Shown here: in pieces, positions 1 through 64,000 of the stretch
How positions within the stretch are numbered: the first letter of the stretch is position 1
Layout: the number at the start of each line of letters is the position of its first letter
The notes under the pieces: generated by a model
Told to the model about the DNA's origin: nothing
Seen by the model: only the letters and a program-made list of their open reading frames with translations
Database searches by the model: none
Assembly (NCBI GenBank): GCA_965637545.1
Contig: OZ281495.1
Span: forward strand, 22,010,001-22,074,000
Direction: 5' to 3'
Origin: Phallusia mammillata
Taxonomy: Eukaryota
Length of the DNA stretch: 64,000 nt
Position numbers and translations under genes: made by a program

Positions 1-3000
1 TACATGGCTTCCAAAATGGTACTTTGCCCAATTCAAGTTCTTGTTTGGTCCTGTTATAAAACGCAGACGCTGCGAATAATCAACATTTCGGTGGTTTGTT
101 GACGCCTCGACGATACGCTGATGGGAAAACTGTGACGCCAGGCGCAATGTGTTGACCAACAACAATGCCACCGCACAAACGAATAACAAGAATCAGTCAA
201 TCTTGTATAAAGCGTTTTTTTACAAAATGGTGATTTATGAAACGTGCTTACACTGATTCATTTGTCTGCTTCGATTTTAGCAGAAGCGAAAATAAGGTGT
301 GTTTTTAAATGCCCGAATTGTTTGACGTACCAATAAAGTGATTTGGTAATGCTCCTGCTTAAATCAAAGTTCCACTAGTTTTTTCCAAAGGTTTCTTTGA
401 AAAATGTAGTTGTCACAATATGTTAGCATTTTTATGTTACCTGTCCTTAGGTTTTGCACTTTTTGGAATATTCTGTCCTTAATGACAAGTTACTAAACAA
501 ATTCCAATTTCGCTGTTTAACACAAACCCGCACTTTTTTGAGATGTCCATGTGTCTGTCAATTCGCAAATTTAAAAGTGAACGCATAACATGTGTGTGGC
601 GATCCTCATATAACTAATTTAGGTTAATGACAGGCACAAGTCATGAATCACCTGGTTGTTTTGAGGTTGTAAAAAAAGTTCAAATGATTTGTGGCGAAAA
701 ACATGCATTTTTCTTTACTTAAGCTGCAAGTGACGATCAGCAGTAGATGTTTAATTATTGTCACGATGCCCTGACGCTGTGATAACATTGTTTGCAATCA
801 ACAGTGCATTTTTTCGTATCTAATACTTACTGGTGCCTGTAACAAGTTCGCACGGCTTAATCCGTCCAATCAACATTCTTCGCATACCTGTCTATAAAAC
901 GCGAGCTACCGCCAATCGACCTTCCATATATGGCAGGTCGACCCGGCCATTCCATCACTCACCGCAAACCAGGGTATCAATAGCAGTGGGGCGGCCTGGG
1001 GTTAATTCGCCTTGGAACCCAAGCCCGTGGACTCAAGGAGCCACGGAAGTTTTTATAGGCGGGAATGTTGTTTTGATCGAACGTTTCAAGTCCGCTAACA
1101 GTCCGTGTGGTATTCACCTAACAAGTTCATCCATCAATGTAGCTTCCTATAATCCAAAGGTTTTAGCTTTTTTTGCCTAATTTAGGGTATGTCTCTTATT
1201 TCAACAGGTATCGTAACCAAACCGGGAAAACTGATCTTTCTCTTGGAGATTCGTTTCTTTGCGAACGCAGGAACCGTTTTCATTTGTGTTGCAAATGGGG
1301 ATTTAGGAGTTGTGGGAGTTGAGGAAACCTGATTTTAGCGATATTTGTTGAAAAGAAAAATGAATTTACCCATTGTACATCATCAATACCGAAAGGAGTT
1401 ACGGTTTTTATAGTTTTGTGGTTAAAATTTAAATGATAAACGCATTCCCGTATTGAACAAATTGCCCCACATCGTTTTGCTAAAATGTTAGTAAAGCCAA
1501 AAACAGGTGTGTCCTACTTTAACAACGATTTCCGAACTAACGCCACTTTGTTCCAAAAATATATCGCAGCACTTTGGACGAAAAAATACCAACTCCTCGA
1601 TGTAGAGGCACGAAATCATTTTCAGCAACAACTAGTCGTTGACCTGGGTGGTCGGTAATGGAACATTGTTTGTAAACTTTTTGTTGGCATTAGCTTTGAT
1701 ATCTTCCATACAATGGATGTGAACTCGACTCCAAGTTCTCACCCTCATTGTTTTCTGCTGAAGTGTATATTGCATAGGGGCGAGGCTGTATTTCGGCATG
1801 TTTTACTGAATAGTTAGAAAATCACGTTCCCACGCATAATTCACTTGTCGCACAATAAAGCCTAGCTAGTGTGTTGTGTTTTAAGCTATATCGTGCAAAA
1901 CAAACCATAATTAGGAGACCGGAAAATAATGTATTATCTTTTTGACAAAGATGAGTCCAAAGTATTTAAAGTTATCCACAATTTTGTGAAACAACCCTTT
2001 ATTATGTTTATGAATGAACAAAACTGACCAATTTTCAACCGTCAAATTATCAACTATACCATAAACTTCACAAGCGCCAGAGTAAACCAGAAAACGTCGT
2101 CAGATGCAGTTTATTATACCAGCAAGCAATTCGGGGCACGTCTGATTTAACAGGGAAAGTGGAAACCACTCTGCAACGGGGCGTCTAGCCGCTGGGATTG
2201 TGGAATAAACCACAGAATAAACAATTTGGGCCAAACTCATCCAACAGCATCAAGCAAACACATTAAATTTGCCGAATATGCGTTTTCAGGTGCGGCAAGT
2301 TCAGGCAAAGACGATGGATTGATCTCAACACATTCTGGTGTCACCGCGGGTCTATGCACACAAAGGATAACAAACAACAGCTTTGCCTATTTTATAACAG
2401 ATGGGAAGGGAACACTGAGGATGAGAAATGTCCTTCAAGACAGAATAAAACTAACTGCAACATACGACTTGCCATAAAAAATGTAACAATGCGTTTTGGC
2501 GAAAACTTAAGTGAAAACCTATTTTTTGGTAATTTTAGGGCAATACCCTCCGCGGGTCATTTGCCGCTCGATCCTTGCGAACCAATCCCAAACCAAGGAA
2601 TTAGACCATACAAACAAACCCTGATAGTTAAAGAAGTTGTTTTCGTTACGCAAATTCATGCGTAGCAAATTATTTATTCCATGACTGACAACTAAAGCGA
2701 AAAATATTGCGTTGCGCAGCACGACTGGATCTCAACCGAGAATTTATTGAGCCCCAAAGCGTTGCGGCTTCTGAACATCAGTCGGGAATAGTGGGTCTCA
2801 CGCGAATTACGATGCCAGTGGCTTTATTGACACTCGACCGAAACGGGTGCTTGCCCGCCTTTTGTGAACCTTGTGCTGCTCTGTGCTGGTTGTCATCGTT
2901 AAGCCAAATTTATTTTTCTATTTTTCTTTGGCTTGCTGCAGTGGAATGATGAAGCATTGAATGCCAACAGGTGGCTAACATTTATCACTTTTTAACATGA

Positions 3001-3723
3001 GGAGGGGGGCGTTTATTTGCGATAACCGTTTTCATGTGCTAAAAACGTAACATTGTTTTTAATACGTATGATGTGTTGCCAATATTAAATGATATGTTGC
3101 CAAATTTTTAAATGTGCCAAAACGCGAAAAAATGTGTTAGAGAAAGCGGCAAAAACAGTCTTTATACTGCCGCAGTTTAAGCGCAGCAATTTCTTTCTCT
3201 ACGACTTCACCAACCAACCTTGTGGAATGGATCAAGTTCCAAATGCCACTTTACGGCTCAAGGGCTTTAAGCCCCCACCACTCGCTTATCTCTACAATTG
3301 CCACAAGCACTTTATGCAACCTTCGGGACATTCAGGAACGTACCAAGGTTGCTAGGGTTTCCTATATTCAGCTCTGACAGAATACGCATCTCTTAAGATT
3401 GGGAGTGTTGACTGCGTTATGCGTCAGTGTTCGTCTCGCGCGCGCTTGACGTCACTTGTGGTCAATTATGATAAGACAGATGATGTTCATAACGCGTTGC
3501 GTCGAAGTCTAATAAGGTCGAATTATGTTATCATTTGAAAATCACAAAAACAGTTCAAGTTTGGTTAGTCTTGAAATTGTACACAACCGCGAGGAACTGG
3601 GCAACAGGCATTCGCCACTTGAATTCAGTTCATGAAATGTTAAGGACCTTAGACTTGTTGACAGAGAACGCGAAACCGGCGGCCGTTGCTACAAATACGC
3701 CGCAAAATACAAATAGTATAGAC

Positions 3724-4277
3724 CAGTGGTTCTTAACCTTTTTGGTGTGGTTTCCCACTTAAGTAAATCACCAAGTTCGAATTTCCCCCTCTGTTATTTT
3801 TATACTGATGTTTTGTGCCCAACATTAACAAAAACATATTCTTTAATCGAAACAATTTTGTGAAGCGAATTTGTCGGGACCTTAAAGGCATACTGCAATC
3901 TTATTTAGTTTAAATAGTGATTTCGTGAGAAAGTAAAATCAGGTGGAATTTTGAAAAATCCCATGTGCTTGCATTAGTCGTTTATTGCATGACAATCAAC
4001 AGATCAAATGCATTTATTCGCGAACAATAACAAAGTCATTGATACTTTTAGCAATGTCTGTGACGTAACAAATGATTTTTTGGATTTTTTTGCGCCTTGT
4101 ACAACTAGGTGAAGTTAATCTTACATGTTGTTGCGGAAAATTGTGTATTAAATTAACTTTCAACGGTTAGTTTCAACCCACGGGCCCGAGTTTGGTGACT
4201 TCTGACTCACACAATTTCCCTCCAAAAACATTAAATTTCCCACTAGTGGGAAATTTCCCACCGGTTAAGAACCTATA
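3724..4277. mobile_element. Non-autonomous hAT/Charlie-type MITE
   Basis: Left TIR CAGTGGTTCTTAACC (3724-3738); right end GGTTAAGAACCtata (4263-4277, 11 nt perfectly inverted); 8-bp flanks GTATAGAC (3716-3723) and CTATAGAC (4278-4285) match 7/8 and resemble the NTCTAGAN target of Charlie elements. Confidence 0.75.
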
Positions 4278-5257
4278 CTATAGACCAACAAATCGTAAAT
4301 TGTAAAGAACTACTATTGCGCAAGAAACCGTGCAAGTCATGATATTGCCAATTACTGTTGTTTACTACGTTTTCTCCGCCTCGTTGCATCGAAGGTTTCT
4401 GCCTTGACCGCTTCCGACGCATTTTGCCATGTTTGGTGTAAAGGGATGGCAATGCATTTCGGCAGGTATGTGGCGCGTCATCGGCGAACTTCTGACGTCA
4501 GCGCCTGTCAGGTCCATTCATGCGAACTCGCAAATGCCATTGGATGAATAGGCCTTAGCTTTTAAGCCATTCTTACATTCCAGTACGAAGAAATTTATAT
4601 TTAACGCCAATGACTTCAAATCAGTTCGAAATCAGTTCGGAAAAATGTTTATGTATTCAATGTACTGGACGAAAATATGTAGTGGAATAAAACAAAACAT
4701 AAAATAAACAACGTACCCCACCACACAGCAAAATTTGTCCATGAAACCTCCATATTAAGTTTCAAAAGAAAAACCGTTTCTGTACTAGGAAATATTTTGC
4801 TCTCGGAAGTTGGACGCCACAATATCGTCGTGATCTTTGCTGTGTATTTGTGTCCCAAACTTCACTCCCGAATTTGGTAAAGAAAAACAAGTGTAATGTC
4901 TCAAAATGAACATGCCTCGGATCTGTAAAGAAAGGCAATCATTGTGTTAACTTGATTTAAAAACCTTTAGGTATTATGTGATATTGATGTCGTACTGAAC
5001 TTACCATGTAAAGGTCAAAAACGGCATTTTTGAAATATTTTTCTTTTTTTGTGATGCTACACCAAGAATGAAATATTCAAAAAATTAACCTCATCACCAA
5101 AAGACATGCGAACACACCCCCTTTATCGCCGTCATTTTAATGCTTTCTGACGTGCGTTTATATGCTCCACGCGTGGAGAAAGGCACAGCACACGGCACGC
5201 GCTTCTTGTGGCAGAGCAAGAAAAAGGCACAACGAGAAACGCCGAGCACCTTTTCAC

Positions 5258-5266
5258 TATATAAAG
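5258..5266 (+). promoter_or_regulatory. Candidate TATA box of the thrombospondin gene
   Basis: TATATAAAG upstream of a putative non-coding first exon (GT donor GTG|gtatgt near 5420), followed by acceptor TTGCAG at 5700 leading to ATG 5773. Motif evidence only. Confidence 0.4.
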
Positions 5267-5772
5267 CGCCCTGGCCGTGTACAAACCCCATCGGATACAC
5301 ATGGGGCCTCGGCTGACCAAGTGGTTTTGCCTTTGCCGTGTTTGGTAGATGTTGGAGCTTTAGTGAATTGCAGGGTGCAAAATTACAGACTGCTTTGTCG
5401 CAAAATCTTGATGTTGTGGTATGTAGCGATTTCCTGTCGTTGCGCAAAAATTTTATTGTTGGATTTTGAACAAAAGGGACAGTTTTATGATAGGTCGCCT
5501 TATAAAGGTTTAGAATCGAAATTTTTCGAAACTGTAATTTCGACAGCCAGGGGCTTTTAAAAGCGTTTGCGTGTCGGTGCGAGGAGCCATTTGTGCACTA
5601 TGTGACCAGACGCACGTGGCGATTAGCGTAGTTACGGACATTTAAAGAATGACGTTAGTTAGAAGTGTTACCCACTGGTAAATTCGTATGTCAATTGCAG
5701 ATTTTGTTATTGTTTGTCCTGAATATTGTGTCTCAAAAATTATTTTTGCTTGGCTAAGAAACCTTCACTGAA

Positions 5773-8700
5773 ATGAAGTGCCTACTTTTAATTGGTACGA
5801 TTGTCCTGGTTGCTGCTTCTGTCACAGGTAAGCATTACTGTCACTTAAAACATACGTTGTGTCGTTTGTGCTTTAGTATAAATAACTTGTCTTGTCAGTA
5901 TTTATTTTCTTTCGGTTAATAATTTTGAAAACGCGTTCTTTGTGTATTTCAGCAAACCCAGACTCGTTTGACCTTTTTATGATGACCCGTTTGGCGAATT
6001 CCATCGGAAAGGGAGCGCCACTGGATCGCACGGTAAAACGCGACCAAACGGCCCCGGATCATTTTATGCCGGCTTATAAATTTAAACGAGTGTTGGGCAA
6101 TAATGACCTGGTTTCCGTCGAAACTCGTTTTACCACTCTGGCAGCATCCCTTGCACAGAGCACCGGATTCGTCTTCATCGCCACATTGAAGCAGCCACCA
6201 AAGAACGTCGGCACAATCGTCAGCGTCACGCCTAAACGTTCGGCGTCGTCGCTGCCGACAGCGTACTTTGCAATCGTGAGCGACACCAAAACCGACCGAG
6301 TCGACCTGCATTACGGCATTGGCGACAATAAACACGTCGCCCGCTTTGAATCGGCAGGTGTGTTCCAGGACGCGATGTTGTGGTCAAATTTCACCCTGGA
6401 AGTGTACAAAGACACTGCGAGTCTTTTCGTCAACTGCCAACTCATCGGATCGCGCCGTCTTGAAACTCGTTTTTACCGCATCCTGGATTCGAGGGAAAGT
6501 CAACTTCGTCTCGCAAACGCTTACGACCACACAACTGCCGATTTTCGGGTAAAAATAACATACAATGTGTGTATTGTCCTTTGTTCTTGGCGATTTAATG
6601 AGCTAAGTTCATTTTATCGGCCTAAAATCAAACAGTTCCAGCTAACAATGTATCGGCTCTATTCATATCCCAGCATGGCCATAACGCGAGGGTAATTTGC
6701 TCGGCGGTGTTTGCCAATGACACCCAACCTTGACTAGCCAAACGCCTTTTCTGTGTGCACAAGATTTGTTCGGTGATTAACATTGGCAGATTTGTCGTGT
6801 CCCGACTACCATTCTCCACTTCAGCTCGTTGATAAGGGTTCTCCGGCCTATAATGATATCGCGACCCTTGTTTTTCCGCTGGCTACCCTTTGTTTGTGCG
6901 ACGCAGCGGGACAAAGGACGGAAACAACTGACGAGTCATGCTTGCTCCCTTTGTGTGCTACTTAACTTGGGATTGAACTTGTTTGCGATGCTACCGGTGC
7001 ACCCTTTGATTTATTGCGCAGTTTCGGAGTACACCACGATAAATCGCAGGGGCGTGCACTGGCTGGCGGGCAATTTTCCCCTATGTTCAACCATGGTTGG
7101 TTTGTTAAATTTACAGCACTACGTATCACTGACTGGCGCACTTTGAAGTTGCTGTGACTGCAAAAAATCGTGTGCTAAGATTTATTTTTATGTATTTGCA
7201 GGGTTCTATGCAGAAAGTGCGATTTCTAGTCGGCAACGTTTCCGCACAAGAAACTATGAACAGTCACTTCGCGTGCGCCACCGACAAACCATCGGGTATG
7301 AAAAGCTTTTGTGTTTGCCAATGTCAACAACCGTCGTTTCTCGTACTATAGTTTTATTGACTGATGCTTTGTTGTGCAGAAAGTACCGAAGAAACCCAAA
7401 CGGCACCAGCAAATTCACCCTTCGGCGGCGGTGGCAGCTACAGCTGGGCCAGGGATATCGTCCTGCAAGTTCTGCGCAACGAGTGCAACTTTTCCTGCAG
7501 CGCGGAACTTCGTAGCCCGGGACTCCGTGACACAGAATTTGGCTCGTGTTGGATGGACGACACTCGCTACGGGGATGGCGACACTTGGGAACGAGACGAC
7601 TGTACCAACTGCACCTGTCAAGTGAGTAGCAACCCAAAATGTCATGTTTATTCCTCCGCGTCACGCCGAAGATGCCCAACCCCATGGAAGTGGGTCGAGC
7701 CTTGCAAACGCAATAAAGTTCTGCAAAATAAGTTTTCAAATGGATGGTTTAGCGGAACAAAGGAATCATTTAAAGCAAACAGTGTGATTCATACTTTGGT
7801 GCCTGAGTAAGCTTTGAGTAACCAACCCCAGTGATCAAGTGACCCCAAATGTTTTGTGTTAAAAAATTTGTTTGACTGCTATAAACACTGATGCTGCAAA
7901 AGTTTGTAATTATCTGCAACATATAATGTCATTTTGCAGAATTCAAGAATTCAATGCACAGATATTCAATGTCCTGTCCTGAATTGCATCGATATTGTTC
8001 ACACCAAGGGACAGTGTTGCCCAAGTTGTCCTGGTAAGTTTCCTAACATTGCATTCAATGTGTATTCGCCAATTTATGTCAACTTAGCATTGTTTGTGTT
8101 TACGTTTCACGATGCTATTTACTATCGCGCGCGTAGGTAAGGATTGATAGAAAGCATTTCGAGCCTGTGTTATATCGACAATCAACGTGAGATGAAACTT
8201 AAATAAAAACCACTTTCTACTAAATCGCGCATGGCAATCGTTTCTTGGCGATTTCATCTTTCCTCGCCTGATGTGTTATCGAGATCTGGCGCGTATTACC
8301 TGCAATTTTGTTCCAAAACAAGTTTGCGAGCGGATCGGGTACTTCGGTTCGCTTATCTTGGCATGCGCGAGAGGCGCCGTTAGCGATAATACTCTGGCGT
8401 TGGAATTTGTTGGCTGTGCTTACTTTAATCACTCGCGCGCCTACTTGGTACTTGAGGTCAATACATGTGATTTGCGAACGACCAACTTAAACTGTTCCCG
8501 GTATCCCCCGCGTTGCATCGCGATGGTATAACTCGGTGGGAGAAGGGTATTTTTGGTGAGTCACCGCCATTTTGCAGCGGGATTATTCGAAAGCCCGGGG
8601 GTCTGCTAATTTTTGATGCATAACTATCTCAGGTATGGCATGATTAACAATTTGGTCTTATTTCGTGGCTTTAAATGACCCGAAAAGGAGTCACCCACGG

Positions 8701-11700
8701 AAAATTCGTTTCGAGTTTCGATGTTACCAGAATACCGACCCTTTTGGGGATCGGCACGCGAATTGGCGAGTCACGTAAAGGTCTGGCATCCGGCGATTGT
8801 CATCGAGTTGCGTGCTTGAATTGCGAGTTCAGATGAGAACGGTTTTGTGATGGCGACAGAGCGTGAGTAATCGCAAGCGTGCAAATGGGGAGGAGGTCAC
8901 CTTGAGAAGAAACTCGTCTGGGTCGTGGGTACAGGATGTGGGTGATATCAAGTTAATTCCGCCTGTTTGTCGGGGTTGATCGCGCCCAAATCTTTTTGTT
9001 GAAGGAGAAACTCCTTAAGTGTTGTACTGCCAGAGCAAACAAGCCGCGAACAGAACATGCGATATCCTGCATGGATCATATGAGATTGAAATGGTTGCCT
9101 TGCGTATAAAGGGCTTGGATGGAATGCTACCCGGTCGTCAAAACACTTCGCGGAACAAGCGTTGTTATACGCAGATTTCGGCGCTAATGAGCTTTTGCGG
9201 CAATAGACAAACACTCACTGCTCGAGCGGCAAAGTGCGCACTGGTAAGTTGACGTTGACGCAGCACCCGCCTGCCTTAATTACACTTGCCCTTTGACGGA
9301 TAGAGGCAAAGGCATTTCTCGCCTGTTGGTGGGAAAATACATAATCGGCGTCGACTACTTTCGGCTTATGTGCCAGGCTCGAAGGCAAACGGTTTTAAAA
9401 TAACTTGCGTGTTAGTCAACTGATAGGACCAAAAACGGACAGTCTGCCCTAAACTTCGAAGAAACACGCGATAAGAACGATAAAGACAGATTCCTAAAGG
9501 ATGAGCCAAAGTCGAGATTTCGACATTCCCTAAAATCGCCACAGGGCTCGGATTTTCAACACATTTTTGTGCGTTAGTGGTATTCCCACCTGTCGGTAGA
9601 GGTTTTGTGTCAAAAATTTATAATTTTTGGCTGACAGCCAATAACAAATAAACACGCGAAATCATGTGATTCAGGTTATCGACGTGTGTACATGTTGTCC
9701 GTCAACTTGTCATGCCTAATGGATATTTGTGATCGTTGTGGAAACGATACTGACCATACAGTTAATCTGTAACTATAAGATACTTGACTTCAGGTCATAG
9801 AACTGTGTTTTTATTTTCGGGGATTAAAGATTACTTTGATTTCATAAACCGCCAGCATGCGTAATAACAAGATTTTCGTTGTTATTCATTGTCCTCGTAT
9901 TCACGTGTATTTGACCACGTCGGAATTCAAGGTATGTTGTTGACTTGCGTTGCGCGCTTCGCGGATTAATTGTGGGCCACGCTGGTCAGCTGCGCGAATG
10001 CCGTATAAGGCGTTCTGAATTCTCGCCACAAATTGCCACGTGTTGAGGAAAAATTTTACACTTGTGCAGACTTTGACGTCAATCAGGTCGCAACAGTTCA
10101 ACAGTTGCTAAAACCTACCTTGCAACTCTTTACCCCGTAGTATCTCCCCTCCAAGTCGGGAAAGATCAACTTCTTATCGCAGTTTATCGAGTCACTTAAG
10201 TTCAAATGTAGATTACTAAGGTCATGTGTGTCAAGCAACGTATTTTCGGTTACGTTCTCACGAATCAACAAGTCCGGATGAAAATTAGGGACAAACAGGT
10301 TGCCACAAATTTCTGTTTACCAAGTTTGTTATTACTGATTATCATGTAGGACATGATGACGGTAAACAATCGGTAATGTTTGACATGTGTTGTGACGTGA
10401 AAGGAAAACTTCAATGCTAATACTCTTGTGGCAAATAAAATTCGACATGAACCTAAGTCAGCATCACAAACTATGTTGCGGTTGCCGGTGGCACTTGTAG
10501 AAAAATCAATTCGGCTCACAATCGTTCATGATTTCATTTTTCAACGGCCTGAGACAACACGGCATTGGGCTTGGAACAACAAATTCACGGTTCAATGGCG
10601 CCTAAAGTCGGAAGTGGCGCGTCGCCGCTGAAAGCAATACACGAACCCAATCACAAGATTTCAAGATTCTCCCCCTGTTCAAACACCCTTAAATCGTACC
10701 AGGGCACACCTTATTCGGTTAAGTTTTCTACCTTATGGTCACGGTTTGGACTTCATCATTGCTGTTTGGATTACAGAGAGCGCAAAGGGATTCTCACCAT
10801 GGTCAGGATGGTCCGAGTGTTCTGTTACTTGCGGCATTGGACATGAAACCAGAGGTCGTTCCTGTGATCGCGTATATTTTGATTGTGACGGTCCATCTAT
10901 GCAGAGTCGAAATTGCATTCGCGAACCCTGCAACGTTAAAGGTTGGTATTTTCTTTACAAAAAAATCTTTTAAAATGATGCTAAACCCACAAACTAAAAC
11001 AATCTGTGTAGTGCGACGAGATGGTGGATGGTCTCCATGGACTAAATGGTCACCATGCAGTGTCACATGCGGAAAAGGCCGAACCACGAAAATCCGAAGC
11101 TGTAACTCTCCTCTGCCACAGCTAGATGGCGCTCAGTGCGTCGGGCCTGACCGCAAAACACGCGACTGCAAAATGTCTCCATGTCCAGGTAAAAATCAAG
11201 TAATAGCTGTTGAATTATGAGTTCAACGAAGGTAGATCTCACACATTTTCAAACGTTTCGCAACGTTGGTTATGTAAGTGAGTTGTGTAAAGGCGCCGGC
11301 CTATGAAACGTGATCCAGATTATCTCAGCAATTTTGTATTAAAGGTCAAAGCACTTTTAGTGGGGCGAGTGATCTTATAAGTGGCGCATATAGAATTGTG
11401 TCTAACCTCGCTGTTTTTTTCGCAGTCGATGGTGGATGGGGCGAATGGAGCGTCTGGAGTGAATGTAGCGCGACATGCGATGATGGGTTCAAGACGCGGA
11501 GCCGTAAATGCAACAATCCCAAACCCCGATTTGGTGGAAAGCAATGCTCCGGTGATAGCAAAGCAACTGAACACTGCTTGGTGAAAGCATGTCCCATCGG
11601 TAAGATTTTCGTGCAAGTTAAACAAAACCTCAGGCATGAATCTAATTTAACAGACCACCATAGCTGTTATTGTTTACTTCACACATCTTCGAGCGCAATC

Positions 11701-14700
11701 TAAGCGTGCCCAATTTTGGCAGCGAAATTATTCCCGCGGTTGTGCGGCTAGTTAGTAATAGGAAAATCTCTTTGCACAGACGGCTGCCTGTCTAGCCCTT
11801 GTTATCCTGGAGTGGAATGCAGTTCGTACGATGATGGCTCATTTGTTTGCGGCGCATGTCCCGAAGGAACGCAGGGTGATGGAACACAATGCGAAGACAT
11901 CGATGAGGTAAAATATTAATACTAGTTAAGAACCTTAAATCTGCTTTACTTGGAATGGTTAATTAAGCGCTAAAGCTGTTTGGAATATTTCGTCTGTCAA
12001 CTAAGTTGTTTAGGATTTGTTTGCGTATTCGCATGAAAAAGAATAATCCTACCAATGCGAGATTTACTTATCTTTTTGTCGAGACAGCTGCCTGTCAAAA
12101 AGGATTACAGGGTCAAATGTGTGTTTGCAGTTTTCGACAAAAACGGAAGCGGCCTGCTACGAGAAAGTGGCACTTGGCAATATTTTACCACGTATAAGGG
12201 AGCGCCTCTAAACACGAAAACAGAAAAATAATGGAACAACACAAGCTGACTGATTATATCTTTAAAAAAATCTGTCTGGGAATGCGGCTTAAAATAAATT
12301 GCGGCAACGTTTAGCGGTGTAATATTTTGCTTCGATTCGATCTAAAAACAAGCGGTCGTTGCAACACCTTTCTGTTCACAGCCAAAAACGCGTGATACCG
12401 TTTATCTCTAAACCTGGTCACGAACCGGTTTGCTCTGAGTCATGTTCGGAAAAAAAAAAGTAATTTTTTTTAATGCTACAATTCACTTTTGTGGTTTAAG
12501 TTTATAGTTATTTCAGGTGAGTTTAAATTTCACAAATCGTATGATGCGATTTACAGTCAGCTACCGCACACCCGTATATGTCTTACAAAGTGCTTGCTGC
12601 AGGGGGATAATGTGTTTACTGTAATAATTTGTAGACAGTAAGTCAGGCAAAGAAGCGGAAAGACGCTATTTTCAAGCCGCCCACAAGGCATCAACTGACA
12701 GTGTTCAATATTTTTTGCAGTGTACCTTGGTGCCGAATGCCTGCTTCCATGCTAATGGTGTCCACCGCTGTCAGAACCACTTCGCCGGGTACACTTGCCT
12801 TGCCTGTCCTGATGGCTACAAAGGTGAGTCGAAATGATTTTTTACTTGCGAACTCCCCAAAGGGGTCAACATCGCCATGCCAAACCATATTTACCTTACC
12901 AACAAGCAGGTAAACCAATATCTCCTGTATTTGCAGGTGATAGGCCGTCGGGCGTCGGAGCTGAGTACGCACTTGCGCACAAGCAGGTATGCCGGGTCGT
13001 GAACCCGTGCACGGACGATGGCAACCCATGTCCCGATAACGCACGATGCATCTTCCTTGGTCTTACCGTCACGCCGCCGTTCAAGTGCAAGGTACGCGTT
13101 TTGTTTGTTTAACTTTTGGCGGTTTCCGGCTTAAACTTGCACCAGAACAAACATTTTAAACTGCTATGAAATCTAATTACCAAGTGTTTAAATTAAGTCT
13201 AATTACCCATAGTGGTAACTTAAATTTCTTTAACAGAACACATTAATGGGTAAACCACAGGGAACAGTTCTCCTAATTATTCCTACCATATAACGAACAA
13301 GTTTGCCAAAAAAATTCTTGTTTGATGTTTATGACCTGGTTTAACCTGACATGCTCCTCACAGACATGAAAGACTGCAGGTGTTGGCATTGATAGGTAAA
13401 GAATGTCTATGTTCGTCACGCCACCAGGCTCACCTTCCAAAACCCAATTCCGAGCAAATGCCGTGTCGGTATTATATATCCCTTGAGAATCCCCAACACC
13501 GTTGTGGCTTATACAAAATCCCAATACGGCCGTTTACTTTTGGAACCGCCTTCAAACGGTACCACGCAACCCTGAAAATAGGTTTTTGTGCGTCAGAAAC
13601 TAAAGTTGTTTCATCCGCCCGATATTGCGACCACCTTTTAGGCACGGCATGTTGACACGTCTCGGAACTTGTTGTGTTTGTTCGTCTTTGGGCGCACCTG
13701 AGTTTTATTGTGTAAGTTTGCTCCCCCACAAAGAGGTCGTGCCTGTAAACAGGACAGTATTAAAGTTTTAAGCCGGTTTTTATTTCTGTGTAAGGCAGAA
13801 AAACATGTGTGTTATTTCATTAATGTGGAGAATTGCACGAGCAAAAATTCCCGTTCATCATTTCACTCTTGCGACCATACTAAACCGTTATATCGTTAGA
13901 TTTTCTGAAATTTGATCTTAGTAAAAACGTTTAAATAACGGTCTATCATACATTACAGTGTCTTCCGGGTTACGCAACGGCCCCAGGATGCGAAGGCCTA
14001 GTCTGCGCGGATGACTCAGATTTAGACGGGGTCGCAGATGAAGCAATCACGTGCGAGAGAGACGGAACGACCGTAAGTTGTTACCTGTTTTAAGTTGGAA
14101 ACACAAAGGAAATCGAGTAAACCAACTTTGTCAATGCAGATTTCACATCCAGCTGATAACTGCCGTAATACTCCAAACAGTGGTCAAGAGGACCAGGACG
14201 GCGACGGCATAGGAGATGTTTGTGATGGTGATATTGATGATGATGGCATCACAAACCTGCGGGTAAGTGCATGCTTTGCAATGTGACTGTTGTTACGCTA
14301 AGATAGCAAGTCAAGGCCAGGGATCGGGAACTTGCAGCCTTATGGGCCAAGTAAGGTCTCTGCATCCTGAAATGTTTAGCTAAATTTCAATATACGTGTA
14401 GCACTCAGTAGTCCAAACCAAGGGATAACATTACGAAAGTAATGTTTGATGAGACCTATATGAAGGAAGATGATATCCAGCAGATCTTCACAAACAAAGT
14501 TCCCCAACAGTAGTCAACACTCGTTTTTCTAATGAAATCTTTATTCTCTAATTATAGTATAGCAAAGTTAAAATGGTTAACATACAGATAACCACGTTGG
14601 TGGCCTACAGCGTTTGCATATTAAATCGGGAAGGTCGGTATTTGGCTTCGTCCAGCACTCGCGTGCCGCAAATGACAGGCTGTAGCTGTTATGGGGTTAG

Positions 14701-17700
14701 GTCTCAGTTGACCTGGCGGATTTTCGACTTCGGCAAATGCCGCGACATTTGATATCCAAGCCAGCAGGTTGCACGCGTGCGCGATGTTATGCATCGGAAC
14801 TACGACCTTTGTACGGATCATATGCAAGGAGTTATTTAACGTGATTCAAAACACTGTCACGGGTCTGTATTAAAAAGCTAACCCAGAATGCTATGTTTTT
14901 GCAGGACAACTGCGAATATGTGCCGAACAGAGACCAGTACGACTTGGATCGCGACGGAGTGGGCGATGCCTGCGATAACTGCCCTCATAAACGTAACTCT
15001 GCCCAGATCGATACCGATGGTGATGGACAGGGTGATGCATGCGACTTCGACATCGATGATGACGGTAAACTTTTGTTGTTGAAAATCCTGATGCTTTTGA
15101 CGTAGCGTAACTTTAAAGTCTTTATAAGATTTTGATCATCAGCTAACTCGTTGTAATAATTTTTCACAGGCATTGAAAACCTGATGGATAACTGCGTTTA
15201 CGTATACAACTTTGACCAGACCGACAGCGACAAAGATGGTGTAGGGGACATGTGCGACAACTGCCCTCTCGCATATAACCCAAGACAGGTACACATGGGT
15301 TCGGTGACTGATTGTCAGTTGCTATTGATAACTGAAAGACAAGTTTGTAATTCACTGATACATTTTTTTAGGCTGACCGTGACTCTGATGGTATTGGTAA
15401 TGACTGTGACACAAATCTGGATGTTGATGAAGACGGAGTTCAAAATAATCTTGACAATTGCCCATATATTGCAAACTCCAACCAGGCTGACCACGACAAA
15501 GACGGACTGGGTAAGGATTGTTAGATATTTTGAAGTATTTATCGTTCCGACAAGACCCGAAAATATATGTTGGTGTTTATAGGCGATGCATGCGATCCCG
15601 ATGATGACAACGATGGTGTGAACGATCACAAGGACAACTGTAGACTGGTTGTCAATCCAAGCCAACTTGATGTTGATGGTAAGACATCTCAACTGATTTA
15701 TCAAGATTCTAAATAACTCAACACCACAATTATAAAACCTTTTCATTTGTTTGTGTAGGCAACGGACGTGGAGACCTATGCGAAGGAGACTTTGATGACG
15801 ATGGTATTGCTGACATAATGGACGCTTGTCCTATGAATGCTGGCATCAGCGTCACCGATTTCAGCAAGTTTGATATGGTTCCTCTTGATCCCAGCGGCAC
15901 AGTCCAACTCGATCCTAAATGGGTTGTCAGACATCAAGGCAAAGAACTCATTCAGACCGTGAACTGTGATCCAGGACTTGCAATTGGTAAGAACTACAAA
16001 TAATTGCCATGCTCAAATAATCACTTTAAAAATACATTGGTTCAATTTATGCCTTGAACTCAGTTAGTCGCTTGGAGCTAATTTTTCTTTATTACTTTTA
16101 GGAATGGATCGATTTGAGGCTGTTGACTTTAGTGGAACGTTTTTCGTTAACACTGGTCGGGACGATGACTACGCAGGTTTCGTATTTGGCTACCAATCAT
16201 CCAGTCGGTTCTATGTCGTTATGTGGAAACAGGTATCTCAGACTTACTGGAAGAACACACCCAGCAGAGCACAGGCGTTTGGCGCCCTTCAAGTTAAGGT
16301 ACACCACGAAACATAATCAAGAAGTAAATACGTGATTTTAAAGATAGTAGGTAATCTTTTTAAGTTCAAACTGTTCGAGCCAAATTAAATCAACTTAATC
16401 TGCATTGAAAACATTCAATAGCCGTGTTCATTTGCTGTAAACTAAACTAAACTGCACGAAATGTTTCATAAACAGTCGAATCTTGGAACTGTTTCTATCA
16501 TGTTGCGAAAAATCCTTACCACTAAGCTTGGTTTGTTGAATAACTGTGGTCTTTTGTCTGGGACGAACTTGATCGCGCTTAAATTACAATCCTCTCTAAT
16601 CCAATTTACGTTGTTGTGGAAATTCAAGCGTGTTTTCCACATGCAAAGCCGTGACTGGCAGACTGGTCATTTACCTAGAGGCCGAGCGAAAAACCAAAGC
16701 TTAGGATGATTTTCTTACTTCCGCAGAGCTGCAAAATTTGCGGCTTAAAGTGAAGCTAACATTCCTCTAAACGCCTACGTTTCTTTCAATTTTAGGTGGT
16801 GAACTCCACAACCGGTCCCGGGGAGGCACTGAGAAACGCCCTTTGGCATACAGGAGACACAGCAAACCAGGTATGCATTCACGTGACTAGTGCAGGTGCT
16901 GCGGTTCTACATTCCGATCTTTTATTGCACGAACGTCTATTCGATATTTTATCGTAACCTAAATCATCGTACCAACATTCTTCGCGGTCGCCTTGATACT
17001 TAGCGCCAAGGTAATTTTGGAGCTCGGCTAGCTCGTGAATTGCGCATAGTTTGTTAATTGGTTTATCTGCAATCGACTGACTGCGGCTTTTAAATAACTT
17101 GGCCTCGCTTGTGCGTGGTTTAAACCCTGGGTCAAAATATTACGGTGCACAATTCCCCTGCAATTAGAAGATACATATTTGGGCGCCATTTTAGTATTTT
17201 TTTTTATTTTGTAAAGGTGCGCACTCTGTGGTACGACCCTATGCAGCAGGGATGGAAAGACTTGGTAGCGTACAGATGGACCCTTCAGCATCGTCCGGAG
17301 ACCGGTTTTATTAGGTAAGGAGCACAACAACACAACAGCTTTTGATAAAACCAGAGCGCAAAGCTATGTCATGGTGCACTTGGCATTTCGGTTGTGGTGT
17401 GGAATTTGAGGTTTGATCGATCACAGACCGCTGATCCAAGTAAATCTCTTTTATCGCACGGAAGGAATTTATACCTATTATGGAAATCCCTTACATTTTT
17501 CGTGTTCCAAACAGATCCTTGTTGTTTACGCAGGGTGACCATGTATGAGGGCAAGAAGTTGCTCGTTGACTCCGGGCCGATTTACGACAAGACCTACGCC
17601 GGCGGTCGGCTGGGAATGTTCATCTTCTCACAGGAGATGGTGTTCTTTTCAGACATGGAATACTCATGCAAAGGTAAGCACGGAAGCCTGTCGTCTGGAG

Positions 17701-18166
17701 TCGGCAATATACGTGCCTTAAGCCCTGGTATGAAAAGCCCTCTCAAGGCACTTAAATCTCGATTGGTTTGCGTTTCGTGATCGCTGATTCTACCGTGCGG
17801 ACTTACCGCGGTGGTGAAATTCCACATTCCAATCGAGTTGTTTATTTGCAGACACGTGAAGTCGACGGCTCGAACTGGAGGCTTACGGAAAAAATTCTGC
17901 AGCATTAACGCGCGATCCGCATCGCTTTTGATTGTATTGTCACGTGACCGGCGATCGATGGACGCATTGGATAGAGACCACCGGGCTTGTACTTTCTCAA
18001 CGCATTTTCATTTTTTTCTTGTAACAGGGCGCAAATGCACTTTTCAATTACTTGTAGTTGTAAATTAAAATTGGCTTGTATTATATGTGGGTGGCCAATT
18101 TGTATGCTATCGTCTTAATTGAACAATTTCAAACTTGTCCTTCCTTTCCCAGTTACTAACGTTTAG
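5773..18166 (+). CDS. THBS1/THBS2-like: Thrombospondin subgroup A (THBS1/THBS2-like): signal peptide, LamG/TSPN, vWC, 3 TSP type-1 repeats, 3 EGF, type-3 Ca-binding repeats, C-terminal L-lectin domain
   Basis: 23 phase-compatible GT-AG coding exons: 5773-5827 ([18 protein letters not shown]), 5953-6548, 7202-7295, 7380-7621, 7940-8033, 10777-10941, 11012-11188, 11426-11599, 11780-11907, 12721-12823, 12937-13091, 13959-14072, 14140-14262, 14905-15064, 15170-15288, 15372-15510, 15583-15678, 15759-15986, 16102-16298, 16796-16870, 17217-17314, 17534-17673, 18153-18166 (last exon least certain). Motifs: WSxWSxCSVTCG repeats, DxDxDGxGDxCD repeats, [42 protein letters not shown]. Confidence 0.96.
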
Positions 18167-18840
18167 CACAGCACGCCCACTGTAGTTTATTTCGCTGCTG
18201 TCTAACACCAGTCGTTTTTTACCTTTCTTCGACCGTTTGTTGTTTCTTGCCATGGATCAAACCAAAGGTATTTACCCAACACTTCGTTTATTCCGTGGGT
18301 TTAATTTATTCAAAAACCTGTGTTTACATATGGCCGACGCTGCGCGTTTAAATGAACAATCTATATGAAGCATTTGCTATATAGCACAGCTTTTTGATGC
18401 TTTTAAAGCGTTTTTGTTGTTGTGTTTCCAGTATTTATTTCTCTTTCGTACGTCTTTTTCGCTTGTTGGTTTTTAAACGAGACTTTGACCAATAAAATTA
18501 GTGCCTTAGTCAATGTAATAAACTAAAATATTGTATGCAGTATTAATCAGCCAAAAACAATTCCTAGCAAAGCCGAGAAAAAAAACCTTTTGGCAGCAAT
18601 ATTAGAAGAATTTCGTCAACAAACATTAAACTGGCTCAAAGTCGACATTACCAGACCGTTTTGCCTTAAATTGTTTTCGAAAAACACGCCAAACATTTGG
18701 CAATAAAAACTTAAATAATCAGCATACAAATCAATACAGTAATAATAATAAAATACGAGAACAAATCAAAATATAAAACAAAAATTTTTCGTCTAGTAAA
18801 TCTTTGTCTATGACAGAAAAGGCTAAGAAAAATGGTTTCG

Positions 18841-21800
18841 CTAATAAGGCACTTTAACATTTCCAACAAATGGACTTTGCAAATACGCGACTGCCTTGTG
18901 TTTAACGCAGTTGCGTTCAATTTCATAGTTTCCGCACAGAACGTAGTCATCGACAGATATTTCTTCCAGCATGTCCGACAAGTCAATATATCTACAACAA
19001 AAACCGATATAACACACAACAAAAAACGGTAAAAATGCATTTTTTATTGCTAACCCCATAGCTACAGCCTTGTTGAGGTGAAAAGCGTGATCCGCTGTGC
19101 GCGTGTGACCGGCGATTTTGCCATTCCGCCATATTGGTTCCTCGCCGAAAAGTTGAACCGGGCTAAAATATGAAATCGAACACGAATAAATGACTCATCG
19201 AGCTAATCTTAGTAATTAGTATATAACATACTCGTTTATCGTAAAATATATGAAGCATTTTTTCGGCTGACTTTTGCCTAACTCAGTTAATGCATCAGAT
19301 CCGATGTAATTACGATTGTCATCACACAAGTGGATCAGGCGCGCTTCAATCGGCGAATCGTCTGTTCGTAAACTTCCACCCCAGTTGTGAAAACCTTGAC
19401 AAGAAAGAAAATGTTTAAACATCTGTGAAATTTGTGTTCTATTGCATACAACGTTATAGGGACCATTGAAAATTAAAAAGTGCGAAGAGTTGGTTCTTAT
19501 AATTACTGATAATTTGCCTTACCCGCTTCGATTCCGAGTGATTTTATTGCACGGCATCCTGCGTCACAACCGCCATGTTTCGCAGCTTCTTGCATAACTG
19601 CTTCATAAATTATTACAGCTTGTTCATTTTTACATGTTATTTCATATCCCAACTCCCCGACAATAGAATTCCTGTCATCATAATAGTGTGCTTGCTAATT
19701 TTAAAATTAACGTATAGGCACACAATTTGTGCTGCATGGATCACCAATTACCTGATAAGCTGGACGTTGATATCAGAAATTTTGGAAAACATAAACTGCC
19801 CAGGCGCAAGCGTCTTTAAATTCTTTCCATGGAGCAGTTTGTCCAACACGATACGGCTATAAAAGTATGGGTTTGAAAAAGTAAAACATAGTATCATCGT
19901 AAAGAAGGGTTGTAAATTGCAAACATGAGAGACTTGGCAAACCTTTTAGGTCCTTGCAAACTTAGCATTGTAAGCTCATCAGTTCTGTCCGTAACTTTGT
20001 ATCTAAGGTTTCTTCCACTTAACACGTCGTCAATGTGACCTTTACAATATCCCGCGGTATCTTCTCTTACGTTCAGGTAATACTTGATCCCTGAACAAGT
20101 AACATGACATGAAGTATTATGTTTTTTTATAAATTTAATTTTATTTGGTATTTGGTAACAAATATATACCTATTGTGAAACAGTTTAGAATTGACCACAC
20201 CTGCTTTAGATTGACCAGCAGTATTAAGACACAGTAGCATTAAAATATTTTAAGAATGCCTGTCTTCAGCTTTTTCAGGCTCTTCAACGAAAAACAATTT
20301 GTTAGTTGGAGACGCTTTAGACAAAACTGAAACCACCCTATCATTTTCACGCGAGTGCCGTTTGTGTATTATGCTAGTTTTAAAATAGTAACAATTTTCT
20401 GCAGACAATACCATTACTACAACTGTTGCAGTGCAACATAAAAGCAATTAAAGATTGCCGTACAAGAACATTTAATCGTTGTTGTTTGTGATACGCAATA
20501 GTGATGCACCGAACCCGCCTAAAAAGGTTCGGGCCGAAACCGAATATTCGGCCACGAGGCCGAATAATTTCGGCCGGATCAGGCCGAACCTAAAATCCTG
20601 TTCTTATAGATGTTTTCAACTGAACCTTGTGTCGTTGATGCGAGTGAAGTGAATTATGACAAATCAAAATCACTTAGGCCTACACCATCTGGAAGCTTTA
20701 CTAAATTTGCAATATTTTGCAGACAACGTGGCTCGTATTTTATAGATACCACAATTAGTTAATTTATGACGTTTTGTATTGGCGAAAATGATAGTTTGGG
20801 CATTAATTCTATGCAATCAAAAAGTTCGGTTTCGGCCGAATTTTCAAAAAAGTTCGGGCCGAAACCGAAACATCGAAAAACAGCGTATTCGGCCGAAATG
20901 TTTCGGCCAACTGAAACTTCGGTGCATCACTAGTACGCAATACGTACACGATAATCTGCGTTAACCTATTGTGTGATAGCCGTGCGGGAAAAAAATCTTG
21001 ATAACCTTTTACTGAGGGTTTGGTGATGCGTTGTTTTTATGGGTTAAAATGCGAAATTTAAATATCGTTTGACGTGATGTTTTCCACAAGAAAACAATAA
21101 GGTCAGCTAAGCTTAGCAAGACTAACGATGCAAATTATTGAGTGAAACCATGGCTATTTATTGGAACGTGCTCATAAACTGGGTTGCTGCCTCGAAAATA
21201 CAGTTAAATTTTACCCAACGAAATTGTTTACTTCATGAGTTATAGCAGCGGTCTGGCACAATCGCTCTGCTCTGCGCCGCTGCAGTTAAAAGTATGTCAA
21301 CTAATTTAGGCGTGGTTCACATATTTTAGTCCGCAGTGGCTAACATCAGGTCAAAAATAACGCCAAAACCTTTCGATACATCCTATCGATTATATTGTTG
21401 TGGTAGAACATTTAGGTTTCGTTTGATGAAGGGTCATTCACAAAATAACGAGGGTAACTGTGTAAAGTATGTTAATTTAACAAAATGTTTTCCATATAGG
21501 CTCCCTTAAAGCCGATTTAAATATGCACGTCTTTGGCCGTTTCAAAATTGCACGTTTTAACGTCATGTGGGTTAACTAATAAGTAAATTGCTCATGTGTT
21601 TTTATTTAAGAGTATCTGGAAAAAATGTTGAACGAACTTAAAAAATAAAATAGAACAAAAAAGTGTTTTCATCGGAGCAGGGGACTCCTAATCAACCGTT
21701 TACATCTAAATGGGCAGTTTTTAACAATTGTTTTCTTTCGGCAAAGGTTAATATAAATGGCAAAGGTTAACAAACACTCACGGCCAAAGCTTATATGTTC

Positions 21801-24800
21801 TTCCAGGGCATATATTTATCGTCACATTACGTTTGTTCATTTTTTAAGATCATACCGTACCCCGCCATTTCTGCACAAACTACCAATGTTATAGAATAGA
21901 GACATAATAATATCTCACCACCATCTTCAGTGTCCATCTTACAAACAACAAGATCAGATTCAATCCCGCCCTTATCATTTAACATCAGGGTGTAGGTGCT
22001 CGTATTGCAGTTCGGGTTGGCAGTGACGTCAGAGGAGAAGAGAAGTGTAGCGGCCTTGGTGGCGTCTGGACCTTCCAGCACCAATTTACCCACAGAACTG
22101 GAGTTAAACACAGCACATGACGTTCGGCATGTTATGCACTCCCTTCCTATCTATACAAAAGTTCTTGTAATCAATCTAATCAAATCAAATCTTTTTCACC
22201 ATTTTTGTCTTGCTAAACGAAAAATATTTGCATTTGAATCATTTTAATCAAATATGGTAATAAGTTAGCAAAAAAGAAGATCTTACTATTTCATGAACTA
22301 GACCAGGATACCCAAACGTGTGGTCGTGTTTTAGTTGATCTCGATAGCCATAATCCTTATGAACTTCGTTTCCATACGCTCCATAAAAATCATAATCTTT
22401 GATTTCATGTTTTGTTTTGGGCATAAAATACGCCGGTACCTCAGAGTTGTATTCGTTTTTAAAAACGCAACCCCGATCCAGCAATGTCTGTTTAAAAACA
22501 TAACGTGAAACAAACAAAAAATTTCGGTTGTGCTTTTCAGCGGTTTTATGGTACCTTGTGAAGAGCATCTTTTCGGACATTTCTTCCAGCTAGGGGCTGG
22601 TCATTTGGAAACACAATGCCGTAATGTGTGACGTAGCTTTCGTGTGACCGCTCGGTAAGCCAAGTTTTATTGGAGACTAAACTTGATGGAAATCTTCTGC
22701 AAAGTTATCGGTGCGTTTATATCAGTGGTTCCCAGCGTTAAACATATACGTATGCGTTCTTAAATTGCCAACCAGAATAATTAATCATAATTGATCAGAA
22801 AGTACTGTTAAAGACATTTCGTTTATTTAAGTTTCGATTTATTGGTGTTACTTTTAAAAGCTTGTTTAAACCTAAATAACGGTATGTTACAGTCGTTATC
22901 TGAAACAAAGTTATAATTTTTAGACGAGGGTCTACAATTTAATGCTGGTTAGGTGGGTGAGCAAAGAAGGTTGGAAGTCGCTGTTTTACGCCTTTGCTGA
23001 CTTTCTTTAGTGAGTGTAGGTTACCTTATGTTCCAAGTAAACATATCGAGTTCGGGTTTGCCGCGGATAGCCATTAAAGCAATTTGTTTTCCAGCACCTC
23101 CGCCCAACATCATACCGCCGCCGTTAAAACCACTCGCGTGGAAAAACCCTCGTACGTCTGGGGACTCCCCGACAAGCGGTTTACCGTCAGGAGTAAAAGA
23201 TTCTGTACAAAATGTTGCGTTGATATAGGCTACTGATTTTTTTTAGGTCTAGATGTTTAAACCACACAAAATAGTACCGAAATGTGAACACCTAACCAGG
23301 GATTATTTAGTGTATCGTATCACACAGTTTAACTTCTTTTAAATCTTTATCGTGTTATATTTCTATTTTGGGTGGTATTTTACCTGGCCCACAGACAGTG
23401 CTGCGTATTCCCGACTTTGCAACTGCCGGCATTATTTCACAACCAGTTTCCAATAGCGGTCCGTACGTATCCCAATTTACATCATAAAGTCCAAATGCAA
23501 AATCGTTAGCCACCTTACAAAATTCAACAAATTAGAAATTTCGCCAGAATCATATACAAATGATATAAGCACCTTTTCGCATAAAATCGGGTTACTCTCA
23601 TACCCTCCAACTTGTAAAGTATCTCCCTGTCTTTTGATGTACATCGACCCATCATGATGCCGAACATTTGGTAGCTCACGAGCACCCTCAATCGGCTGAG
23701 TGATTGCATACGCTTGTCTGTAAACCACCTGTGGCGTCTCCACCCCAATCATCTGTTTGCAAACATTTGATTATAAATCCAATATTTGCCAATAACTATT
23801 ATTAAAAGAGAACTGTATTCTCAACATTCAAATTACACTCTGATCTTTAGGGTACGAAAAAAAACGCGCTGCCAAACGATTAAACGTATAATCCTCAAGT
23901 TTTAAAGACTAGAATCAGTGTGACTTTCGACAGTAACAATGAAGGGTACCGCTTTTCAATGTTTACAAACATACTTTTCCAATATTAGGAGCCCATACAC
24001 CAGCGCAGTTGATCACATGTCCTGTTGTTATTGTACCAATGTTCGTGTTCACTGAGGAGATGCGCCGTATCCCATAGTCGTCAGTTTTTGTAGAAAGGCT
24101 TGTAACTTTGCAACCTTCTAACACCTTTTCAACAAATCAAAGAATTTGTTATACGTTTTATTAAACACATTTTTGAGTCCTGTTTTACCTTTGCGCCATA
24201 TTTTTTAGCAGCTTTTGTGTAAGATGAGCAAGCTCCCGTGGGATCCAAAGTACCATCATTTGGACTGTACAGTGCTCCAACAAACTTTGAAGCATCTAGA
24301 AGAGGGTGGATTGAAGGTATTTCTGAATTCGAAATAAGCTGAGATTCGATTCCAAACACTTTCGCCAGCTAAAAACACAATGTTCCAACGCACCATGTTT
24401 ACTTTACAAATATTTTGCACCAGTATTAACGCGGCTATACTACAGCTATAGCTGGCGGACCACCAAAATACAAGTGGTTCTAAAAATTGAAACATGATAC
24501 ATTGATACAACAACCGGAAACAAAAAAGGCAATAGGGTGGCATTTCAAAATTTTGGTTTATTGTATTGCTGCAAAACATATCCAACTGTACTATTTCATA
24601 AGGCAGCGCAGCAGAAATCGTAACCCACAATACAATATTATGTTTTAGGACCTTTTTGTCTCACTCGCGAGGAGATTTTTGCTAGTCACCACTGCTGCCT
24701 TAAGTGCAAGCAGCGTCAGCAGTACACAAGTGATTAGTTATATATTAATCTTACCGTTTTCATTCGTTCGTAAGCCTTCATCCTTTGTGAGTTACATGCT

Positions 24801-25344
24801 GTGAACAACCCCCCGGTCTGAATCCAGCCTGTTTCGGTATTAACCTCTTGTGACAGTATTGACGTCATCAAGGCGTGTGTGTCAGTCACAATTTTCAAAT
24901 CCAATTCGTTCGTTCCCACTCTCCACAACAAACCTACAAATTTAGGGTTAATTAATAGCCTGACACGGACGTTTTTACAAATACCACAATCGACTTCATC
25001 AAAAAAACATAGCCTTTCCTCAATTGCAGATACAATATTAGCAGTTTACCAGAAGTGTGCCATGTTGTTCCAGCAGTCAATTTGTCTTTTTCAAGAAGAA
25101 CGACTTTTCCAGCTCCAAACTTAGCAAGATGATAAGTAGTACTACATCCAATACTTCCACCTCCAATTACAACTACATCAGCTTCCGTAGGTAACTGCTG
25201 CCTTGCATCAATGCTACTTTTACGATGTTGCCATTTTATGTTGTTAGTAAACGAGCTGCTGCGTAGCGTGCTGAGAGATATGCAATCAAAGTGGCAGGAA
25301 AATCCTGCTGACCAAAAGCCTTTCACAAGTTTGTGTGTAGACAT
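18841..25344 (-). CDS. SARDH-like: Sarcosine dehydrogenase-like flavoprotein, copy A (divergent; open reading frame intact)
   Basis: 16 exons: 25344-25050, 24933-24755, 24368-24189, 24124-23975, 23752-23573, 23513-23384, 23202-23025, 22696-22555, 22487-22287, 22150-21919, 20090-19943, 19856-19752, 19671-19523, 19394-19232, 19162-19055, 18991-18841. FAD motif [11 protein letters not shown], covalent-flavin motif [25 protein letters not shown]-protein-like C-terminal half (GGIESDL, LQGPKSR, GELGYE). All phases join without stops. Start codon choice is less certain. Confidence 0.92.
20499..20932. mobile_element. hAT-type MITE in intron 10 of SARDH-like copy A
   Basis: Perfect 15-bp TIR TAGTGATGCACCGAA / TTCGGTGCATCACTA; 8-bp flanks ATACGCAA / GTACGCAA (7/8); subterminal CCGAAA/CGGCCGAA repeats. 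Confidence 0.85.
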
Positions 25345-26516
25345 TTTCTGTACCCGATTCAATGATTGAGCTCAAAACGGTTGACTGCACAGCAAAAAGC
25401 TGCAAACTTCTTTGGATATATCAGCACTAAGCAAGCAGGTTTTTATGTTACAAATCAAATAGAAGACAAGTTCCTGGCATTTTGCCTAATTGTTGTTTAC
25501 CAGCTACAACCTAATCAATACTATATACAATTAAAACAACTACATTAGGTCTAGGTTTACGACGACCGATAAGATATTTCTCTCAGCCGTAACAACTAAC
25601 AAGTCAATCCATATGTCGCAATCATTTGCAAGGAAATACATGGGGTGCGACCTCGTCCCAACAAGCCGTTTCCCGTGCAGTAGTACTACCAAGCACCAAC
25701 TTAACTTAAAAATGTAAACCGCCTAGTCAAAACAGACTGGTAAAAAGAACGAACCCTACGCTAGTCTACTATCTAAACATAACCTTTGTACATGTAAATA
25801 TAGCATTTTCGCGTTTTGCATATGCAGGACAGTAGACTGCTTGTGTAGGCTAGTCTTGGTACTTTTACATTATAGAATTCGTTTGTACAGCCCAAAGCAA
25901 TTTGTTTGTAGCGTGAAGTATTCAGGATATCAGTCAGGTCTGTTGGACAAATTCAGCAAATCAGTCGTGTTTGTTCAGCAAACACCTCGAGATTACAGGA
26001 TCGTTCATTGGTACCTTTGTTACCTCGATATTCATTTGACAATAATTCAGAAAAAGTGCTGTATGCATCATCAAAATGGGGTTGACTAGTGGCAGAGCCA
26101 TTTTACCGTCTTTCGTGGTGTATTTTCATTTTAGCAACTTGAGTGAAATCCCCTTAGGAGTAAGGTCCCTTAAAGTCTATGTAAGGCCTCATTTACTTTA
26201 TGTTTGATTCATTTCACGTTGTTTAATTTGAATTACCTTTGTGGCATTTTGGGGAAGAATAACAATATAACGGGTTGGTAAATGTTGCTTCAAGTATATG
26301 TTCGAAAGTAGGGATAAACCAAACAATGTGCACTGGACTGACATAACCAAAATTGAATTGTTTTAGGCAGTTTATTGCAAAACACATAGCACCAATAGCG
26401 TTAAGCGTGAAATTAGGGGACTAAAAACGAGGCATATAAAAGGGGAATATAATCAGTAAGGTTAAACCGCCATGGATTACTGCTACAATAACGTTAACAA
26501 GTCCAAGTAGGTAGAG

Positions 26517-26816
26517 CTACTTACACCATAACTCACCTCAGCCGCACATTTAGTTAATTTTCGATAGGTGGCGCAGGAGCTGAATTATGAATTTAACGGC
26601 TAAATAAGAGTATGGTTGGGAAGTAAGTTTTTGAAAAAAATACATTAAAAACTAAATTTGGGGGTTAGTATCATTGAATTTTTGATGATAATACCTAACC
26701 CAACCCTAACCGCAGGCATACTTTGAGATATACCGTTTTCAATAGGATTTGTGCTCTTTGCGTCCCCCATCGAAAATTAGCTACATGTGCGGCTGACGTG
26801 AGTTATGGTGTTAGTA
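26517..26816. mobile_element. Foldback/MITE-like element with ~60-bp imperfect terminal inverted repeats
   Basis: 26517-26580 (CTACTTACACCATAACTCACCTCAGCCGCACAT...) is the reverse complement of 26753-26816 with roughly 80% identity by eye; the interior contains GGGGTTAG and CCTAACCCAACCCTAACC. No TSD identified. Confidence 0.75.
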
Positions 26817-27151
26817 GATTTTCCGTCTAAGCAAGCGTAAAATTGCACTGAAACTTTGCGGTTAAATTGCATACCAAAGTATAATAAAAAAAAGGAATTT
26901 TGATACAAATTGATAAGTTTTGGCAAAACTGCATGTCAGTATAAAATACATGATTATGAACAGATAGACACCTAGTCAATTATGGCAACAGTAAAAACGA
27001 TTTCAATGTAGGGACTAAACAGAAAGTACTTTGCTAGTCACACATAAAAAACCTTGTGCCTTGAAGTCTAATTTTAAATTAGAGCACCAGCTTAAATTAC
27101 ATTTTTGCGCAAGTTTAATATTTTGATCTTGTGGTTTTTAAGGCAAACGTT

Positions 27152-30100
27152 TCATGTGGATTTAAACAAGCCACGCACACGACGTCGTTTTGGATCAAAT
27201 GGACTGTTCAAATACACATTCGCCTTGTGTTTGACAAAGTTGCGTTCAATCTCATACTTTCCGCCAAGAATATAGTCATCGACACTTGATTTATCATTTT
27301 CCGGAATGTCGACGTAGCTGAAACAAAAAAATATGCGAAAAAAAAGAAATAAAAAATATATCTAATTTCGAATGATAAAACATGTACACCTTTTTACTGT
27401 TTTTGGTGAGACACATCTTTGCAGGCTCACAAACAAATAATCTATTCTAATTTAAAAACCCTTGGCTAAATACAGGAACATAAAATGTAGCAACATTCAT
27501 CACATTACCGATTTTGTCTGATATATTTTTGAATGATCGATTGTAACACTTTTCGGTTTCAGTCGAGTTTTCAAAAAAAGTACGATCCAAAACCGAAACG
27601 ACGACCAAATATTTCAGCCAACCGAAACTTCACTAGCTGATACAATTAGAAAAATTTCAAGGTGAAGACAATTCAAAGATTCAAAGTGTATTTAAAGGGC
27701 ATTCACTAGACCACACCTTTGTAGTTAAAATAGCAAATCAAATAACACGAGCACTTACCCCATGCCCACACCCTTGTTGATATTAAACGCGTGAACTCCA
27801 TTTCGGGTGAAACCAACCACTTTTCCATCCCGCCATATTATCTCCTCCCCAAAAAGTTGTACTTGGCTAAAGCACGATCATCAAACAAAGTGATTAGTTG
27901 GAACTTTGTAGGCGTCAAAACACTTAAAAATGCAACGCAATCTTACTCGTCAACTGTAAAAAAGGCTAGTGATTTTTTGGGGCGCTGTCCTCTCATTTCA
28001 GCTACTGCAGCAGATCCATGATAATGCCGATCGTTGTTACACAAGTGCAACAAACGCGACTCCAGCGGCGAGTCGTCGGTACGCACACTGTGTCCCCAGT
28101 GGTGAAAACCTTGGAAAAACATATTTTTGTAAATACTTAACAAGCATTTAAATAAACATTAGCACCACTTCTCATTAAGCACTAAACAACCAGTCAGGTC
28201 GATTGCTAGTGACACAACTACTTTTCTACCTCATTGACAAAATGAACTTGCATGTGTTTTGAAGTATGACAAGAATTGATTGTCCCAGATCACCAGCTCA
28301 AGACGGGTTAAACGGGTGCCAAAACATTCAAAAAAATATGGTATGTAAACAATGCGTACAAACTCATCACTTGGTATAAGCATTTGCAAACATTGGTGCT
28401 TATTGCTTACCAGCTTCAATGCTTAGTGATTCCATAGCCCGATATCCTGCATCACGGCCTCCATGCTTTTTTGCTACTCCCATGATTGCCTCATAAACTT
28501 TCACAGCGTGTTGACTCTCACATGACACCTCGTATCCCAATTCCCCGACGAAAGAACGTCTAAACGATAAGCCGTATGAATTTAGGCATATGGGAATATG
28601 TGCAGCATACGAGACAGGCAAAGTTGCTTGTAATTCGACCTTCGACGGGCTCACCGCTCAATTGGTAGAGCGCGAGTCACTGAAAGACTCCTGTCGTGGG
28701 TTCGAATACTACCGCAGGCTAGATTTTTCTAGCCTACGCCTTGTCGTATGGGAATGCTTGGTGACCGGCTGATTTGGTATGACGCCTTTATTAGGTCTGA
28801 CACACTATATTTTAGGAATATTAACGAAATGTTCTTTGTGTTAACAAAGTATTTCAACTTACCTCAAAATACCCACATTAATTCCGACAATGTTACTCAA
28901 CGCGAAATGGCCGAATTGCAGACTTTTGGTGACATCACCTGTGATCAGCTCCTTCAGTACCGCTCGACTGTCAAAAATGCATAATAGTTGTCAGCACGAT
29001 GGCATAAACTTATTTCCATAACAACAACAAAACAACGCTTTTTTGGTGCGGAGGTATAATTATCACAAAATGGTTAGTGAAAATGTAATGGTGAAAAACT
29101 AACCTTTTTGGCCCTTGCAAACTCAACGTTGCAAGCTCCTCAGTTCTGTCTTTCACATTGTAGTTGAGGCCACTTGTACTTAACACATCACTAATATGAC
29201 CTTTACAGTATTCCGTAGTTGCTCCCCCAACCGTCATAAAATAGTCAAAATCTAAAAACAAGTTTGGTACATTAAAAAGGGGTTTAGGAGTAACGAAGGA
29301 TTTAGATTTGAGTTTGCAATACGAAGTAATTTCTTCAATATTGCCACAAAAACCTTTATATAACGAATGAACACATAAATCACATGCCTTTTATTTAAGA
29401 TAAATTTTGTCGGTTTCTTGAGTGTGTGTGTTTACACCAAAAAATATGAGTTAAAACGTTCATTAAAATTCGTGAAAACAGAAGCTCCACATATTTCTAA
29501 AATCTAAACGTTCCATGGTTTGCCATTATTTTAAATTCTTTAGGTCCAAACGACTGAAATTTCAGGTCCTGTGACCTTTTTGCAACGATAATTTGCAAAA
29601 AGATATCACACAGTCCACTAAAGTCAACCTTACCATGATCTCCAGTGTCCATTTTACACACAACAAGATCAGATTCAATCCCTCCCTTATCATTTAACAT
29701 CAGGGTGTAGGTGCTCGTATTGCAGTTCGGGTTGGCAGTGACATCCGAGGAGAAGAGAAGTTTGGCAGCCTTGGTTGCGTCTGGACCTTCCAGCACCAAT
29801 TTACCCAAAGAACTTGAGTTAAACACAGCACATGACGTTCGACATGTTACGCACTCTTTGCTTATCTGTAGTGATATGATATGCTTGTGAGAAAATAATT
29901 TAATCGCATAAAATGAGAGTTTTGATAATTTTTTGGGTTAAAAATAAAAATAACAGAATGTTATGATGATATTGTAGGACAAACATTTAAAAAATGCAAA
30001 TGTGACCAATACCGCTTCGTGGACAGGTCCAGGGTATCGGTAAGAATACTCGTGGTTGAGAAGGGTTTTGTATTGGTAGTCTTGGTGAATTTTGTTATCG

Positions 30101-33100
30101 TATGCCCCGTAGAAGTCGTACTTTTTCACTTCGGCTTTCGGTCCATCAGTGAAATAAGCTGGTCGCTCCCATCCGTGTTTTTCCTCGTAAAAGCAACCCC
30201 GGTCCAACAAAACCTTTGGTCACATACAAACGGTCTCAATTTTCGTTAAGTCGACGCCTTGCTTAGCATTTAACTGGACGTACTAGATGTACGGAAGGCC
30301 AGACACGTTTGCTTGTTGACAGTGTATTTGACCTTGATTAACCAAGTCATATCTAGTCAACTCTTAAAACACTTCTAAGAAAATCCACTTATCTACAGAT
30401 TGGAGCTGGGGACATATGCTTTAAACCTTAATATTGTCGACAGATGACAAGGCAAACATAAAAAAAAGGAAAATGACGGAATTAGCCAGAAAGTAGAAAA
30501 AGTCTGCATAGCAGGCTATAGCAGGCAAAATCTGAATGTGCACCACTACTTTATAGTTTATGGAAATTTTATTGTCTGAAATCTGCATTACGTTAAGGCA
30601 AGTATTAATACTTTATTTAAGTATCAACTTTTGTTACCTGATGTAGAGCGTCCTTTCGCATGTTTCTTCCTGCCAGGGGCTGATCGTGTGGAAACGACAT
30701 ACAATAATGCTTCGAGTATGTTTCGTGAGATCTCTCGGTAAGCCACGTTTTGTTTGTGACCAAGCTCGAAGGAAATCTCCTGCAAAGAAATAGAAGGGCA
30801 CTTTCTCCACACTGCCATATACACTATGCGACCTAGATGAAAACTGCCGTACTATATTTTACAATTTGTTACACAGTTTTACAAAAATTCCAAATCACGA
30901 TCTTCAAATTTCCGAACGCCTTGACAAGGCGAATTTACATGCTATCCAAAACCGTGAGATTGTTGTGAAAACCACAAGTTAAAAGTTTACCGTATGTCCC
31001 ATGGAAACATGTCAATTTCTGGTTTTCCACGTAATGCCCAAAGCGCTATTTGTTTTCCACCACCTCCGCCGAGCATCATGCCGCCACTGTTAAACCCACT
31101 GGCGAAAAAAAATCCTCGTACTTTTGGCGATTCGCCACACAGTGGCTGTTTATCGGGTGTAAAAGATTCTAAACACGGTATAGATGATAAACTGGGATGT
31201 TAAAAAATGAGACTCTAATTTTTAATGTGGTATGAACTCTTCGTTTTTTTACCGGGTCCACAAATTGTTGATCGAATTCCCGTTTTTGCAATGATAGGCA
31301 TAGCGTCACAAGCAATAGCTAAATGTCGACCAAATACATCCCAGTCTAATGTATAGAGACCAAATGCAAAGTCGTCCGCAACCTACAAAAACAATTTGAA
31401 TGACTATAAACGTTAAAAAGTGCACAAAATGAAACAACGATGTGTTTATGATTAAAACTTCACTTGCTTCTTTGCAGAAGATTGGGTTTGCCTCATAACC
31501 TCCCACTTGCAGTGTATCGCCCTGCCGTTTCATGTAAACCGAACCGTCGTGGTCACGAACGTTCGGAAGATGACGAGCGCCCTCTATCGGCTCGGTCACA
31601 ACGTACGCATGTCTGTACGTAACTTGGGGAATGGCAATGTGGACCATCTGTGCAACAGGATGTTAAGATCATAAACATCACTTGTTGTGCAGCTTCAACG
31701 TACCTGACTTATGTTGGGCGCCCACACGCCTGCGCAGTTTATCACTTGGCCAGTTTTAATCGACCCACGGCTTGTTTTTACTGCAGAGACTCTTTGGATT
31801 CCGAAATCGTCTAACCTCGTGTCGATTCCTTCGACGCCGCAGCCCTCAAAAACCTAAGGCGATCATGACTTATGACATAATAAGATACCAACGGTGAAAA
31901 CGTTCTTTTATGTTTTTGAAAGGTTCACTGGACACATTTTAACATTTAAAGCTTCCTCCCCAGTTACAGTTTTTATGGCATTCGATTTTGGCGTGTGTTT
32001 TACCTGAGCACCATACTTTGCTGCTGCTTTGGTGTAGGAAGTACAGGCTCCGGTTGGATCCATAGTGCCATCCAGTGGATTATACAGAGCCCCAACATAT
32101 TTTGAACTATCCAGCAGGTGATGCACTTGAGGTATTTCAGCCGCCGATAAAATGTGAGTTTCGATTCCAAAGACTTTTGCAAGCTGTTACAAACAGTTAA
32201 ATAAAAATTCCTTCGAACCGGAGTCGAACCAGTGACCTATGGATATCTGACGGTTTGCAACCACTACAGTCCACCGCTCTACCAACTGAGCTATCGAAGG
32301 ATGCAATTATGCATGTGGAAAAGCGCCACTTATGCTTTCGAATCCATATGCTTTTGGGCGGCATTTGAAGCGACGCTAAACCAACAATCATTGTTCCCGT
32401 TTCCAGGCAGCAACAATTTAATCCATAGAAATTAGAGATGTGTAAGCCTATCGCCGCATAATTTAACAGTTTTTTGTGCGACATCGAAACGTAATAAATC
32501 GCTGACAGAATAAATACCGTTAATATTAACTTACCGTTGCCATTCGTTTGTATGAGTCCAATCGGGTTTGGTCATTGGCTGTAAACAACCCTCCCGTTTG
32601 TATCCATCCCGTTTCACTGTCAGTCTCCTGCGGTAATATAGTCGTCATCAAGGTGCGGGTATCGTCCACAATCTTCATTTCAAACTCATGTGGCACAGCT
32701 CTCCACAGTAAACCTAAATACAACATGCACTAAGACAGTGGTTCTCAAACTTTGTATTTCAAAAAACGAAACTTGATTGCAGGATTTTAGCTAGTTACGC
32801 AAAATTGCGCATAACAATGATCCGAAGACAGCATCTGACATCACAGACAAGAAAAAACACATTACCATTGTGCGCGAACAATTGCATTTTTGTTAGTTGT
32901 CATGCAATAAAGGCTATTTGTTGAGCAATGGAGACGATTCTCAATTCTACTTTGATTCAAACTTATTCAACAAGATTATAGAATTACTTCAACCTTTTTG
33001 CGGTCCCCCCAAAATTGCCTCACGGACCCCACCGCTGTACTAAGAGGACCTTACATTTTTTCAAAGACTGCTCTAATTGATTGGTTCCATGAATTAAAAA

Positions 33101-33814
33101 TAGGTTCCAACAAACTTTACGCTTTGGTAAAAAATGTATGTATAACATAAAAAGGTTAAAACATCTGTGATGATACTTGTGACATAACCTATTTTTTCTT
33201 CATGGCCTTGGTATTACAAACCTTTCTGCCATATAGTTTAATAGTGTCGCAATTACTTTTTCGCATCAAAACAATCAGAATGACTCTCTACTTATATGGC
33301 CACAATTAGGCCACCAAGTATGGCTCATTTCTCATTTAGTTTAATTTGGTTTTAGTGTATGACCATCAGAGCCAATGGGAAGATAAGTTCACTAACCTGC
33401 TGTGTGCCATGTTGTTCCAGCAGTCAGTTTATCTTTTTCAAGAAGAACAACCTTCCCAGCTCCATACTTAGCTAGATGATAAGTTGTACTGCAGCCAATA
33501 CTCCCTCCCCCTATCACAACTACATCAGCTTCTGTAGGTAGCTGCTGGGTGCTGTTGGTTCCATTCTTGCGACTGGAGGAATGCTGATGTAAATTGAATT
33601 TGGTTGCTGTCCTGCTGCAGTTTAGTGTGCTGAGAAGTCTGCATAGTAAAATTTGCATTAACACAGCATACCTTGTTGTTGTTGTGTTTTTTAAATGCTC
33701 TTAAATGTGTAGTAAATTGTGCAAGGATATATGTTACCTGACGCTTTGTGCAAAATATTTTTGTTTGTCAAGATTCAGATGAAGTTTGTTGCATCTCCTG
33801 ATAAATCTCATCAT
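27152..33814 (-). CDS. SARDH: Sarcosine dehydrogenase-like flavoprotein, copy B (closest to canonical SARDH motifs)
   Basis: 17 exons: 33814-33738 (basic mitochondrial-type presequence [13 protein letters not shown]...), 33638-33397, 32713-32535, 32183-32004, 31853-31704, 31647-31468 (GC donor), 31382-31253, 31168-30991, 30779-30638, 30213-30013, 29865-29634, 29251-29104, 28967-28863, 28559-28411, 28109-27947, 27866-27759, 27317-27152. Motifs [64 protein letters not shown]. Internal exon lengths equal those of copy A. Confidence 0.94.
27545..27635. mobile_element. Degenerate right-end fragment of the MITE family seen at 20499-20932
   Basis: CGGTTTCAGTCGAGTTTTCAAAAAAAGTACGATCCAAAACCGAAAC...CAGCCAACCGAAACTTCACTAG aligns by eye with the right end of the 20499-20932 element. 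Confidence 0.55.
28647..28728 (+). ncRNA. tRNA-like Pol III unit (tRNA pseudogene or SINE head), antisense within an intron of SARDH copy B
   Basis: A-box/D-arm GCTCAATTGGTAGAGC, 5-bp stem GAGTC/GACTC with 7-nt loop, B-box GGTTCGAAT, TTTTT at 28724-28728. The acceptor stem does not pair. Confidence 0.65.
32209..32300 (-). tRNA. tRNA-Tyr(GTA): tRNA-Tyr (GTA) with 19-nt intron, inside intron 3 of SARDH copy B, same strand
   Basis: CCTTCGATAGCTCAGTTGGTAGAGCGGTGGACTGTAG-[TGGTTGCAAACCGTCAGAT, 32263-32245]-ATCCATAGGTCACTGGTTCGACTCCGGTTCGAAGGA. Perfect 7-bp acceptor stem, anticodon GTA at 32267-32265, intron after position 37, downstream TTTTT terminator. Confidence 0.96.
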
Positions 33815-36097
33815 AGGAAAGGGTCGTTTTGTTCACAACAAAACAATTTGATTAAACGGTACTCTAAACAAAGTTTACATTTCAAAATCAAATAATAACA
33901 CCACACATTAAATGCAATTATGTATCAAAACTTTGTGATAGTCTTGCATTATCTAAGCTAAAATCTATAAATTTAAGCTACACAGTTCACTAACAAATGA
34001 CATTGCATTTGTTTTTATGAACTTAAATAACTTTTACCACCTTCACTATATTAAAAGAAAAGTTGTTGGCATTTCATGACCCATACAATGTTAATAACGA
34101 AGGTACAATTAATAAATACACAAGTACATAGTGTTCCTTAAAATATTAAAAATTCCATTTTCAAATAAAGGATGTTAACAAAACATATATTAAAAAACAT
34201 TTAGATTATGTCTGGTGCATTCCATCTAACTAATAGTAAAAGCTCATTAATAAGGACATCCTGTATCATGTACATCTGCATTGCCAGGATTTTGTAGAAA
34301 GAAAATTTACAATTAAACACAGTAACAATATAATAACATCACATAACTTTTAAAAATCTATAAGCGATTTCACAACACAAATATTTGAGTAAATTCACCA
34401 AGCACATTTACTGAAACCGGTGCTGCCACATGCAACTTGAACCAACGACTTGGCGGCATGAATAAAGATATGCTGCAATGCCTCGGCACACATCAGCAAC
34501 AACGCCCATATGTACACAACGTACGAAGGATGGCGAACAGTATCTATTATCCAGACTCACGTCGAAAGCGACGAACTTAACTAAAATTCAAAATTAATCA
34601 GCGCTACTCAGCAGCCGCTCGTTTTTGTCCAAAGCAGTTGTTGTTTTGTGCGTTCGTTGAAGCGTGACGATGGCTACACCACCAGTAGATCAGCTTTTGT
34701 GTGTTACAGCGACCGTTAAAAAATCATCTAAAACCAATTTGTTCCATTCATATAATGATAAAATACATTTTTTTGTCTAGCTAAGTGACTAACCAGCTAC
34801 ATAAAAACAAACTGCAAAGACTGCTTTGCTGCTAACACTGCTAAAAACTTTCTTCCGGCGCAAAAACATGCGATGATTAGGTCTTTTATTTGTATTTACA
34901 ACTTTCTCAACAGCATTACACGATTACGCGTTCAATGTAATACAGAACACATGCGCAATGGGTGCAGGAACGAAAGACGCAGTGTGGCCATTTCGCAAAC
35001 GAGAACACAATTAAACCATGCTGCAGCAAGTGCTTGCCACGGCTTAAACGATTTTTATGTTAGCAAATGGCACGGCCACATGCGTTAAGTCACAAAAAGA
35101 CCCACTAAAGGACGAAATGCGCAGTTAGACTGGGCACATTTTCAGCCCTTGTCACCTTGTTAAAAAATTCGCCCTTTGGGACGCAGTAGTCAAATTAACA
35201 TAAATGTTGGGATTTGCACACAAAAATTCCAGTGAACTTTTTTCGGCGAGCAAATATCACGACATGCGATACAATCAAAACTGCACACGTCAAAAAACGA
35301 AGGAAAAGAGATTTTTAAAGGAGAAAAATTCGACACACATTTTTGATGTATAATTTTACGCTGGGTTGTCTATACCAGTTAATTAAGATTCGACACTACC
35401 GAAAACACATGGGTTCCTACAGCCACAAGCATGCCAACGTTTTCTGGCAGGTCTGGATAAAACAAACCTGCATACACATAAAAAAAAACAACTCTGAAAC
35501 TATTGAACGTTCAATACAAAATGGTAAAACATTTTATGTAAAAAGTGGATGGACACACAAAGAAAAGAAAAAGGCGAAAGTGTAAAAGAAATGAATAAAC
35601 TAAAGCTTGAGGTATTTTGCCTCAAGTCCAGAAATAAATGTCGCGCAGGTACAGTTCAATTAAAACGGTGAACATATAACCCAGACGCGCAGCATTCATG
35701 ATTGAAAAGCGCGCGTGCAAGAGAATTAAAATGCGGGCACTGCAATAGTCAAGTGCAATTGGTTGCGTCAGCCAACTGCCTGTTTTGGCGTCAAACCCGC
35801 GCGTTTTAATAATATCAGGCAGTAGATTTGAATGCGTCACATAGGTAGAATACAGGCATACAACCGCACTGAATCATACACACACATACATACGCGTGAT
35901 AGTCAACAGATGAACTGGCTTTGGAACGGAGGACAAAGAACACAGACTCCCATACATCTTTGGCACAATTGCGGTTTTGCACTCACACACTCGTGGAAGG
36001 ACATAAACACTTAGCGCACTCACACCACGGATTAAGACAATTCCAGATGTCTGTTGCTGTTTTGCTTGAGCTGAGAAGTTTACCGACTTGGTCGCCG

Positions 36098-39000
36098 CTA
36101 CATTATTTCCTCGTCCAGTGCATGAACACAGTCGGCTCCCAGTGGTAACTTGCTGTCGTTCAGCAGTAGAGGAGCGTTCACTTCGCAGTCGTGGACCGAG
36201 AGCTCCGGCAAGAGATTTGAACCCCACGAGTCACAATCTGTTAGACGTACAAAGGAAATACTGCTTATATAGTCACTCGTCAACATACGCTTGTACTTTA
36301 GCTGACGCAAGGTTGAGAAATTGCCTTTGTGGCTTAACGTTTATTGGTAACGTGGCTTTTCAGTTAAGTGGCATAGTAAACTGTACAAGAAAATGCGAAA
36401 CAGACTTTCAAAACTATCATGGCACTAATATTTACTAAAGTAATCACACAAGTTTTAATTTGATTTACATACCAGCAGTTGAACTGAAAATGTCTCGCTG
36501 TAGAAACAAGTTTCGTAGTGGCTCGTTTCGTCCGTCACGTTTCTCTCCTGTAACAAAATTACCCATTGTATTTTTTTGAAGAAAAATGAGGTTTTTCAAT
36601 TCTTAATTTGGCGACGCTGCCGGCTTATTTGATGTCTGCGGGTTAAGGTTTTAATAGAGAAACGGCTAAGGCTGCTGAATCATGAGATTTAAAAGCAATT
36701 AATGCCTAGCGTGCAAAGAAACCTCACCTGTACAGCCGTAACCCGTTCCAGGCTGAAGTAACACATTGACGAACTGCTGTAACTGAGCTGGGTTGCGGCT
36801 TTTGGCTGAAAAAGTAAACATACATTTCGTTAGGAACGATGTGTTTCTCGAATTAGGAAAGGGGAATTCACGCAAACCAACCATTATGCAAAACACTACG
36901 AATTCCCGTTTAATATGTCACTTGTAATATAAGATTCTTGGAAGGTTAATGATTTTAATAAATGCCCAAATAAATCATTTTACTTCATATGAAACATGGA
37001 AATAGTGTGTAACTAACCTTGTGACGCGTTTCCATTGTACATCGCTTGACTTTCCCGGCTCAGACACCTTCGCTTTTGGCTGGGAAGTAGAGGTGCTGTA
37101 GGTGATGCAAACTTGCCCGCCGCATTACTTGAGTGGTTCCGCTTGCGAGCGTAAGCGTTGTGCAGGTCTGCGTTGGTTAAATTGCCCACATATCCACGCT
37201 GTAGATTCGCTTTGTGCTCAGCAAACTTCTCATCCCGCACAGGTACGGTTTGGTACTTTTGAAATCGGCCAATATCTCGAGCCAAGGATCTGGGGCCCTG
37301 CGACTGTGGTCCTTCGTCGCACTGATAGCCACCGGGAAGGCTGATCGGACTTCCGCAGTACGCGCTGTCGCACGGGCTTATGGAGCTTCGACGAAAGTCG
37401 TGCGTGTTGTACGGTAACGGCGGTGGCCCCTCCTTGTCGAACAAGGGCAGTGGCATCATGCGCGTCATTCCGCTGCTGCCGTTATCGATTTGATTCTGCG
37501 CCTATTGGAACGAATTCGATGTTAAGCAAACAGCTATGTACAAGGTGGGGGTAGATAAGAGAACAAGAAGCGGTTTATTCGGTAGCCTAAGTTTACTCTG
37601 TTATTTAGATTAACGTACTGCTGTGGGTTTGTAATACAAGCTTTACCTGATTAAAGTAATACTCATGCGCGACGAACATACGCGAGTAGTTGCATTAAAT
37701 GTGAAGCGTGTAGGAGAATTATCATAAAATCGCCAAAGTTAAAAATACATTTTCGTGCAATCAGCGGAGTCTGTCTGCACGAATTTCGTTTCTCTTTGAA
37801 AATACCTCGCACACATCGCATGACGTACATGCACCACTAAATGCCGCAGGCGGTTACAGTGCAAAAGATCAACAAACTATGCGAACCGCGGGGCACAGTT
37901 TATAGCTAATAAAGCATATTTTGTGTTCAGGGAAGAAATATTGTGCTGGGTGCTTGACGTCAGGCAGGGAGGAAGTTGTAAGAAGGGGCCACCTAATCTG
38001 ACCCAGCACACCATTTAAGCGACGTCAAAGCACGAATTCATGACCACGTAGGAAAACAGGGGTCTATGGCGGAAAGGGTGTTCTGCCCTGTACCTTTTGA
38101 TTGGTTCTCAAGGATGGGTATTAGATTGTAAACCAGGGGCGCCTGACCATTAGCACGTCATTTATATGGCAAGAATAAATCTGACGCTTACCTCGGAAGG
38201 CGGGGATGCAATGACAAACGCGTTTTGCTGCTGTTGACCCTCGTGACATGGTTTTTGGATTGCAGTATTTTCGACAGCCACATCACGAAACAAATCCTCC
38301 AATTGTTCTGCAATTTTGAAAAACAATTGGAATCGCTAGTCATTTATTTGTCAGTTGCAAAAGCAAACATTCAACCTGGTAGGGTAATTATTTTCTAACT
38401 AAGGGATCGAATACGCAACAAATCGATATATTGATAAAATATATTGCTTACCTTTTTCAGGTGAACTGTAGGTCCATGGATCTCCGATAGAGGGAGCGTT
38501 GAAAATGAGATTCTCATCCAATGTTATTTCTGCGCAAAGAAGTTTTAGTTTATTAAGGGTGGCTTTCGAATTTCGAAACAAAAAGAAGGAAAAATCCCAA
38601 GTCAAGGAGGTTATATTTAAAAGCACCACCGGCAGTTCGCCGTATTGCGCCATAATTCACCCACCGTCATTTTCGTCCATGTCGGTCAAGGTTAGTGGCA
38701 CAATCTTGAAATCGCCATACGATGGTGGTGCATTTTCCTTGACTGCTAAACAAAAAAGAAATTTAAATATTGGTTCCCATGAAACAAAAGGTGTACAAAG
38801 AGTCTACTGTCATAGTATAAAGGACAAACAACTTCAGCAAAATTCCCGATTAAACGTCCTTTTGGGCAGGTTAATCATTTCTAAGATTTGTGTTTAAAAG
38901 ACTTGACTCATTCAACCATCGTTTAACAAACAAACGGAGATTCACTTTGAAGAACTGACCTGGTGTTTCGGTCGGCGCTTTTAGCAAGTCATCGATAAAT

Positions 39001-42000
39001 GCGTTGTTGTCATCCAGCACAAATTTACTGACTTCTTCAATTTCGGCTTTTTCCTGTAAAAAGAAACGCATTTAGCGGTGGCAAAATTCCAGAGGAAGAA
39101 ATCAGTCTATTATTAGAGCGATTATTGAGCCACCATACGGCAAGAAGCATTATACGTAAGGACTAAAATGTATTTAAATTTGGTAGGTTGGTCAGAAGCA
39201 TTTTGCAATACGCTATATGTCGCAATCGAAAGAGGTTTTATGTCAAATTGTGGTATCAGCTGAAATGGTGCGGAAATGCCATTGAGTCGCGAAAAGCTAT
39301 TTCTGGGGTCCGTTCTGGGAAAAGATATCATACCAATCGATTAACGGATTTAAATTTTCTGTATTGTACGCACCTCTTCATCGCTGCTTTCAATGGGAAC
39401 CATATTGAATGGCATTGCTCCAACGCATTGGTGTTGTTCGGTCGAAAATACCACATTCTCGTTCACTGGGCCACTGCAAGAAAACATATTTATGACTTGC
39501 AGAGGACGGTCGCACTAATTAAGTTTTTTAACTACATGACGAAAAGTACCTTAACACGTAGTGGACGCAAACGACGCATTGAGGTTTCTGATTTTTGGAG
39601 CAGGGAATAACAGTGGCCTGCGTCACGATCCAGTGGTAACCACCAGTCTTAGAGAGGAAACGGTAATGAGTGGTTTCAATCTGGTTGAGTCGGTACACTG
39701 TCATAGAAATACAAGAAACATATTGATAAAGTTTAAAGTTGGTATTGGAGACTGCTAGTAGCAATCATAAGACTCACATTTATGGAAGAAGTCTTCAAGT
39801 GGTTTTATATCAAGAACGTGACAGTAGTTGAAGAATGATTTTCCCAGCATGTCACTTTCGTCGTAACCGAGCAATTCCGTCACCCTGAAGCGAAATGCAA
39901 CCATTCACAACATTAGGTCAAATGAAATTGGGCCAAGGGTTAAATTCACAACACTGTGATTCATCGAATAAAGATGAAAATTTAATGTTTACTTTTTTAC
40001 GCGACTATGTATGTAAATCCAGTAGATGCCTTTCCAAACCGCCAAAGGTTATTGACCTGGCATGTATGACGTTTATGTATAAACTGTGCCCCACCTATCA
40101 TCGCAGTAGGAGAACTTCATGTCAGGCGTATGTTGTGTTAGGAAGGTTTGGCTGTCCAGAAAATGCTCGATGTTTGACGGATGGGGAATCGGCTCGGCTT
40201 GTACAACAAGCAAATTCGAGTTGTTGTCATCTGTAAAAAATCCTTTAGGTCATGGTGTGTTCGAAATGGTGGCTTATTGATGGTGTTAATCCGAAAACAT
40301 ACCTTTGACAACCTTGCGGAACCCACTGCACTGAAGTACCTAAAACATAAATGTTAACTGTTGAACAATGGAAACCAAAGATCTTAATGGGTAATTATCC
40401 TAAAAATATTACATGTTGGTTAATGGACTGTGCATAATACACGAATATCCGGAAATTCCAGAAATAGCAGGTAAGTGACAAAGGCAAAAAATACCGGCAA
40501 ACATGTTTTGACGGGACGGTCGGCCACAGACAAAAGAGCCGCTGTCCGTCGCCACTGAAGGGGTGAAAGCAAAGCTGCAAAAGCGCGGCCCAGATCGTGG
40601 TAAACAAGTCTAGCTGCTCATTTGAGCTAAGCGCAGGATAACGAAAGAGAAAGCAACAACTGACGCATATTCGGGGGCTCAATACGTGTTTCGCGCAATC
40701 GGAAGCAGCGAGGCGTGTTACAAAAACAAGTAGGACTCGCTTGAACCTTGGTCACATGACCCGGGCTCTTTATCTGCTGCAGACGCACAAGGTTAAACAC
40801 TTTACCGGCAACGACGAGAATTTTCCATTGTTTTTTATGCCAAAAATACAGTGCGAAACCGAAAAATTTAACTCGGACGCTTATTCCATAGGACTTCACT
40901 CAACAGAAACTGTATTAAAATGGTCACAAATAAAAATATACTGCCCACTAAAACAACTTTTAACTAACACAAAACATATTAACAATAGTTTGTCATTTAT
41001 GTTGCTACCACGATTTAACTTTGACACTTGCGCTTATCCAATGGAACTTAACTTAACATAAACTGTTTCAAAATAGGCACAAATAAAAAATATACTGCCC
41101 ACTAAAACAACCTTTAAACTAACAGAAAACATATTTACAACAGTTTATCGATTGTGTTGCACCACGGTCTGTAGGAATATTAATCAATTACGATCTGAAT
41201 AAAAAACAAACATTTTTGCAGTTGTCGCAAAATTGACACGAAAGTAGTTTAGCGGCATCGCAGAATGTGCAATAAGCCGGGGGCGCCCCGATCGTGATTG
41301 GGCTATTCTCGAAACGACCAGAATGTAAGAAGAGACAAGAACTGATTGACCAAAACAAGAGCACACAAGAAATAGACTAGCCCGCCGAGCGATGTGCGTA
41401 CGTGAGCGCTCAAAACCAGCAATGGCGGCAGAAAATTTGTCAGCGCTGGTCGGGCTTATGCCATCGACTGGTTCTACTTACAGCACACAGTGGACAGTAT
41501 AGTTTCGTTTGTAACACTACTTTCATTCTTGTTGGAACGCGAGTTTTAGAGACAACAGTTAACACTTTGTGCTAGTTAGGAATACATTTATCGACAAAAC
41601 CACGACCACAACGGTAAGTAAACGCACAGAACAAACAAGTGACTAATGATCTACCAACCAACCTTGTAGGACGCTGATTTCAAGTTGATGCTTTTGCCGT
41701 TGACAGTTAATGTGCTCTTCATTCGCAAAAAGAAGGCTTTGTGAGTTGAACGTTCAGTGACTAAAATAAACAAATACACACAGTTGGTTTAACATTGTGG
41801 TTGGTATAACACTGTACGAATTTGATTATGGTACATGTTTGGATTACACTTACCATCAGATTCATTTAGGCACCCTCTTATTTCCTCATGATCACCTTCA
41901 TGGACAAAGCTGAGTATGCTTTGACCAATAAGATCCAACTGCAAAAGATTAAACACCACAAACTTAACCCTTTACCAAACTACACAATCACACTGTCAGT

Positions 42001-42905
42001 GGTTGCAAGCTTTTTACCTTGGATAAACCCAGGTAGTCCTTAACATTTTCAGAACAGTACAGAATATCAGAATCAGGGGAAAGAATAAATAAAAATCCAT
42101 TTAGGGCATTCACAAAGTCTTCACTTGCCAGAAGATGTTCATCCTCCAAAATTTCTTGTTTTACACTGAGATCTGGTAATAATGTTTAGTTACATAACAT
42201 GCTGACTACTTTTATCAAATTGTTGGTTGCCAATCGTACCTTTAATTGGAAGTGTATTTGGGTCCACATATGCCTCACATTTGCCAGTCAAACTCTGTCG
42301 CAGTCTTATGTAGCTGTTTACAAGTCGCATGATGGATGATCTAAAATTTTAAAGAATATTTTATATTTTTTTGTAAAATGTTATGATACATTTATGCCAT
42401 AGCAAAAAAACTAAATTCCAAACAATATACCTTCCATTTGAAATTGTTTTTAGTGAAAACTGTTACATCTACTGTTGGTTACATAACAAACCACATTTAG
42501 GGTAAAAAGCGCCCATGGAGTCAATCATTACACAATGAGAAAAGGTGCCCACATTACACACAAAGGACTTGGGCTCCTACTACCTGTCAAGGTTGCTGAC
42601 AAGGTCATGTGAAACAGGGAGGAGGTTGGCAATTTCTTGAAAATATACAGTTTCTTTCGTCCTTCTATGCCTGGCAGCATCCCTGCTCTTTTCTCGCCTC
42701 CTTTGCCTGCAATAGAGTATTATGTTAGTGCAAAGCCAACAATAATACCAGTATTTATGTTGCTATTGGTAAATTAGCTACACTACAACATGGAATATTA
42801 GTATGATCACTCACTTTTTAGCCATTGGTAGTGGAATAACAGTATGATCACTTACTTTTTAGCCATTGATGGTTTGAGTTCTTCTTCTTCGGGAAAGACA
42901 GACAT
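36098..42905 (-). CDS. HIF1A/EPAS1-like: Hypoxia-inducible factor alpha subunit (bHLH-PAS-PAS-PAC, ODD-like region, C-TAD)
   Basis: 18 phase-compatible coding exons: 42905-42856, 42706-42584 ([17 protein letters not shown]), 42340-42240 ([14 protein letters not shown]), 42172-42018, 41938-41854, 41760-41663 ([10 protein letters not shown]...NLKSASYK), 40339-40303, 40230-40095 ([10 protein letters not shown]...DMKFSYCDD), 39884-39778, 39697-39550 ([20 protein letters not shown]...[11 protein letters not shown]), 39473-39374 (VVFSTEQ...PIESSD), 39053-38960, 38742-38665, 38529-38452, 38307-38192, 37501-37018, 36805-36728, 36237-36098 ([19 protein letters not shown]). Confidence 0.95.
40922..41170. 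repeat. Diverged direct duplication (~95-bp unit, ~155-bp spacing) in HIF-alpha intron 6
   Basis: CACAAATAAAAATATACTGCCCACTAAAACAAC...AACATATT...CCACG occurs at ~40922-41015 and ~41076-41170. Confidence 0.75.
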
Positions 42906-43072
42906 GTCTTCTATTCGTTGTAGTACTAAATCAATCGCAAATATCACTGGTCTGTTAATAAGACAACAAAAAAAGTATGGTTCTTAAATCACTTTGAAGT
43001 TTGAACTATACTAATACAAAACAATTTAAACCAAAACAACAGTATGATTTTGTGCACAAAGGGACAGCTCAC

Positions 43073-43630
43073 CAAATAAAGTAATTTAGTGGTCTAATTA
43101 TACAACTACTTGCAAATAGCTACACATTCACTTGCAACAATACGATTGTCTGCAACAATACCTTTGTCTGCACGTAACTAACTCTTTTTGAAACACGTTG
43201 CATATATTATTTCCATAACTGTTTCATTACATATTGGCGCTCTGCCTGTTATTGTTTGATGTATTTTTGTAATTAACTACACAACCACTACCAAACGATT
43301 TTAAGACCAGTTCAGATGTCAGATGCCGATATTATTTTGCTGATAACCATGCCTGCTCTCTTGCATTTAGGGGTGTGTCACTGTCAGAGTGTCTGACTAA
43401 ACTTTATTATCAGCTGGACAACAAACACCCACCTTTCCAGCACTCTCCTCTCTCGCGATGACGTCCTACCGCCTCATATTGCGCAACTGGTTCAGCCTTT
43501 CTTTCAAAGCTCGCAGTTTTTCTGACCTCTCTCTTTCTCTCTCTCGTATCAGCTCCAGGCACCAACCAGCGACAATTCTGCGCCTGTCAGGGCACTCCGA
43601 AATCGATCTTGTGCTGTGACACAAAATGCT
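43073..43630 (-). other. Putative non-coding 5' UTR exon of HIF-alpha containing several upstream ATGs
   Basis: Acceptor TTTTTACAG at 43632/43631 and donor G|GTGAGC at 43073/43072, upstream of the acceptor at 42951 that leads to the HIF ATG. No long ORF in any frame. Splice signals only. Confidence 0.5.
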
Positions 43631-44899
43631 CTGTAAAAATTAAAAGGCCGCTGCTTCCTCTTGTATAAAACTGAATAGTAAGTGAATGCGAATCAAGGTT
43701 TTTTTGAAGGCTATCTGGCAATTAAAGGCTAACAAAAATTTGCCGCAATCCTATATTTTTGCATGCAATACGAAAAATCAGCATTCTGCAACTTTGTGTC
43801 AAAGCTTATTTAATTTTATTTATAAAGGATTGATTAAAAAACAAAAACTAAACATCAAAAATATACTACTTATGAACATTTAAAGCCTGGACGTAATGCA
43901 ACAGAAAACCATTATATCAGATTTAAAACAGTGGTTTCTAACTTTTAGTGTTAATACCCCGTTATGATTCGTTAAGTTGGCGTGCCCCTACAAATTCACA
44001 AGAGGATTTGTGCATTTTGTGGTGTAACAATTTAACTTTTGGAACATGAAAAAGGATGCATCGAACCCCCGGACGCTTTCAAGAAACCCTTTAAAGTTTA
44101 CATAAATCAATAACATGCAATCGGCTCAGTTCCATACAAAACAACAGCCTCGAGCTAGATGTTGAGGGGCAATTCATTAAATCTAAAATCATTCAGACAG
44201 ATCTTTAGCGGCAGTTGGTGGTAGCACATTTTAAAATTCTCATGATAAAATATACTTAAAGATACTATTCTTTCAAAAAATGCAATATTGATAAATGTGC
44301 GATTTAAACTATATTCAGCAAATACTTTTTGCTTTTGGCCAAAACCATGTAGTGTGGGATCACCAAAACAGCAAAAAACAACAATTCCGGTAACTGAAGC
44401 CGTCAAAGTAAACCAACTAATAAACTCAAAAGGTAAGTACATTAAATACAACCAAAGGATTTTTAATACTCTTTAAAACAAACCCTTCTTTTACAAAAAC
44501 TTTTTTAAAACAAGTAATTGAGTACTGGGGACTTTCCCTCATTCTTTTTTTAAGGCAGGGATTTACCAAATACCGTAGCCAATTTATTTAGTATACATCT
44601 TGCATTTTCAAATAATGCATTTACTGAAGTAGTGCACCAAATAAAAACAGAGAATGTTGTCCAAACTAAGAGTTGTAGCGGTTGCGACATAACTTGTTAT
44701 TATTTTTTGACTTTTGAGATAACAAAATCAAGCGAAAACTGCTAAAGTAACCAACTTTTGTTTAACAAACACAAAGTTTTTGACGAGTTTCATCATAGAT
44801 AGCTAGTGGTAATCTATAGTTTATTTAGTTACCGAAGAGACAAAAAGGAGGCAACGATAAGATTCTCAATCACAGCAATATTCTATTAAATTAAAACAA

Positions 44900-45175
44900 C
44901 AGGTGTACGTGACTTTATTGCTTTTTGTGCAACGTAGCGTAAAATAAGTCACGTGACTTTGTTGATGTTCGCAATTATGAAACTTCTTTGCTTTTGTTGT
45001 AGTTTATTTTGTTCGTGGGTAAAACTCAAGTCAAGTATTTAAAAATCGTATATAGGAATTGCCTGAACCTGGGTGGCTGGGGTGTCGGCATATGTAAGTT
45101 GAATAAAGATTAGAACGCATCTGAATACGAAGTCAAACCTTGGACCTGGCTAATGGCCATTGCCTACGTGACTAC
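44900..45175. promoter_or_regulatory. Candidate bidirectional promoter between HIF-alpha and ETHE1 with clustered ACGTG/E-box motifs
   Basis: TACGTGAC at 44906-44913, palindromic GTCACGTGAC at 44948-44957, TACGTGAC at 45165-45172, between the 5' ends of two divergent genes. Confidence 0.5.
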
Positions 45176-45381
45176 TGACTAGTCATGAGGTGCAAGTACG
45201 AACGAAGTACCTGCATTGCAAAACAGTTAACTTTGGCGTTTGACAATTCGTTGCTAAAGTTATTTGAGTTAACGAAATATAAGTTGTTTTAGTGACGTTT
45301 TAGATAAAAAATTGTTTTTGGTAGTTACAGAATTTGTTGTTACCCTGGTTTTTATAATAGTATTTTGTCTGCAAATAAAAT

Positions 45382-47897
45382 ATGAAGTCTTTTCTTTCCT
45401 TGGGTCAAAAAATGTTGATGAAACTTTCTGCCATACGTAATTCTGCTTCAATGTATGTTTCGGATTGTGTAATGCTATAGTTAAGCTGTAGAAACTTTTA
45501 TAATTGCTATTTTAAACTATTTTAGCTTGCAACAAATCAGGTATGCTCATGTGACCAAGTTGGGCAATCAAGCTAAGGGACTGCTGTTTCGACAGGTAAC
45601 TGGGAGCATTGTAATATAGCATATTTAACATTATAAAATCTTGTGTTCAACACTTTTTTCTAGTTGTTCCATGATGCATCTTACACATACACATACTTTC
45701 TTGGCTGTGCAAAAACCCGCAAAGCTGTGGTCATAGATCCTGTCTTAGAAATGGTATGTCAGCATTAAAATTTCTGGTTGATTCCATTCTAAACATATGA
45801 TCATATAGTAAGAAAAACTTTTTTTCAGGTGGACAGGGATATTAAGTTTATAGAAGAAATGAATCTGAAACTAGTTTATGGATGTAAGTTGTGCTTTATT
45901 TATAACATTTTATCAAAATAGAGTTTTGGAAATACTTTGCAGTAAACACCCATGTCCATGCTGATCATGTAACTGGAACAGGAAAATTAAAACAAAGAAT
46001 TCCTGGGTTTCAATCAGTGTTATCGAAAGCATCTGGTGGAAAAGCTGATATGTTAATTGAGGATGGTGAAGTCATTCAGTTTGGTGAACAGGTGCATAAA
46101 AATTATATTTTGATGTGTATAGGTATTTGCAAATAAAAATTAGATACTTTTAACTCCTGAGAAAGATATTATTCAGTGGAAGTTGTCTTGATAACTGAAA
46201 TAAACACAATTAAAAAATGTTCAATTTGGTCTGTTTAAAGTTCTTTCAGGTGATACAAAAGTGCCATGGTATTGCTACTTTATTCACTGTGCAACCTTTT
46301 GGTATTAGTTTGCACAAGTGGCTGATTTACTGAAACCACCATAGCCTTTTTGGATTAAAGGACATAATTTTGACAGTCAGCTAATTTCAGTTTGTTTAAT
46401 TTGGCACCAGCTAGGTTATTGTTTGCATTAGTTCATTCACTTTATGTCTATGACATTTTTTCTCAACCAGCGGTTCATAAAGAAACAAATTAGTCATAAA
46501 TCCTAAAAAGAATATGTTCAGCAAAATGTTCGATTAAAATAAGTCAAAAAATACTGTGTGTTTGTTTCATGACAAGCTTGAATTGCTTTAGTATGTTTAT
46601 TGGTTTTTGTAGTCAATTCACTGTTCTGCAACCCCTGGACACACAAATGGCTGCATGACTTACATTCTACCAGATCATTCAATGGCCTTCACTGGCGATG
46701 CACTTCTTATTCGAGCATGTGGAAGAACTGATTTTCAACAAGGCATGGTTACATTGTTGTAAAATTGTTTCAAACCAATGTAAAAAGTACCATGTACAGA
46801 TGATGTGCAATGTGCTCACGTTGTTAAGACTCTATATTGTGTAAGCTGCATCCCAATATGTTTAGTTAATGTTGTACTTCCTTCCATTTTAGGAAATGCA
46901 GGGCAGCTGTACGATTCAGTGTACAAACGAATTTTTTCTTTGCCTGATCATTACTTCCTCTATCCAGGCCATGACTACATGGGTAAGCATAAAAGCTGAT
47001 GTTTGCTAAGGTCGGAACATTTTCTGGAGTGTACTTTAGTGGTTAACAGAAAACATAAATTTGCACAGTCAGGTATTTGACTGGCTGGCAAAGAAGGTTT
47101 AATAAATTTGAGTTCACAAATGTGTGCTTCCCTACTTGATTTTTCTTACTTTTACACAAATTGCATATTCATGGAAACTTTGTGTAGATTTGTTTGATTA
47201 AATCCCCAAGTTGCTGCTGTGGATTCTATGCACAGAGGACCACCTTTACAAAAGAAGTGTGTTTCTACTTTTTTCTGTTTTACAGGCTTTTCTGTGACGA
47301 CAGTAGCCGAAGAGAAAGTTCTTAATCCTCGTCTCACACTGAGCAGAGATGAATTTATCAACTTCATGAAAGAGCTGAACCTGAAGTATCCAAAACTTAT
47401 TGGTATAATCTAAAATACAAGTGTATTTGGTGTGTGTTTGTATGTTTATGCTTAAAGAAGTTCTTTTACAACGTTTTTTGCAGTATTGAAACCGACCAAA
47501 CATGTCCAGTAAAAAATATGCATATATAAACAATGCATTCTAAAAACAGCAAATCAGCAAAAGTAGTGTTTGCCGGTCTCAAACATGGCCTTTGGCTTAG
47601 TTGCTTTATGTTTGCTCGTTGAGTGTACCTGTGGTCTACCCAGAGCACCTATAACACTAGATTCTTTGTCAAGTGTAGGGTGAATAAACCAATAAACGAA
47701 TGGGTGTGTCATTTGTTGTGCAGCAATTCAGCAACTTGAAAATTAATCTACATTCACTACCTGTTGCTTTATTTATTTATTTTTTGAAAAAAATGTTTTG
47801 TTTCTTATCAGACATCGCTGTACCAACGAATCTCAAATGTGGTGAGATCAGCAAAGAGGCTCTACAAGGATCTGCGGAACTGCTCAGCAAAAAATGA
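45382..47897 (+). CDS. ETHE1: Mitochondrial persulfide dioxygenase (metallo-beta-lactamase fold)
   Basis: 9 exons: 45382-45452 (alternative in-frame ATG 45412), 45526-45595 (GLLFRQ), 45664-45753 (TYTYFLG...AVVIDPVLE), 45829-45883, 45943-46091 ([11 protein letters not shown], HxHxDH), 46613-46742 (TPGHTNGC...[19 protein letters not shown]; GC donor), 46893-46982 (YPGHDY), 47286-47402 ([12 protein letters not shown]), 47812-47897 (AVPTNLKCG). Confidence 0.95.
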
Positions 47898-49107
47898 TCC
47901 AAAACCAAGCAATTTTTTTACTTTCTTTTATTTTTTTTCTCCATGCAACGTTCGTCAATGAGTTCATCATTTTAAGCTTACAAACGTTTTAATGAGTTTG
48001 TCAAATTTTGGAAAAAGTTCATTATTGATGTATTTTTTACGCTATTGTGCTTAAGCTTTCGCCTTAAGGTTAAGAGATTTATATGAGATGAAATGATCGC
48101 ATGGTTTTGCTGAGAAATCTCCGCTTTCGGTTTTATTAATGATATTGTAATTTCAACATATTTCAAATTAACCAAATAGTTGTTTTTACGCCAAATAATA
48201 CTATTCTTTTTGCATCTTTTTAACACCCTAAACAGTCTTAATTCGGTTTTGCTAGTAAAACTAGACGAATATATTTAATGAAGGTTATTTTGTAACGCTC
48301 ATTGTATCATATCCAATACGTACATCATCCGTACGTAATGCGGACGTAAGCGTTTTGTGACGTATTTAGAATGGCATTTTCGCTCGACATTGAAGTTTTG
48401 CGCATGCCAAACGTCACGTACAACACAATGACGTTGCGGAAACAGAAGAGCATACGAAATCAACCGTGACTAAACGCATTTTATGTTCATTCTTCCAAAC
48501 ATGTGTAACACAATTTTCATTGGATCATTTTTATGATTCACCGGATTTCAATCAACAAAAAATATTTCCGCATGTTATTTGTACCGAGGCAAAAAGATTC
48601 TTGCTTAAGGCTATTGTGGCACATGAATAGACAATAGAAACTTGTGCGTGTTGATTAAGTAGTTTTTAAATAATCACATGCTTGCGCTTTTGTTACCTCT
48701 TGTTTGCTTTTGATTGGTGTCGTTCGAATGAGCTTTATGTCATTTGTAGTGCTTTCGCATCGCTTTTCGCATCTTTTCCTGTCTTCACAAGTTGCGTAAT
48801 GACAATGCCTTCACCGTGTGTCGATGGTATGATTTTGCACGGAAAGTTCGCAAATCGAAACTTTTTAGCCATTAAACGTCTCAGTGCTCATATGATGTAT
48901 TTACAACACAAATACTGTAATGTAATGCGCAAAATACGACGACAGTAACAACGTTTGCCATGGAACATATTTGCCAATAGCCATTATGCAGAAAAATTGC
49001 AAATCATTAGGTTTTCGCGTATGCTTTGTTTAGCCTGGATGTACAAATCTCATTGTTTATTTACAATACACTGCAATGATGTTAGCTACAGCAAAACAAC
49101 CCCAAAA

Positions 49108-50317
<1,210 letters not shown>

Positions 50318-51067
50318 TTTAAAGTTGCAAATAATAAAAAAATCTTTGTAGCCTACTCTTCTAATGACAAAAACAGAGAGGAAATCGAGAATATGTTATA
50401 GCCTATCTTTCACAGAAATCCCACTTACTTACATTACCTACAACATTTGCACTGCGCCAAACGAATTGTTTTTTAGCTTTTTCGCAATTTTGCACGAGCC
50501 TCGATCAATTCTCGTTTAATGAGTTTGTTGATTATCCTGTCCAGGTGCAATTTGCAGATGGTGTAAGTGCCGAACTAGATTTAATCGTTATTTGTGCTGC
50601 ATTTATTTGCAGCCTTATGTTCCCTACTTCAATTGCAGTTCGAAATTGTATCATTTTGTAGAATAGGTAATTTTATCCCTTAAAAATCAATTTGATCGTG
50701 GTTTTGCTCACAATTAAAGCTTTGATGCAGTACAAAAACGCACCGTTCTTCACACACACATAAAGCAAACACAAGACGTAATGTACACAACAACAATGTT
50801 AAAATGTATCCGACAGATTTAAAAATACATGTAAAATCGTTGTAAAATTAGTGTAGAAAAACGTAAACGAATATAAATTTCTTCATTGCAATCACAATTT
50901 CAATAACTGCTGTCATCAGTGCAAAAAAGCGTGTCGAGGTGTTCAAAGCATTTTAAACCAAAAAATGGCGCGTCATGTTTCTACGAAAGATAATAATTGA
51001 AAAATGCAAAACCAATTCCCAATGCAAACCATCCGAGCAAATTTAAATCTGCGCAAACGTATTTTAT

Positions 51068-54000
51068 CTAGAGTGCATTCAACTTCTTTGCGAGCTGCTC
51101 TTGTAAATTCAATGAATATTTTCCAAATAGCCTTTTGAACTGTGGATCGAATGGGCTCGCAGTGTAAGCCTTGGCCGGGTGTTTCACCGCCATTCGTTCA
51201 ATTTCAAAGTTTCCTTCGGTAATTTGTTTGTTAGTAATACCCGGAACGTTTACGTACCTGCAAATGTTTAAAGGATTTAACATAGTTTGGAAAAAAAACA
51301 TACTACAAGGATATCGTCAATGGCGTTTACCCGTATCCAAGGTTTGTATCCAAAGCGTAAGCAAAATCAGCATGACGCAGGAAGCCAACAACTTCGTCAT
51401 TGAACCAAATCGCTTCATGGCCAGTTATAGGAACATCCCTAAAGTAAATATTCATCACACATTGCAGCTCAGTACTTGATAACAGCGGACAGTGAAAGTT
51501 ACAGACGCCTTTATGAAATTTTAAAGAGTTTTCGTTTGTAAATTGAAAGAAAAAAACAAAAAAACAGTTCGTCGCCTTATTAATTATCAATCAAGTAATG
51601 TCTGGATTTAGGATTAAGCTCAGCCTTTTCTAATTCATTTTAAAATGTTTTGTTTTTCTCACGTGTCAATAGTGAAACAAACAAGCTTTTTGGGTAGTGG
51701 TTTCTTCTGGAGTTCGGCCAGGGCTTTGCTACCAATGTAATCGGTTGAATTTTCGCAGAATCGTAGCAAACCCGCTTCACCTGGTGTGTCGCCAGCGTGA
51801 ATGCTATGTGACCAATGATGGAAACCTGAAAAGAATTGCATTTTACAATGGTTAACATGCATCATGTTAAATGTATAACGTAAAGATTTTGTCATGTCCT
51901 TGCAACGTACAACTTAATAAAAATACCCGTTTCTGAGCTTAACGATTCCATTGCACGGTATCCGGCCACGCATGCGTTGTGTTTGTCTGCTTGCTCAATG
52001 ATAGCGTCATGGATGCATTTTACGTCATCGCTATGGCAATGAACTTCGAATCCAAGTTCCCCGACGAAGGATAATCTTGAACAACATACATCAGCTCCTT
52101 GCAATGTGGAAAAGTACCTGTTTTTCAAGTATATATACTAACCTGCCAAGCATCACATTACGACCAGCAATTTCACTGTTACCCCAATGTGCATATTCGA
52201 GCCTATTCAGGATATTACTGTCTTGGACGATCGGCGTAAGGATGTCGCGACTAAACAAAATAGAAAAAAAAGTACATAAACTGCCCGTCTTTGGATTTGA
52301 CAAGATTCCTACTAAAAGCCATTTGTGCCAGTTGGTCCGCGTCTGGCCCCGTTAAGAATATTTTTGCCATGTAAGAAGAATCCAGAAGAATAGCTGAAGT
52401 TCTGCAAGTCAAACATTCCTTTCCAACCTACGATATTTAGAAACACTGATGAGCAGAGCTGATTTCATGAATTAATATCGCAAAATAGGTAAGCATGTTT
52501 TGTTTTATACCCGAAAATAGAACAAAACATGCTTACCGATACGAAAGCTTCGGTGAAGCAAACAATATTTCACAATTTAATTATAGTTTGGTTAACAATA
52601 CGCCTGCGAGGGGTTAGTGCAGCGGCCTTGTGCTTACAAGATTGTGATTGCTAACCCCGTCTCGACGACTTGTTCTTCTGTTAGCATTCCTTCATCGAAA
52701 TGAATGACACATTCTTAAATCGAACACACCAAATAAAATATGGGAGACTTATTGTGAGTGTATTTTAAGTATATTATTTCCGCAGTACCCGTATAGCGAG
52801 GACAAAACTAACAATTAAAAACTTACAATTTTGTGGGAGTCAGGAAATTCAAATGTGCAATCGTTCATTATAGCATCACAATACGGGTACGGATAGTGTT
52901 TCTTGTTGTCATAGGCTCCATAAAAATCGTAGTCAAGGACCTTCAGGTTACGATTGGGTTCATTTTGACCGTCTTTTAAGTAATAAGCTGGACGTTCAAA
53001 TCCATATCGGATGCCAAAGAGTGCTCCAAGATCTGAGTCAGTCTACGTAAAAATATGGAAACAATATGAACAAAACGCGAAAACTAAAAAAAAAATATTT
53101 ACGTTCAATAGGAAAAGCTACCTGATGAAGTTTAGTTTTCCGTTGGTTTCGTCCCCCAAGGCTGTGATCTCTAGCGTAAACCAAACTGTAACGCTTGGCA
53201 AACCTCTCATGACACGTCTCTGTTAGCCATTTGTTATAATTCGTAAAGGAAGTCGGGTATCGTCTGAACATACATGGTGGAATAAATGTTGTGCCCAGGT
53301 TCTTGCCTCATTTTAAATTTTACCTGATGTCGCAGTTAAAGAGATTAATTTCAGGTCTTCCGTGCGCCACCCAGTGGGCTAATTGCCTTCCCGCTCCCCC
53401 TCCTAACATCATTCCTCCACTGTTGTATCCGCTACCCACAAAGAATCCTCGCACTTCAGGCGACTCACCCATGTTTGGTTTTCCATCCGGTGTGAATGAT
53501 TCTGCACGAAAGTCAAACATTCGATCACGCATCCTTGAAATGATTGGAGTATACCGGACATTTCAAACACAAATTTGATCAGTTTCAGAATCGACAGGTA
53601 AATTAATTTTTGTGGTCTTCACAAAAAAGTTGTCTTTCCCAGCAATTACATGACCCCCAGACATAGTTAGAAGTGAGGCTGAAATTACAGCCCAATACCA
53701 AGCTCGAAACCCGATCCGAACATTTTTGTTATAAAGCCCCAATTCAGCCTTGAGAAGGTATTTTTAACGGGTTTGAATGGCGAAACATATAAAGTAGCCA
53801 ATTGCGAAGTCAGGCCTAAATCAAACCTACTTTATATCAACTTAATGTAAAAAACTACGATCCGATATACCTGGCCCGCAAACCGTCGATCTTATCCCAA
53901 CGTTTCCAACAGCTGGTATTCGATTTACTGCGGCATCGAAGTGCTGTGCAAATATATCCCAGTCGACATCATAAAGGCCAAATGCAAAATCAGCTGGAAG

Positions 54001-56024
54001 CTTAAAAGGTAAAGAGGTTTTTAGAAAGTGAAAAATTTAGATGTGTTTTTCACATCAAAAAGTTAAAAGTAAACGTGCTTAAATTATTCTACCCACGTCT
54101 TTTACGAGGTGAGGATTCATTTCATATCCGCCAAATTGCAGAGCATCACCTTGTGGTTTAATATACACGGTACCGTGATCCTTTATAATCGGTGTGTTTA
54201 AAATTCCCTTTATGCCTTGGGTCACAATGTAAGCATGTTGAAAAGTTAACTGCGGAATTCGAACTCCGGCCATCTGCATAAAATCAAAATAGAACATAAA
54301 TATGTCGTTTTTATGCGACGCTTGTTTCGCACCTTTTTATTATTCCTTTATGCGACTAAAGTGTATGTAAACGGGTGTAACTGATGTGGCCGTCATATCA
54401 CTGATGATGGCATGAGCATTTGCCGAAACGTTTGAACAATAAAGCATGTCGCCTTTTACGTCTATTTGGGCCGTTATTTTCACCATTAAACTTATGAACA
54501 GATCCGTATATAGTGTTCCAAAGAAAATAAATAGCACCAAACTATGTCATGAAAAGCAAACACACCATGTTTACCTACCTTTCCGATGTAGGGCGACCAG
54601 GCGCCGGCGCAGTTTACAACATTGTTTGTCTTGATGGTTCCCTTGCTTGTTTCCACACCGACAACTCTTTCAAGACCAAGATGGTCTTCGGCTTTTAAGA
54701 TACCATTTACGCTGCAATTTTCAAATACCTGTGGACAATAACCGATTGTTTTCCACGCCCCATATGAAGTTTAAATTTGTACATTTGTAATTTACACTAC
54801 TGTTGAACCAGAAATCACAAATACTGCAGAATACTACCTAAACTACCCAGAAGTTTTGACATTATTTTTACCATGGCGCCACGATGCTGAGCTGCTTTAA
54901 CATACGCCATGCAATATGTTGCGGGATCTATAGTTCCATCACCTGGCGAATACACAGCTCCGTATACATCATCGACATTCAACAGTGGATGGATTACCTT
55001 TGCCTCTGACGGCGTTATTTCTTGTATTTCGACTCCAAGCCCTTTAGCAAACTTGGAAGACGGTTATAAAAAGTTATTAGAAAATTGTATGTGACCAGCT
55101 GCTTACTGATGTCTGAAGCGTAATATCTTTGTATTCTTCCTTAGACTTTGCTGTTAAAATTGTGCCAGTACGTTGCCATCCGGCACTATCGCCATTTTCC
55201 TCAGGTAGTACCTTGCTTATTAAATCTCGTGTTTGCAGTTGTAACAGTGTTTCTGATTCGCTGCCACGAAAACTCCACAAAATTCCTACAATATACAATT
55301 TACGACATAAGAAAAGGTGATCCAAGCATTTTAGGGGCCAGGTTGCAGCAGTTGTTTGTGTGGCCCTGGAGAGGATAAAATGTGCTGGAACGAGATTTTT
55401 CTGACACCCCATTAAACACTAATCGTCTAAATAAGCCGCAGTTTGCATCAAAAACAGAGACCAAAATGCTATACTTTCAAACTTTCAAACTGGACAGGTA
55501 AATCATAAAATTCCGTATAGCTGTTATGTACCATGCTCATATATTTTTGGTCTATTTGCAAACTGCTTTATGGCTCACAAATTCAAAATAAACCTTATTC
55601 GTGTGCGTTGATGTCATATGATGCTTTTGCTTTATTGTTGCGTTTCTCCTTACCAGCCCATTGTAAATGTTTGTGTTTAACTAACCTACAAATAGAGCTT
55701 GTTCAGTAGTTTACCTGCTGTATGCCAGGTTGTTCCAGAAGTAATTTTGTGTTTTTCAACAAGTACAACTGAACCACCACTTTGCTTTGCAAGGTGGTAA
55801 GCAGTACTGCATCCGACACTTCCACCACCGATTACAACCACATCAGCTTCAGTTGGAAATTTGGCCCGGTCTAAAGTGTTGTCACTCTTGCTTTTGTGAA
55901 TTGATGATTCATATGGCACATCCTTAACATCTTGTGATTTGTAACGAGTGGAATGAAGATAAGTTCTTGTACACCTCAAAGTGGCCAATTTATTCAAATC
56001 TCGCATTCTGGTAGTAATTGACAT
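51068..56024 (-). pseudogene. SARDH-like: Sarcosine dehydrogenase-like copy C with an internal deletion causing a premature stop
   Basis: Exons 56024-55715, 55285-55107, 55051-54872, 54728-54579, 54273-54097, 54000-53871, 53501-53324, 53263-53122, 53042-52827, 52427-~52272 (truncated), 52250-52143, 52075-51927, 51825-51663, 51438-51331, 51257-51068. Relative to copy D, the 3' part of exon 10 and all of exon 11 are missing; read-through gives FMYFFFYFV-stop at 52253-52251. Confidence 0.8.
54301..54531. mobile_element. ~230-bp insertion in intron 4 of copy C, possibly a Penelope-like retroelement remnant
   Basis: Absent from the homologous intron of copy D (61635-61709); flanked by ATAAAT on both sides; contains CTGATGA...GAAACGTT followed by AATAAA. 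Confidence 0.5.
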
Positions 56025-57215
56025 GTTTTGAAATCACTATGTACTACTAACACAAGACTAGCTAAAAGTGGTGAAAAATGGCAATGTAAATACAGAATTT
56101 GTTAGTTACAATTAAATATTGTTTAGCAAATCTGAACTTGTAACACAACAAATCTAAAATTATCTATAACATGTAACAATTTACTTTCTTCATTCTCTGT
56201 AAATATAGTGTAAATATAGCTTTTCTTGCATGTTTATGTTCATAATATGTACTCAAATGAAGTTTACTCATGAGTTATTACAGCTTGCATTTTGGCTGCC
56301 TACACAGCTTGAACTCCATGCAGTCCTAAAAAAACAAAACTTTAAAAACATTAGTTATGAGTTAAAACCCAGATACTTATATTACACTTAAGTTAACATT
56401 TTCCTGTCAAAATAACCGTTGGTTAAATAGCAATGTATTAAGTTGAAAGCTCTATTTTATAACACGTTTCTCCCAAAAGAAATCATAACCCAGTCAAAAG
56501 AACTTCTTACCGGTTTGTTGGCAATTATTCACCATTATCCACAGTAGGGTTCCTTCTCGATAAATTCTCGAGAAGTCTCGAAAAAAATCGAGTCTCGATT
56601 CTCGAGAAATTATGTCACGTACACAGAAAGTGCATGCGACACCTCTTATAACGTGTATTTTTCGTCGAGAAACGAAGAAGTCGGGAAATAGAGGAACCCT
56701 GATCCACAGTCATTTCAAACCAGCAGTTTCGCGGGAATTACCCAAAATGGATACTTAAAATGGAACAATAACATCCGACCGGGATGACTAAGCATGTATT
56801 TACTTTGCCTGTTTGCTTCAAAAACAAAATATTAGCTTGGTATTGAAAAATGAAAAAAAACTGAAAAATGGGTATTAGTAGTATTTTTACCCGTTTCTTG
56901 TATAGCCTATACATAATAGCATGTTTTTTCAAAACTTTTGTGTGTGTACATAAATGTAATATTTCGTGTACGGTATGCCGTTTGCAACCAGTTCATACTG
57001 TCTTCAGGCATAAACTTTGAACTATATAGGTTGGCTATAGCCTATGTTGACTTGGTAATTTCTAACGAAAAAAACTATTTTTGCTCTTAATGCAACACGG
57101 TGCAATGCAAGTGATCGATAGCAATATATTTAACGACAAATCGAAATTTATTTGTATCAATTGAGTTCCAACGACATTTTTTTCGTGTCCTGTTTTGGTT
57201 ATTATAAGCATAGAT

Positions 57216-57694
57216 CAGGGCTGCACAACTTTTTTGCTACGGCGGCCGCATTACAGATCCCTATGTTACCGATGTTACCGAAGCCAGCTTGTTTTTGTTT
57301 TAAAATTAATGATGTAAAGAAATTGGTTTATATCATTTATATATAGGATGGCGCCTAAAAAGCCCAGTTTAATTCCTAACTTGATACACAGATCGAGCTG
57401 AACGGCCTGCATATTATCAGTCTTGTTAATGACATCATAATTTATACTGTGACGTTAGTGAAACCTGTTTTTTTGGATTGTTTGCGCATAATAGGTGTAC
57501 AAAAGTCTGACACAAATGGTTATTGGGCTGGTAAAACTCTTTCCAGTCCCACAAAATCTGTTTAGAGCAGTTTGAAAATCAAAGTATTTAGCAAAAAAGT
57601 TTTATTTATATCGCGGCCGCCAGTACATATATTTTCATATACATGTACACGGCCACACAAACTCGTCTTGGCGGCCACAGGTTGTGCAACCCTG
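57216..57694. mobile_element. hAT-type MITE between copies C and D
   Basis: TIR CAGGGCTGCACAAC (57216-57229) versus GTTGTGCAACCCTG (57681-57694), 13/14 match, with subterminal GGCGGCC motifs. TSD not recognisable. Confidence 0.75.
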
Positions 57695-58400
57695 CACTAA
57701 GTTAAAAAAGCCCTAGAAAATCGGATAAAAGTATTTTTTTCGAATTTTTGTTCCCATTCAAGTTGCTATTATTTATGCCAATATCTGTGCAAATTAAGGT
57801 GTCCTAAATAAGTTCCCTATTTATCGCTGATGGAGTTTTCTACCTTTTTTATTAACTGAATCAGTTTTGGTGATAATAATTTAGTTATAGAGCCTGGTTG
57901 AAGGGGCATATTTTTTACACACACATAAAGCAAAAACGAGACGAGATGCAAATGTATTAAATATACCTGCAAATACATTTAAAACTTTCAATTACGGCAC
58001 AATTGTCAAAGTTGCGAAGAGATGTCTCACCACCAGTTTTCAGAATTGCATACTGAAATATTGAAATGCATAAGACAGATTACAAACTACAAATAATATC
58101 ATATAAAAGCAGTATTATAAAACAGATAATTAAAACATAGAATTTAATCAGTGCAAATAAGCAAGTTGATATATTGCAATTAGGCTACCTAACACAAAGA
58201 GATGTCCACCAAAAAATCCCGGCGTCAGGCATCTACTCAAACTACTTAAAGATGCTTGTTGCGAGAAGTCCAATAAATTTTTAGTCAGTTTTAGTTGAAA
58301 CAGGAAATGCAGCCCTTTAGAAATCAACAGCTCGAATTAACTAAAATCGCCAAACCACAAGGTAAATTGAGTACTACGCGAAGGTTTTGGGGCCTTTTTT

Positions 58401-61400
58401 CTACAGGGCATTCAACTTCTTTGCGAGCTGCTCTTGTACATTTGATGAATATTTTCCACGAATTCGTTCAAACCGTGGATCGAACGGGCTTGTGGTGTAA
58501 GCCTTGGCCGGGTGTTTCACCGCCATTCGTTCAATTGCAAAGTTTCCCTCCGTAATTTCTTTTTCAGTTATACCAGGAACGTTTACGTACCTGCAAAGGT
58601 TATGACGGATTTAACATATGTGGGAAAAAGTTTGCTGTATTGGATACCTCTATTTATTCTTACCCGTATCCCAGATTTGTATCCAAAGCATAAGCGAAAT
58701 CAGCGTGACGCAGGAAGCCAACAACTTTGTCGTTAAACCAAATCGATTCGTGGCCAGTTATTGGGACATCCCTGCAAAAAACATCTCAGCGTTACAACAT
58801 TCCACTTGTCATGTAAGGCCCAAGCACATCTGTTTTAACCCGGTTTAGAACATTTCATTTTTCTCACGTGTCAATGGTGAAACAAACAAGTTTTTTGGGC
58901 AATGGTTTCTTCCGAAGTTCGGCCAGAGCTTTGCTACCGATGTAATCTTTAGAATCTTCGCAGAACCGCAATAAATCCGCTTCACCTGGTGTGTCAGCAG
59001 CGTGAATGCTATGTGACCAATGATGAAAACCTGAAACGATAACGTAATAAACACAATTTGCAAAAAAACGTTTCATTCACAGCAGACAGCATCTTATCTT
59101 TAAAGGATACAAATTAGTAGCTTACCACATCACAATAGAAACCTATCATGCAGTAGCTACTGTTGCAAAAATTCGACGAAGCTGTGCGGTCAGAAGCATT
59201 GCAACACAAATAGGCTTAATGTTCAATAGCCTTTTTCGATTTACGTGCATCATGTTTATATACTTTTAAGTGTACGTTGTATTTTTTTACGAACAGTTTG
59301 ACGACAACAATACCTGTCTCTGAGCTTAACGATTCCATTGCACGGTATCCGGCCACGCATGCGTTGTGTTTGTCTGCTTGCTCCATTATAGCGTCATGGA
59401 TGCATTTTACGTCATCGCTGTGGCAATGAACTTCGTATCCAAGTTCTCCTACAAACGATAACCTTAAAGGGGAGGGGTTATAGTAACTGAAGGATTGGAG
59501 AAGATTGGTAATTTTCAATAAATTCTACCAACCTGCCAAGCATCACATTACGACCAGCAATTTCAATGTTACTCCATTGAGAATATTTTAGCTTCTTTAG
59601 GATATTGCTTTCTTGGACAATGGGCTTGAGGATGTCGCGACTGAACAAAATAACGAAGAACTAAGAAACATGTCATACGAATGAATGCGAGTGTTAGAAC
59701 AATATTTAGTAAGCTTATGATGATTCCTAGATATCGCGTCACCTCCAACAAAAAATTGAAAAAAAACATGGTTTAGTCTAGCAACCTTTTTGGTCCTTGG
59801 ACACTAAGGATTGATCGTTCTTCGGTGCGATCTTCCACAATACAATTCAGACCCTTCCTCTGAGCAATGTTTTGCAAGTACATTTTGCAATGTAATGCAC
59901 CCGAAGAGCTGAAGGTCACGTAATATTCGTTTTCTAAAGGTATATTTCAATCAGTAAGTGCAAACAGACGCATGAACAAATAATTTTACCACCAGAAGCG
60001 TTTTTTACTCTCGTTGCAATCACATCGCCTTCGATGCCAGCTCTATCGTTCAGCATCAGTGTGTACATAAACTGTCCGTCTTCTGATTTAACTAAATTCC
60101 TACTAAAAGCTATTTGTGCCAGTTGGTCCGCGTCTGGCCCCGTTAAGAATATTTTTGCCATGTAAGAAGAATCAAGCAGAATAGCTGAAGTTCTGCAGGT
60201 CAAACATTCCTTTCCCACCTGTCACACAAAACCTTTATAGGTAACGCACTACGCATGTGACCTTGACCAATCGATTAGGTAAAAGCATTACTTACAGTTT
60301 TGTGGGAGTCAGGAAATTCAAATGTGCAATCGTTTGTCACCGCATCATAATACGGGTACGGATCGTGTTTCTTGTTGTCATATGATCCATAGAAATCGTA
60401 GTCAAGGACCTTCAGGTTACAATTGGGTTTGTTTTGACCGTCTTTTATGTAATAAGCTGGACGTTCAAATCCATATCGGATACCAAAGAGAGCTCCAAGG
60501 TCTGAGTCGGTCTATGCATAAAAGATAACATGAACATGAAACACTGTATCTTGATAATGATTAGTGTCCTGAAGCTACCTGATGAAGTTTGGTTTTCCGT
60601 TGATTTCGTCCTCCAAGGTTGTGATCTCTAGGGTAAACCAAACTAAAGCGCTTTGCAAATCTCTCATGGCACGTCTCTGTCAGCCATTTGTTATAATTCG
60701 TGTAGGAAGTCTGGTATCGCCTGAACATACGAAACAATTTGAAATAAACGCTTTGCCCCGGTCCTCGGCTACTTTAAGTTTTACCTGATGTCGCAGTTGA
60801 AGAGATCAATTTCAGGTCTCCCGTGCGTCACCCAGTGGGCTAACTGTCGTCCCGCTCCTCCTCCCATCATCATTCCTCCACTGTTGTATCCGCTACCTAC
60901 AAAGAATCCTCGCACTTCAGGCGACTCGCCCATGTTTGGTTTTCCATCCGGTGTGAATGATTCTGCAAAAATGCAAGCATTCGATCATGCTATGTAATTG
61001 AATTTGAATTGAAATGTCCTCATGGTGTTATAACTGCCTTTCACCTTTGTCATCTAATTCTAGGTGTAAATGAAATTTTGCATTTGTCGAATCAATTTAC
61101 AATGATATAATGAGTAACGAACTTCTGTTACACGAATACGATCGGTTTCGAGAAAGTTTTAACCACACGATTATTTTATAAATAGAGGTTAATATGTTGC
61201 TCACCATGTTTTTTTGTGTCCAAATGGCAAAAGTTATAGCATACCTGGTCCGCAAACCGTCGATCTTATTCCAACGTTTCCAACAGCTGGTATTCGATTA
61301 ACTGTCGCGTCGAAGTGTTGTGCGAAAATATCCCAATCCAAGTCGTAAAGACCAAAAGCAAAATCAACTGGAAGCTAGGAGAATGTAAAAGAAGAGTTTT

Positions 61401-63911
61401 CAAGCGAGTTTGGATTAAGGCATTCTGACAGTGTTTGTTTCTACATTCAAAACTCACGTCTTTTACTAGGTGAGGATTCATTTCATATCCGCCAAATTGC
61501 AAAGCGTCACCTTGTGGTTTAATATACACGGTACCGTGATCCTTTATCATCGGTGTGTTTAAAATTCCCTCTATGCCTTGGGTCACAATGTAAGCATGTT
61601 GAAAAGTTAACTGCGGAATGCGAACTCCAGCCATCTGCATAGCATAAAAACAAAACATAAATAGCACCAAAATATGTCATAAACAAGCAAACAGACCATG
61701 TTTGCTGACCTTTCCGATGTAGGGCGACCAGGCCCCGGCGCAGTTTACAACATTGTTTGTCTTGATGGTTCCCTTGCTTGTTTCCACACCGACAACTCTT
61801 TCAAGACCAAGATGGTCATCGGCTTTTAAGATACCATTTACGCTGCAGTTTTCAAATACCTGGGCAAAATAAACAGGAAGTTTTACCGCCAAAAGAATAC
61901 ATCAAGAAGTTTTACCGCCAAAAGATCATAAACCACAAATAGCCTACTATAGGAAGCAGAAAACTACCTAAAACTTCAAAATTGTTTTACCTTGGCGCCA
62001 CGATGTTGAGCTGCTTTAACATATGCCATACAATATGTCGCGGGGTCTATAGTTCCATCACCTGGCGAATACACAGCTCCGTACATATCATCGACGTTCA
62101 ACAGTGGATGTATTTCCTTTGCCTCTGCTGGCGTTATTTCTTGTATTTCAACTCCAAGCCCCTTTGCAAACTTTAAGGACGGTTTCATTGTACTAGTTTT
62201 ATAACGTTTTATATAACAGTGGAACTACTTACTGATGTCTGAAGCGTGAAATCTTTGTATTCTTCCTTAGTCTTTGCTGTTAAAATGGTGCCAGTACGTT
62301 GCCAACCAGCACTATCCCCATTTTCCTCGGGAAGTATCTTGCTTATTAAATCCCGTGTTTGCAGTTGTAATAGTGTTTCCGATTCGCTGCCACGAAAACT
62401 CCATAAAATTCCTACAATACATTCGTACGCAAGGTAACAAGTGAGCTTAATCTAATGCAGGGGTCGGCAACCTTTTAAGCGACGCGTGCTAATTTACTTG
62501 TTATGTTCATGTGGAAATGACATCGCGTGCCATCATTTTTCTGAGTATTAGTGGTTTGTGCCAGCTGATATCAATAATAAGGAGAAGCAGAGTGTTTTGT
62601 GCATCTAGGCTGGATTTTACCACTTTGGCACAATAAAAAATGAAAACAAGCAGTGTAACAGGTTAAAATTAGTACGCCAATATAAACACGCAAATCGCCA
62701 GGGGTTGCCGACCCCTGGTCTAATGTAAACACCACAATCTCCAGTTCTTGTTGTAAAGCCAAATCAACAAGCAATCGTTAGTCCAGGGGTGGGGAACCTG
62801 CGGCCTAAAGGCCGCATGCCTTGTACCGTTAGCGTCTGGATACATATCCAGGATACACAAATATCTGCACACAAGTTACGAAAGGAAACAGCGACTAGCT
62901 AATCCCCAACACACAATCAAACGCGCAACACAGACGCTAACGTTACAAGGCAAACACACACAATCTCAAACACAAGTTATAATTTGCGAACTTTATGTTT
63001 TTATATGTTGATTGCTACAGTATCTACATTTTCAAGTAACATACAGAGTCGATTGTTCGCGCACTATATTTGTATTGTTTTATTATTGCTTGTGACATAT
63101 TAAATTGACATTAAAACAATCCCACGCAAAGTGATTTTACAACACTAAACTTAACTCATTCTGTATTTTACTTTCGAAAGGAATGAACTAACTTTCAGTT
63201 GGTAACTCAACAGTTTTATTTTGCCAATATATTTTCAGTTTTATAAATATATTTAGCTTGGACTGCAAGTGCTCGAAAAAAATTGCCAAAGGACCGTTAT
63301 GAAAAAAAATTAAAAAGTTTGAGAACCGCTGTTCTAAATATTATTTTTCATTTTTTGTATTAGTTTTATTGTTGTTTTGATTCACCTAATTCGTGATTGT
63401 CGTGGTCAACTCGTGTGTCGCTGTACTTACATACTTTATTGTTTGCAGTTACGTTTCTTATTGTCATACATTTTTTAATTTTGTAACTGAAGCCCTCCAA
63501 TTTTGAATGTTTGTATTTAACTAACCTACCCTTGCGGTTTATTTTTACAAATAGAGCTTGTTCAGCATGCCATAAGTAAAAACTATCAAAAATCCTGTTA
63601 CCTGCTGTATGCCAGGTTGTTCCAGAAGTAATTTTGTGTTTTTCAACAAGTACAACTGAACCACCGTTTTGCTTTGCAAGGTGGTAAGCAGCACTGCATC
63701 CGACACTTCCACCACCGATTACAACCACATCAGCTTCAGTGGGAAATTTTGCCTGGTCCGTGGATTTATCACTTTTGCTTTTGTGAATTGATGTTTCATA
63801 TGGCACATCCTTAACATCTTGTGAACTGTTGCGAATGGAACCAAGGCTAGCCCTTGTACACCTCAAAGAGGTCAGTTTATTAAAGTTTTGCAATCTACTT
63901 GTAATTGACAT
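58401..63911 (-). CDS. SARDH-like: Sarcosine dehydrogenase-like flavoprotein, copy D (intact, recent paralog of C)
   Basis: 16 exons: 63911-63602, 62411-62233, 62170-61991, 61859-61710, 61634-61458, 61374-61245, 60962-60785, 60720-60579, 60511-60296, 60218-59990, 59933-59786, 59640-59533, 59462-59314, 59030-58868, 58771-58664, 58590-58401. Motifs [67 protein letters not shown]. Confidence 0.93.
62458..62717. mobile_element. hAT-type MITE in intron 1 of copy D
   Basis: Perfect 15-bp TIR CAGGGGTCGGCAACC / GGTTGCCGACCCCTG; 8-bp flanks ATCTAATG / GTCTAATG (7/8). Confidence 0.88.
62784..63331. mobile_element. Composite MITE cluster in intron 1 of copy D (hAT-like ends with a nested small inverted-repeat element)
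   Basis: hAT-like left end CAGGGGTGGGGAACC at 62784; nested 21-bp inverted repeat GCCTTGTACCGTTAGCGTCTG (62818-62838) / CAGACGCTAACGTTACAAGGC (62931-62951), 20/21; hAT-like right end TTTGAGAACCGCTG at 63318-63331 that does not match the left end exactly. Confidence 0.55.
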
Positions 63912-64000
63912 GTTTTAAAATCACAGGCACTACAAAAACAAGACTAGCTGAGAGTGATGAAAGAATGGCAAATTGACATCAGCAAAAAAAATATGTAAAT

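Follow-up and report, generated by a model that had tools for sequence, protein, structure and literature searches.

The locus examined here, a 64,000-nucleotide stretch of the Phallusia mammillata genome (the window), raises a simple question: why does an ascidian carry four genes resembling sarcosine dehydrogenase (SARDH) within a few tens of kilobases, and do they encode four different enzymes? A preliminary description had proposed that the lineage built from them a family of mitochondrial N-demethylases acting on various marine osmolytes.

Structure of the locus

All-against-all blastp of open-frame pieces revealed four genes in the window with the architecture common to SARDH, DMGDH and PDPR. 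Their models were obtained by spliced alignment to tunicate proteins (in the case of D together with Pfam) and are assigned below to two subfamilies, denoted g1 and g2.

18841-25344, minus strand: gene A, g1; 16 exons, 896 aa, open reading frame intact
27152-33814, minus strand: gene B, g1; 17 exons, 909 aa, intact
51068-56024, minus strand: gene C, g2; bears a deletion
58401-63911, minus strand: gene D, g2; 16 exons, 918 aa, intact

The four same-strand paralogs described earlier were thus borne out by both blastp and spliced models, and the limits then given to the group fit as well, 18841 being the end of the A stop codon and 63911 the D ATG. The 5´ end of A is uncertain, the ATG at 25344 being assumed. 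All splice sites in the models are GT-AG with the sole exception of one GC donor in B. Fifteen introns are common to A-D and their phases are identical (1,0,0,0,0,1,2,0,0,1,2,2,1,2,2). Each gene contains 15-16 introns, so the intron-free feature of retrocopies is absent in all four. Because intron positions and phases are common to the copies, the proposed duplication at the DNA level, without retrocopies, is upheld; the introns of C are moreover confirmed by RNA joints.

Pfam analysis of the D exons gave the domain order DAO, FAO_M, GCV_T and GCV_T_C. The domain set of B is complete (precomputed Pfam of the UniProt entry P0164), and A aligns over its full length to tunicate proteins. The GxGxxG dinucleotide-binding motif takes the form VVIGGGS[IV]GCS in A, B, C and D, and is preceded by N-terminal extensions of 45-60 residues with few acidic ones. 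As first noticed, the TTWH motif is kept in all four copies; its histidine (His96 in A, His104 in B, His101 in C and D) aligns with the STWHAAG segment of 5L46, and the corresponding His91 of human DMGDH forms the covalent FAD link (PMC5082570). A catalytic His/Tyr dyad has also been described (PMC5082570). B, C and D have both dyad residues (His225/Tyr259 of Arthrobacter dimethylglycine oxidase), while A combines Gln with Tyr.

Protein identity amounts to 65% between A and B, 90.5% between C and D and 44-45% between the pairs. Together with synonymous divergence, saturated in the former pair and 0.33 in the latter, these values agree with the earlier distinction of an older pair A/B and a recent pair C/D.

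A gene block conserved among ascidians

Next to A and between the two pairs, the following genes were located:

5886..17685, plus strand: thrombospondin gene flanking A (TSP_3, TSP_C and tblastx; the same neighbour occurs in Clavelina)
36104..40159, minus strand: HIF-alpha ortholog (tblastx against the Clavelina HIF gene, L001); the span covers the stretch that the truncated Clavelina gene matches, and the gene extends further 5´
45658..47888, plus strand: ETHE1-like metallo-beta-lactamase gene (tblastx against the Clavelina ortholog)
49120..50109, minus strand: CTHRC1-like gene (tblastx; PF25815 CTHRC1_C on the Clavelina gene)

HIF-alpha, ETHE1 and CTHRC1 account for the roughly 17 kb of unrelated genes reported to separate the pairs, the exact distance being 17.25 kb (33814 to 51068). 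The Clavelina HIF gene contains the Pfam domains bHLH_HIF1A, PAS and HIF-1a_CTAD. Lactamase_B was detected on the Clavelina ETHE1 gene, with a weak Lactamase_B match in the window at 45906-46133.

The order of genes in the window (thrombospondin, g1, HIF-alpha, ETHE1, CTHRC1, two g2 copies) is colinear with that of Clavelina lepadiformis. There, OX392440.1 reads HAD, g2, g2, CTHRC1, ETHE1 (minus strand), HIF, g1 and thrombospondin (minus strand), a mirror image of the window; the two-copy g2 layout was found in two Clavelina assemblies. Since the whole block is colinear with Clavelina, the separation of g1 from g2 by the HIF-alpha, ETHE1 and CTHRC1 genes is ancestral.

Two ascidian subfamilies derived from SARDH

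The phylogeny across tunicates proposed in the preliminary description was run on SARDHs and yielded two subfamilies, both SARDH-derived. All tunicate copies form one clade within metazoan SARDH (support 100/100), in which g2 (100/99), A+B (100/100) and C+D (100/100) are also recovered. A single clade comprising all g1 members is not resolved in this tree, and the Styela g2 row has a very long branch (2.56). The subfamily g1 (A and B) is conservative and g2 (C and D) more derived; both are present in Ciona and Clavelina and probably in Styela.

The rows of the tree are SARDHs and the tunicate copies; placement relative to DMGDH and PDPR comes from comparison of scores. P0010, a g2 protein, matches vertebrate SARDH with 700-750 bits (41-43% identity over 99% of length). 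Another g2 protein, P0153, reaches 306-309 bits against the human and rat DMGDH structures (5L46, 4P9S), no higher than SARDHs score. At a score near 300 bits and roughly 30% identity, A-D are therefore not DMGDH orthologs, and PDPR clusters proved to be more distant neighbours in an Atlas look-up. Judged by these scores, g1 and g2 are clearly derived from SARDH, not from DMGDH.

These results do not agree with a four-enzyme family built in the Phallusia lineage: the two subfamilies are common to Ciona, Clavelina and Phallusia, probably also to Styela, and of the duplications only that of A/B is specific to the Phallusia lineage. In four species, g2 pairs group by species in the tree, which fits either concerted evolution or independent duplication.

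Identity of the tunicate copies to vertebrate SARDH is 42-49%, while Hydra SARDH reaches 61%. Among 257 sites conserved without change between Hydra and vertebrates, 51 are changed in B, 70 in A and 70 in D. The g2 proteins changed 64-91 of these sites and g1 proteins 40-51, with A, placed in g1, at 70; across ascidian copies, 16%-35% of SARDH-invariant sites are replaced. In g2, the changes include the loop of the dyad Tyr (N306I/M, R308K and a one-residue deletion). The statement that the copies differ strongly at substrate-facing motifs may hold in part: by alignment, many SARDH-invariant sites are changed and A is without the dyad His.

Orthologs are already named "sarcosine dehydrogenase, mitochondrial-like" in NCBI/UniProt. 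Our literature search found no paper discussing the SARDH family in tunicates, and in a public protein search A, C and D were absent among the matches listed.

Genes A and B

B is the most conservative copy of the four. It is identical in 902 of 909 residues (99.2%) to P0164, the UniProt Phallusia mammillata entry "Sarcosine dehydrogenase, mitochondrial-like", and the transcript-derived nature of this entry indicates that B is expressed. An extra 5´ exon extends the gene to 33814. B most likely encodes the working, canonical sarcosine dehydrogenase.

Two features set A apart or tie it to B:

23714..23716, minus strand: codon CAA, Gln281 of A, in place of the catalytic-dyad His (alignment to 3gsi/1pj5)
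21914..22155, minus strand: gene-conversion tract in A exon 10 (GCV_T), with its partner in B at 29629-29870 (blastn)

Where A has Gln281, B, C and D carry CAT (His); the dyad Tyr is kept in A. All 17 non-tunicate SARDHs compared have this histidine (H290), as does every tunicate copy except A. A also evolves faster than B, with 75 against 31 lineage-specific changes in the Tajima relative rate test (p=2e-5), tree branches of 0.53 against 0.29 and about 26 against about 9 private changes at SARDH-invariant sites (counted from the site table). Overall, dS between A and B is saturated and omega amounts to 0.16. In the conversion tract, DNA identity rises to 90.9%, compared with 70-77% across most other A/B exons, and dS of this exon is 0.25, while that of other exons exceeds 1 or is saturated. 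The share of sampled words found for A was 0.21, in only two RNA-like runs. A is a fast-evolving, apparently weakly expressed duplicate of B, and probably slowed or altered in function.

Genes C and D

Apart from one deletion, C keeps every exon and splice site of D with no indels. The deletion, of about 410 bp, took out the final 73 nt of exon 10 together with intron 10, exon 11 and the greater part of intron 11; the matching stretch of D lies at about 60063-59652.

52251..52272, minus strand: C deletion junction, 52272 being joined to the intron-11 tail of about 20 nt before exon 12

An in-frame TAG at 52253-52251 (codon 613) follows the junction, with four exon junctions downstream of it. 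The predicted product of 612 aa has lost the larger part of GCV_T and the whole of GCV_T_C. The deletion was confirmed by a 205-nt contig of an independent DNA run (X3), which covers 52146-52350 across the junction with no mismatch. C is nevertheless transcribed and spliced: RNA contigs of X25 and X6 contain 14 joints exactly at predicted introns, with zero mismatches. No RNA joints were found between 52143 and 52425, and from this and the depth we infer that C mRNA is continuous across the deletion. C is evidently a gene disabled recently by the deletion, with transcription persisting, although intact C alleles may still occur in the population. Since C mRNA has a premature stop, full-length enzyme can come from at most three of the four copies.

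C and D differ by a dS of 0.33 with dN/dS of 0.14 (0.12 downstream of the deletion). Their DNA differs by 7-18%, and corresponding introns differ in size (1190 against 429 nt, 75 against 305 nt). DNA runs from two other studies contain D and match C at at least 96% identity. D is broadly expressed, being found in 12 RNA-like runs of three studies with 0.37-0.43 of sampled words, about its exon share. D would be a working g2 enzyme, its specificity possibly shifted.

Origin and possible roles of the copies

Taken together, we consider it very likely that the locus is a conserved ascidian block with two old, tunicate-specific, SARDH-derived subfamilies, in which B is a working SARDH, D a working g2 enzyme, A a probably changed copy and C a disabled one. 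The duplication of a single SARDH gene would predate the phlebobranch/aplousobranch split and probably also that of the stolidobranchs. One product would have come to lie beside thrombospondin and HIF-alpha (g1) and the other beside CTHRC1 and ETHE1 (g2), both then staying under purifying selection. Subsequent tandem events would have produced the recent g2 pair C+D and, confined to the Phallusia lineage, the g1 pair A+B. Where the copies act, with which cofactors and substrates, and whether they are active, we infer from the family: the products would be mitochondrial-matrix flavoenzymes with FAD attached covalently to the His of TTWH, the His/Tyr dyad would oxidise an N-methyl amine, the GCV_T domain would hand the one-carbon unit to tetrahydrofolate, and ETF would accept the electrons.

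What the intact copies do is less certain. It is quite possible, if short of probable, that all are ordinary sarcosine dehydrogenases, redundant or split by place, time or level of expression and shaped by birth and death and gene conversion. The grouping of g2 pairs by species, the newly dying copy C, the conversion tract common to A and B, and the occurrence of D in many RNA-like runs but of A in two all speak for it. It is also in line with every copy retaining the covalent-FAD His and, but for the truncated product of C, a complete set of domains. Retention of g1 and g2 in fixed order across deeply diverged ascidians, however, exceeds usual dosage redundancy, and g2 is heavily replaced at otherwise invariant sites. 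Such long coexistence under purifying selection argues for non-redundant roles.

We tentatively entertain, with rather low confidence, a second reading, in which g2 would have neo-functionalised into a folate-linked amine dehydrogenase of mitochondria that acts on an N-methyl compound other than sarcosine, and A would be a second, Phallusia-specific shift, altered or non-catalytic. If this were true, candidate substrates of g2 would be dimethylglycine (if ascidians are without DMGDH) or another methylated osmolyte, and the choline/betaine demethylation chain would have been rebuilt in ascidians from SARDH duplicates.

The wider proposal of the preliminary description, that the copies are diversified N-demethylases or amine dehydrogenases, one for each marine N-methyl or N-alkyl osmolyte (proline betaine, other betaines, opines), and so an undescribed catabolic system, seems unlikely to us. 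The maintenance of g1 and g2 by purifying selection from a time when the ascidian orders had yet to diverge, the excess of g2 changes at invariant sites including the dyad-Tyr loop, and the low identity of tunicate copies to vertebrate SARDH in comparison with Hydra are in its favour. The old lineages, however, number two, not four; C is truncated, and C and D, at their level of identity, show no sign of functional divergence. Changes in A resemble relaxed constraint with loss of a catalytic residue rather than a retuned pocket. Tunicate proteins in general are fast-evolving, and manual comparison found human DMGDH residues at only 3-4 of about 30 g2-changed sites, all of them conservative.

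PDPR, the pyruvate dehydrogenase phosphatase regulatory subunit, is a member of the same family said to be non-catalytic, and for that reason offers a possible analogy for A, which might have turned non-catalytic or regulatory as PDPR did relative to DMGDH/SARDH. We find this improbable. The dyad His to Gln change, the private changes at invariant sites with significant rate acceleration, low or restricted expression, and an open reading frame and all 15 splice sites kept intact despite saturated dS from B are what it would predict. But the covalent-FAD His, GxGxxG and the dyad Tyr are retained in A, as is the exon of the folate domain, which was even renewed via conversion from B. Moreover, the H225Q mutant of dimethylglycine oxidase reportedly remains substantially active, in which case the change of His to Gln would not have to abolish catalysis in A.

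Finally, ascidians are highly heterozygous and C and D lie side by side and resemble each other, but that they are uncollapsed haplotypes or an assembly duplication, or the C deletion a misassembly, is virtually excluded by their DNA differences, dS and widely different intron sizes, by independent DNA from two other studies and the contig crossing the junction, by mismatch-free C-specific spliced RNA contigs and by the same two-copy layout in two Clavelina assemblies.

Comparison with known systems

The closest known system is animal mitochondrial SARDH (EC 1.5.8.3), which has the same order of DAO, FAO_M, GCV_T and GCV_T_C, a length of about 900 aa and an N-terminal extension; A-D share its TTWH covalent-flavin His, and B, C and D its His/Tyr dyad. 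Other sampled animals have one highly conserved SARDH copy (identity between Hydra and coelacanth is 61%), whereas ascidians have two subfamilies and tandem copies. Direct orthologs are the "SARDH-like" genes of Ciona intestinalis, C. savignyi, Clavelina lepadiformis, Styela clava and Phallusia mammillata (g1: P0160, P0161, P0163; g2: P0010, P0153, P0154, P0156, P0157). Phallusia differs from the other ascidians in its second g1 copy A with the altered dyad His and in its g2 copy C with the deletion. DMGDH (5L46, 4PAA) and Arthrobacter dimethylglycine oxidase (1PJ5) have the same fold and domain set and channel the one-carbon unit to folate, but g2 does not convincingly converge on DMGDH residues. 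As to PDPR, A keeps the flavinylation His and groups with B inside SARDH.

Four SARDH-like genes share one exon-intron structure

All-against-all comparison of open-frame pieces revealed that about 15 similar pieces recur, in colinear order, in four sets on the minus strand, at approximately 18.8-25.4, 27.2-33.7, 51.1-56.0 and 58.4-63.9 kb. These sets represent four sarcosine dehydrogenase (SARDH)-like genes, denoted A to D. A and B belong to the more conservative of two ascidian SARDH-derived subfamilies (g1), C and D to the more derived one (g2). Pfam assigned the D pieces to DAO, FAO_M, GCV_T and GCV_T_C in that order, an architecture common to SARDH, DMGDH and PDPR, and the motif VVIGGGS.GCS...TTWHT is found in the first coding exon of all four genes. 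Gene models were built with a spliced protein-to-DNA aligner (dynamic programme), guided by P0164, the UniProt entry from Phallusia, and P0156, a g2 protein of Clavelina lepadiformis; gene ends were set by hand.

Gene models of A, B and D
25344..18841, minus strand: gene A, 16 exons, 896 aa, 5' end assumed
33814..27152, minus strand: gene B, 17 exons, 909 aa
63911..58401, minus strand: gene D, 16 exons, 918 aa

The frames of A, B and D are open and their introns follow the GT-AG rule, a single GC donor in B being the sole exception. Fifteen introns are common to all genes and identical in phase; B has one additional intron in its presequence. The four same-strand paralogs claimed in the preliminary description are thus borne out by piece comparison, Pfam and spliced models, and its limits for the family, 18841 and 63911, coincide exactly with the A stop codon and the D start codon. 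The shared introns also confirm that the genes were duplicated at the DNA level and rule out retrocopies.

Intron 3 of gene B contains, on the same strand, a tRNA gene (32208-32301, minus strand; Rfam tRNA, 58.6 bits). ARAGORN reports an odd four-base anticodon, 'gtag', in this 94-nt gene, which is therefore probably an intron-bearing tRNA-Tyr(GUA).

The genes lie in a conserved neighbourhood

Pfam searches with raw open frames of the region between the gene pairs gave almost no matches, and window neighbours were placed by tblastx of Clavelina genes, synteny being compared with Clavelina only. On Clavelina chromosome OX392440.1 (19.448-19.508 Mb) the order is HAD hydrolase, g2, g2 (P0156), CTHRC1, ETHE1-like (minus strand), HIF-alpha, g1 (P0161) and thrombospondin (minus strand); a second Clavelina assembly has the same order.

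Neighbouring genes in the window
~6.9-17.7 kb, plus strand: thrombospondin
36.1-40.2 kb, minus strand: HIF-alpha
45.7-47.9 kb, plus strand: ETHE1
49.1-50.1 kb, minus strand: CTHRC1

Gene order in the window is the exact mirror image of that in Clavelina. The HIF/ETHE1/CTHRC1 block described earlier as splitting the family is indeed present; given the mirror-image order, the split is the ancestral arrangement and not a recent insertion. Between window 5.9-64 kb and the Clavelina segment (loci L001 and L002), seven to eight genes are colinear: thrombospondin, g1, HIF-alpha, ETHE1, CTHRC1 and two g2 genes, with the HAD hydrolase additionally in Clavelina. A hypoxia factor and genes for two mitochondrial enzymes are thus kept together in a neighbourhood of long standing.

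Could the copies be uncollapsed haplotypes, as the preliminary description had considered, or an assembly artefact? They are distinct genes. DNA identity between C and D, introns included, is 82-93%, and their intron sizes differ widely; both are present in DNA runs of other studies; C-specific transcripts exist; and the two-copy g2 layout recurs in Clavelina, in two assemblies.

Two ascidian subfamilies derive from SARDH

Full-length relatives were retrieved with a profile of one folate-domain exon, the closest being P0010, a g2 protein of Ciona savignyi. All matches listed for a search with P0010 are named sarcosine dehydrogenase, and several "mitochondrial-like" entries among them come from Ciona intestinalis, C. 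savignyi, Clavelina lepadiformis, Styela clava and Phallusia mammillata. The gene B model is identical to P0164 at 902 of 909 residues, which marks the window as DNA of Phallusia mammillata. The same GCV_T exon profile (80 columns) also matches 14 separate stretches of P0006, a 3185-aa protein from an ENA metagenome contig (E 5e-21).

A tree (35 rows, 939 columns, LG+C20+F+G4, ultrafast bootstrap and SH-aLRT) was computed from rows hand-picked among the P0010 matches, a sample of the 120 listed, which are mostly vertebrate SARDHs. Of the phylogeny with SARDH, DMGDH and PDPR suggested earlier, the SARDH part was realized: the four copies fall inside metazoan SARDH in two groups, in a tree whose rows exclude DMGDH and PDPR. 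The tunicate sequences are all united in a single clade (100/100), whose stem is long (0.70). Within it, g2 (100/99) comprises the Ciona pairs, the Clavelina pair, C and D, two metagenome-derived sequences and a Styela row on a very long branch. The g1 sequences form two groups (starred in the tree), Styela with one unnamed sequence, and Ciona with Clavelina and A+B; the tree leaves monophyly of g1 as a whole unsettled. A+B (100/100) nests next to the g1 copies of Ciona and Clavelina, which assigns the A/B duplication to the Phallusia lineage. In g2, clustering is by species for C and D, for the Clavelina pair and for the two Ciona pairs, so either tandem duplication took place repeatedly or an old pair has evolved in concert.

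P0168, a transcript-like sequence from a public run, has a short branch and is placed as sister to all tunicate SARDHs together (93/93). Its source may be a tunicate that evolves slowly or some other deuterostome, and the sequence could help to date the duplication.

SARDH is a highly conserved protein: amphioxus and Hydra SARDHs are 68% and 61% identical to that of coelacanth, the tunicate copies only 42-49%. Among 257 columns invariant in 17 non-tunicate SARDHs, 40-48 are changed in g1 of other ascidians, 51 in B, 70 in A and 64-91 in g2, including C and D. Among the changes diagnostic of g2, N306I/M, R308K and a one-residue deletion lie in the loop carrying the Tyr of the catalytic His/Tyr dyad.

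Orthology to DMGDH is ruled out by scores: the g2 protein P0153 matches human and rat DMGDH structures with 306-309 bits, g2 proteins match vertebrate SARDH with 700-750 bits. Four proteins tried as DMGDH/PDPR seeds (P0020, P0118, P0058, P0277) gave about 260-320 bits, none being a DMGDH ortholog. When some 30 FAD-domain sites changed in g2 were compared by eye with human DMGDH (5L46), only L113F, M434L, F442Y and, partly, Y162F matched exactly, while G149T, G212T and N306I/M were similar in kind; in this manual comparison all matches are common conservative changes. In the library searched, no paper deals with tunicate SARDH or DMGDH, bar one passing mention of SARDH in a list of marker genes for one gut position.

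Copy A evolves fast and shares a tract with B

By manual count, A has about 26 private changes at invariant sites and B about 9, and a relative-rate test shows A to be faster (75 vs 31 changes, p=2e-5). One private change of A turns a His into Gln; the position aligns with His225 of Arthrobacter dimethylglycine oxidase, one of the two residues of the catalytic dyad which deprotonates the substrate amine (PMC5082570). The dyad Tyr and the flavinylation His are retained. A dN/dS of 0.16 between A and B at saturated dS, together with the intact frame and splice sites of A, argues that A is maintained by selection.

One exon, the first of GCV_T (A 21914-22155, B 29629-29870), is 90.9% identical in DNA with dS 0.25, other exons having dS >1; it is a gene-conversion tract between A and B. 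A second, shorter stretch (25055-25200 and 33402-33547) is 88% identical.

Copy C is transcribed and recently broken

D exons were projected onto C, and contigs of four public runs were aligned to it. C keeps every D exon and splice site without indels, one deletion excepted. Exon 10 breaks off after its first 156 nt and continues directly into the final ~20 nt of intron 11; C thus lacks the remaining 73 nt of exon 10, all of intron 10 and exon 11, and the greater part of intron 11. The read-through frame stops at a TAG (52253-52251, codon 613), with four exon junctions downstream. In the independent DNA run X3 a 205-nt contig crosses the deletion junction without mismatch, and in X4 the junction bin is also covered.

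Contigs of X25 and X6, several of them matching C with zero mismatches, leave out precisely the predicted introns, with 14 CT..AC joints on the plus strand. These runs are thus RNA, and C is transcribed and spliced. As no RNA joint occurs within 52143-52425 despite X25 depth there, the C mRNA appears to carry the stop. Rescue of the frame by a cryptic donor is unlikely: the GT in 'ATGTAC' is phase-correct, but the intron would be only ~24 nt, and run contigs show no RNA joint at this candidate.

Between C and D, dS is 0.33 and dN/dS 0.14 (0.12 downstream of the deletion). Their amino-acid rates show no difference with Clavelina outgroups; with jgi158 as sole outgroup, C evolves marginally faster (21 vs 9, p=0.03). 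The low ratios and similar rates indicate that C was constrained until recently and that its deletion is young.

Intron 4 of C carries a very high-copy repeat (~54380-54553) whose summed contig depth exceeds 100,000 in two DNA runs; it also occurs in RNA runs, and its borders are marked by many loose ends. The homologous intron measures 75 nt in D and 305 nt in C, so the repeat was inserted into C. The stretch 54250-54650 contains neither inverted nor direct repeats, and Rfam gave no match.

Expression was scored as presence in contigs, not as levels. In 12 small runs of three studies, 0.37-0.43 of sampled D words were present, approximately the exon share of D; two runs of this kind are proven RNA by spliced contigs. 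Only two such runs gave a fraction of 0.21 for A; elsewhere it was at most 0.07. B has a transcript-derived UniProt entry.

Discussion

The locus combines two old subfamilies of ascidian SARDH, set in a conserved block, with a duplicate that evolves fast, A, and one that was broken only recently, C. Judged from tree and gene order, two diverged subfamilies seem to have been retained in a fixed neighbourhood since before the ascidian orders split, stolidobranchs probably included. They provide a clean natural example of paralogs retained over long periods, and in Phallusia the life cycle of duplicates is represented by three further stages, side by side: A, accelerated and with a changed catalytic residue; C, newly disabled yet transcribed; and the A/B gene-conversion tract.

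The preliminary description envisaged a new osmolyte catabolic system built from these paralogs. We regard this as improbable; the locus is predicted to encode two or three functional enzymes at most. SARDH, which acts in one-carbon and choline catabolism, is normally encoded by a single, very conserved gene. The enzyme kind found here is a known one; the story is that of a gene family. Should the g2 substrate be new, one more enzyme would join animal methyl-amine catabolism; if not, the locus exemplifies ordinary gene-family turnover.

What the first reader, a model, noticed from the sequence alone, without database searches (positions are those of the whole stretch)
23573..23752. Copy A replaces the putative catalytic His with Gln and has eroded conserved motifs while keeping an intact ORF
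Seen: copy A reads YRQAYAIT (CAA at 23716-23714) where B has YRHAYVVT and C/D have FQHAYIVT. A also has RHHDGSMY (B: RDHDGSVY), KNEYNSEVP (B: EEKHGWERP), LNVREDT (B: MTVGGAT), RNSIVGE (C/D: RLSFVGE) and DAGCRA (B: DAGYRA). All 16 exons splice in frame without stops. Knowledge: this His aligns with His225 of the His225-Tyr259 dyad of Arthrobacter dimethylglycine oxidase, and the xxSFVGE segment lies in the folate-binding T-protein-like domain. Inference: copy A is either a pseudoenzyme or regulatory subunit (a parallel to PDPR) or a neofunctionalised enzyme.
Basis: partly seen in the sequence, partly recalled or inferred. Interest (0 to 1): 0.75.

Follow-up and report, generated by a model that had tools for sequence, protein, structure and literature searches.

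The report
Sea-squirt sarcosine dehydrogenase copy lacking catalytic histidine
One of four neighbouring sarcosine dehydrogenase genes in the sea squirt Phallusia mammillata is intact, transcribed and kept by selection, yet has glutamine in place of the catalytic histidine, so it is a working diverged duplicate and a modest biochemical lead.

Summary
Copy A (minus strand, 25344..18841, 16 exons, 896 aa) reads YRQAY, with CAA at 23716-23714. B, C and D have His there. By profile alignment this column is His225 of Arthrobacter dimethylglycine oxidase, and the partner Tyr259 is kept in A.

Copy A is not a dead gene:
- Spliced contigs from three public runs match 11 of my 13 modelled introns in the laid stretch and carry the Gln codon unchanged.
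- A-B dN/dS is about 0.12. A's protein branch is only about 1.5 times B's.

The family is true sarcosine dehydrogenase (SARDH; B is 52% identical to bat SARDH). A and B are a lineage-specific duplicate pair.

"Eroded motifs" is overstated. A keeps 103 of 118 near-invariant SARDH positions, more than copy D (100). The truly unusual changes are H281Q, D300H (RDHD to RHHD) and G492N.

A genomic exon from another sequencing sample also has Gln at this site. Two Styela clava paralogs have Leu or Ile.

Pseudoenzyme versus altered enzyme is unresolved. I favour a still flavin-bound enzyme with changed or weakened chemistry. This is a new variant of a known kind, of moderate interest. The scan had already noted the four-gene cluster on this same window.

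The parts
18841..25344 (-). Copy A, SARDH paralog: 16 exons, 896 aa. Exons (high..low): 25344-25050, 24933-24755, 24368-24189, 24124-23975, 23752-23573, 23513-23384, 23202-23025, 22696-22555, 22487-22287, 22150-21919, 20090-19943, 19856-19752, 19671-19523, 19394-19232, 19162-19055, 18991-18841.
   Evidence: GT-AG model with an open frame. Spliced contigs confirm introns 1, 3, 4, 5 and 7-13. Pfam DAO, FAO_M and GCV_T match single exons.
23573..23752 (-). Exon 5 of copy A (aa 269-328), the stretch given in the finding.
   Evidence: Contigs X1 rec4 and X2 rec10 cover it with 0 differences.
23714..23716 (-). CAA = Gln281, at the column of the catalytic His (DMGO His225).
   Evidence: Profile alignment to 1PJ5 and 5L46. 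The column is H in 131 of 135 cluster representatives.
23657..23659 (-). CAT = His300, replacing the Asp of the RDHD motif.
   Evidence: The column is D in 142 of 147 representatives and 13 of 13 non-tunicate SARDHs. It aligns with DMGO His253 and with the DMGDH Asp.
23639..23641 (-). TAC = Tyr306, the retained partner of the dyad (DMGO Tyr259).
   Evidence: alignment; invariant in all four copies.
25057..25059 (-). His96 in TTWHTSG, at the position of the histidine that carries covalent FAD in this family; retained. The neighbouring Ala is Ser in A.
   Evidence: Alignment block. The role of this His is taken from PMC5082570 (His91 of hDMGDH). The equivalence is by motif, not structurally tested.
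21919..22150 (-). Exon 10 of A, a gene-conversion tract shared with B exon 10 (29634-29865).
   Evidence: Nucleotide identity is 0.91 against about 0.66 in the other exons, and the flanks are unalike. dS is 0.25 against 2.2.
27152..33658 (-). Copy B, canonical sister paralog (16 exons, 890 aa; His in YRHAY, RDHD, HGWERP).
58401..63911 (-). Copy D, the group-II paralog used as comparator (16 exons, 918 aa; His kept).
54097..54273 (-). Exon 5 of copy C (His kept). Copy C lacks the second half of exon 10 and all of exon 11.

Best explanation
Copy A is a live, lineage-specific duplicate of the mitochondrial flavoenzyme sarcosine dehydrogenase. It arose by tandem duplication of the A/B ancestor after the Phallusia line split from Ciona. 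It has since evolved about 1.5 times faster than its sister B, but still under strong purifying selection.

It keeps:
- the FAD-binding Rossmann motif;
- the histidine at the covalent-flavin position;
- the tyrosine of the catalytic dyad;
- the FAO_M linker;
- the folate-domain GE.G.E motif.

It has replaced two otherwise near-universal residues of the substrate-side loop: the catalytic His (Gln281) and the Asp of RDHD (His300).

My inference is that the protein still folds, binds flavin and carries out amine oxidation with altered or weakened proton abstraction. That would mean a different substrate, pH profile or rate. In other words, it is a sub- or neofunctionalised enzyme rather than a dead gene or a pure scaffold.

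Shown here: gene structure, transcription, splicing, selection, residue identities and phylogeny. Inferred: flavin binding, mitochondrial location and any catalytic activity.
For: - **Structure and expression.** Intact 16-exon ORF. Spliced RNA-derived contigs from 3 runs match 11 modelled introns and carry CAA.
- **Selection.** A-B dN 0.26, dS about 2.2, omega about 0.12. Branch dN is 0.16 for A against 0.10 for B.
- **Phylogeny.** A and B are sister at 100/100, also with exon 10 masked. The alternative placement is rejected (p-AU 7e-7).
- **Conservation.** A keeps 103 of 118 near-invariant SARDH columns, including GGGSIG, WHT.G, the dyad Tyr, GFN.GG and GELGYE.
- **Residue identity.** The Gln column equals DMGO His225 and the retained Tyr equals Tyr259.
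- **A second sample.** A genomic exon from run DRR090687 has the same splice sites, Gln (also CAA) at the same column and Gln at the RDHD Asp. It shares the A/B-only GAR signature, and shares Q13 and I39 with A only. This suggests the Gln is old and retained.
Against: - No activity, flavinylation or localisation data exist.
- The catalytic His is H in 131 of 135 family representatives, so its loss could well abolish normal catalysis.
- The few polymorphisms seen in RNA contigs are 5 nonsynonymous to 4 synonymous. That is looser than the long-term omega, though the sample is tiny and low-depth contig differences may be errors.
- dS is saturated, so omega is approximate and recent relaxation cannot be excluded.
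- Orthology of the DRR090687 exon rests on 60 residues, and its organism is unknown.
- The A/B sister relation could be inflated by past gene conversion. Exon 10 shows that conversion does occur.
Confidence: 0.55

Rival explanations
1. Copy A is a pseudoenzyme. It is a folded, possibly flavin-binding SARDH-derived protein that no longer oxidises amines and serves as a regulator, binder or scaffold. This is the PDPR-like reading.
For: - Loss of the catalytic His, together with loss of the neighbouring invariant Asp.
- G492N/W>S/R>V in the HGWERP motif at the start of the folate domain.
- Purifying selection without the catalytic base.
- Recurrent His loss in other tunicate SARDH paralogs (Styela clava, L and I), which also lost the GE.G.E motif. 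This shows that non-canonical derivatives of this enzyme do persist.
Against: - A keeps features a pure scaffold would not obviously need: the covalent-FAD histidine position, the dyad Tyr and almost all FAD-domain and folate-domain invariants.
- No partner protein is known.
- PDPR was not compared here.
Confidence: 0.27
2. Copy A is a redundant duplicate under relaxed selection and on its way to becoming a pseudogene. The Gln is simply the first disabling hit.
For: - A's branch is 1.4-1.6 times longer than B's.
- A has 8 unique changes at invariant columns against 2 for B.
- Polymorphisms are 5 nonsynonymous to 4 synonymous.
- The neighbouring copy C has already suffered a deletion.
Against: - There is no stop, frameshift or lost splice site in 2.7 kb, even though synonymous sites are saturated since the duplication.
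- Omega is about 0.12.
- Transcripts are spliced correctly.
- The same Gln occurs in a second sample's intact exon with canonical splice sites.
- The excess at invariant sites is not significant (p = 0.20).
Confidence: 0.13
3. The Gln is an assembly or sequencing error, or a private allele of the sequenced individual.
For: It is a single third-position change (CAY to CAA).
Against: Contigs from runs of a different study (X1, X2) cover the codon with no difference. Two further holders carry 97-100% of the sampled words.
Confidence: 0.02

Closest known systems
Mitochondrial sarcosine dehydrogenase (SARDH) of animals, e.g. Desmodus rotundus XP_053775002
   Same: Same DAO + FAO_M + GCV_T architecture and length. 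A lies inside the tunicate SARDH clade, which is sister to vertebrate SARDH. It has the FAD motif, the WHT.G histidine, the dyad Tyr and the GE.G.E motif.
   Different: Gln instead of the invariant catalytic His; His instead of the invariant Asp in RDHD; NSEVP instead of GWERP. A is 46% identical to bat SARDH, against 52% for copy B.
Arthrobacter globiformis dimethylglycine oxidase (PDB 1PJ5) and human/rat DMGDH (5L46, 4PAA)
   Same: Same fold family by sequence. The exon-5 profile aligns gap-free over the His225 column, and over the Tyr259 column after a loop insertion.
   Different: These enzymes have the His-Tyr dyad. A has Gln-Tyr. At A's His300 position DMGO naturally has His253 (RHQD), while DMGDH has Asp. 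A laboratory study of His-225 and Tyr-259 mutants of DMGO exists (Basran et al. 2006, seen only as a title in the reference list of PMC5082570). Its kinetics could not be read here.
PDPR (pyruvate dehydrogenase phosphatase regulatory subunit), a DMGDH-family protein used as a regulator
   Same: It shows that this fold can be retained for a non-oxidative role. This is from general knowledge, not tested here.
   Different: A belongs to the SARDH clade, not to PDPR. No PDPR sequence was compared, and no partner is known.
Styela clava 'sarcosine dehydrogenase, mitochondrial-like' XP_039268974 / XP_077967794
   Same: Tunicate SARDH paralogs that also lack the catalytic His (Leu, Ile).
   Different: They belong to the other tunicate paralog group (with C and D), so the loss is independent. 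They are far more derived: 29 of 118 invariant columns changed and the GE.G.E motif gone.

Membership tests
Sarcosine dehydrogenase (SARDH) family | N-terminal FAD-dependent oxidoreductase (DAO, PF01266) domain with a GxGxxG motif | tested here: met
   Exons 1, 3 and 7 hit PF01266 (E 4e-12 to 3e-7). GGGSIG is present.
Sarcosine dehydrogenase (SARDH) family | FAO_M central domain (PF16350) followed by the GCV_T folate-binding domain (PF01571) | tested here: met
   Exon 8 hits FAO_M (1.8e-13). Exons 10 and 13 hit GCV_T (3e-15, 2.5e-9).
Sarcosine dehydrogenase (SARDH) family | C-terminal GCV_T_C barrel (PF08669) | tested here: inconclusive
   The single-exon queries for exons 14 and 16 gave no Pfam hit at E <= 0.01. 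The region aligns with other SARDHs. The spliced protein could not be submitted whole.
Sarcosine dehydrogenase (SARDH) family | Histidine for covalent 8-alpha-histidyl FAD in the TTWH(T/S)(A/G)G motif | tested here: met
   A reads TTWHTSG (His96). Actual flavinylation is not testable here.
Sarcosine dehydrogenase (SARDH) family | Catalytic His of the His-Tyr dyad (DMGO His225) | tested here: not met
   Gln281. The column is H in 131 of 135 representatives.
Sarcosine dehydrogenase (SARDH) family | Catalytic Tyr of the dyad (DMGO Tyr259) | tested here: met
   Tyr306 is aligned with Tyr259.
Sarcosine dehydrogenase (SARDH) family | Phylogenetic placement within the SARDH clade | tested here: met
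   ML trees place the tunicate clade (100/100) next to vertebrate SARDH. The hit names are SARDH.
Sarcosine dehydrogenase (SARDH) family | Sarcosine-to-glycine oxidative demethylation with THF and electron transfer to ETF | not testable with these tools
   Needs enzyme assays.
Pseudoenzyme / regulatory DMGDH-family protein (PDPR-like) | Loss of catalytic residues while the fold stays under selection | tested here: inconclusive
   One of the two dyad residues is lost. Selection is retained (omega about 0.12). The other catalytic features are kept.
Pseudoenzyme / regulatory DMGDH-family protein (PDPR-like) | Documented binding partner or regulatory role; absence of activity | not testable with these tools
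   No data.
Processed or decaying pseudogene | Stops, frameshifts, lost splice sites, no transcription, omega near 1 | tested here: not met

The most novel reading that the evidence does not exclude
Tunicates maintain a class of SARDH-derived proteins that have repeatedly given up the catalytic histidine. Examples are Gln in Phallusia copy A and in a second sample's exon, and Leu or Ile in Styela. Copy A would represent a conserved Ascidiidae protein with a new substrate or a non-catalytic role in mitochondrial one-carbon or amine metabolism.
Probability: 0.3. Interest if true: 0.55.

Novelty: new variant of a known kind. Interest (0 to 1): 0.38.

Why it matters
SARDH has no solved structure. 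The role of the active-site histidine in this enzyme group is known mainly from bacterial DMGO and from DMGDH. A natural His-to-Gln version, expressed and kept by selection next to a canonical sister copy, gives a ready-made pair. Swapping residue 281 between A and B would test how essential the dyad histidine is, and whether its loss goes with a new substrate or a non-catalytic role. For annotation, it warns that 'sarcosine dehydrogenase-like' genes in tunicates are not all equivalent enzymes.

Tried and rejected
- **Word searches.** The search for homologous proteins with exon 5 of A, and again with its 97-aa open stretch, returned no candidates. The length filter and word index make this uninformative.
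- **Submitting the spliced protein.** The 896-aa spliced protein has no reference, so I did not submit it to structure prediction, whole-protein Pfam or the big searches. The His225 equivalence rests on a sequence-profile alignment.
- **Literature.** Leys 2003 (PMC175785) and Tralau 2009 (PMC2719421) are not held. Basran 2006 was seen only as a citation. Searches for the run and assembly accessions found nothing, so the organisms of DRR090687, SRR25569774 and ERZ22157276 remain unknown. No paper linking SARDH to ascidians surfaced among the 12 listed hits of a loose search (any 2 of 5 terms).
- **dN/dS method.** YN00 failed on saturated pairs, so only NG86 values are given.
- **Rejected: general erosion of the folate domain.**
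- **Rejected: FNSS instead of FD.S as an anomaly.** Bat and moth SARDH also have Asn there.
- **Rejected: pseudogene.**
- **Rejected: assembly error.**

Full report
**What is there.** The minus strand of the window carries four tandem genes of one family. tblastn with the exon from the finding, and tblastx of the window against itself, locate them at about 18.8-25.3 kb (A), 27.2-33.7 kb (B), 51-56 kb (C) and 58.4-63.9 kb (D). An earlier follow-up in this scan names the genome as Phallusia mammillata. I did not test that.

I built gene models from open frames, paralog similarity and GT-AG sites.
- A has 16 exons, 25344..18841, 896 aa.
- B has 16 exons, 33658..27152, 890 aa.
- D has 16 exons, 63911..58401, 918 aa.

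All three are uninterrupted and share the same intron phases. C lacks the second half of exon 10 and all of exon 11, and runs into a stop.

**The observation.** Exon 5 of A (23573-23752) reads [18 protein letters not shown]..., with CAA at 23716-23714. B has YRHAY. C and D have FQHAY.

**Which residue is it?** I searched a profile of the four exon-5 peptides against PDB sequences. It aligns gap-free over the histidine column with human and rat DMGDH (…VQHQY…) and with Arthrobacter DMGO. In DMGO the segment starts at Met213, so the aligned histidine is His225. The invariant Tyr of the exon (GSMYIK in A) falls on Tyr259.

The hDMGDH structure paper states that in the bacterial enzyme a His-Tyr dyad deprotonates the substrate amine. 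It also says the dyad is present in the human enzyme, with the catalytic histidine on the flavin re-face (PMC5082570).

**Family.** Single exons hit Pfam DAO, FAO_M and GCV_T. An exhaustive profile search with exon 5 found 453 representatives at E <= 1e-3. The named ones are sarcosine dehydrogenases: bat, moths, Styela clava 'SARDH-like' and Ciona savignyi. B is 52% identical to bat SARDH and A is 46%.

In ML trees the tunicate sequences form one clade (100/100) next to vertebrate SARDH, with two old paralog groups.
- Group I holds (A,B), a gene I modelled from an ENA assembly (L002), and C. savignyi H2YWY7.
- Group II holds (C,D), C. savignyi H2ZAI2 and two Styela genes.

A and B are sisters (100/100), also when the converted exon 10 is masked. 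Forcing B together with the other group-I genes, without A, is rejected (p-AU 7e-7). That group was named after seeing the first tree. The A/B duplication therefore seems to post-date the split from Ciona, unless past gene conversion homogenised the pair.

**Is A alive?** Contigs of three runs from one study, laid on 19380-25370, skip exactly my introns 4, 5 and 7-12. They show intron 3 with an aligner slip whose 'between' letters are the end of exon 3. Their loose ends equal the far sides of introns 1 and 13. Introns have no depth. Such joined forms mean spliced RNA, so A is transcribed and processed as modelled. Two contigs cover the Gln codon without a difference, which rules out an assembly error.

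Outside exon 10, A-B dN is 0.26 and dS about 2.2 (saturated), giving omega about 0.12. Three-taxon branch dN is 0.16 for A against 0.10 for B. Tree branches are 0.34-0.36 against 0.22-0.25. After that much synonymous change, an unconstrained 2.7-kb frame with 15 introns would not stay intact.

The nine contig polymorphisms in A are 5 nonsynonymous and 4 synonymous, and two of the nonsynonymous ones lie in the presumed presequence. The sample is too small to judge, but it is the one hint of present-day relaxation.

**How eroded is A?** I took the 118 columns that are near-invariant in 13 non-tunicate SARDHs, from amoeba to bat, and counted deviations:

| Sequence | Deviating columns |
|---|---|
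| A | 15 |
| B | 9 |
| L002 gene | 10 |
| D | 18 |
| C. savignyi group II | 23 |
| Styela paralogs | 29 |

A-only changes are A98S, H281Q, D300H, L340V, F345Y, S399G, D429N and G492N. B-only changes are P169H and Y616F. Given A's faster branch, 8 against 2 is not significant (p = 0.20).

In the folate half only 2 of 21 near-invariant columns differ in A, the same number as in B. GELGYE is intact. The FNSS motif, in place of FD.S, is also found in bat and moth.

What is exceptional is concentrated in exon 5 and at the start of the folate domain.
- The catalytic His is H in 131 of 135 representatives.
- The Asp of RDHD is D in 142 of 147 representatives.
- HGWERP has become YNSEVP.

At the Asp position DMGO itself has His253. 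I could not assess whether A's His300 lies near enough to matter.

**Relatives with the same change.** Only four of the 135 representatives that cover the column lack the His.
- P0002 has Gln.
- Two Styela clava proteins have Leu and Ile.
- One unnamed fragment has Ile.

P0002 is a genomic exon on a 937-bp Logan contig of run DRR090687. It has the same acceptor and donor positions, CAA at the same codon and RQHD in place of RDHD. It carries the EGAR signature found only in A and B. It shares Gln13 and Ile39 with A alone, and nothing with B alone. This points to an A-type orthologue in another ascidian in which the Gln has persisted. The evidence is 60 residues long and the organism is unknown.

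The Styela cases are in the other paralog group, so they are independent losses. Those proteins have also lost the GE.G.E motif.

**Reading.**
- Copy A is a functional duplicate, not a pseudogene. Confidence is high.
- Whether it still catalyses amine oxidation is open. I favour a flavin-bound enzyme with altered or weakened chemistry (0.55). Everything else needed for catalysis is kept, which a pure scaffold would not obviously require.
- A pseudoenzyme is the main rival (0.27).
- Early decay comes third (0.13).

No step here shows activity, flavinylation or mitochondrial location.

**Novelty and score.** This is a new variant of a known enzyme kind. A specialist in flavoprotein amine oxidases would find a naturally selected His-to-Gln SARDH next to a canonical sister a useful test pair, but not a great surprise. 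Interest is 0.38.

Noticed in passing
window 21919-22150 (A exon 10) vs 29634-29865 (B exon 10): An exon-limited gene-conversion tract. Nucleotide identity is 0.91 against about 0.66 in the other exons. dS is 0.25 against 2.2. The 100-200 nt intron flanks are unalike. A contig in run X2 with 7 differences over 21945-22092 carries B's Lys at codon 580 (the one difference checked against B), so it is probably B's transcript laid on A.
   Followed up: partly
window 52100-52430 (copy C): Copy C's exon 10 breaks off after about 47 codons and abuts the pyrimidine tract and exon 12. Reading on hits a stop after ...FMYFFFYFV. Exon 11 is absent.
   Followed up: partly
window 31460-31468 (B intron 5 donor): At the position homologous to the GT donors of A, C, D and L002, copy B has GAA|GCAAGT, a probable GC-AG intron. 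An in-frame GT lies 42 nt downstream as an alternative.
   Followed up: no
window 20380-20980 (intron 10 of A): A repeat element with an internal direct repeat (20521-20550 / 20846-20875). It has very high contig depth (50-200 against 2-6 for the exons) in all four runs, with many loose ends. It looks like an abundant, transcribed dispersed repeat.
   Followed up: no
P0050/P0154 and P0064/P0156 (Styela clava XP_039268974, XP_077967794): Two Styela SARDH-like paralogs have Leu or Ile at the catalytic His and have lost the folate-domain GE.G.E motif. They sit on a very long stem (0.87) in group II. They are stronger pseudoenzyme candidates than copy A.
   Followed up: partly
L003 and L004 (Logan SRR25569774): One unidentified sample holds a canonical exon 5 (P0003, YRHAY/RDHD). 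It also holds a diverged one (P0036) that keeps the His but reads VRSAEG instead of VRDHDG. This is another tunicate-like SARDH paralog with a changed active-site loop.
   Followed up: no
alignment column 846 (A residue 378, SFTPD-x): The His of SFTPDH is invariant in 13 of 13 non-tunicate SARDHs. It is replaced in every tunicate sequence examined (G, K, R or Q). This is a clade-wide change of an otherwise universal residue.
   Followed up: no
L002:3930-18260: A full A/B-type SARDH gene in ENA assembly ERZ22157276. It has the same 16-exon structure but introns two to three times longer (a gene of about 14 kb). No ATG lies upstream of the FAD motif in the exon-1 frame, so the start may be on a further exon.
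   Followed up: partly
window 18841-63911: The two ancient tunicate SARDH paralog groups, (A,B) and (C,D), still lie within 45 kb of each other on the same strand. They are separated by the HIF-alpha/ETHE1 block noted by other readers.
   Followed up: no

Follow-up and report, generated by a model that had tools for sequence, protein, structure and literature searches.

The PHDs hydroxylate the proline of LxxLAP motifs, with some tolerance at the −2 position (e.g., RAP in the Sima protein of Drosophila). The initial annotation of the window analyzed here (the whole stretch of 64,000 nucleotides from contig OZ281495.1 of Phallusia mammillata) pointed to a HIF-alpha gene in which both of the putative oxygen-degradation motifs read Asn-Ala-Pro (NAP) instead of Leu-Ala-Pro. 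The question raised by this locus is whether a site with Asn at −2 can still function as a PHD/VHL degron, or whether this residue is an accident, an artifact, or the mark of a second modification.

The gene is the HIF-alpha of the ascidian Phallusia mammillata, as had been proposed, and it is found on the minus strand between positions 36098 and 42905 (start to stop codon). The limits of the gene were obtained from a tblastn search with the public protein CAB3252826.1 (HIF hypoxia inducible factor [Phallusia mammillata]), which matches the window at 760 of 761 amino acids with a single residue that differs, and from RNA joints from position 40232 downstream. The spliced frame translated from the RNA-defined exons is open down to the stop codon, and there are no runs of N in the window. 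The PAS-B exon matches PAS_3 and PAS_11 of Pfam, and the precomputed Pfam list for CAB3252826.1 contains PF23171 (bHLH_HIF1A), PF00989, PF08447, and PF14598. The protein thus has the arrangement used to define the HIF subfamily, a bHLH followed by a PAS-A and a PAS-B domain, both of the HIF type, and its best full-length matches outside of the tunicates are vertebrate HIF-1alpha proteins. The gene is present as a single copy, the only HIF-alpha copy found in this analysis. Nothing from Rfam was found across the gene region.

The exon structure was determined from RNA contigs that represent four runs, drawn from four studies. Each of the exon joins from PAS-B to the C-terminal activation domain (CTAD) is confirmed with GT..AG joints, one consistent chain is found in all four runs, and a single contig of 3563 bases spans from PAS-B to the 3′ end. 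The joins of the initial annotation, for which a cDNA check had been suggested, are correct according to these contigs. In the direction of transcription, the exons defined by RNA joints are located at 40094–40232, 39778–39883, 39550–39697 (the last PAS-B exon, with a Pfam match to PAS_3, which served as the query for the representative search), and 39373–39473, followed by the three exons of the degron region. Exon A (38960–39052) is bounded by the joints 39052>39373 and 38742/38745>38960. Exon B, which carries site 1, begins at an alternative NAGNAG acceptor and extends from 38665 to either 38742 (runs X5 and X13) or 38745 (runs X1 and X2), and one Ala is omitted or added as a result. Exon C, which carries site 2 (38452–38529), is bounded by the joints 38529>38665 and 38307>38452 in four of four runs. 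The remaining exons are found at 38191–38307, 37018–37500, 36727–36805, 36473–36546, and 36098–36237, the last of which is the final coding exon; it is attached by the joint 36237>36473, encodes the CTAD (PF08778), and contains the stop codon at 36098–36100. A recent duplication was considered for exons B and C, which are both 78 nt in length and of the same phase, and was rejected because the similarity of their DNA is reached by 132 of 500 shuffles.

All three of the NAP tripeptides were confirmed at the minus-strand positions where they had been placed originally. Site 1 is Asn415-Ala416-Pro417, encoded by AAT GCA CCA at 38734–38726. Site 2 is encoded by AAC GCT CCC at 38500–38492, with Ala449 directly before the putative target Pro450; the motif NAPSIGDP, as defined by tunicate alignments and a shuffle test, comprises residues 448–455 (38477–38500). 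The third tripeptide is part of DCEVNAP in the CTAD, where the codon for the FIH-target Asn735 is at 36178–36176. Leu at −2 is replaced by Asn at both degron sites, as it is in all of the tunicates compared. The residue at −5 is hydrophobic in both cases, Val in site 1 and Leu in site 2, and the two sites are separated by 33 residues. The only xAP motifs within the coding exons are KAP, NAP, NAP, TAP, and NAP. From 35500 to 47000, none of the minus-strand frames contains an [LIMV]AP, which extends to the entire gene the earlier statement that the degron region lacks LxxLAP. The composition of the protein predicts 0.156 NAP tripeptides, and at least three are obtained in 8 of 20000 shuffles, so the three that are found exceed chance. 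The two degron sites differ in their codons, and recent gene conversion therefore does not explain their identity. The KAP of exon A (38973–38981) was considered as a degron and rejected, since it matches the KEP upstream of the human N-terminal degron (NODD) and is absent from the other tunicates.

The tunicate comparison included seven proteins from three ascidian orders and an eighth tunicate-like gene recovered from metagenome contigs (locus L003). At site 2, NAP.IGDP is invariant in all seven proteins, with Ser, Cys, or Tyr at +1, and the eighth gene reads NAPYIGDPW. Seven of the eight columns of this site are invariant, more densely than in any other block from PAS-B to the CTAD, and this density is matched in none of 20000 shuffles. 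Asn is thus found at site 2 in eight of eight fast-evolving genes, and at site 1 in all four of the intact copies, which are those of Phallusia and three stolidobranchs. The stolidobranchs have an identical heptad at both sites. The Ala-Pro of site 1 has been lost in two species of Ciona, in Clavelina, and in the Phallusia-like relative (L003), which indicates that this site is dispensable in those lineages. Position −5 is occupied by V, I, L, or M in each of the tunicate NAP sites, for a pattern of Φ-x-x-N-A-P; the upstream flank otherwise varies freely, and the conserved positions are found downstream. LXXLAP is bound in a 3-10 helix mode, and the hydrophobic residue at −5 fits this mode of binding (PMC5007464). 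Since NAP is fixed in all eight genes, it is, as judged from these alignments, a conserved and lineage-specific version of the degradation signal and not a one-off oddity. The substitution first noticed in Phallusia mammillata is therefore real, but it is not peculiar to that species. A word search with the degron region (residues 385–480) returned only the query itself, and a profile made from all seven proteins retrieved no further tunicates from the collection searched.

Alignment with MAFFT, in both the L-INS-i and E-INS-i modes, places site 1 column for column with the L/V-A-P-x-x-G-D..(I/V)PL of seven non-tunicate NODDs (amphioxus, a hemichordate, echinoderms, molluscs, and chicken, counted as "six other phyla"). 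By position, site 1 is the homologue of the NODD, in agreement with the original alignment to the human sequence. Site 2 was not placed against RAPYIPM; the C-terminal degron (CODD) of the outgroups falls instead over another 11-residue stretch. With PSSMs built from the non-tunicate NODD and CODD windows, site 2 of Phallusia scores about equally for the two classes (−34.5 against −35.1). The match of site 2 to the CODD position in the initial annotation is therefore tentative, also in view of its short distance of 33 residues from site 1. The three degron exons have no Pfam match at E values up to 10, and this includes PF11413 (Pfam HIF-1, CODD region), which is likewise missing from the precomputed lists of domains for every tunicate orthologue, whereas it is present in vertebrates. 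When the PDB was searched with a profile made from the degron region of the tunicates, no HIF peptide was returned, and only a chance match to trigger factor (E 0.26) was obtained. The use of Leu as the baseline for the CODD in the initial annotation was found to be wrong. Of 40 representatives from outside the tunicates that have a CODD-type match, 29 carry Arg and 4 carry Leu at −2, and the residues seen across animals are R, L, K, Q, Y, V, and N; Leu is nearly universal only in the NODD. A polar or charged residue at −2 is thus normal in the CODDs of other invertebrates. The crinoid Antedon has acquired MNAP independently. Graham and Presnell described the HIF-alpha of Ciona intestinalis as having a CTAD and no NTAD. 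We found no description of the NAP variant, including the string NAPSIGD, in the searchable literature on tunicate or invertebrate degrons and no biochemical data there on any tunicate HIF-alpha.

According to a speculation in the initial annotation, FIH could also hydroxylate the Asn of the two degron sites, so that three Asn residues would serve as switches, or Asn and Pro together as a double switch. The CTAD itself is well preserved, as had been noted: PF08778 (HIF-1a_CTAD) matches with an E value of 9.6e-12 and 44.7 bits versus a cutoff of 25, and LSVHDCEVN is a perfect fit to LXXXXX[D/E]VN, the motif preferred by FIH (PMC6488082). The tripeptide is the same at all three sites, FIH is promiscuous, a perfect CTAD motif correlates across animals with the presence of FIH (PMC6488082), and the invariance of the Asn calls for an explanation. 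However, the motif fails at −8, −2, and −1 in both degron sites, where site 1 has P, K, and E, and site 2 has T, I, and F, respectively. Among the tunicates, −1 is F, H, N, R, Q, K, or E, and −8 is not conserved; the conservation lies downstream of the Asn, whereas FIH reads upstream. Even a near-perfect coral CTAD motif, with Ile at −8, is not hydroxylated in vitro (PMC6488082). We consider hydroxylation of the degron Asn by FIH to be very unlikely. It is just as improbable that FIH, or another Asn hydroxylase, and PHD both modify the same seven-residue motif as a two-input oxygen switch, which, if true, would be absent from vertebrates and would account for the invariant Asn at both sites. 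Even less credible is an artifact, in which an exon or isoform with a canonical LxxLAP was missed or the assembly is in error. Isoforms of amphioxus HIF-alpha that alter the N-terminal degron are known (PMC4066832), and the RNA support consists of contigs from only four runs, but the lack of [LIMV]AP across the gene region, the one chain of exons with its 3563-base contig, and the agreement with the independent protein CAB3252826.1 all argue against this reading.

It is conceivable, although we doubt it, that NAPSIGDP is conserved for a different reason, such as docking to another partner or ligase, and that the tunicates have lost the classical PHD/VHL degron or have it elsewhere, with oxygen control through the CTAD and FIH or through another element, e.g., the conserved 11-residue block. 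The absence of PF11413, the failure of site 2 to align with RAPYIPM, the exchange of the near-universal Leu of the NODD for a polar residue, and the repeated loss of site 1 are in accord with this possibility. The conserved core nevertheless retains the key residues for PHD and VHL (Ala-Pro and the hydrophobic −5), the homology of site 1 with the NODD is clear, and the identical heptad at both sites of the stolidobranchs is what would be expected of one writer/reader pair. A less probable view, which we regard as unlikely, is that Asn is simply tolerated at a permissive position with no specific function or effect on the set point. The variability of −2 in CODDs and the independent MNAP of Antedon are compatible with this idea, and according to published reviews, PHD hydroxylation is still possible with substitutions inside LXXLAP (PMC3963164). 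Tolerance does not readily account for the retention of Asn in eight of eight fast-evolving genes at site 2 and four of four intact copies of site 1 while the upstream flanking residues are free to vary, and the different codons of the two Phallusia sites are evidence against recent gene conversion.

The explanation that we modestly favor is that hydrophobic-x-x-Asn-Ala-Pro-(Ser/Tyr/Cys)-Ile-Gly-Asp(-Pro) constitutes a tunicate-specific PHD/VHL degron in ascidian HIF-alpha. In normoxia, the tunicate PHD (EGLN) would hydroxylate Pro450 of the invariant site 2, and it may also hydroxylate Pro417 of site 1, the homologue of the NODD. VHL would then bind the hydroxyproline, and HIF-alpha would be degraded. 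The Asn at −2 would be a fixed and selected residue of the motif instead of a tolerated accident, and its co-evolution with VHL, with the groove in which the tunicate PHD takes up its substrate, or with both is probable. A shift in the oxygen set point, as raised in the initial annotation, may also be involved. FIH would be expected to act only on Asn735 of the CTAD, where the preservation of a perfect FIH motif suggests that the rest of the pathway read-out is intact.

No living group is more closely related to the vertebrates than the tunicates, and we found no biochemistry on their HIF oxygen sensor in the literature. A polar Asn fixed at −2, even in the NODD, where this position is hydrophobic in every other animal examined, would represent a naturally occurring variant in the specificity of PHD/VHL recognition. 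This degron offers an inexpensive system for testing how much of LXXLAP is read and for the study of enzyme-substrate co-evolution. "LXXLAP" is itself a vertebrate-centered consensus, since most of the invertebrate CODDs examined here have R-A-P.

The arrangement in Phallusia resembles the NODD and CODD of vertebrate HIF-1alpha and HIF-2alpha in having a pair of Ala-Pro sites in the region from PAS-B to the CTAD, each with a hydrophobic residue at −5, and a CTAD with an FIH-type Asn. Site 1 and the vertebrate NODD also have in common A-P-x-x-G-D and a hydrophobic (I/V)xL tail. In contrast with the LXXLAP degrons recognized by PHD1-3 and VHL in vertebrates, both sites have Asn at −2, the spacing is 33 residues versus 114–197 in the non-tunicate sequences examined, and the YIPM signature and PF11413 of the vertebrate CODD are missing. 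The M-R-A-P-Y-I-P-M of the CODD from molluscs, echinoderms, the hemichordate, and amphioxus is similar to the tunicate sites in its polar, non-Leu −2 and the Ile at +2, and its A-P-Y-I is also found in one tunicate relative. The tunicates differ from it by having N for R and G-D-P in place of P-M-D after the Ile, and by having N in the NODD as well, where other animals have Leu. For the LXXXXX[D/E]VN motif of FIH, known from HIF CTADs and ankyrin repeats, the CTAD of Phallusia is a match, whereas the degron sites share only N-A-P. The Hif-1alpha-a of otomorph fish, which has a degenerate NODD and a preserved C-terminal site (PMC12784922), parallels the situation in Ciona and Clavelina, but the decay in these fish is variable and confined to one paralogue, whereas the N variant of the tunicates is fixed and found in the only HIF-alpha copy. 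The YXXLAP of TaODD from Trichoplax adhaerens also departs naturally from LXXLAP and is nevertheless a bona fide substrate of PHD, with a solved complex (PMC6235002); there the change is at −5, from Leu to the hydrophobic Tyr, whereas the tunicates have a polar residue at −2.

The three short exons of the initial annotation were found as described on the minus strand within the HIF-alpha gene (42905-36098), in a window that holds no runs of N. Twenty sequencing runs from one organism and six studies were matched, and 14 of these contain about 0.18-0.19 of the sampled words, the level expected for exon-only transcript contigs. RNA contigs of four runs from four studies were aligned to positions 36000-40300 (4301 letters). 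Their GT..AG joints form a single consistent chain with minus-strand exons at 40094-40232, 39778-39883, 39550-39697, 39373-39473, 38960-39052, 38665-38742 or -38745, 38452-38529, 38191-38307, 37018-37500, 36727-36805, 36473-36546, and up to 36237. The whole chain is covered by one RNA contig of 3563 bases, and splicing yields a continuous reading frame of 544 or 545 residues that ends with the C-terminal activation domain (CTAD). The joins drawn earlier agree with these contigs, in which no additional exon was found between PAS-B and the CTAD. The alternative acceptors at 38742 and 38745, each used in two of the four runs, are a NAGNAG pair, and the choice between them decides whether one Ala is present six positions ahead of the first N-A-P. 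Upstream, a 41-bp tandem duplication (42791-42868; 1.9 copies, 91% matches) copies the last part of coding exon 1 along with its GT donor. The copied donor, 41 nt further downstream, is a potential splice site whose use would shift the frame. The long PAS-A/PAS-B intron contains a 153-bp repeat (40878-41166; 1.9 copies, 83% matches).

When the last PAS-B exon was used as the query in an exhaustive search, a protein of 760 residues was found with 100% identity over the exon (CAB3252826.1, "HIF hypoxia inducible factor [Phallusia mammillata]"). This protein is the same as the model spliced at the short acceptor, save for one residue at 41752-41750 (minus strand; context ..VTE[R/S]STH..), which is Arg (CGT) in the window and Ser in the public protein. 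This difference and two between the RNA contigs and the window (G>A at 36771 and C>T at 37301) look like ordinary polymorphisms. Pfam confirmed the PAS fold and the CTAD (PF08778, E = 9.6e-12) and gave no match on the three degron exons, in agreement with Graham and Presnell, who list a CTAD and no NTAD for the HIF-alpha of Ciona intestinalis (PMC5470732).

The coding exons contain five x-Ala-Pro motifs in all: K-A-P (38981-38973), N-A-P at site 1 (38734-38726; Pro417), N-A-P at site 2 (38500-38492; Pro450), T-A-P (about 37096), and N-A-P in the CTAD (36178-36170), all on the minus strand. The reported lack of LxxLAP near the degrons was upheld by a motif scan, in which no Leu-, Ile-, Met-, or Val-Ala-Pro occurs between 35500 and 47000 in any of the three frames of the minus strand.

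Six further tunicate HIF-alphas were identified, from Ciona intestinalis, C. savignyi, Clavelina lepadiformis, Styela clava, and two Styela-like transcripts (runs SRR32906204 and SRR32906209); a profile search returned no tunicate HIF-alpha beyond these seven. An eighth, unannotated gene, close to that of Phallusia and with an intact CTAD, lies in metagenome contigs of 15-30 kb (L003:10001-15300 of JGI 3300027611, L004 of ENA ERZ27241786, and L005 of ENA ERZ27241785). Alignment of the C-terminal halves of the seven proteins leaves just two invariant blocks, N-A-P-x-I-G-D-P at site 2 and L-P-x-L-S-x-x-D-C-E-x-N-A-P in the CTAD. Seven of the eight columns of the site 2 block are invariant, which was equalled in 0 of 20000 column-label shuffles, and the eighth gene reads Y-F-N-A-P-Y-I-G-D-P-W. 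The residue at -5 is V, I, L, or M at all of the tunicate NAP sites.

Site 1 is more variable among tunicates. It is N-A-P-S-I-G-D in three stolidobranch-type proteins and N-A-P-P-S-Y-G-D in Phallusia, and is eroded to Q-Q-P-A-D-D-D and Q-T-P-E-D-D in the two forms from Ciona, K-E-P-E-K-D-D in Clavelina, and T-A-A-S-T-Y-G-E, which has lost the Pro, in the eighth gene. The D-x-x-(I/M)-V-(P/T)-L-type tail downstream is kept in all of these sequences, including the eroded ones. The placement of the first NAP at the N-terminal degron (NODD) was reproduced by MAFFT in two modes, where the Phallusia site lines up exactly with the NODDs of seven species, namely amphioxus, Balanoglossus, Diadema, Leptosynapta, chicken, a chiton, and a scallop.

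Comparisons of the second NAP with the C-terminal degron (CODD), the match proposed for it, gave mixed results. Site 2 has Ile at +2 in common with CODDs, as well as A-P-Y-I in one relative, but MAFFT does not align it with R-A-P-Y-I-P-M, and PSSM scores assign it to neither class; G at +3 and D at +4 are in common with NODDs. The outgroup CODD was instead placed over a block of 11 residues (544-554; 37378-37346, minus strand) that Phallusia shares unchanged with both Ciona and the L003 relative, and from which Clavelina differs at one position. This block resembles a phosphodegron of the D-S-G-x-x-S type. For site 2 three origins are conceivable: relocation of the CODD, a second site of NODD type, or derivation from the extra F-x-P-F-A-P found about 40 residues after the NODD in two echinoderms, Diadema (P0096, residue 454) and Antedon (P0139, residue 460). 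The DNA similarity of the two degron exons (B and C) is not above chance.

Residue -2 was tallied in 51 full-length non-tunicate representatives. NODD-type x-A-P-x-x-G sites have L (35), Y (3), I (1), and Q (1), and CODD-type sites have R (29), L (4), K (3), and one each of Q, Y, V, and N; amphioxus has V-A-P and R-A-P, respectively. The Leu baseline previously assumed for both degrons therefore holds up for the NODD alone. Judged by their sequence context, at least two of the exceptions among NODD-type sites, P0007 (with Q) and P0074 (one of those with Y), are unlikely to be HIF proteins. Among the sequences compared, a polar residue at -2 of a NODD-type site occurs in tunicates only. The sole N in the CODD class, M-N-A-P-L-I-L of the crinoid Antedon (P0139, residue 513), is independent of that in tunicates.

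The initial annotation had also speculated that FIH acts on the degron Asn residues. FIH prefers L-x-x-x-x-x-[D/E]-V-N (PMC6488082), and the CTAD sequence L-S-V-H-D-C-E-V-N is a perfect fit around the FIH-target Asn noted there earlier. Both degron sites miss this motif at -8, -2, and -1 from the Asn (P, K, and E at site 1; T, I, and F at site 2), and these three positions vary freely among tunicates while those downstream of the Asn are fixed. The action of FIH on the degron Asn is not supported by these sequences.

Tunicate HIF-alpha sequences are already in the public domain, one of them under the name HIF. No description of an N-A-P degron, nor the literal string NAPSIGD, was found in a literature search of papers available without subscription, and earlier notice is thus possible.

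The strict invariance of the Asn at two sites in fast-evolving genomes argues for selection at -2, which would most simply reflect co-evolution with the PHD or VHL of tunicates. The main putative hydroxylation site would be Pro450, and Pro417 an auxiliary site lost in several ascidian lineages. When bound to PHD2, the LXXLAP segment forms a 3-10 helix that lies against a hydrophobic patch, a contact of greater weight in the NODD than in the CODD (PMC5007464). A PHD/VHL degron is defined by Ala-Pro, a hydrophobic residue at -5, and an acidic residue downstream, all of which the conserved core retains, and hydroxylation is reported to be compatible with substitutions inside LXXLAP (PMC3963164). 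On these grounds NAPSIGD is read as the tunicate version of the PHD/VHL degron, beside which the YXXLAP of Trichoplax (PMC6235002) stands as another departure from LXXLAP.

Follow-up and report, generated by a model that had tools for sequence, protein, structure and literature searches.

Here, we describe a locus of the ascidian Phallusia mammillata in which HIF-alpha (minus strand, ATG at 42905) and ETHE1 (plus strand, ATG at 45382) are divergent, with 2476 bp between their ATGs, within a 64,000-nucleotide stretch of genomic DNA (the window; Table 1). A first-pass annotation of this DNA had placed the two genes head-to-head with coding starts about 2.5 kb apart, and both the identities and the orientation were confirmed. 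The minus-strand gene, identified as a genuine HIF-alpha (bHLH-PAS, class I), produced single-exon Pfam matches above the cut-off to bHLH_HIF1A (PF23171, 2.9e-11), PAS_3 (PF08447, 8.2e-7) and HIF-1a_CTAD (PF08778, 1.2e-11), and the FIH asparagine context was found as DCEVNAP. Its exons equal a deposited P. mammillata protein (P0001, UniRef name HIF), which shares 41-48% identity with vertebrate HIF-1alpha across about half its length. The plus-strand gene is a genuine ETHE1, a predicted persulfide dioxygenase: human ETHE1 (4chl) was the top solved-structure match of two exons (1.6e-17 and 2.3e-8), with glyoxalase II ranked below, the metal-binding motifs HxHxDH (NTHVHADH) and PGHT...TGD (PGHT...FTGDALL) are present, and the N-terminus, judged by eye, resembles a mitochondrial presequence. 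The persulfide dioxygenase ETHE1 consumes O2 and has a role in mitochondrial sulfide oxidation. Tail-to-tail with ETHE1 lies a CTHRC1-like gene, in which a Collagen match fell slightly below the Pfam cut-off (26.8 vs 27.2 bits).

Table 1. Coordinates of the genes, transcript features and sequence elements at the HIF-alpha/ETHE1 locus (positions within the window)
Feature	Position	Strand	Details
HIF-alpha coding range	36098..42905	-	ATG 42905, stop 36100-36098; Pfam and match to P0001
HIF-alpha C-terminal activation domain	36250-36101	-	
HIF-alpha PAS exons	about 42149-39531	-	
HIF-alpha bHLH exon	42705-42584	-	
HIF-alpha trans-splice acceptor AG	42952..42953	-	X5 contig: ...GGG+ATTCTATTTGAATA joined at acceptor
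Single canonical HRE-like TACGTGC	43171..43177	-	~220 bp upstream of HIF-alpha acceptor; read from sequence
Candidate HIF-alpha promoter elements	43382..43466	-	In HIF sense: GGACGTCA (CRE-like), TCGCGAGA, GACACTCTGACA; predicted
Site 1, TACGTGAC	44906..44913	+	86-93 bp upstream of longest ETHE1 contig 5' end
Conserved E-box block GCGTAAAATAAGTCACGTGACTTTGTTGA	44937..44965	+	Includes site 2; Clavelina counterpart
Site 2, palindrome GTCACGTGAC	44948-44957		Inside conserved E-box block
ETHE1 outron, or long 5' leader of non-trans-spliced transcript	45001..45324	+	X1 contig
Site 3, TACGTGAC	45165..45172	+	In transcribed ETHE1 leader, 152 bp upstream of acceptor
ETHE1 trans-splice acceptor AG	45323..45324	+	X5, X9 contigs: GTACGGG+ATTCTATTTGAATA joined at acceptor
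ETHE1 (persulfide dioxygenase) coding range, nine exons	45382..47897	+	4chl match, Pfam Lactamase_B
CTHRC1-like gene	49111..50317	-	Pfam CTHRC1_C 3.3e-13 and 4.1e-6

RNA contigs from four studies (four runs), which record the presence of transcripts and not their level, were mapped to the locus. The HIF-alpha intron 42706-42854 and the ETHE1 introns 45453-45525, 45594-45661, 45753-45827 and 45884-45942 are seen in these contigs (four runs), and the ascidian spliced leader of 16 nt, ATTCTATTTGAATAAG, is found on both mRNAs, the Ciona 16-nt leader being equal to the contig leader plus the genomic AG (PMC1488885 Table 1). Allowing up to 2 mismatches, the leader matches nowhere in the window and is not locally encoded. 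Because it is present on both mRNAs, the mature 5' ends of HIF-alpha (42951, 5' UTR of 46 nt) and ETHE1 (45325, 5' UTR of 57 nt) are trans-splice acceptors and not transcription starts; with ascidian mRNA 5' ends being trans-splice sites, coding starts are no safe ground for calling a "bidirectional promoter". The longest ETHE1 contig (X1, 2388 nt) runs unbroken from 45001 to 45452 and, being spliced at all four downstream introns of the aligned stretch, represents RNA; contigs do not map transcription starts, and 45001 is a bound on the upstream reach of the ETHE1 transcript. No RNA contig was found in 42954-45000 in the four runs. The HIF-alpha outron is discarded by trans-splicing, and a long one may extend to the E-box region described below. 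The locus follows the ordinary ascidian pattern of SL trans-spliced monocistronic Ciona genes, sharing with them the 16-nt leader, the AG acceptor and the co-occurrence of SL and non-SL transcripts, with no difference seen.

Two copies of TACGTGAC and a palindromic GTCACGTGAC had been reported within 270 bp between the genes, and all three are indeed there, spanning 267 bp. These ACGTGAC sites are off-centre, the ETHE1 ATG being 210-476 bp away and that of HIF-alpha 2001-2267 bp away, and, with the ETHE1 transcript reaching 45001, sites 1 and 2 lie upstream of it by 45-95 bp and site 3 falls within the leader. For this motif, named in advance, three loci were observed compared with 0.06-0.13 expected locally; dinucleotide shuffling (5000 rounds each) gave three or more loci 4 times for the intergenic region and never for the central 1 kb. 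Sites 1 and 2 are not independent events, since a 19-nt direct repeat underlies both (copies 84% identical and at a distance of 44 bp, the first at 44907-44925).

The SELEX-derived best SIM1-ARNT2 site is GGGTACGTGACCC, which TACGTGAC matches, and the core motifs of SIM1 and HIF are indistinguishable according to the same preprint (bioRxiv 10.1101/2022.02.01.475276). This fit bears out the initial assignment of the ACGTG sites to the HIF/ARNT core type, and TACGTGAC is a predicted near-optimal HIF/SIM-ARNT site. As in the hypoxia response elements of HIF/ARNT targets, an RCGTG core is flanked in TACGTGAC by TAC towards the alpha subunit and GTGAC towards ARNT, a combination found twice, and several copies stand near a promoter; unlike in those targets, one site lies in a transcribed leader, the TACGTGAC sites are not kept as such in Clavelina, and the elements are candidates. 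TACGTG is not an E-box, so that sites 1 and 3 suit ARNT heterodimers better than bHLH-ZIP factors.

By comparison with Clavelina lepadiformis, the conserved element appears to be the E-box core TCACGTGA and not the HIF-type TACGTGAC. The block around site 2, whose centre precedes the 5' end of the longest ETHE1 contig (about 44999) by about 47 bp, has a counterpart in the Clavelina locus L001 (5328-5300, minus strand; GCGTAAAAAGGTTCACGTGATTTTGTTTA) in the same orientation and on the ETHE1 side, with 17 of 23 flank positions identical between the species. This flank match was noticed post hoc, after inspection, and its identity was equalled at no other of the 54,172 L001 positions (null fraction 1.85e-5). 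When the two intergenic regions were aligned locally without an anchor, the result was not significant (score 17 vs a null mean of 17.4), and the conservation claim therefore depends on anchoring at the sole CACGTG in each region. A class-B E-box (CACGTG with T at -4 and A at +4) is found in both species, as GTCACGTGAC in Phallusia and TTCACGTGAT in Clavelina, and no TACGTGAC was found in the Clavelina HIF-ETHE1 intergenic region. Clavelina possesses GACGTGAT, of the RCGTG type, on the ETHE1 side of its E-box, and a second ACGTGA site is present near the E-box in both species, 43 bp away in Clavelina and 44 bp in Phallusia, on opposite sides. The CLEAR/MiT-TFE consensus 10-mer is identical to GTCACGTGAC (PMC9562866), in agreement with the earlier reading of the palindrome as a MiT/TFE-type site. 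Like the class-B E-box/CLEAR elements of proximal promoters, associated with MiT/TFE and USF, site 2 is a perfect 10-mer in a promoter-proximal position with its core kept in Clavelina, which differs at the outer G and C of the 10-mer; unlike the CLEAR targets, which are lysosomal, ETHE1 is a mitochondrial sulfide-oxidation gene, and the element is a putative one. The conserved 29-bp block makes a clean target for reporter assays.

Gene order places the head-to-head pair within an inherited block of four genes, SARDH-HIF<->ETHE1-CTHRC1, common to Phallusia and Clavelina, in which the CTHRC1-like neighbour of ETHE1 also has the same orientation; the head-to-head arrangement is present in two orders of ascidians. 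The synteny across tunicates that the annotation had proposed for survey is kept in Clavelina and missing from Ciona intestinalis and Styela clava, where ETHE1 was not found up to 10 kb from HIF-alpha in either species; separation of the two genes is thus tolerated. In Ciona, one or more PARP genes, divergent from HIF-alpha, occupy the ETHE1 position and SARDH-HIF alone is retained, and with the four-gene block so defined the Ciona break falls between HIF-alpha and the ETHE1 position. In Styela, no gene was called within 10 kb upstream of HIF-alpha, and none of the four-gene block was found within 10 kb.

A separate HIF-alpha promoter most likely lies near 43450 (43400-43600), where CpG observed/expected climbs from 0.3-0.5 to 0.7-0.9. 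The CRE-like plus TCGCGAGA element at 43451-43466 is collinear with its Clavelina counterpart, consisting of two CREs (L001 8891 and 8908) and the same 12-mer (L001 9328-9339) upstream of HIF, with the order kept. CpG observed/expected is about 0.9-1.0 across 44500-45500 and 0.7-0.86 across 43250-44000, compared with 0.15-0.4 within the body of ETHE1 and 0.28 for HIF-alpha in its 5' part, a profile that is consistent with two separate transcription units. Transcription starts of a bidirectional promoter usually lie within about 1 kb of each other. The HIF-alpha/ETHE1 pair shares with bidirectional promoters the head-to-head orientation and an intergenic CpG content exceeding that of both gene bodies; unlike in such pairs, the two promoters are probably about 1.5 kb apart, the SL acceptors (mature 5' ends) are separated by 2370 bp, and the Clavelina ATGs by 5.7 kb. 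Of the shared promoter proposed at first, the divergent genes stand, but the ACGTGAC sites, about 2 kb from HIF-alpha, probably do not mark one common promoter. Autoregulation of HIF-alpha through the three sites, also suggested then, is unlikely, given their distance of 2.0-2.3 kb from its ATG and the likely HIF-alpha promoter of its own. A shared hypoxia-sulfide switch for HIF-alpha and ETHE1 is possible.

We lean, by a little over even chances, towards an explanation in which the three ACGTGAC sites belong to the ETHE1 promoter and transcribed leader and are not shared with HIF-alpha. ETHE1 transcription would begin at or slightly upstream of about 45000, and most transcripts would be trans-spliced to the SL at 45323/45324, with the leader bearing site 3 discarded. 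The core element would be the palindromic class-B E-box, TCACGTGA within GTCACGTGAC, most likely bound by a CACGTG-recognising bHLH dimer (USF, MiT/TFE or another of the bHLH-ZIP class, or an ARNT dimer) on which basal ETHE1 expression would depend, and the two TACGTGAC sites could add an oxygen-dependent input. HIF-alpha, trans-spliced too (acceptor 42953/42952), would likely be transcribed from a separate promoter. An E-box-driven ETHE1 promoter beside HIF-alpha appears real, and HIF control of ETHE1 is plausible.

It is unlikely, though several observations support it, that the TACGTGAC sites function as hypoxia response elements through which HIF-alpha/ARNT induces ETHE1 and may feed back on HIF-alpha, forming a functional hypoxia-sulfide module. 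Beyond the common HIF/SIM core with its ARNT-side flank, the RCGTG-type site beside the Clavelina E-box and the pairing in two orders, site 3 is flanked by TGCC, with the T and G at -4/-3 preferred by HIF-alpha, and the window contains 6 copies of TACGTGAC where 1.19 would be expected. In C. elegans, induction of sqrd-1 by H2S depends on HIF-1, and H2S is lethal to ethe-1 mutants (bioRxiv 10.1101/628784), the same pathway logic of a HIF factor with mitochondrial sulfide-oxidation enzymes; the worm link is genetic, sqrd-1 being the cited HIF-1-dependent induction, whereas the Phallusia link consists of adjacency and motifs only. Against this reading stand the distance of the sites from HIF-alpha and its likely separate promoter, the lack of conservation of TACGTGAC, in position or sequence, in Clavelina, the local duplication behind sites 1 and 2, and the Ciona and Styela arrangements. 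In the literature consulted, ETHE1 was not listed among direct targets of HIF, and the literature search found no ascidian experiment on a HIF/sulfide link. If HIF drives ETHE1 here, the worm HIF/sulfide link would extend to chordates, with a compact promoter of ~300 bp for studying the coupling of oxygen and sulfide sensing.

Similarly doubtful is that the E-box alone matters, with the TACGTGAC sites being by-products of local duplication and of chance in a CpG-rich promoter, and the adjacency a neutral leftover of synteny. Triples of any 7-mer arise at the simulated rate (19 observed vs 19.0 expected), the 19-nt repeat is common to sites 1 and 2, further TACGTGAC copies include one inside a gene body (59915) and one in a tail-to-tail spacer (48413), the motif is at chance in the three other loci compared (1 in 94 kb), and Ciona and Styela do without the adjacency. 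However, the local excess of the pre-named motif is strong, both species retain another ACGTGA site at a distance of 43-44 bp from the E-box, and site 3 is unaltered in the second (X1) haplotype despite a SNP 14 bp away. Improbable, too, is a reading of HIF-alpha and ETHE1 as a cis-linked hypoxia-sulfide unit that selection has kept together in Phallusia and Clavelina, in which the conserved E-box and repositioned RCGTGA sites would let HIF/ARNT raise ETHE1 on low oxygen or high sulfide; if true, direct wiring of HIF to ETHE1 would be described for the first time in a chordate. On the HIF-alpha side, an AACGTG lies upstream of the single TACGTGC by about 20 bp; with 17 TACGTG copies across the window, the single one near HIF-alpha corresponds to chance frequency.

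HIF-alpha and ETHE1 of Phallusia mammillata lie head to head, as the first-pass annotation had claimed, with divergent ATGs 2476 bp apart and with exons that bear out both identities. The HIF-alpha exons run along the minus strand from 42905 to 36098, and their translation is P0001, the deposited Phallusia protein named "HIF hypoxia inducible factor, Phallusia mammillata" in UniRef; Pfam matches above cut-off were obtained with single exons to the HIF-type bHLH, to PAS_3 and to the C-terminal activation domain of HIF-1alpha. ETHE1 comprises nine plus-strand exons between the ATG at 45382 and the stop at 47897, which carry the metal-binding motifs and for which the best solved structure is human ETHE1 (4chl), with glyoxalase II ranking behind. 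An Rfam screen and ORF listing of the intergenic region revealed no hidden gene or RNA.

Ascidian HIF proteins were identified by a PAS-B exon search, and the genomic loci were then reached through cluster members. The pair is real and conserved in part: it recurs in Clavelina, where gene order and orientations are those of the window, but no ETHE1 is found within 10 kb of HIF in Ciona or Styela. In Styela, exons of SARDH and CTHRC1 are likewise absent from the 10 kb on each side of HIF. The HIF gene tree places Phallusia, Clavelina and Ciona in a three-way polytomy with Styela outside, a topology that fits an ancestral arrangement later lost and a gained one alike. Ciona tolerates a separation of HIF-alpha from ETHE1, an argument against strong constraint keeping the two genes together.

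Genes flanking HIF in four ascidian loci
Species, locus	Upstream of HIF (divergent side)	Downstream of HIF
Phallusia mammillata, window	ETHE1, then CTHRC1-like	SARDH
Clavelina lepadiformis, L001	ETHE1 (ATGs 5.7 kb apart), then CTHRC1	SARDH
Ciona intestinalis, L002	three PARP-domain genes; no ETHE1 or CTHRC1 exons within 10 kb	SARDH
Styela clava, L003	no gene called	one partial gene without Pfam hit

The three PARP-domain genes of Ciona, arranged in tandem (L002, 806-8484, minus strand), fill the place of ETHE1 and CTHRC1 in Phallusia and Clavelina, with 1.5 kb between the end of the closest and the HIF ATG. The sarcosine dehydrogenase-type gene directly downstream of HIF-alpha (28000-33664 in Phallusia) has the same orientation as HIF-alpha in Phallusia, Clavelina and Ciona. 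Further copies occur in Phallusia at 51000-56033 and 58400-63914, and the copy next to HIF-alpha contains a tRNA (32209-32300, minus strand; Rfam, 58.6 bits) that, at 92 nt, is probably intron-bearing. In the human genome, HIF3A and ETHE1 are both located on 19q13.3.

Three ACGTGAC loci occur within 267 bp of the intergenic region, at the positions first noted: TACGTGAC at 44906 (site 1) and 45165 (site 3), and the palindrome GTCACGTGAC at 44948 (site 2). For a motif named in advance, this cluster exceeds chance, with three separate loci against 0.06-0.13 expected from dinucleotide-preserving shuffles of local sequence; shuffling the whole intergenic region 5000 times gave at least three loci in 4 cases, and shuffling its central 1 kb 5000 times gave them in none. 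When any 7-mer was allowed, the real window held 19 such triples and simulated windows a mean of 19.0, so the weight of the cluster depends on ACGTG being a known site beside a HIF gene. Sites 1 and 2 each belong to a copy of a single 19-nt direct repeat (ACGTGACTTTATTGCTTTT and ACGTGACTTTGTTGATGTT, 44 bp from each other) and probably stem from local duplication.

The 8-mer TACGTGAC is found six times in the window (1.19 expected). Its role as a general ascidian promoter word is unsupported: the four remaining copies have no common flanks, only some are near gene starts and others lie off 5' ends, and the three other ascidian loci, 94 kb in all, contain a single copy. One of the four (56614-56621, minus strand; GTGTACGTGAC) repeats the 11-mer of site 1 and is oriented towards its gene as site 1 is; this gene, copy C of sarcosine dehydrogenase, encodes another mitochondrial enzyme and has its ATG (~56030) some 580 bp downstream. 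With six sites, a common 3-nt flank is no more than chance allows. Another (48413-48420, minus strand; TTGTACGTGAC in its own sense) falls between ETHE1 and the CTHRC1-like gene, whose 3' ends face each other, in a patch with the highest CpG observed/expected ratio of the window (1.5) and no evident gene start.

RNA-type runs of four studies supplied contigs for 42400-46200, and the introns of both genes in this interval were confirmed by all four. A HIF-alpha contig from one run ends at 42953, joined in gene sense to GAGTACGGG+ATTCTATTTGAATA, and ETHE1 contigs from two runs start at 45323 with GTACGGG+ATTCTATTTGAATA in front. The leader letters plus the genomic AG make up ATTCTATTTGAATAAG, the dominant Ciona spliced leader (PMC1488885 Table 1), which is encoded nowhere in the window; the extra letters ending in GGG are, in our reading, cDNA-synthesis adapter. 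The junction at an AG, the match to the Ciona leader and its absence from the window together indicate that both mRNAs are trans-spliced to the leader, at acceptors 42953/42952 (HIF-alpha) and 45323/45324 (ETHE1), 2370 bp apart. The mature 5' ends are therefore acceptor sites, with transcription truly starting further upstream, in the discarded outrons.

One contig, X1, represents another haplotype (three SNPs and a 3-nt deletion) and is unbroken over 45001-45452; all four downstream ETHE1 introns of the interval are spliced out of it, which identifies it as RNA. Because X1 reaches 45001, ETHE1 transcription starts at or upstream of ~45000, a position that only bounds the upstream reach of the transcript, since contigs cannot fix a start. 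Site 3 is thus within the transcribed ETHE1 leader, and the palindrome centre and site 1 are ~47 bp and ~90 bp upstream of the X1 5' end; no contigs from the four studies cover 42954 to 45000.

TACGTGAC is absent from the Clavelina HIF/ETHE1 intergenic region, whose sole CACGTG occupies a CpG-richer patch on the side of ETHE1, ~1 kb upstream of the ATG of that gene. In ETHE1 sense, the E-box block reads GCGTAAAAAGGTTCACGTGATTTTGTTTA in Clavelina and GCGTAAAATAAGTCACGTGACTTTGTTGA in Phallusia, with flanks identical at 17 of 23 positions (six core letters excluded), a match noticed post hoc, after inspection, and reached at no other of 54,172 positions of the Clavelina locus. Given that identity between the two HIF proteins is only 45%, this match is notable. 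Unanchored local alignment of the two intergenic regions did not pick out the block (score 17 against a null mean of 17.4), and no k-mers common to both exceeded chance, so that the evidence for its apparent conservation is good but not overwhelming. Both species keep the class-B E-box core TCACGTGA, the upstream GCGTAAAA and the downstream TTTGTT; the 7-mer originally singled out is not conserved, being ACGTGAT in Clavelina. A second RCGTGA site is kept in both ETHE1 promoters at equal spacing on opposite sides of the E-box (GACGTGAT, 43 bp off on the ETHE1 side, in Clavelina; TACGTGAC, 44 bp off on the other side, in Phallusia).

ETHE1 has a genuine promoter in which HIF-type sites accompany a conserved E-box, and the E-box block is most likely its core. 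USF and ARNT homodimers are among the proteins that bind GTCACGTGAC. This is also the CLEAR 10-mer of MiT/TFE factors (PMC9562866). The TACGTG core is not an E-box; the best SIM1-ARNT2 site in SELEX is GGGTACGTGACCC, the core is common to HIF and SIM, and HIF-alpha favours T,G at -4/-3 (bioRxiv 10.1101/2022.02.01.475276). Site 3 has T,G at these positions, and with the shared core this makes HIF/ARNT input to ETHE1 chemically plausible. A precedent for linking HIF to sulfide-oxidation genes comes from the worm, in which induction of sqrd-1 by H2S requires HIF-1 and H2S is lethal to ethe-1 mutants (bioRxiv 10.1101/628784). Our literature search found no report of HIF/ETHE1 linkage, HIF control of ETHE1 or ascidian HIF targets; such control is a hypothesis.

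On the HIF-alpha side, the CpG observed/expected ratio is 0.28 over the first 1.5 kb of the gene, 0.7-0.86 in 43250-44000 and about 0.9-1.0 in 44500-45500, falling to 0.15-0.4 in the ETHE1 body. In Ciona, depletion of CpG is a mark of transcribed DNA that is methylated in the germline; if the same applies here, the HIF-alpha unit would end near 43300-43500. Over most of the window the ratio is close to 1.0, strong depletion (0.15-0.4) being limited to a few short stretches, including 41500-43000 (HIF-alpha 5' part), 45500-47500 (ETHE1 body), 33000-34500 and 55500-56500; two SARDH copies have their 5' ends in such stretches.

Near 43300-43500, in HIF sense, are GGACGTCA (CRE-like), TCGCGAGA and then GACACTCTGACA; upstream of Clavelina HIF, two CREs and an identical 12-mer follow in unchanged order, the shared 12-mer being within chance for regions of such sizes. 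The CpG profile and the CRE-like elements suggest a putative separate HIF-alpha promoter, ~1.5 kb from that of ETHE1. A single promoter for both genes with possible HIF autoregulation, as first proposed, is unsupported by position, the clustered sites being at the start and in the leader of the ETHE1 transcript. If HIF autoregulation exists, a lone canonical TACGTGC (43171-43177), which precedes the HIF-alpha acceptor by ~220 bp, is nearer than that cluster, but one copy is no more than chance predicts. The Styela locus has, 3.5 kb upstream of the HIF ATG (L003, 6463-6473), a full CRE (TGACGTCA) that overlaps with AACGTGAC (AAACGTGACGTCAGCG).
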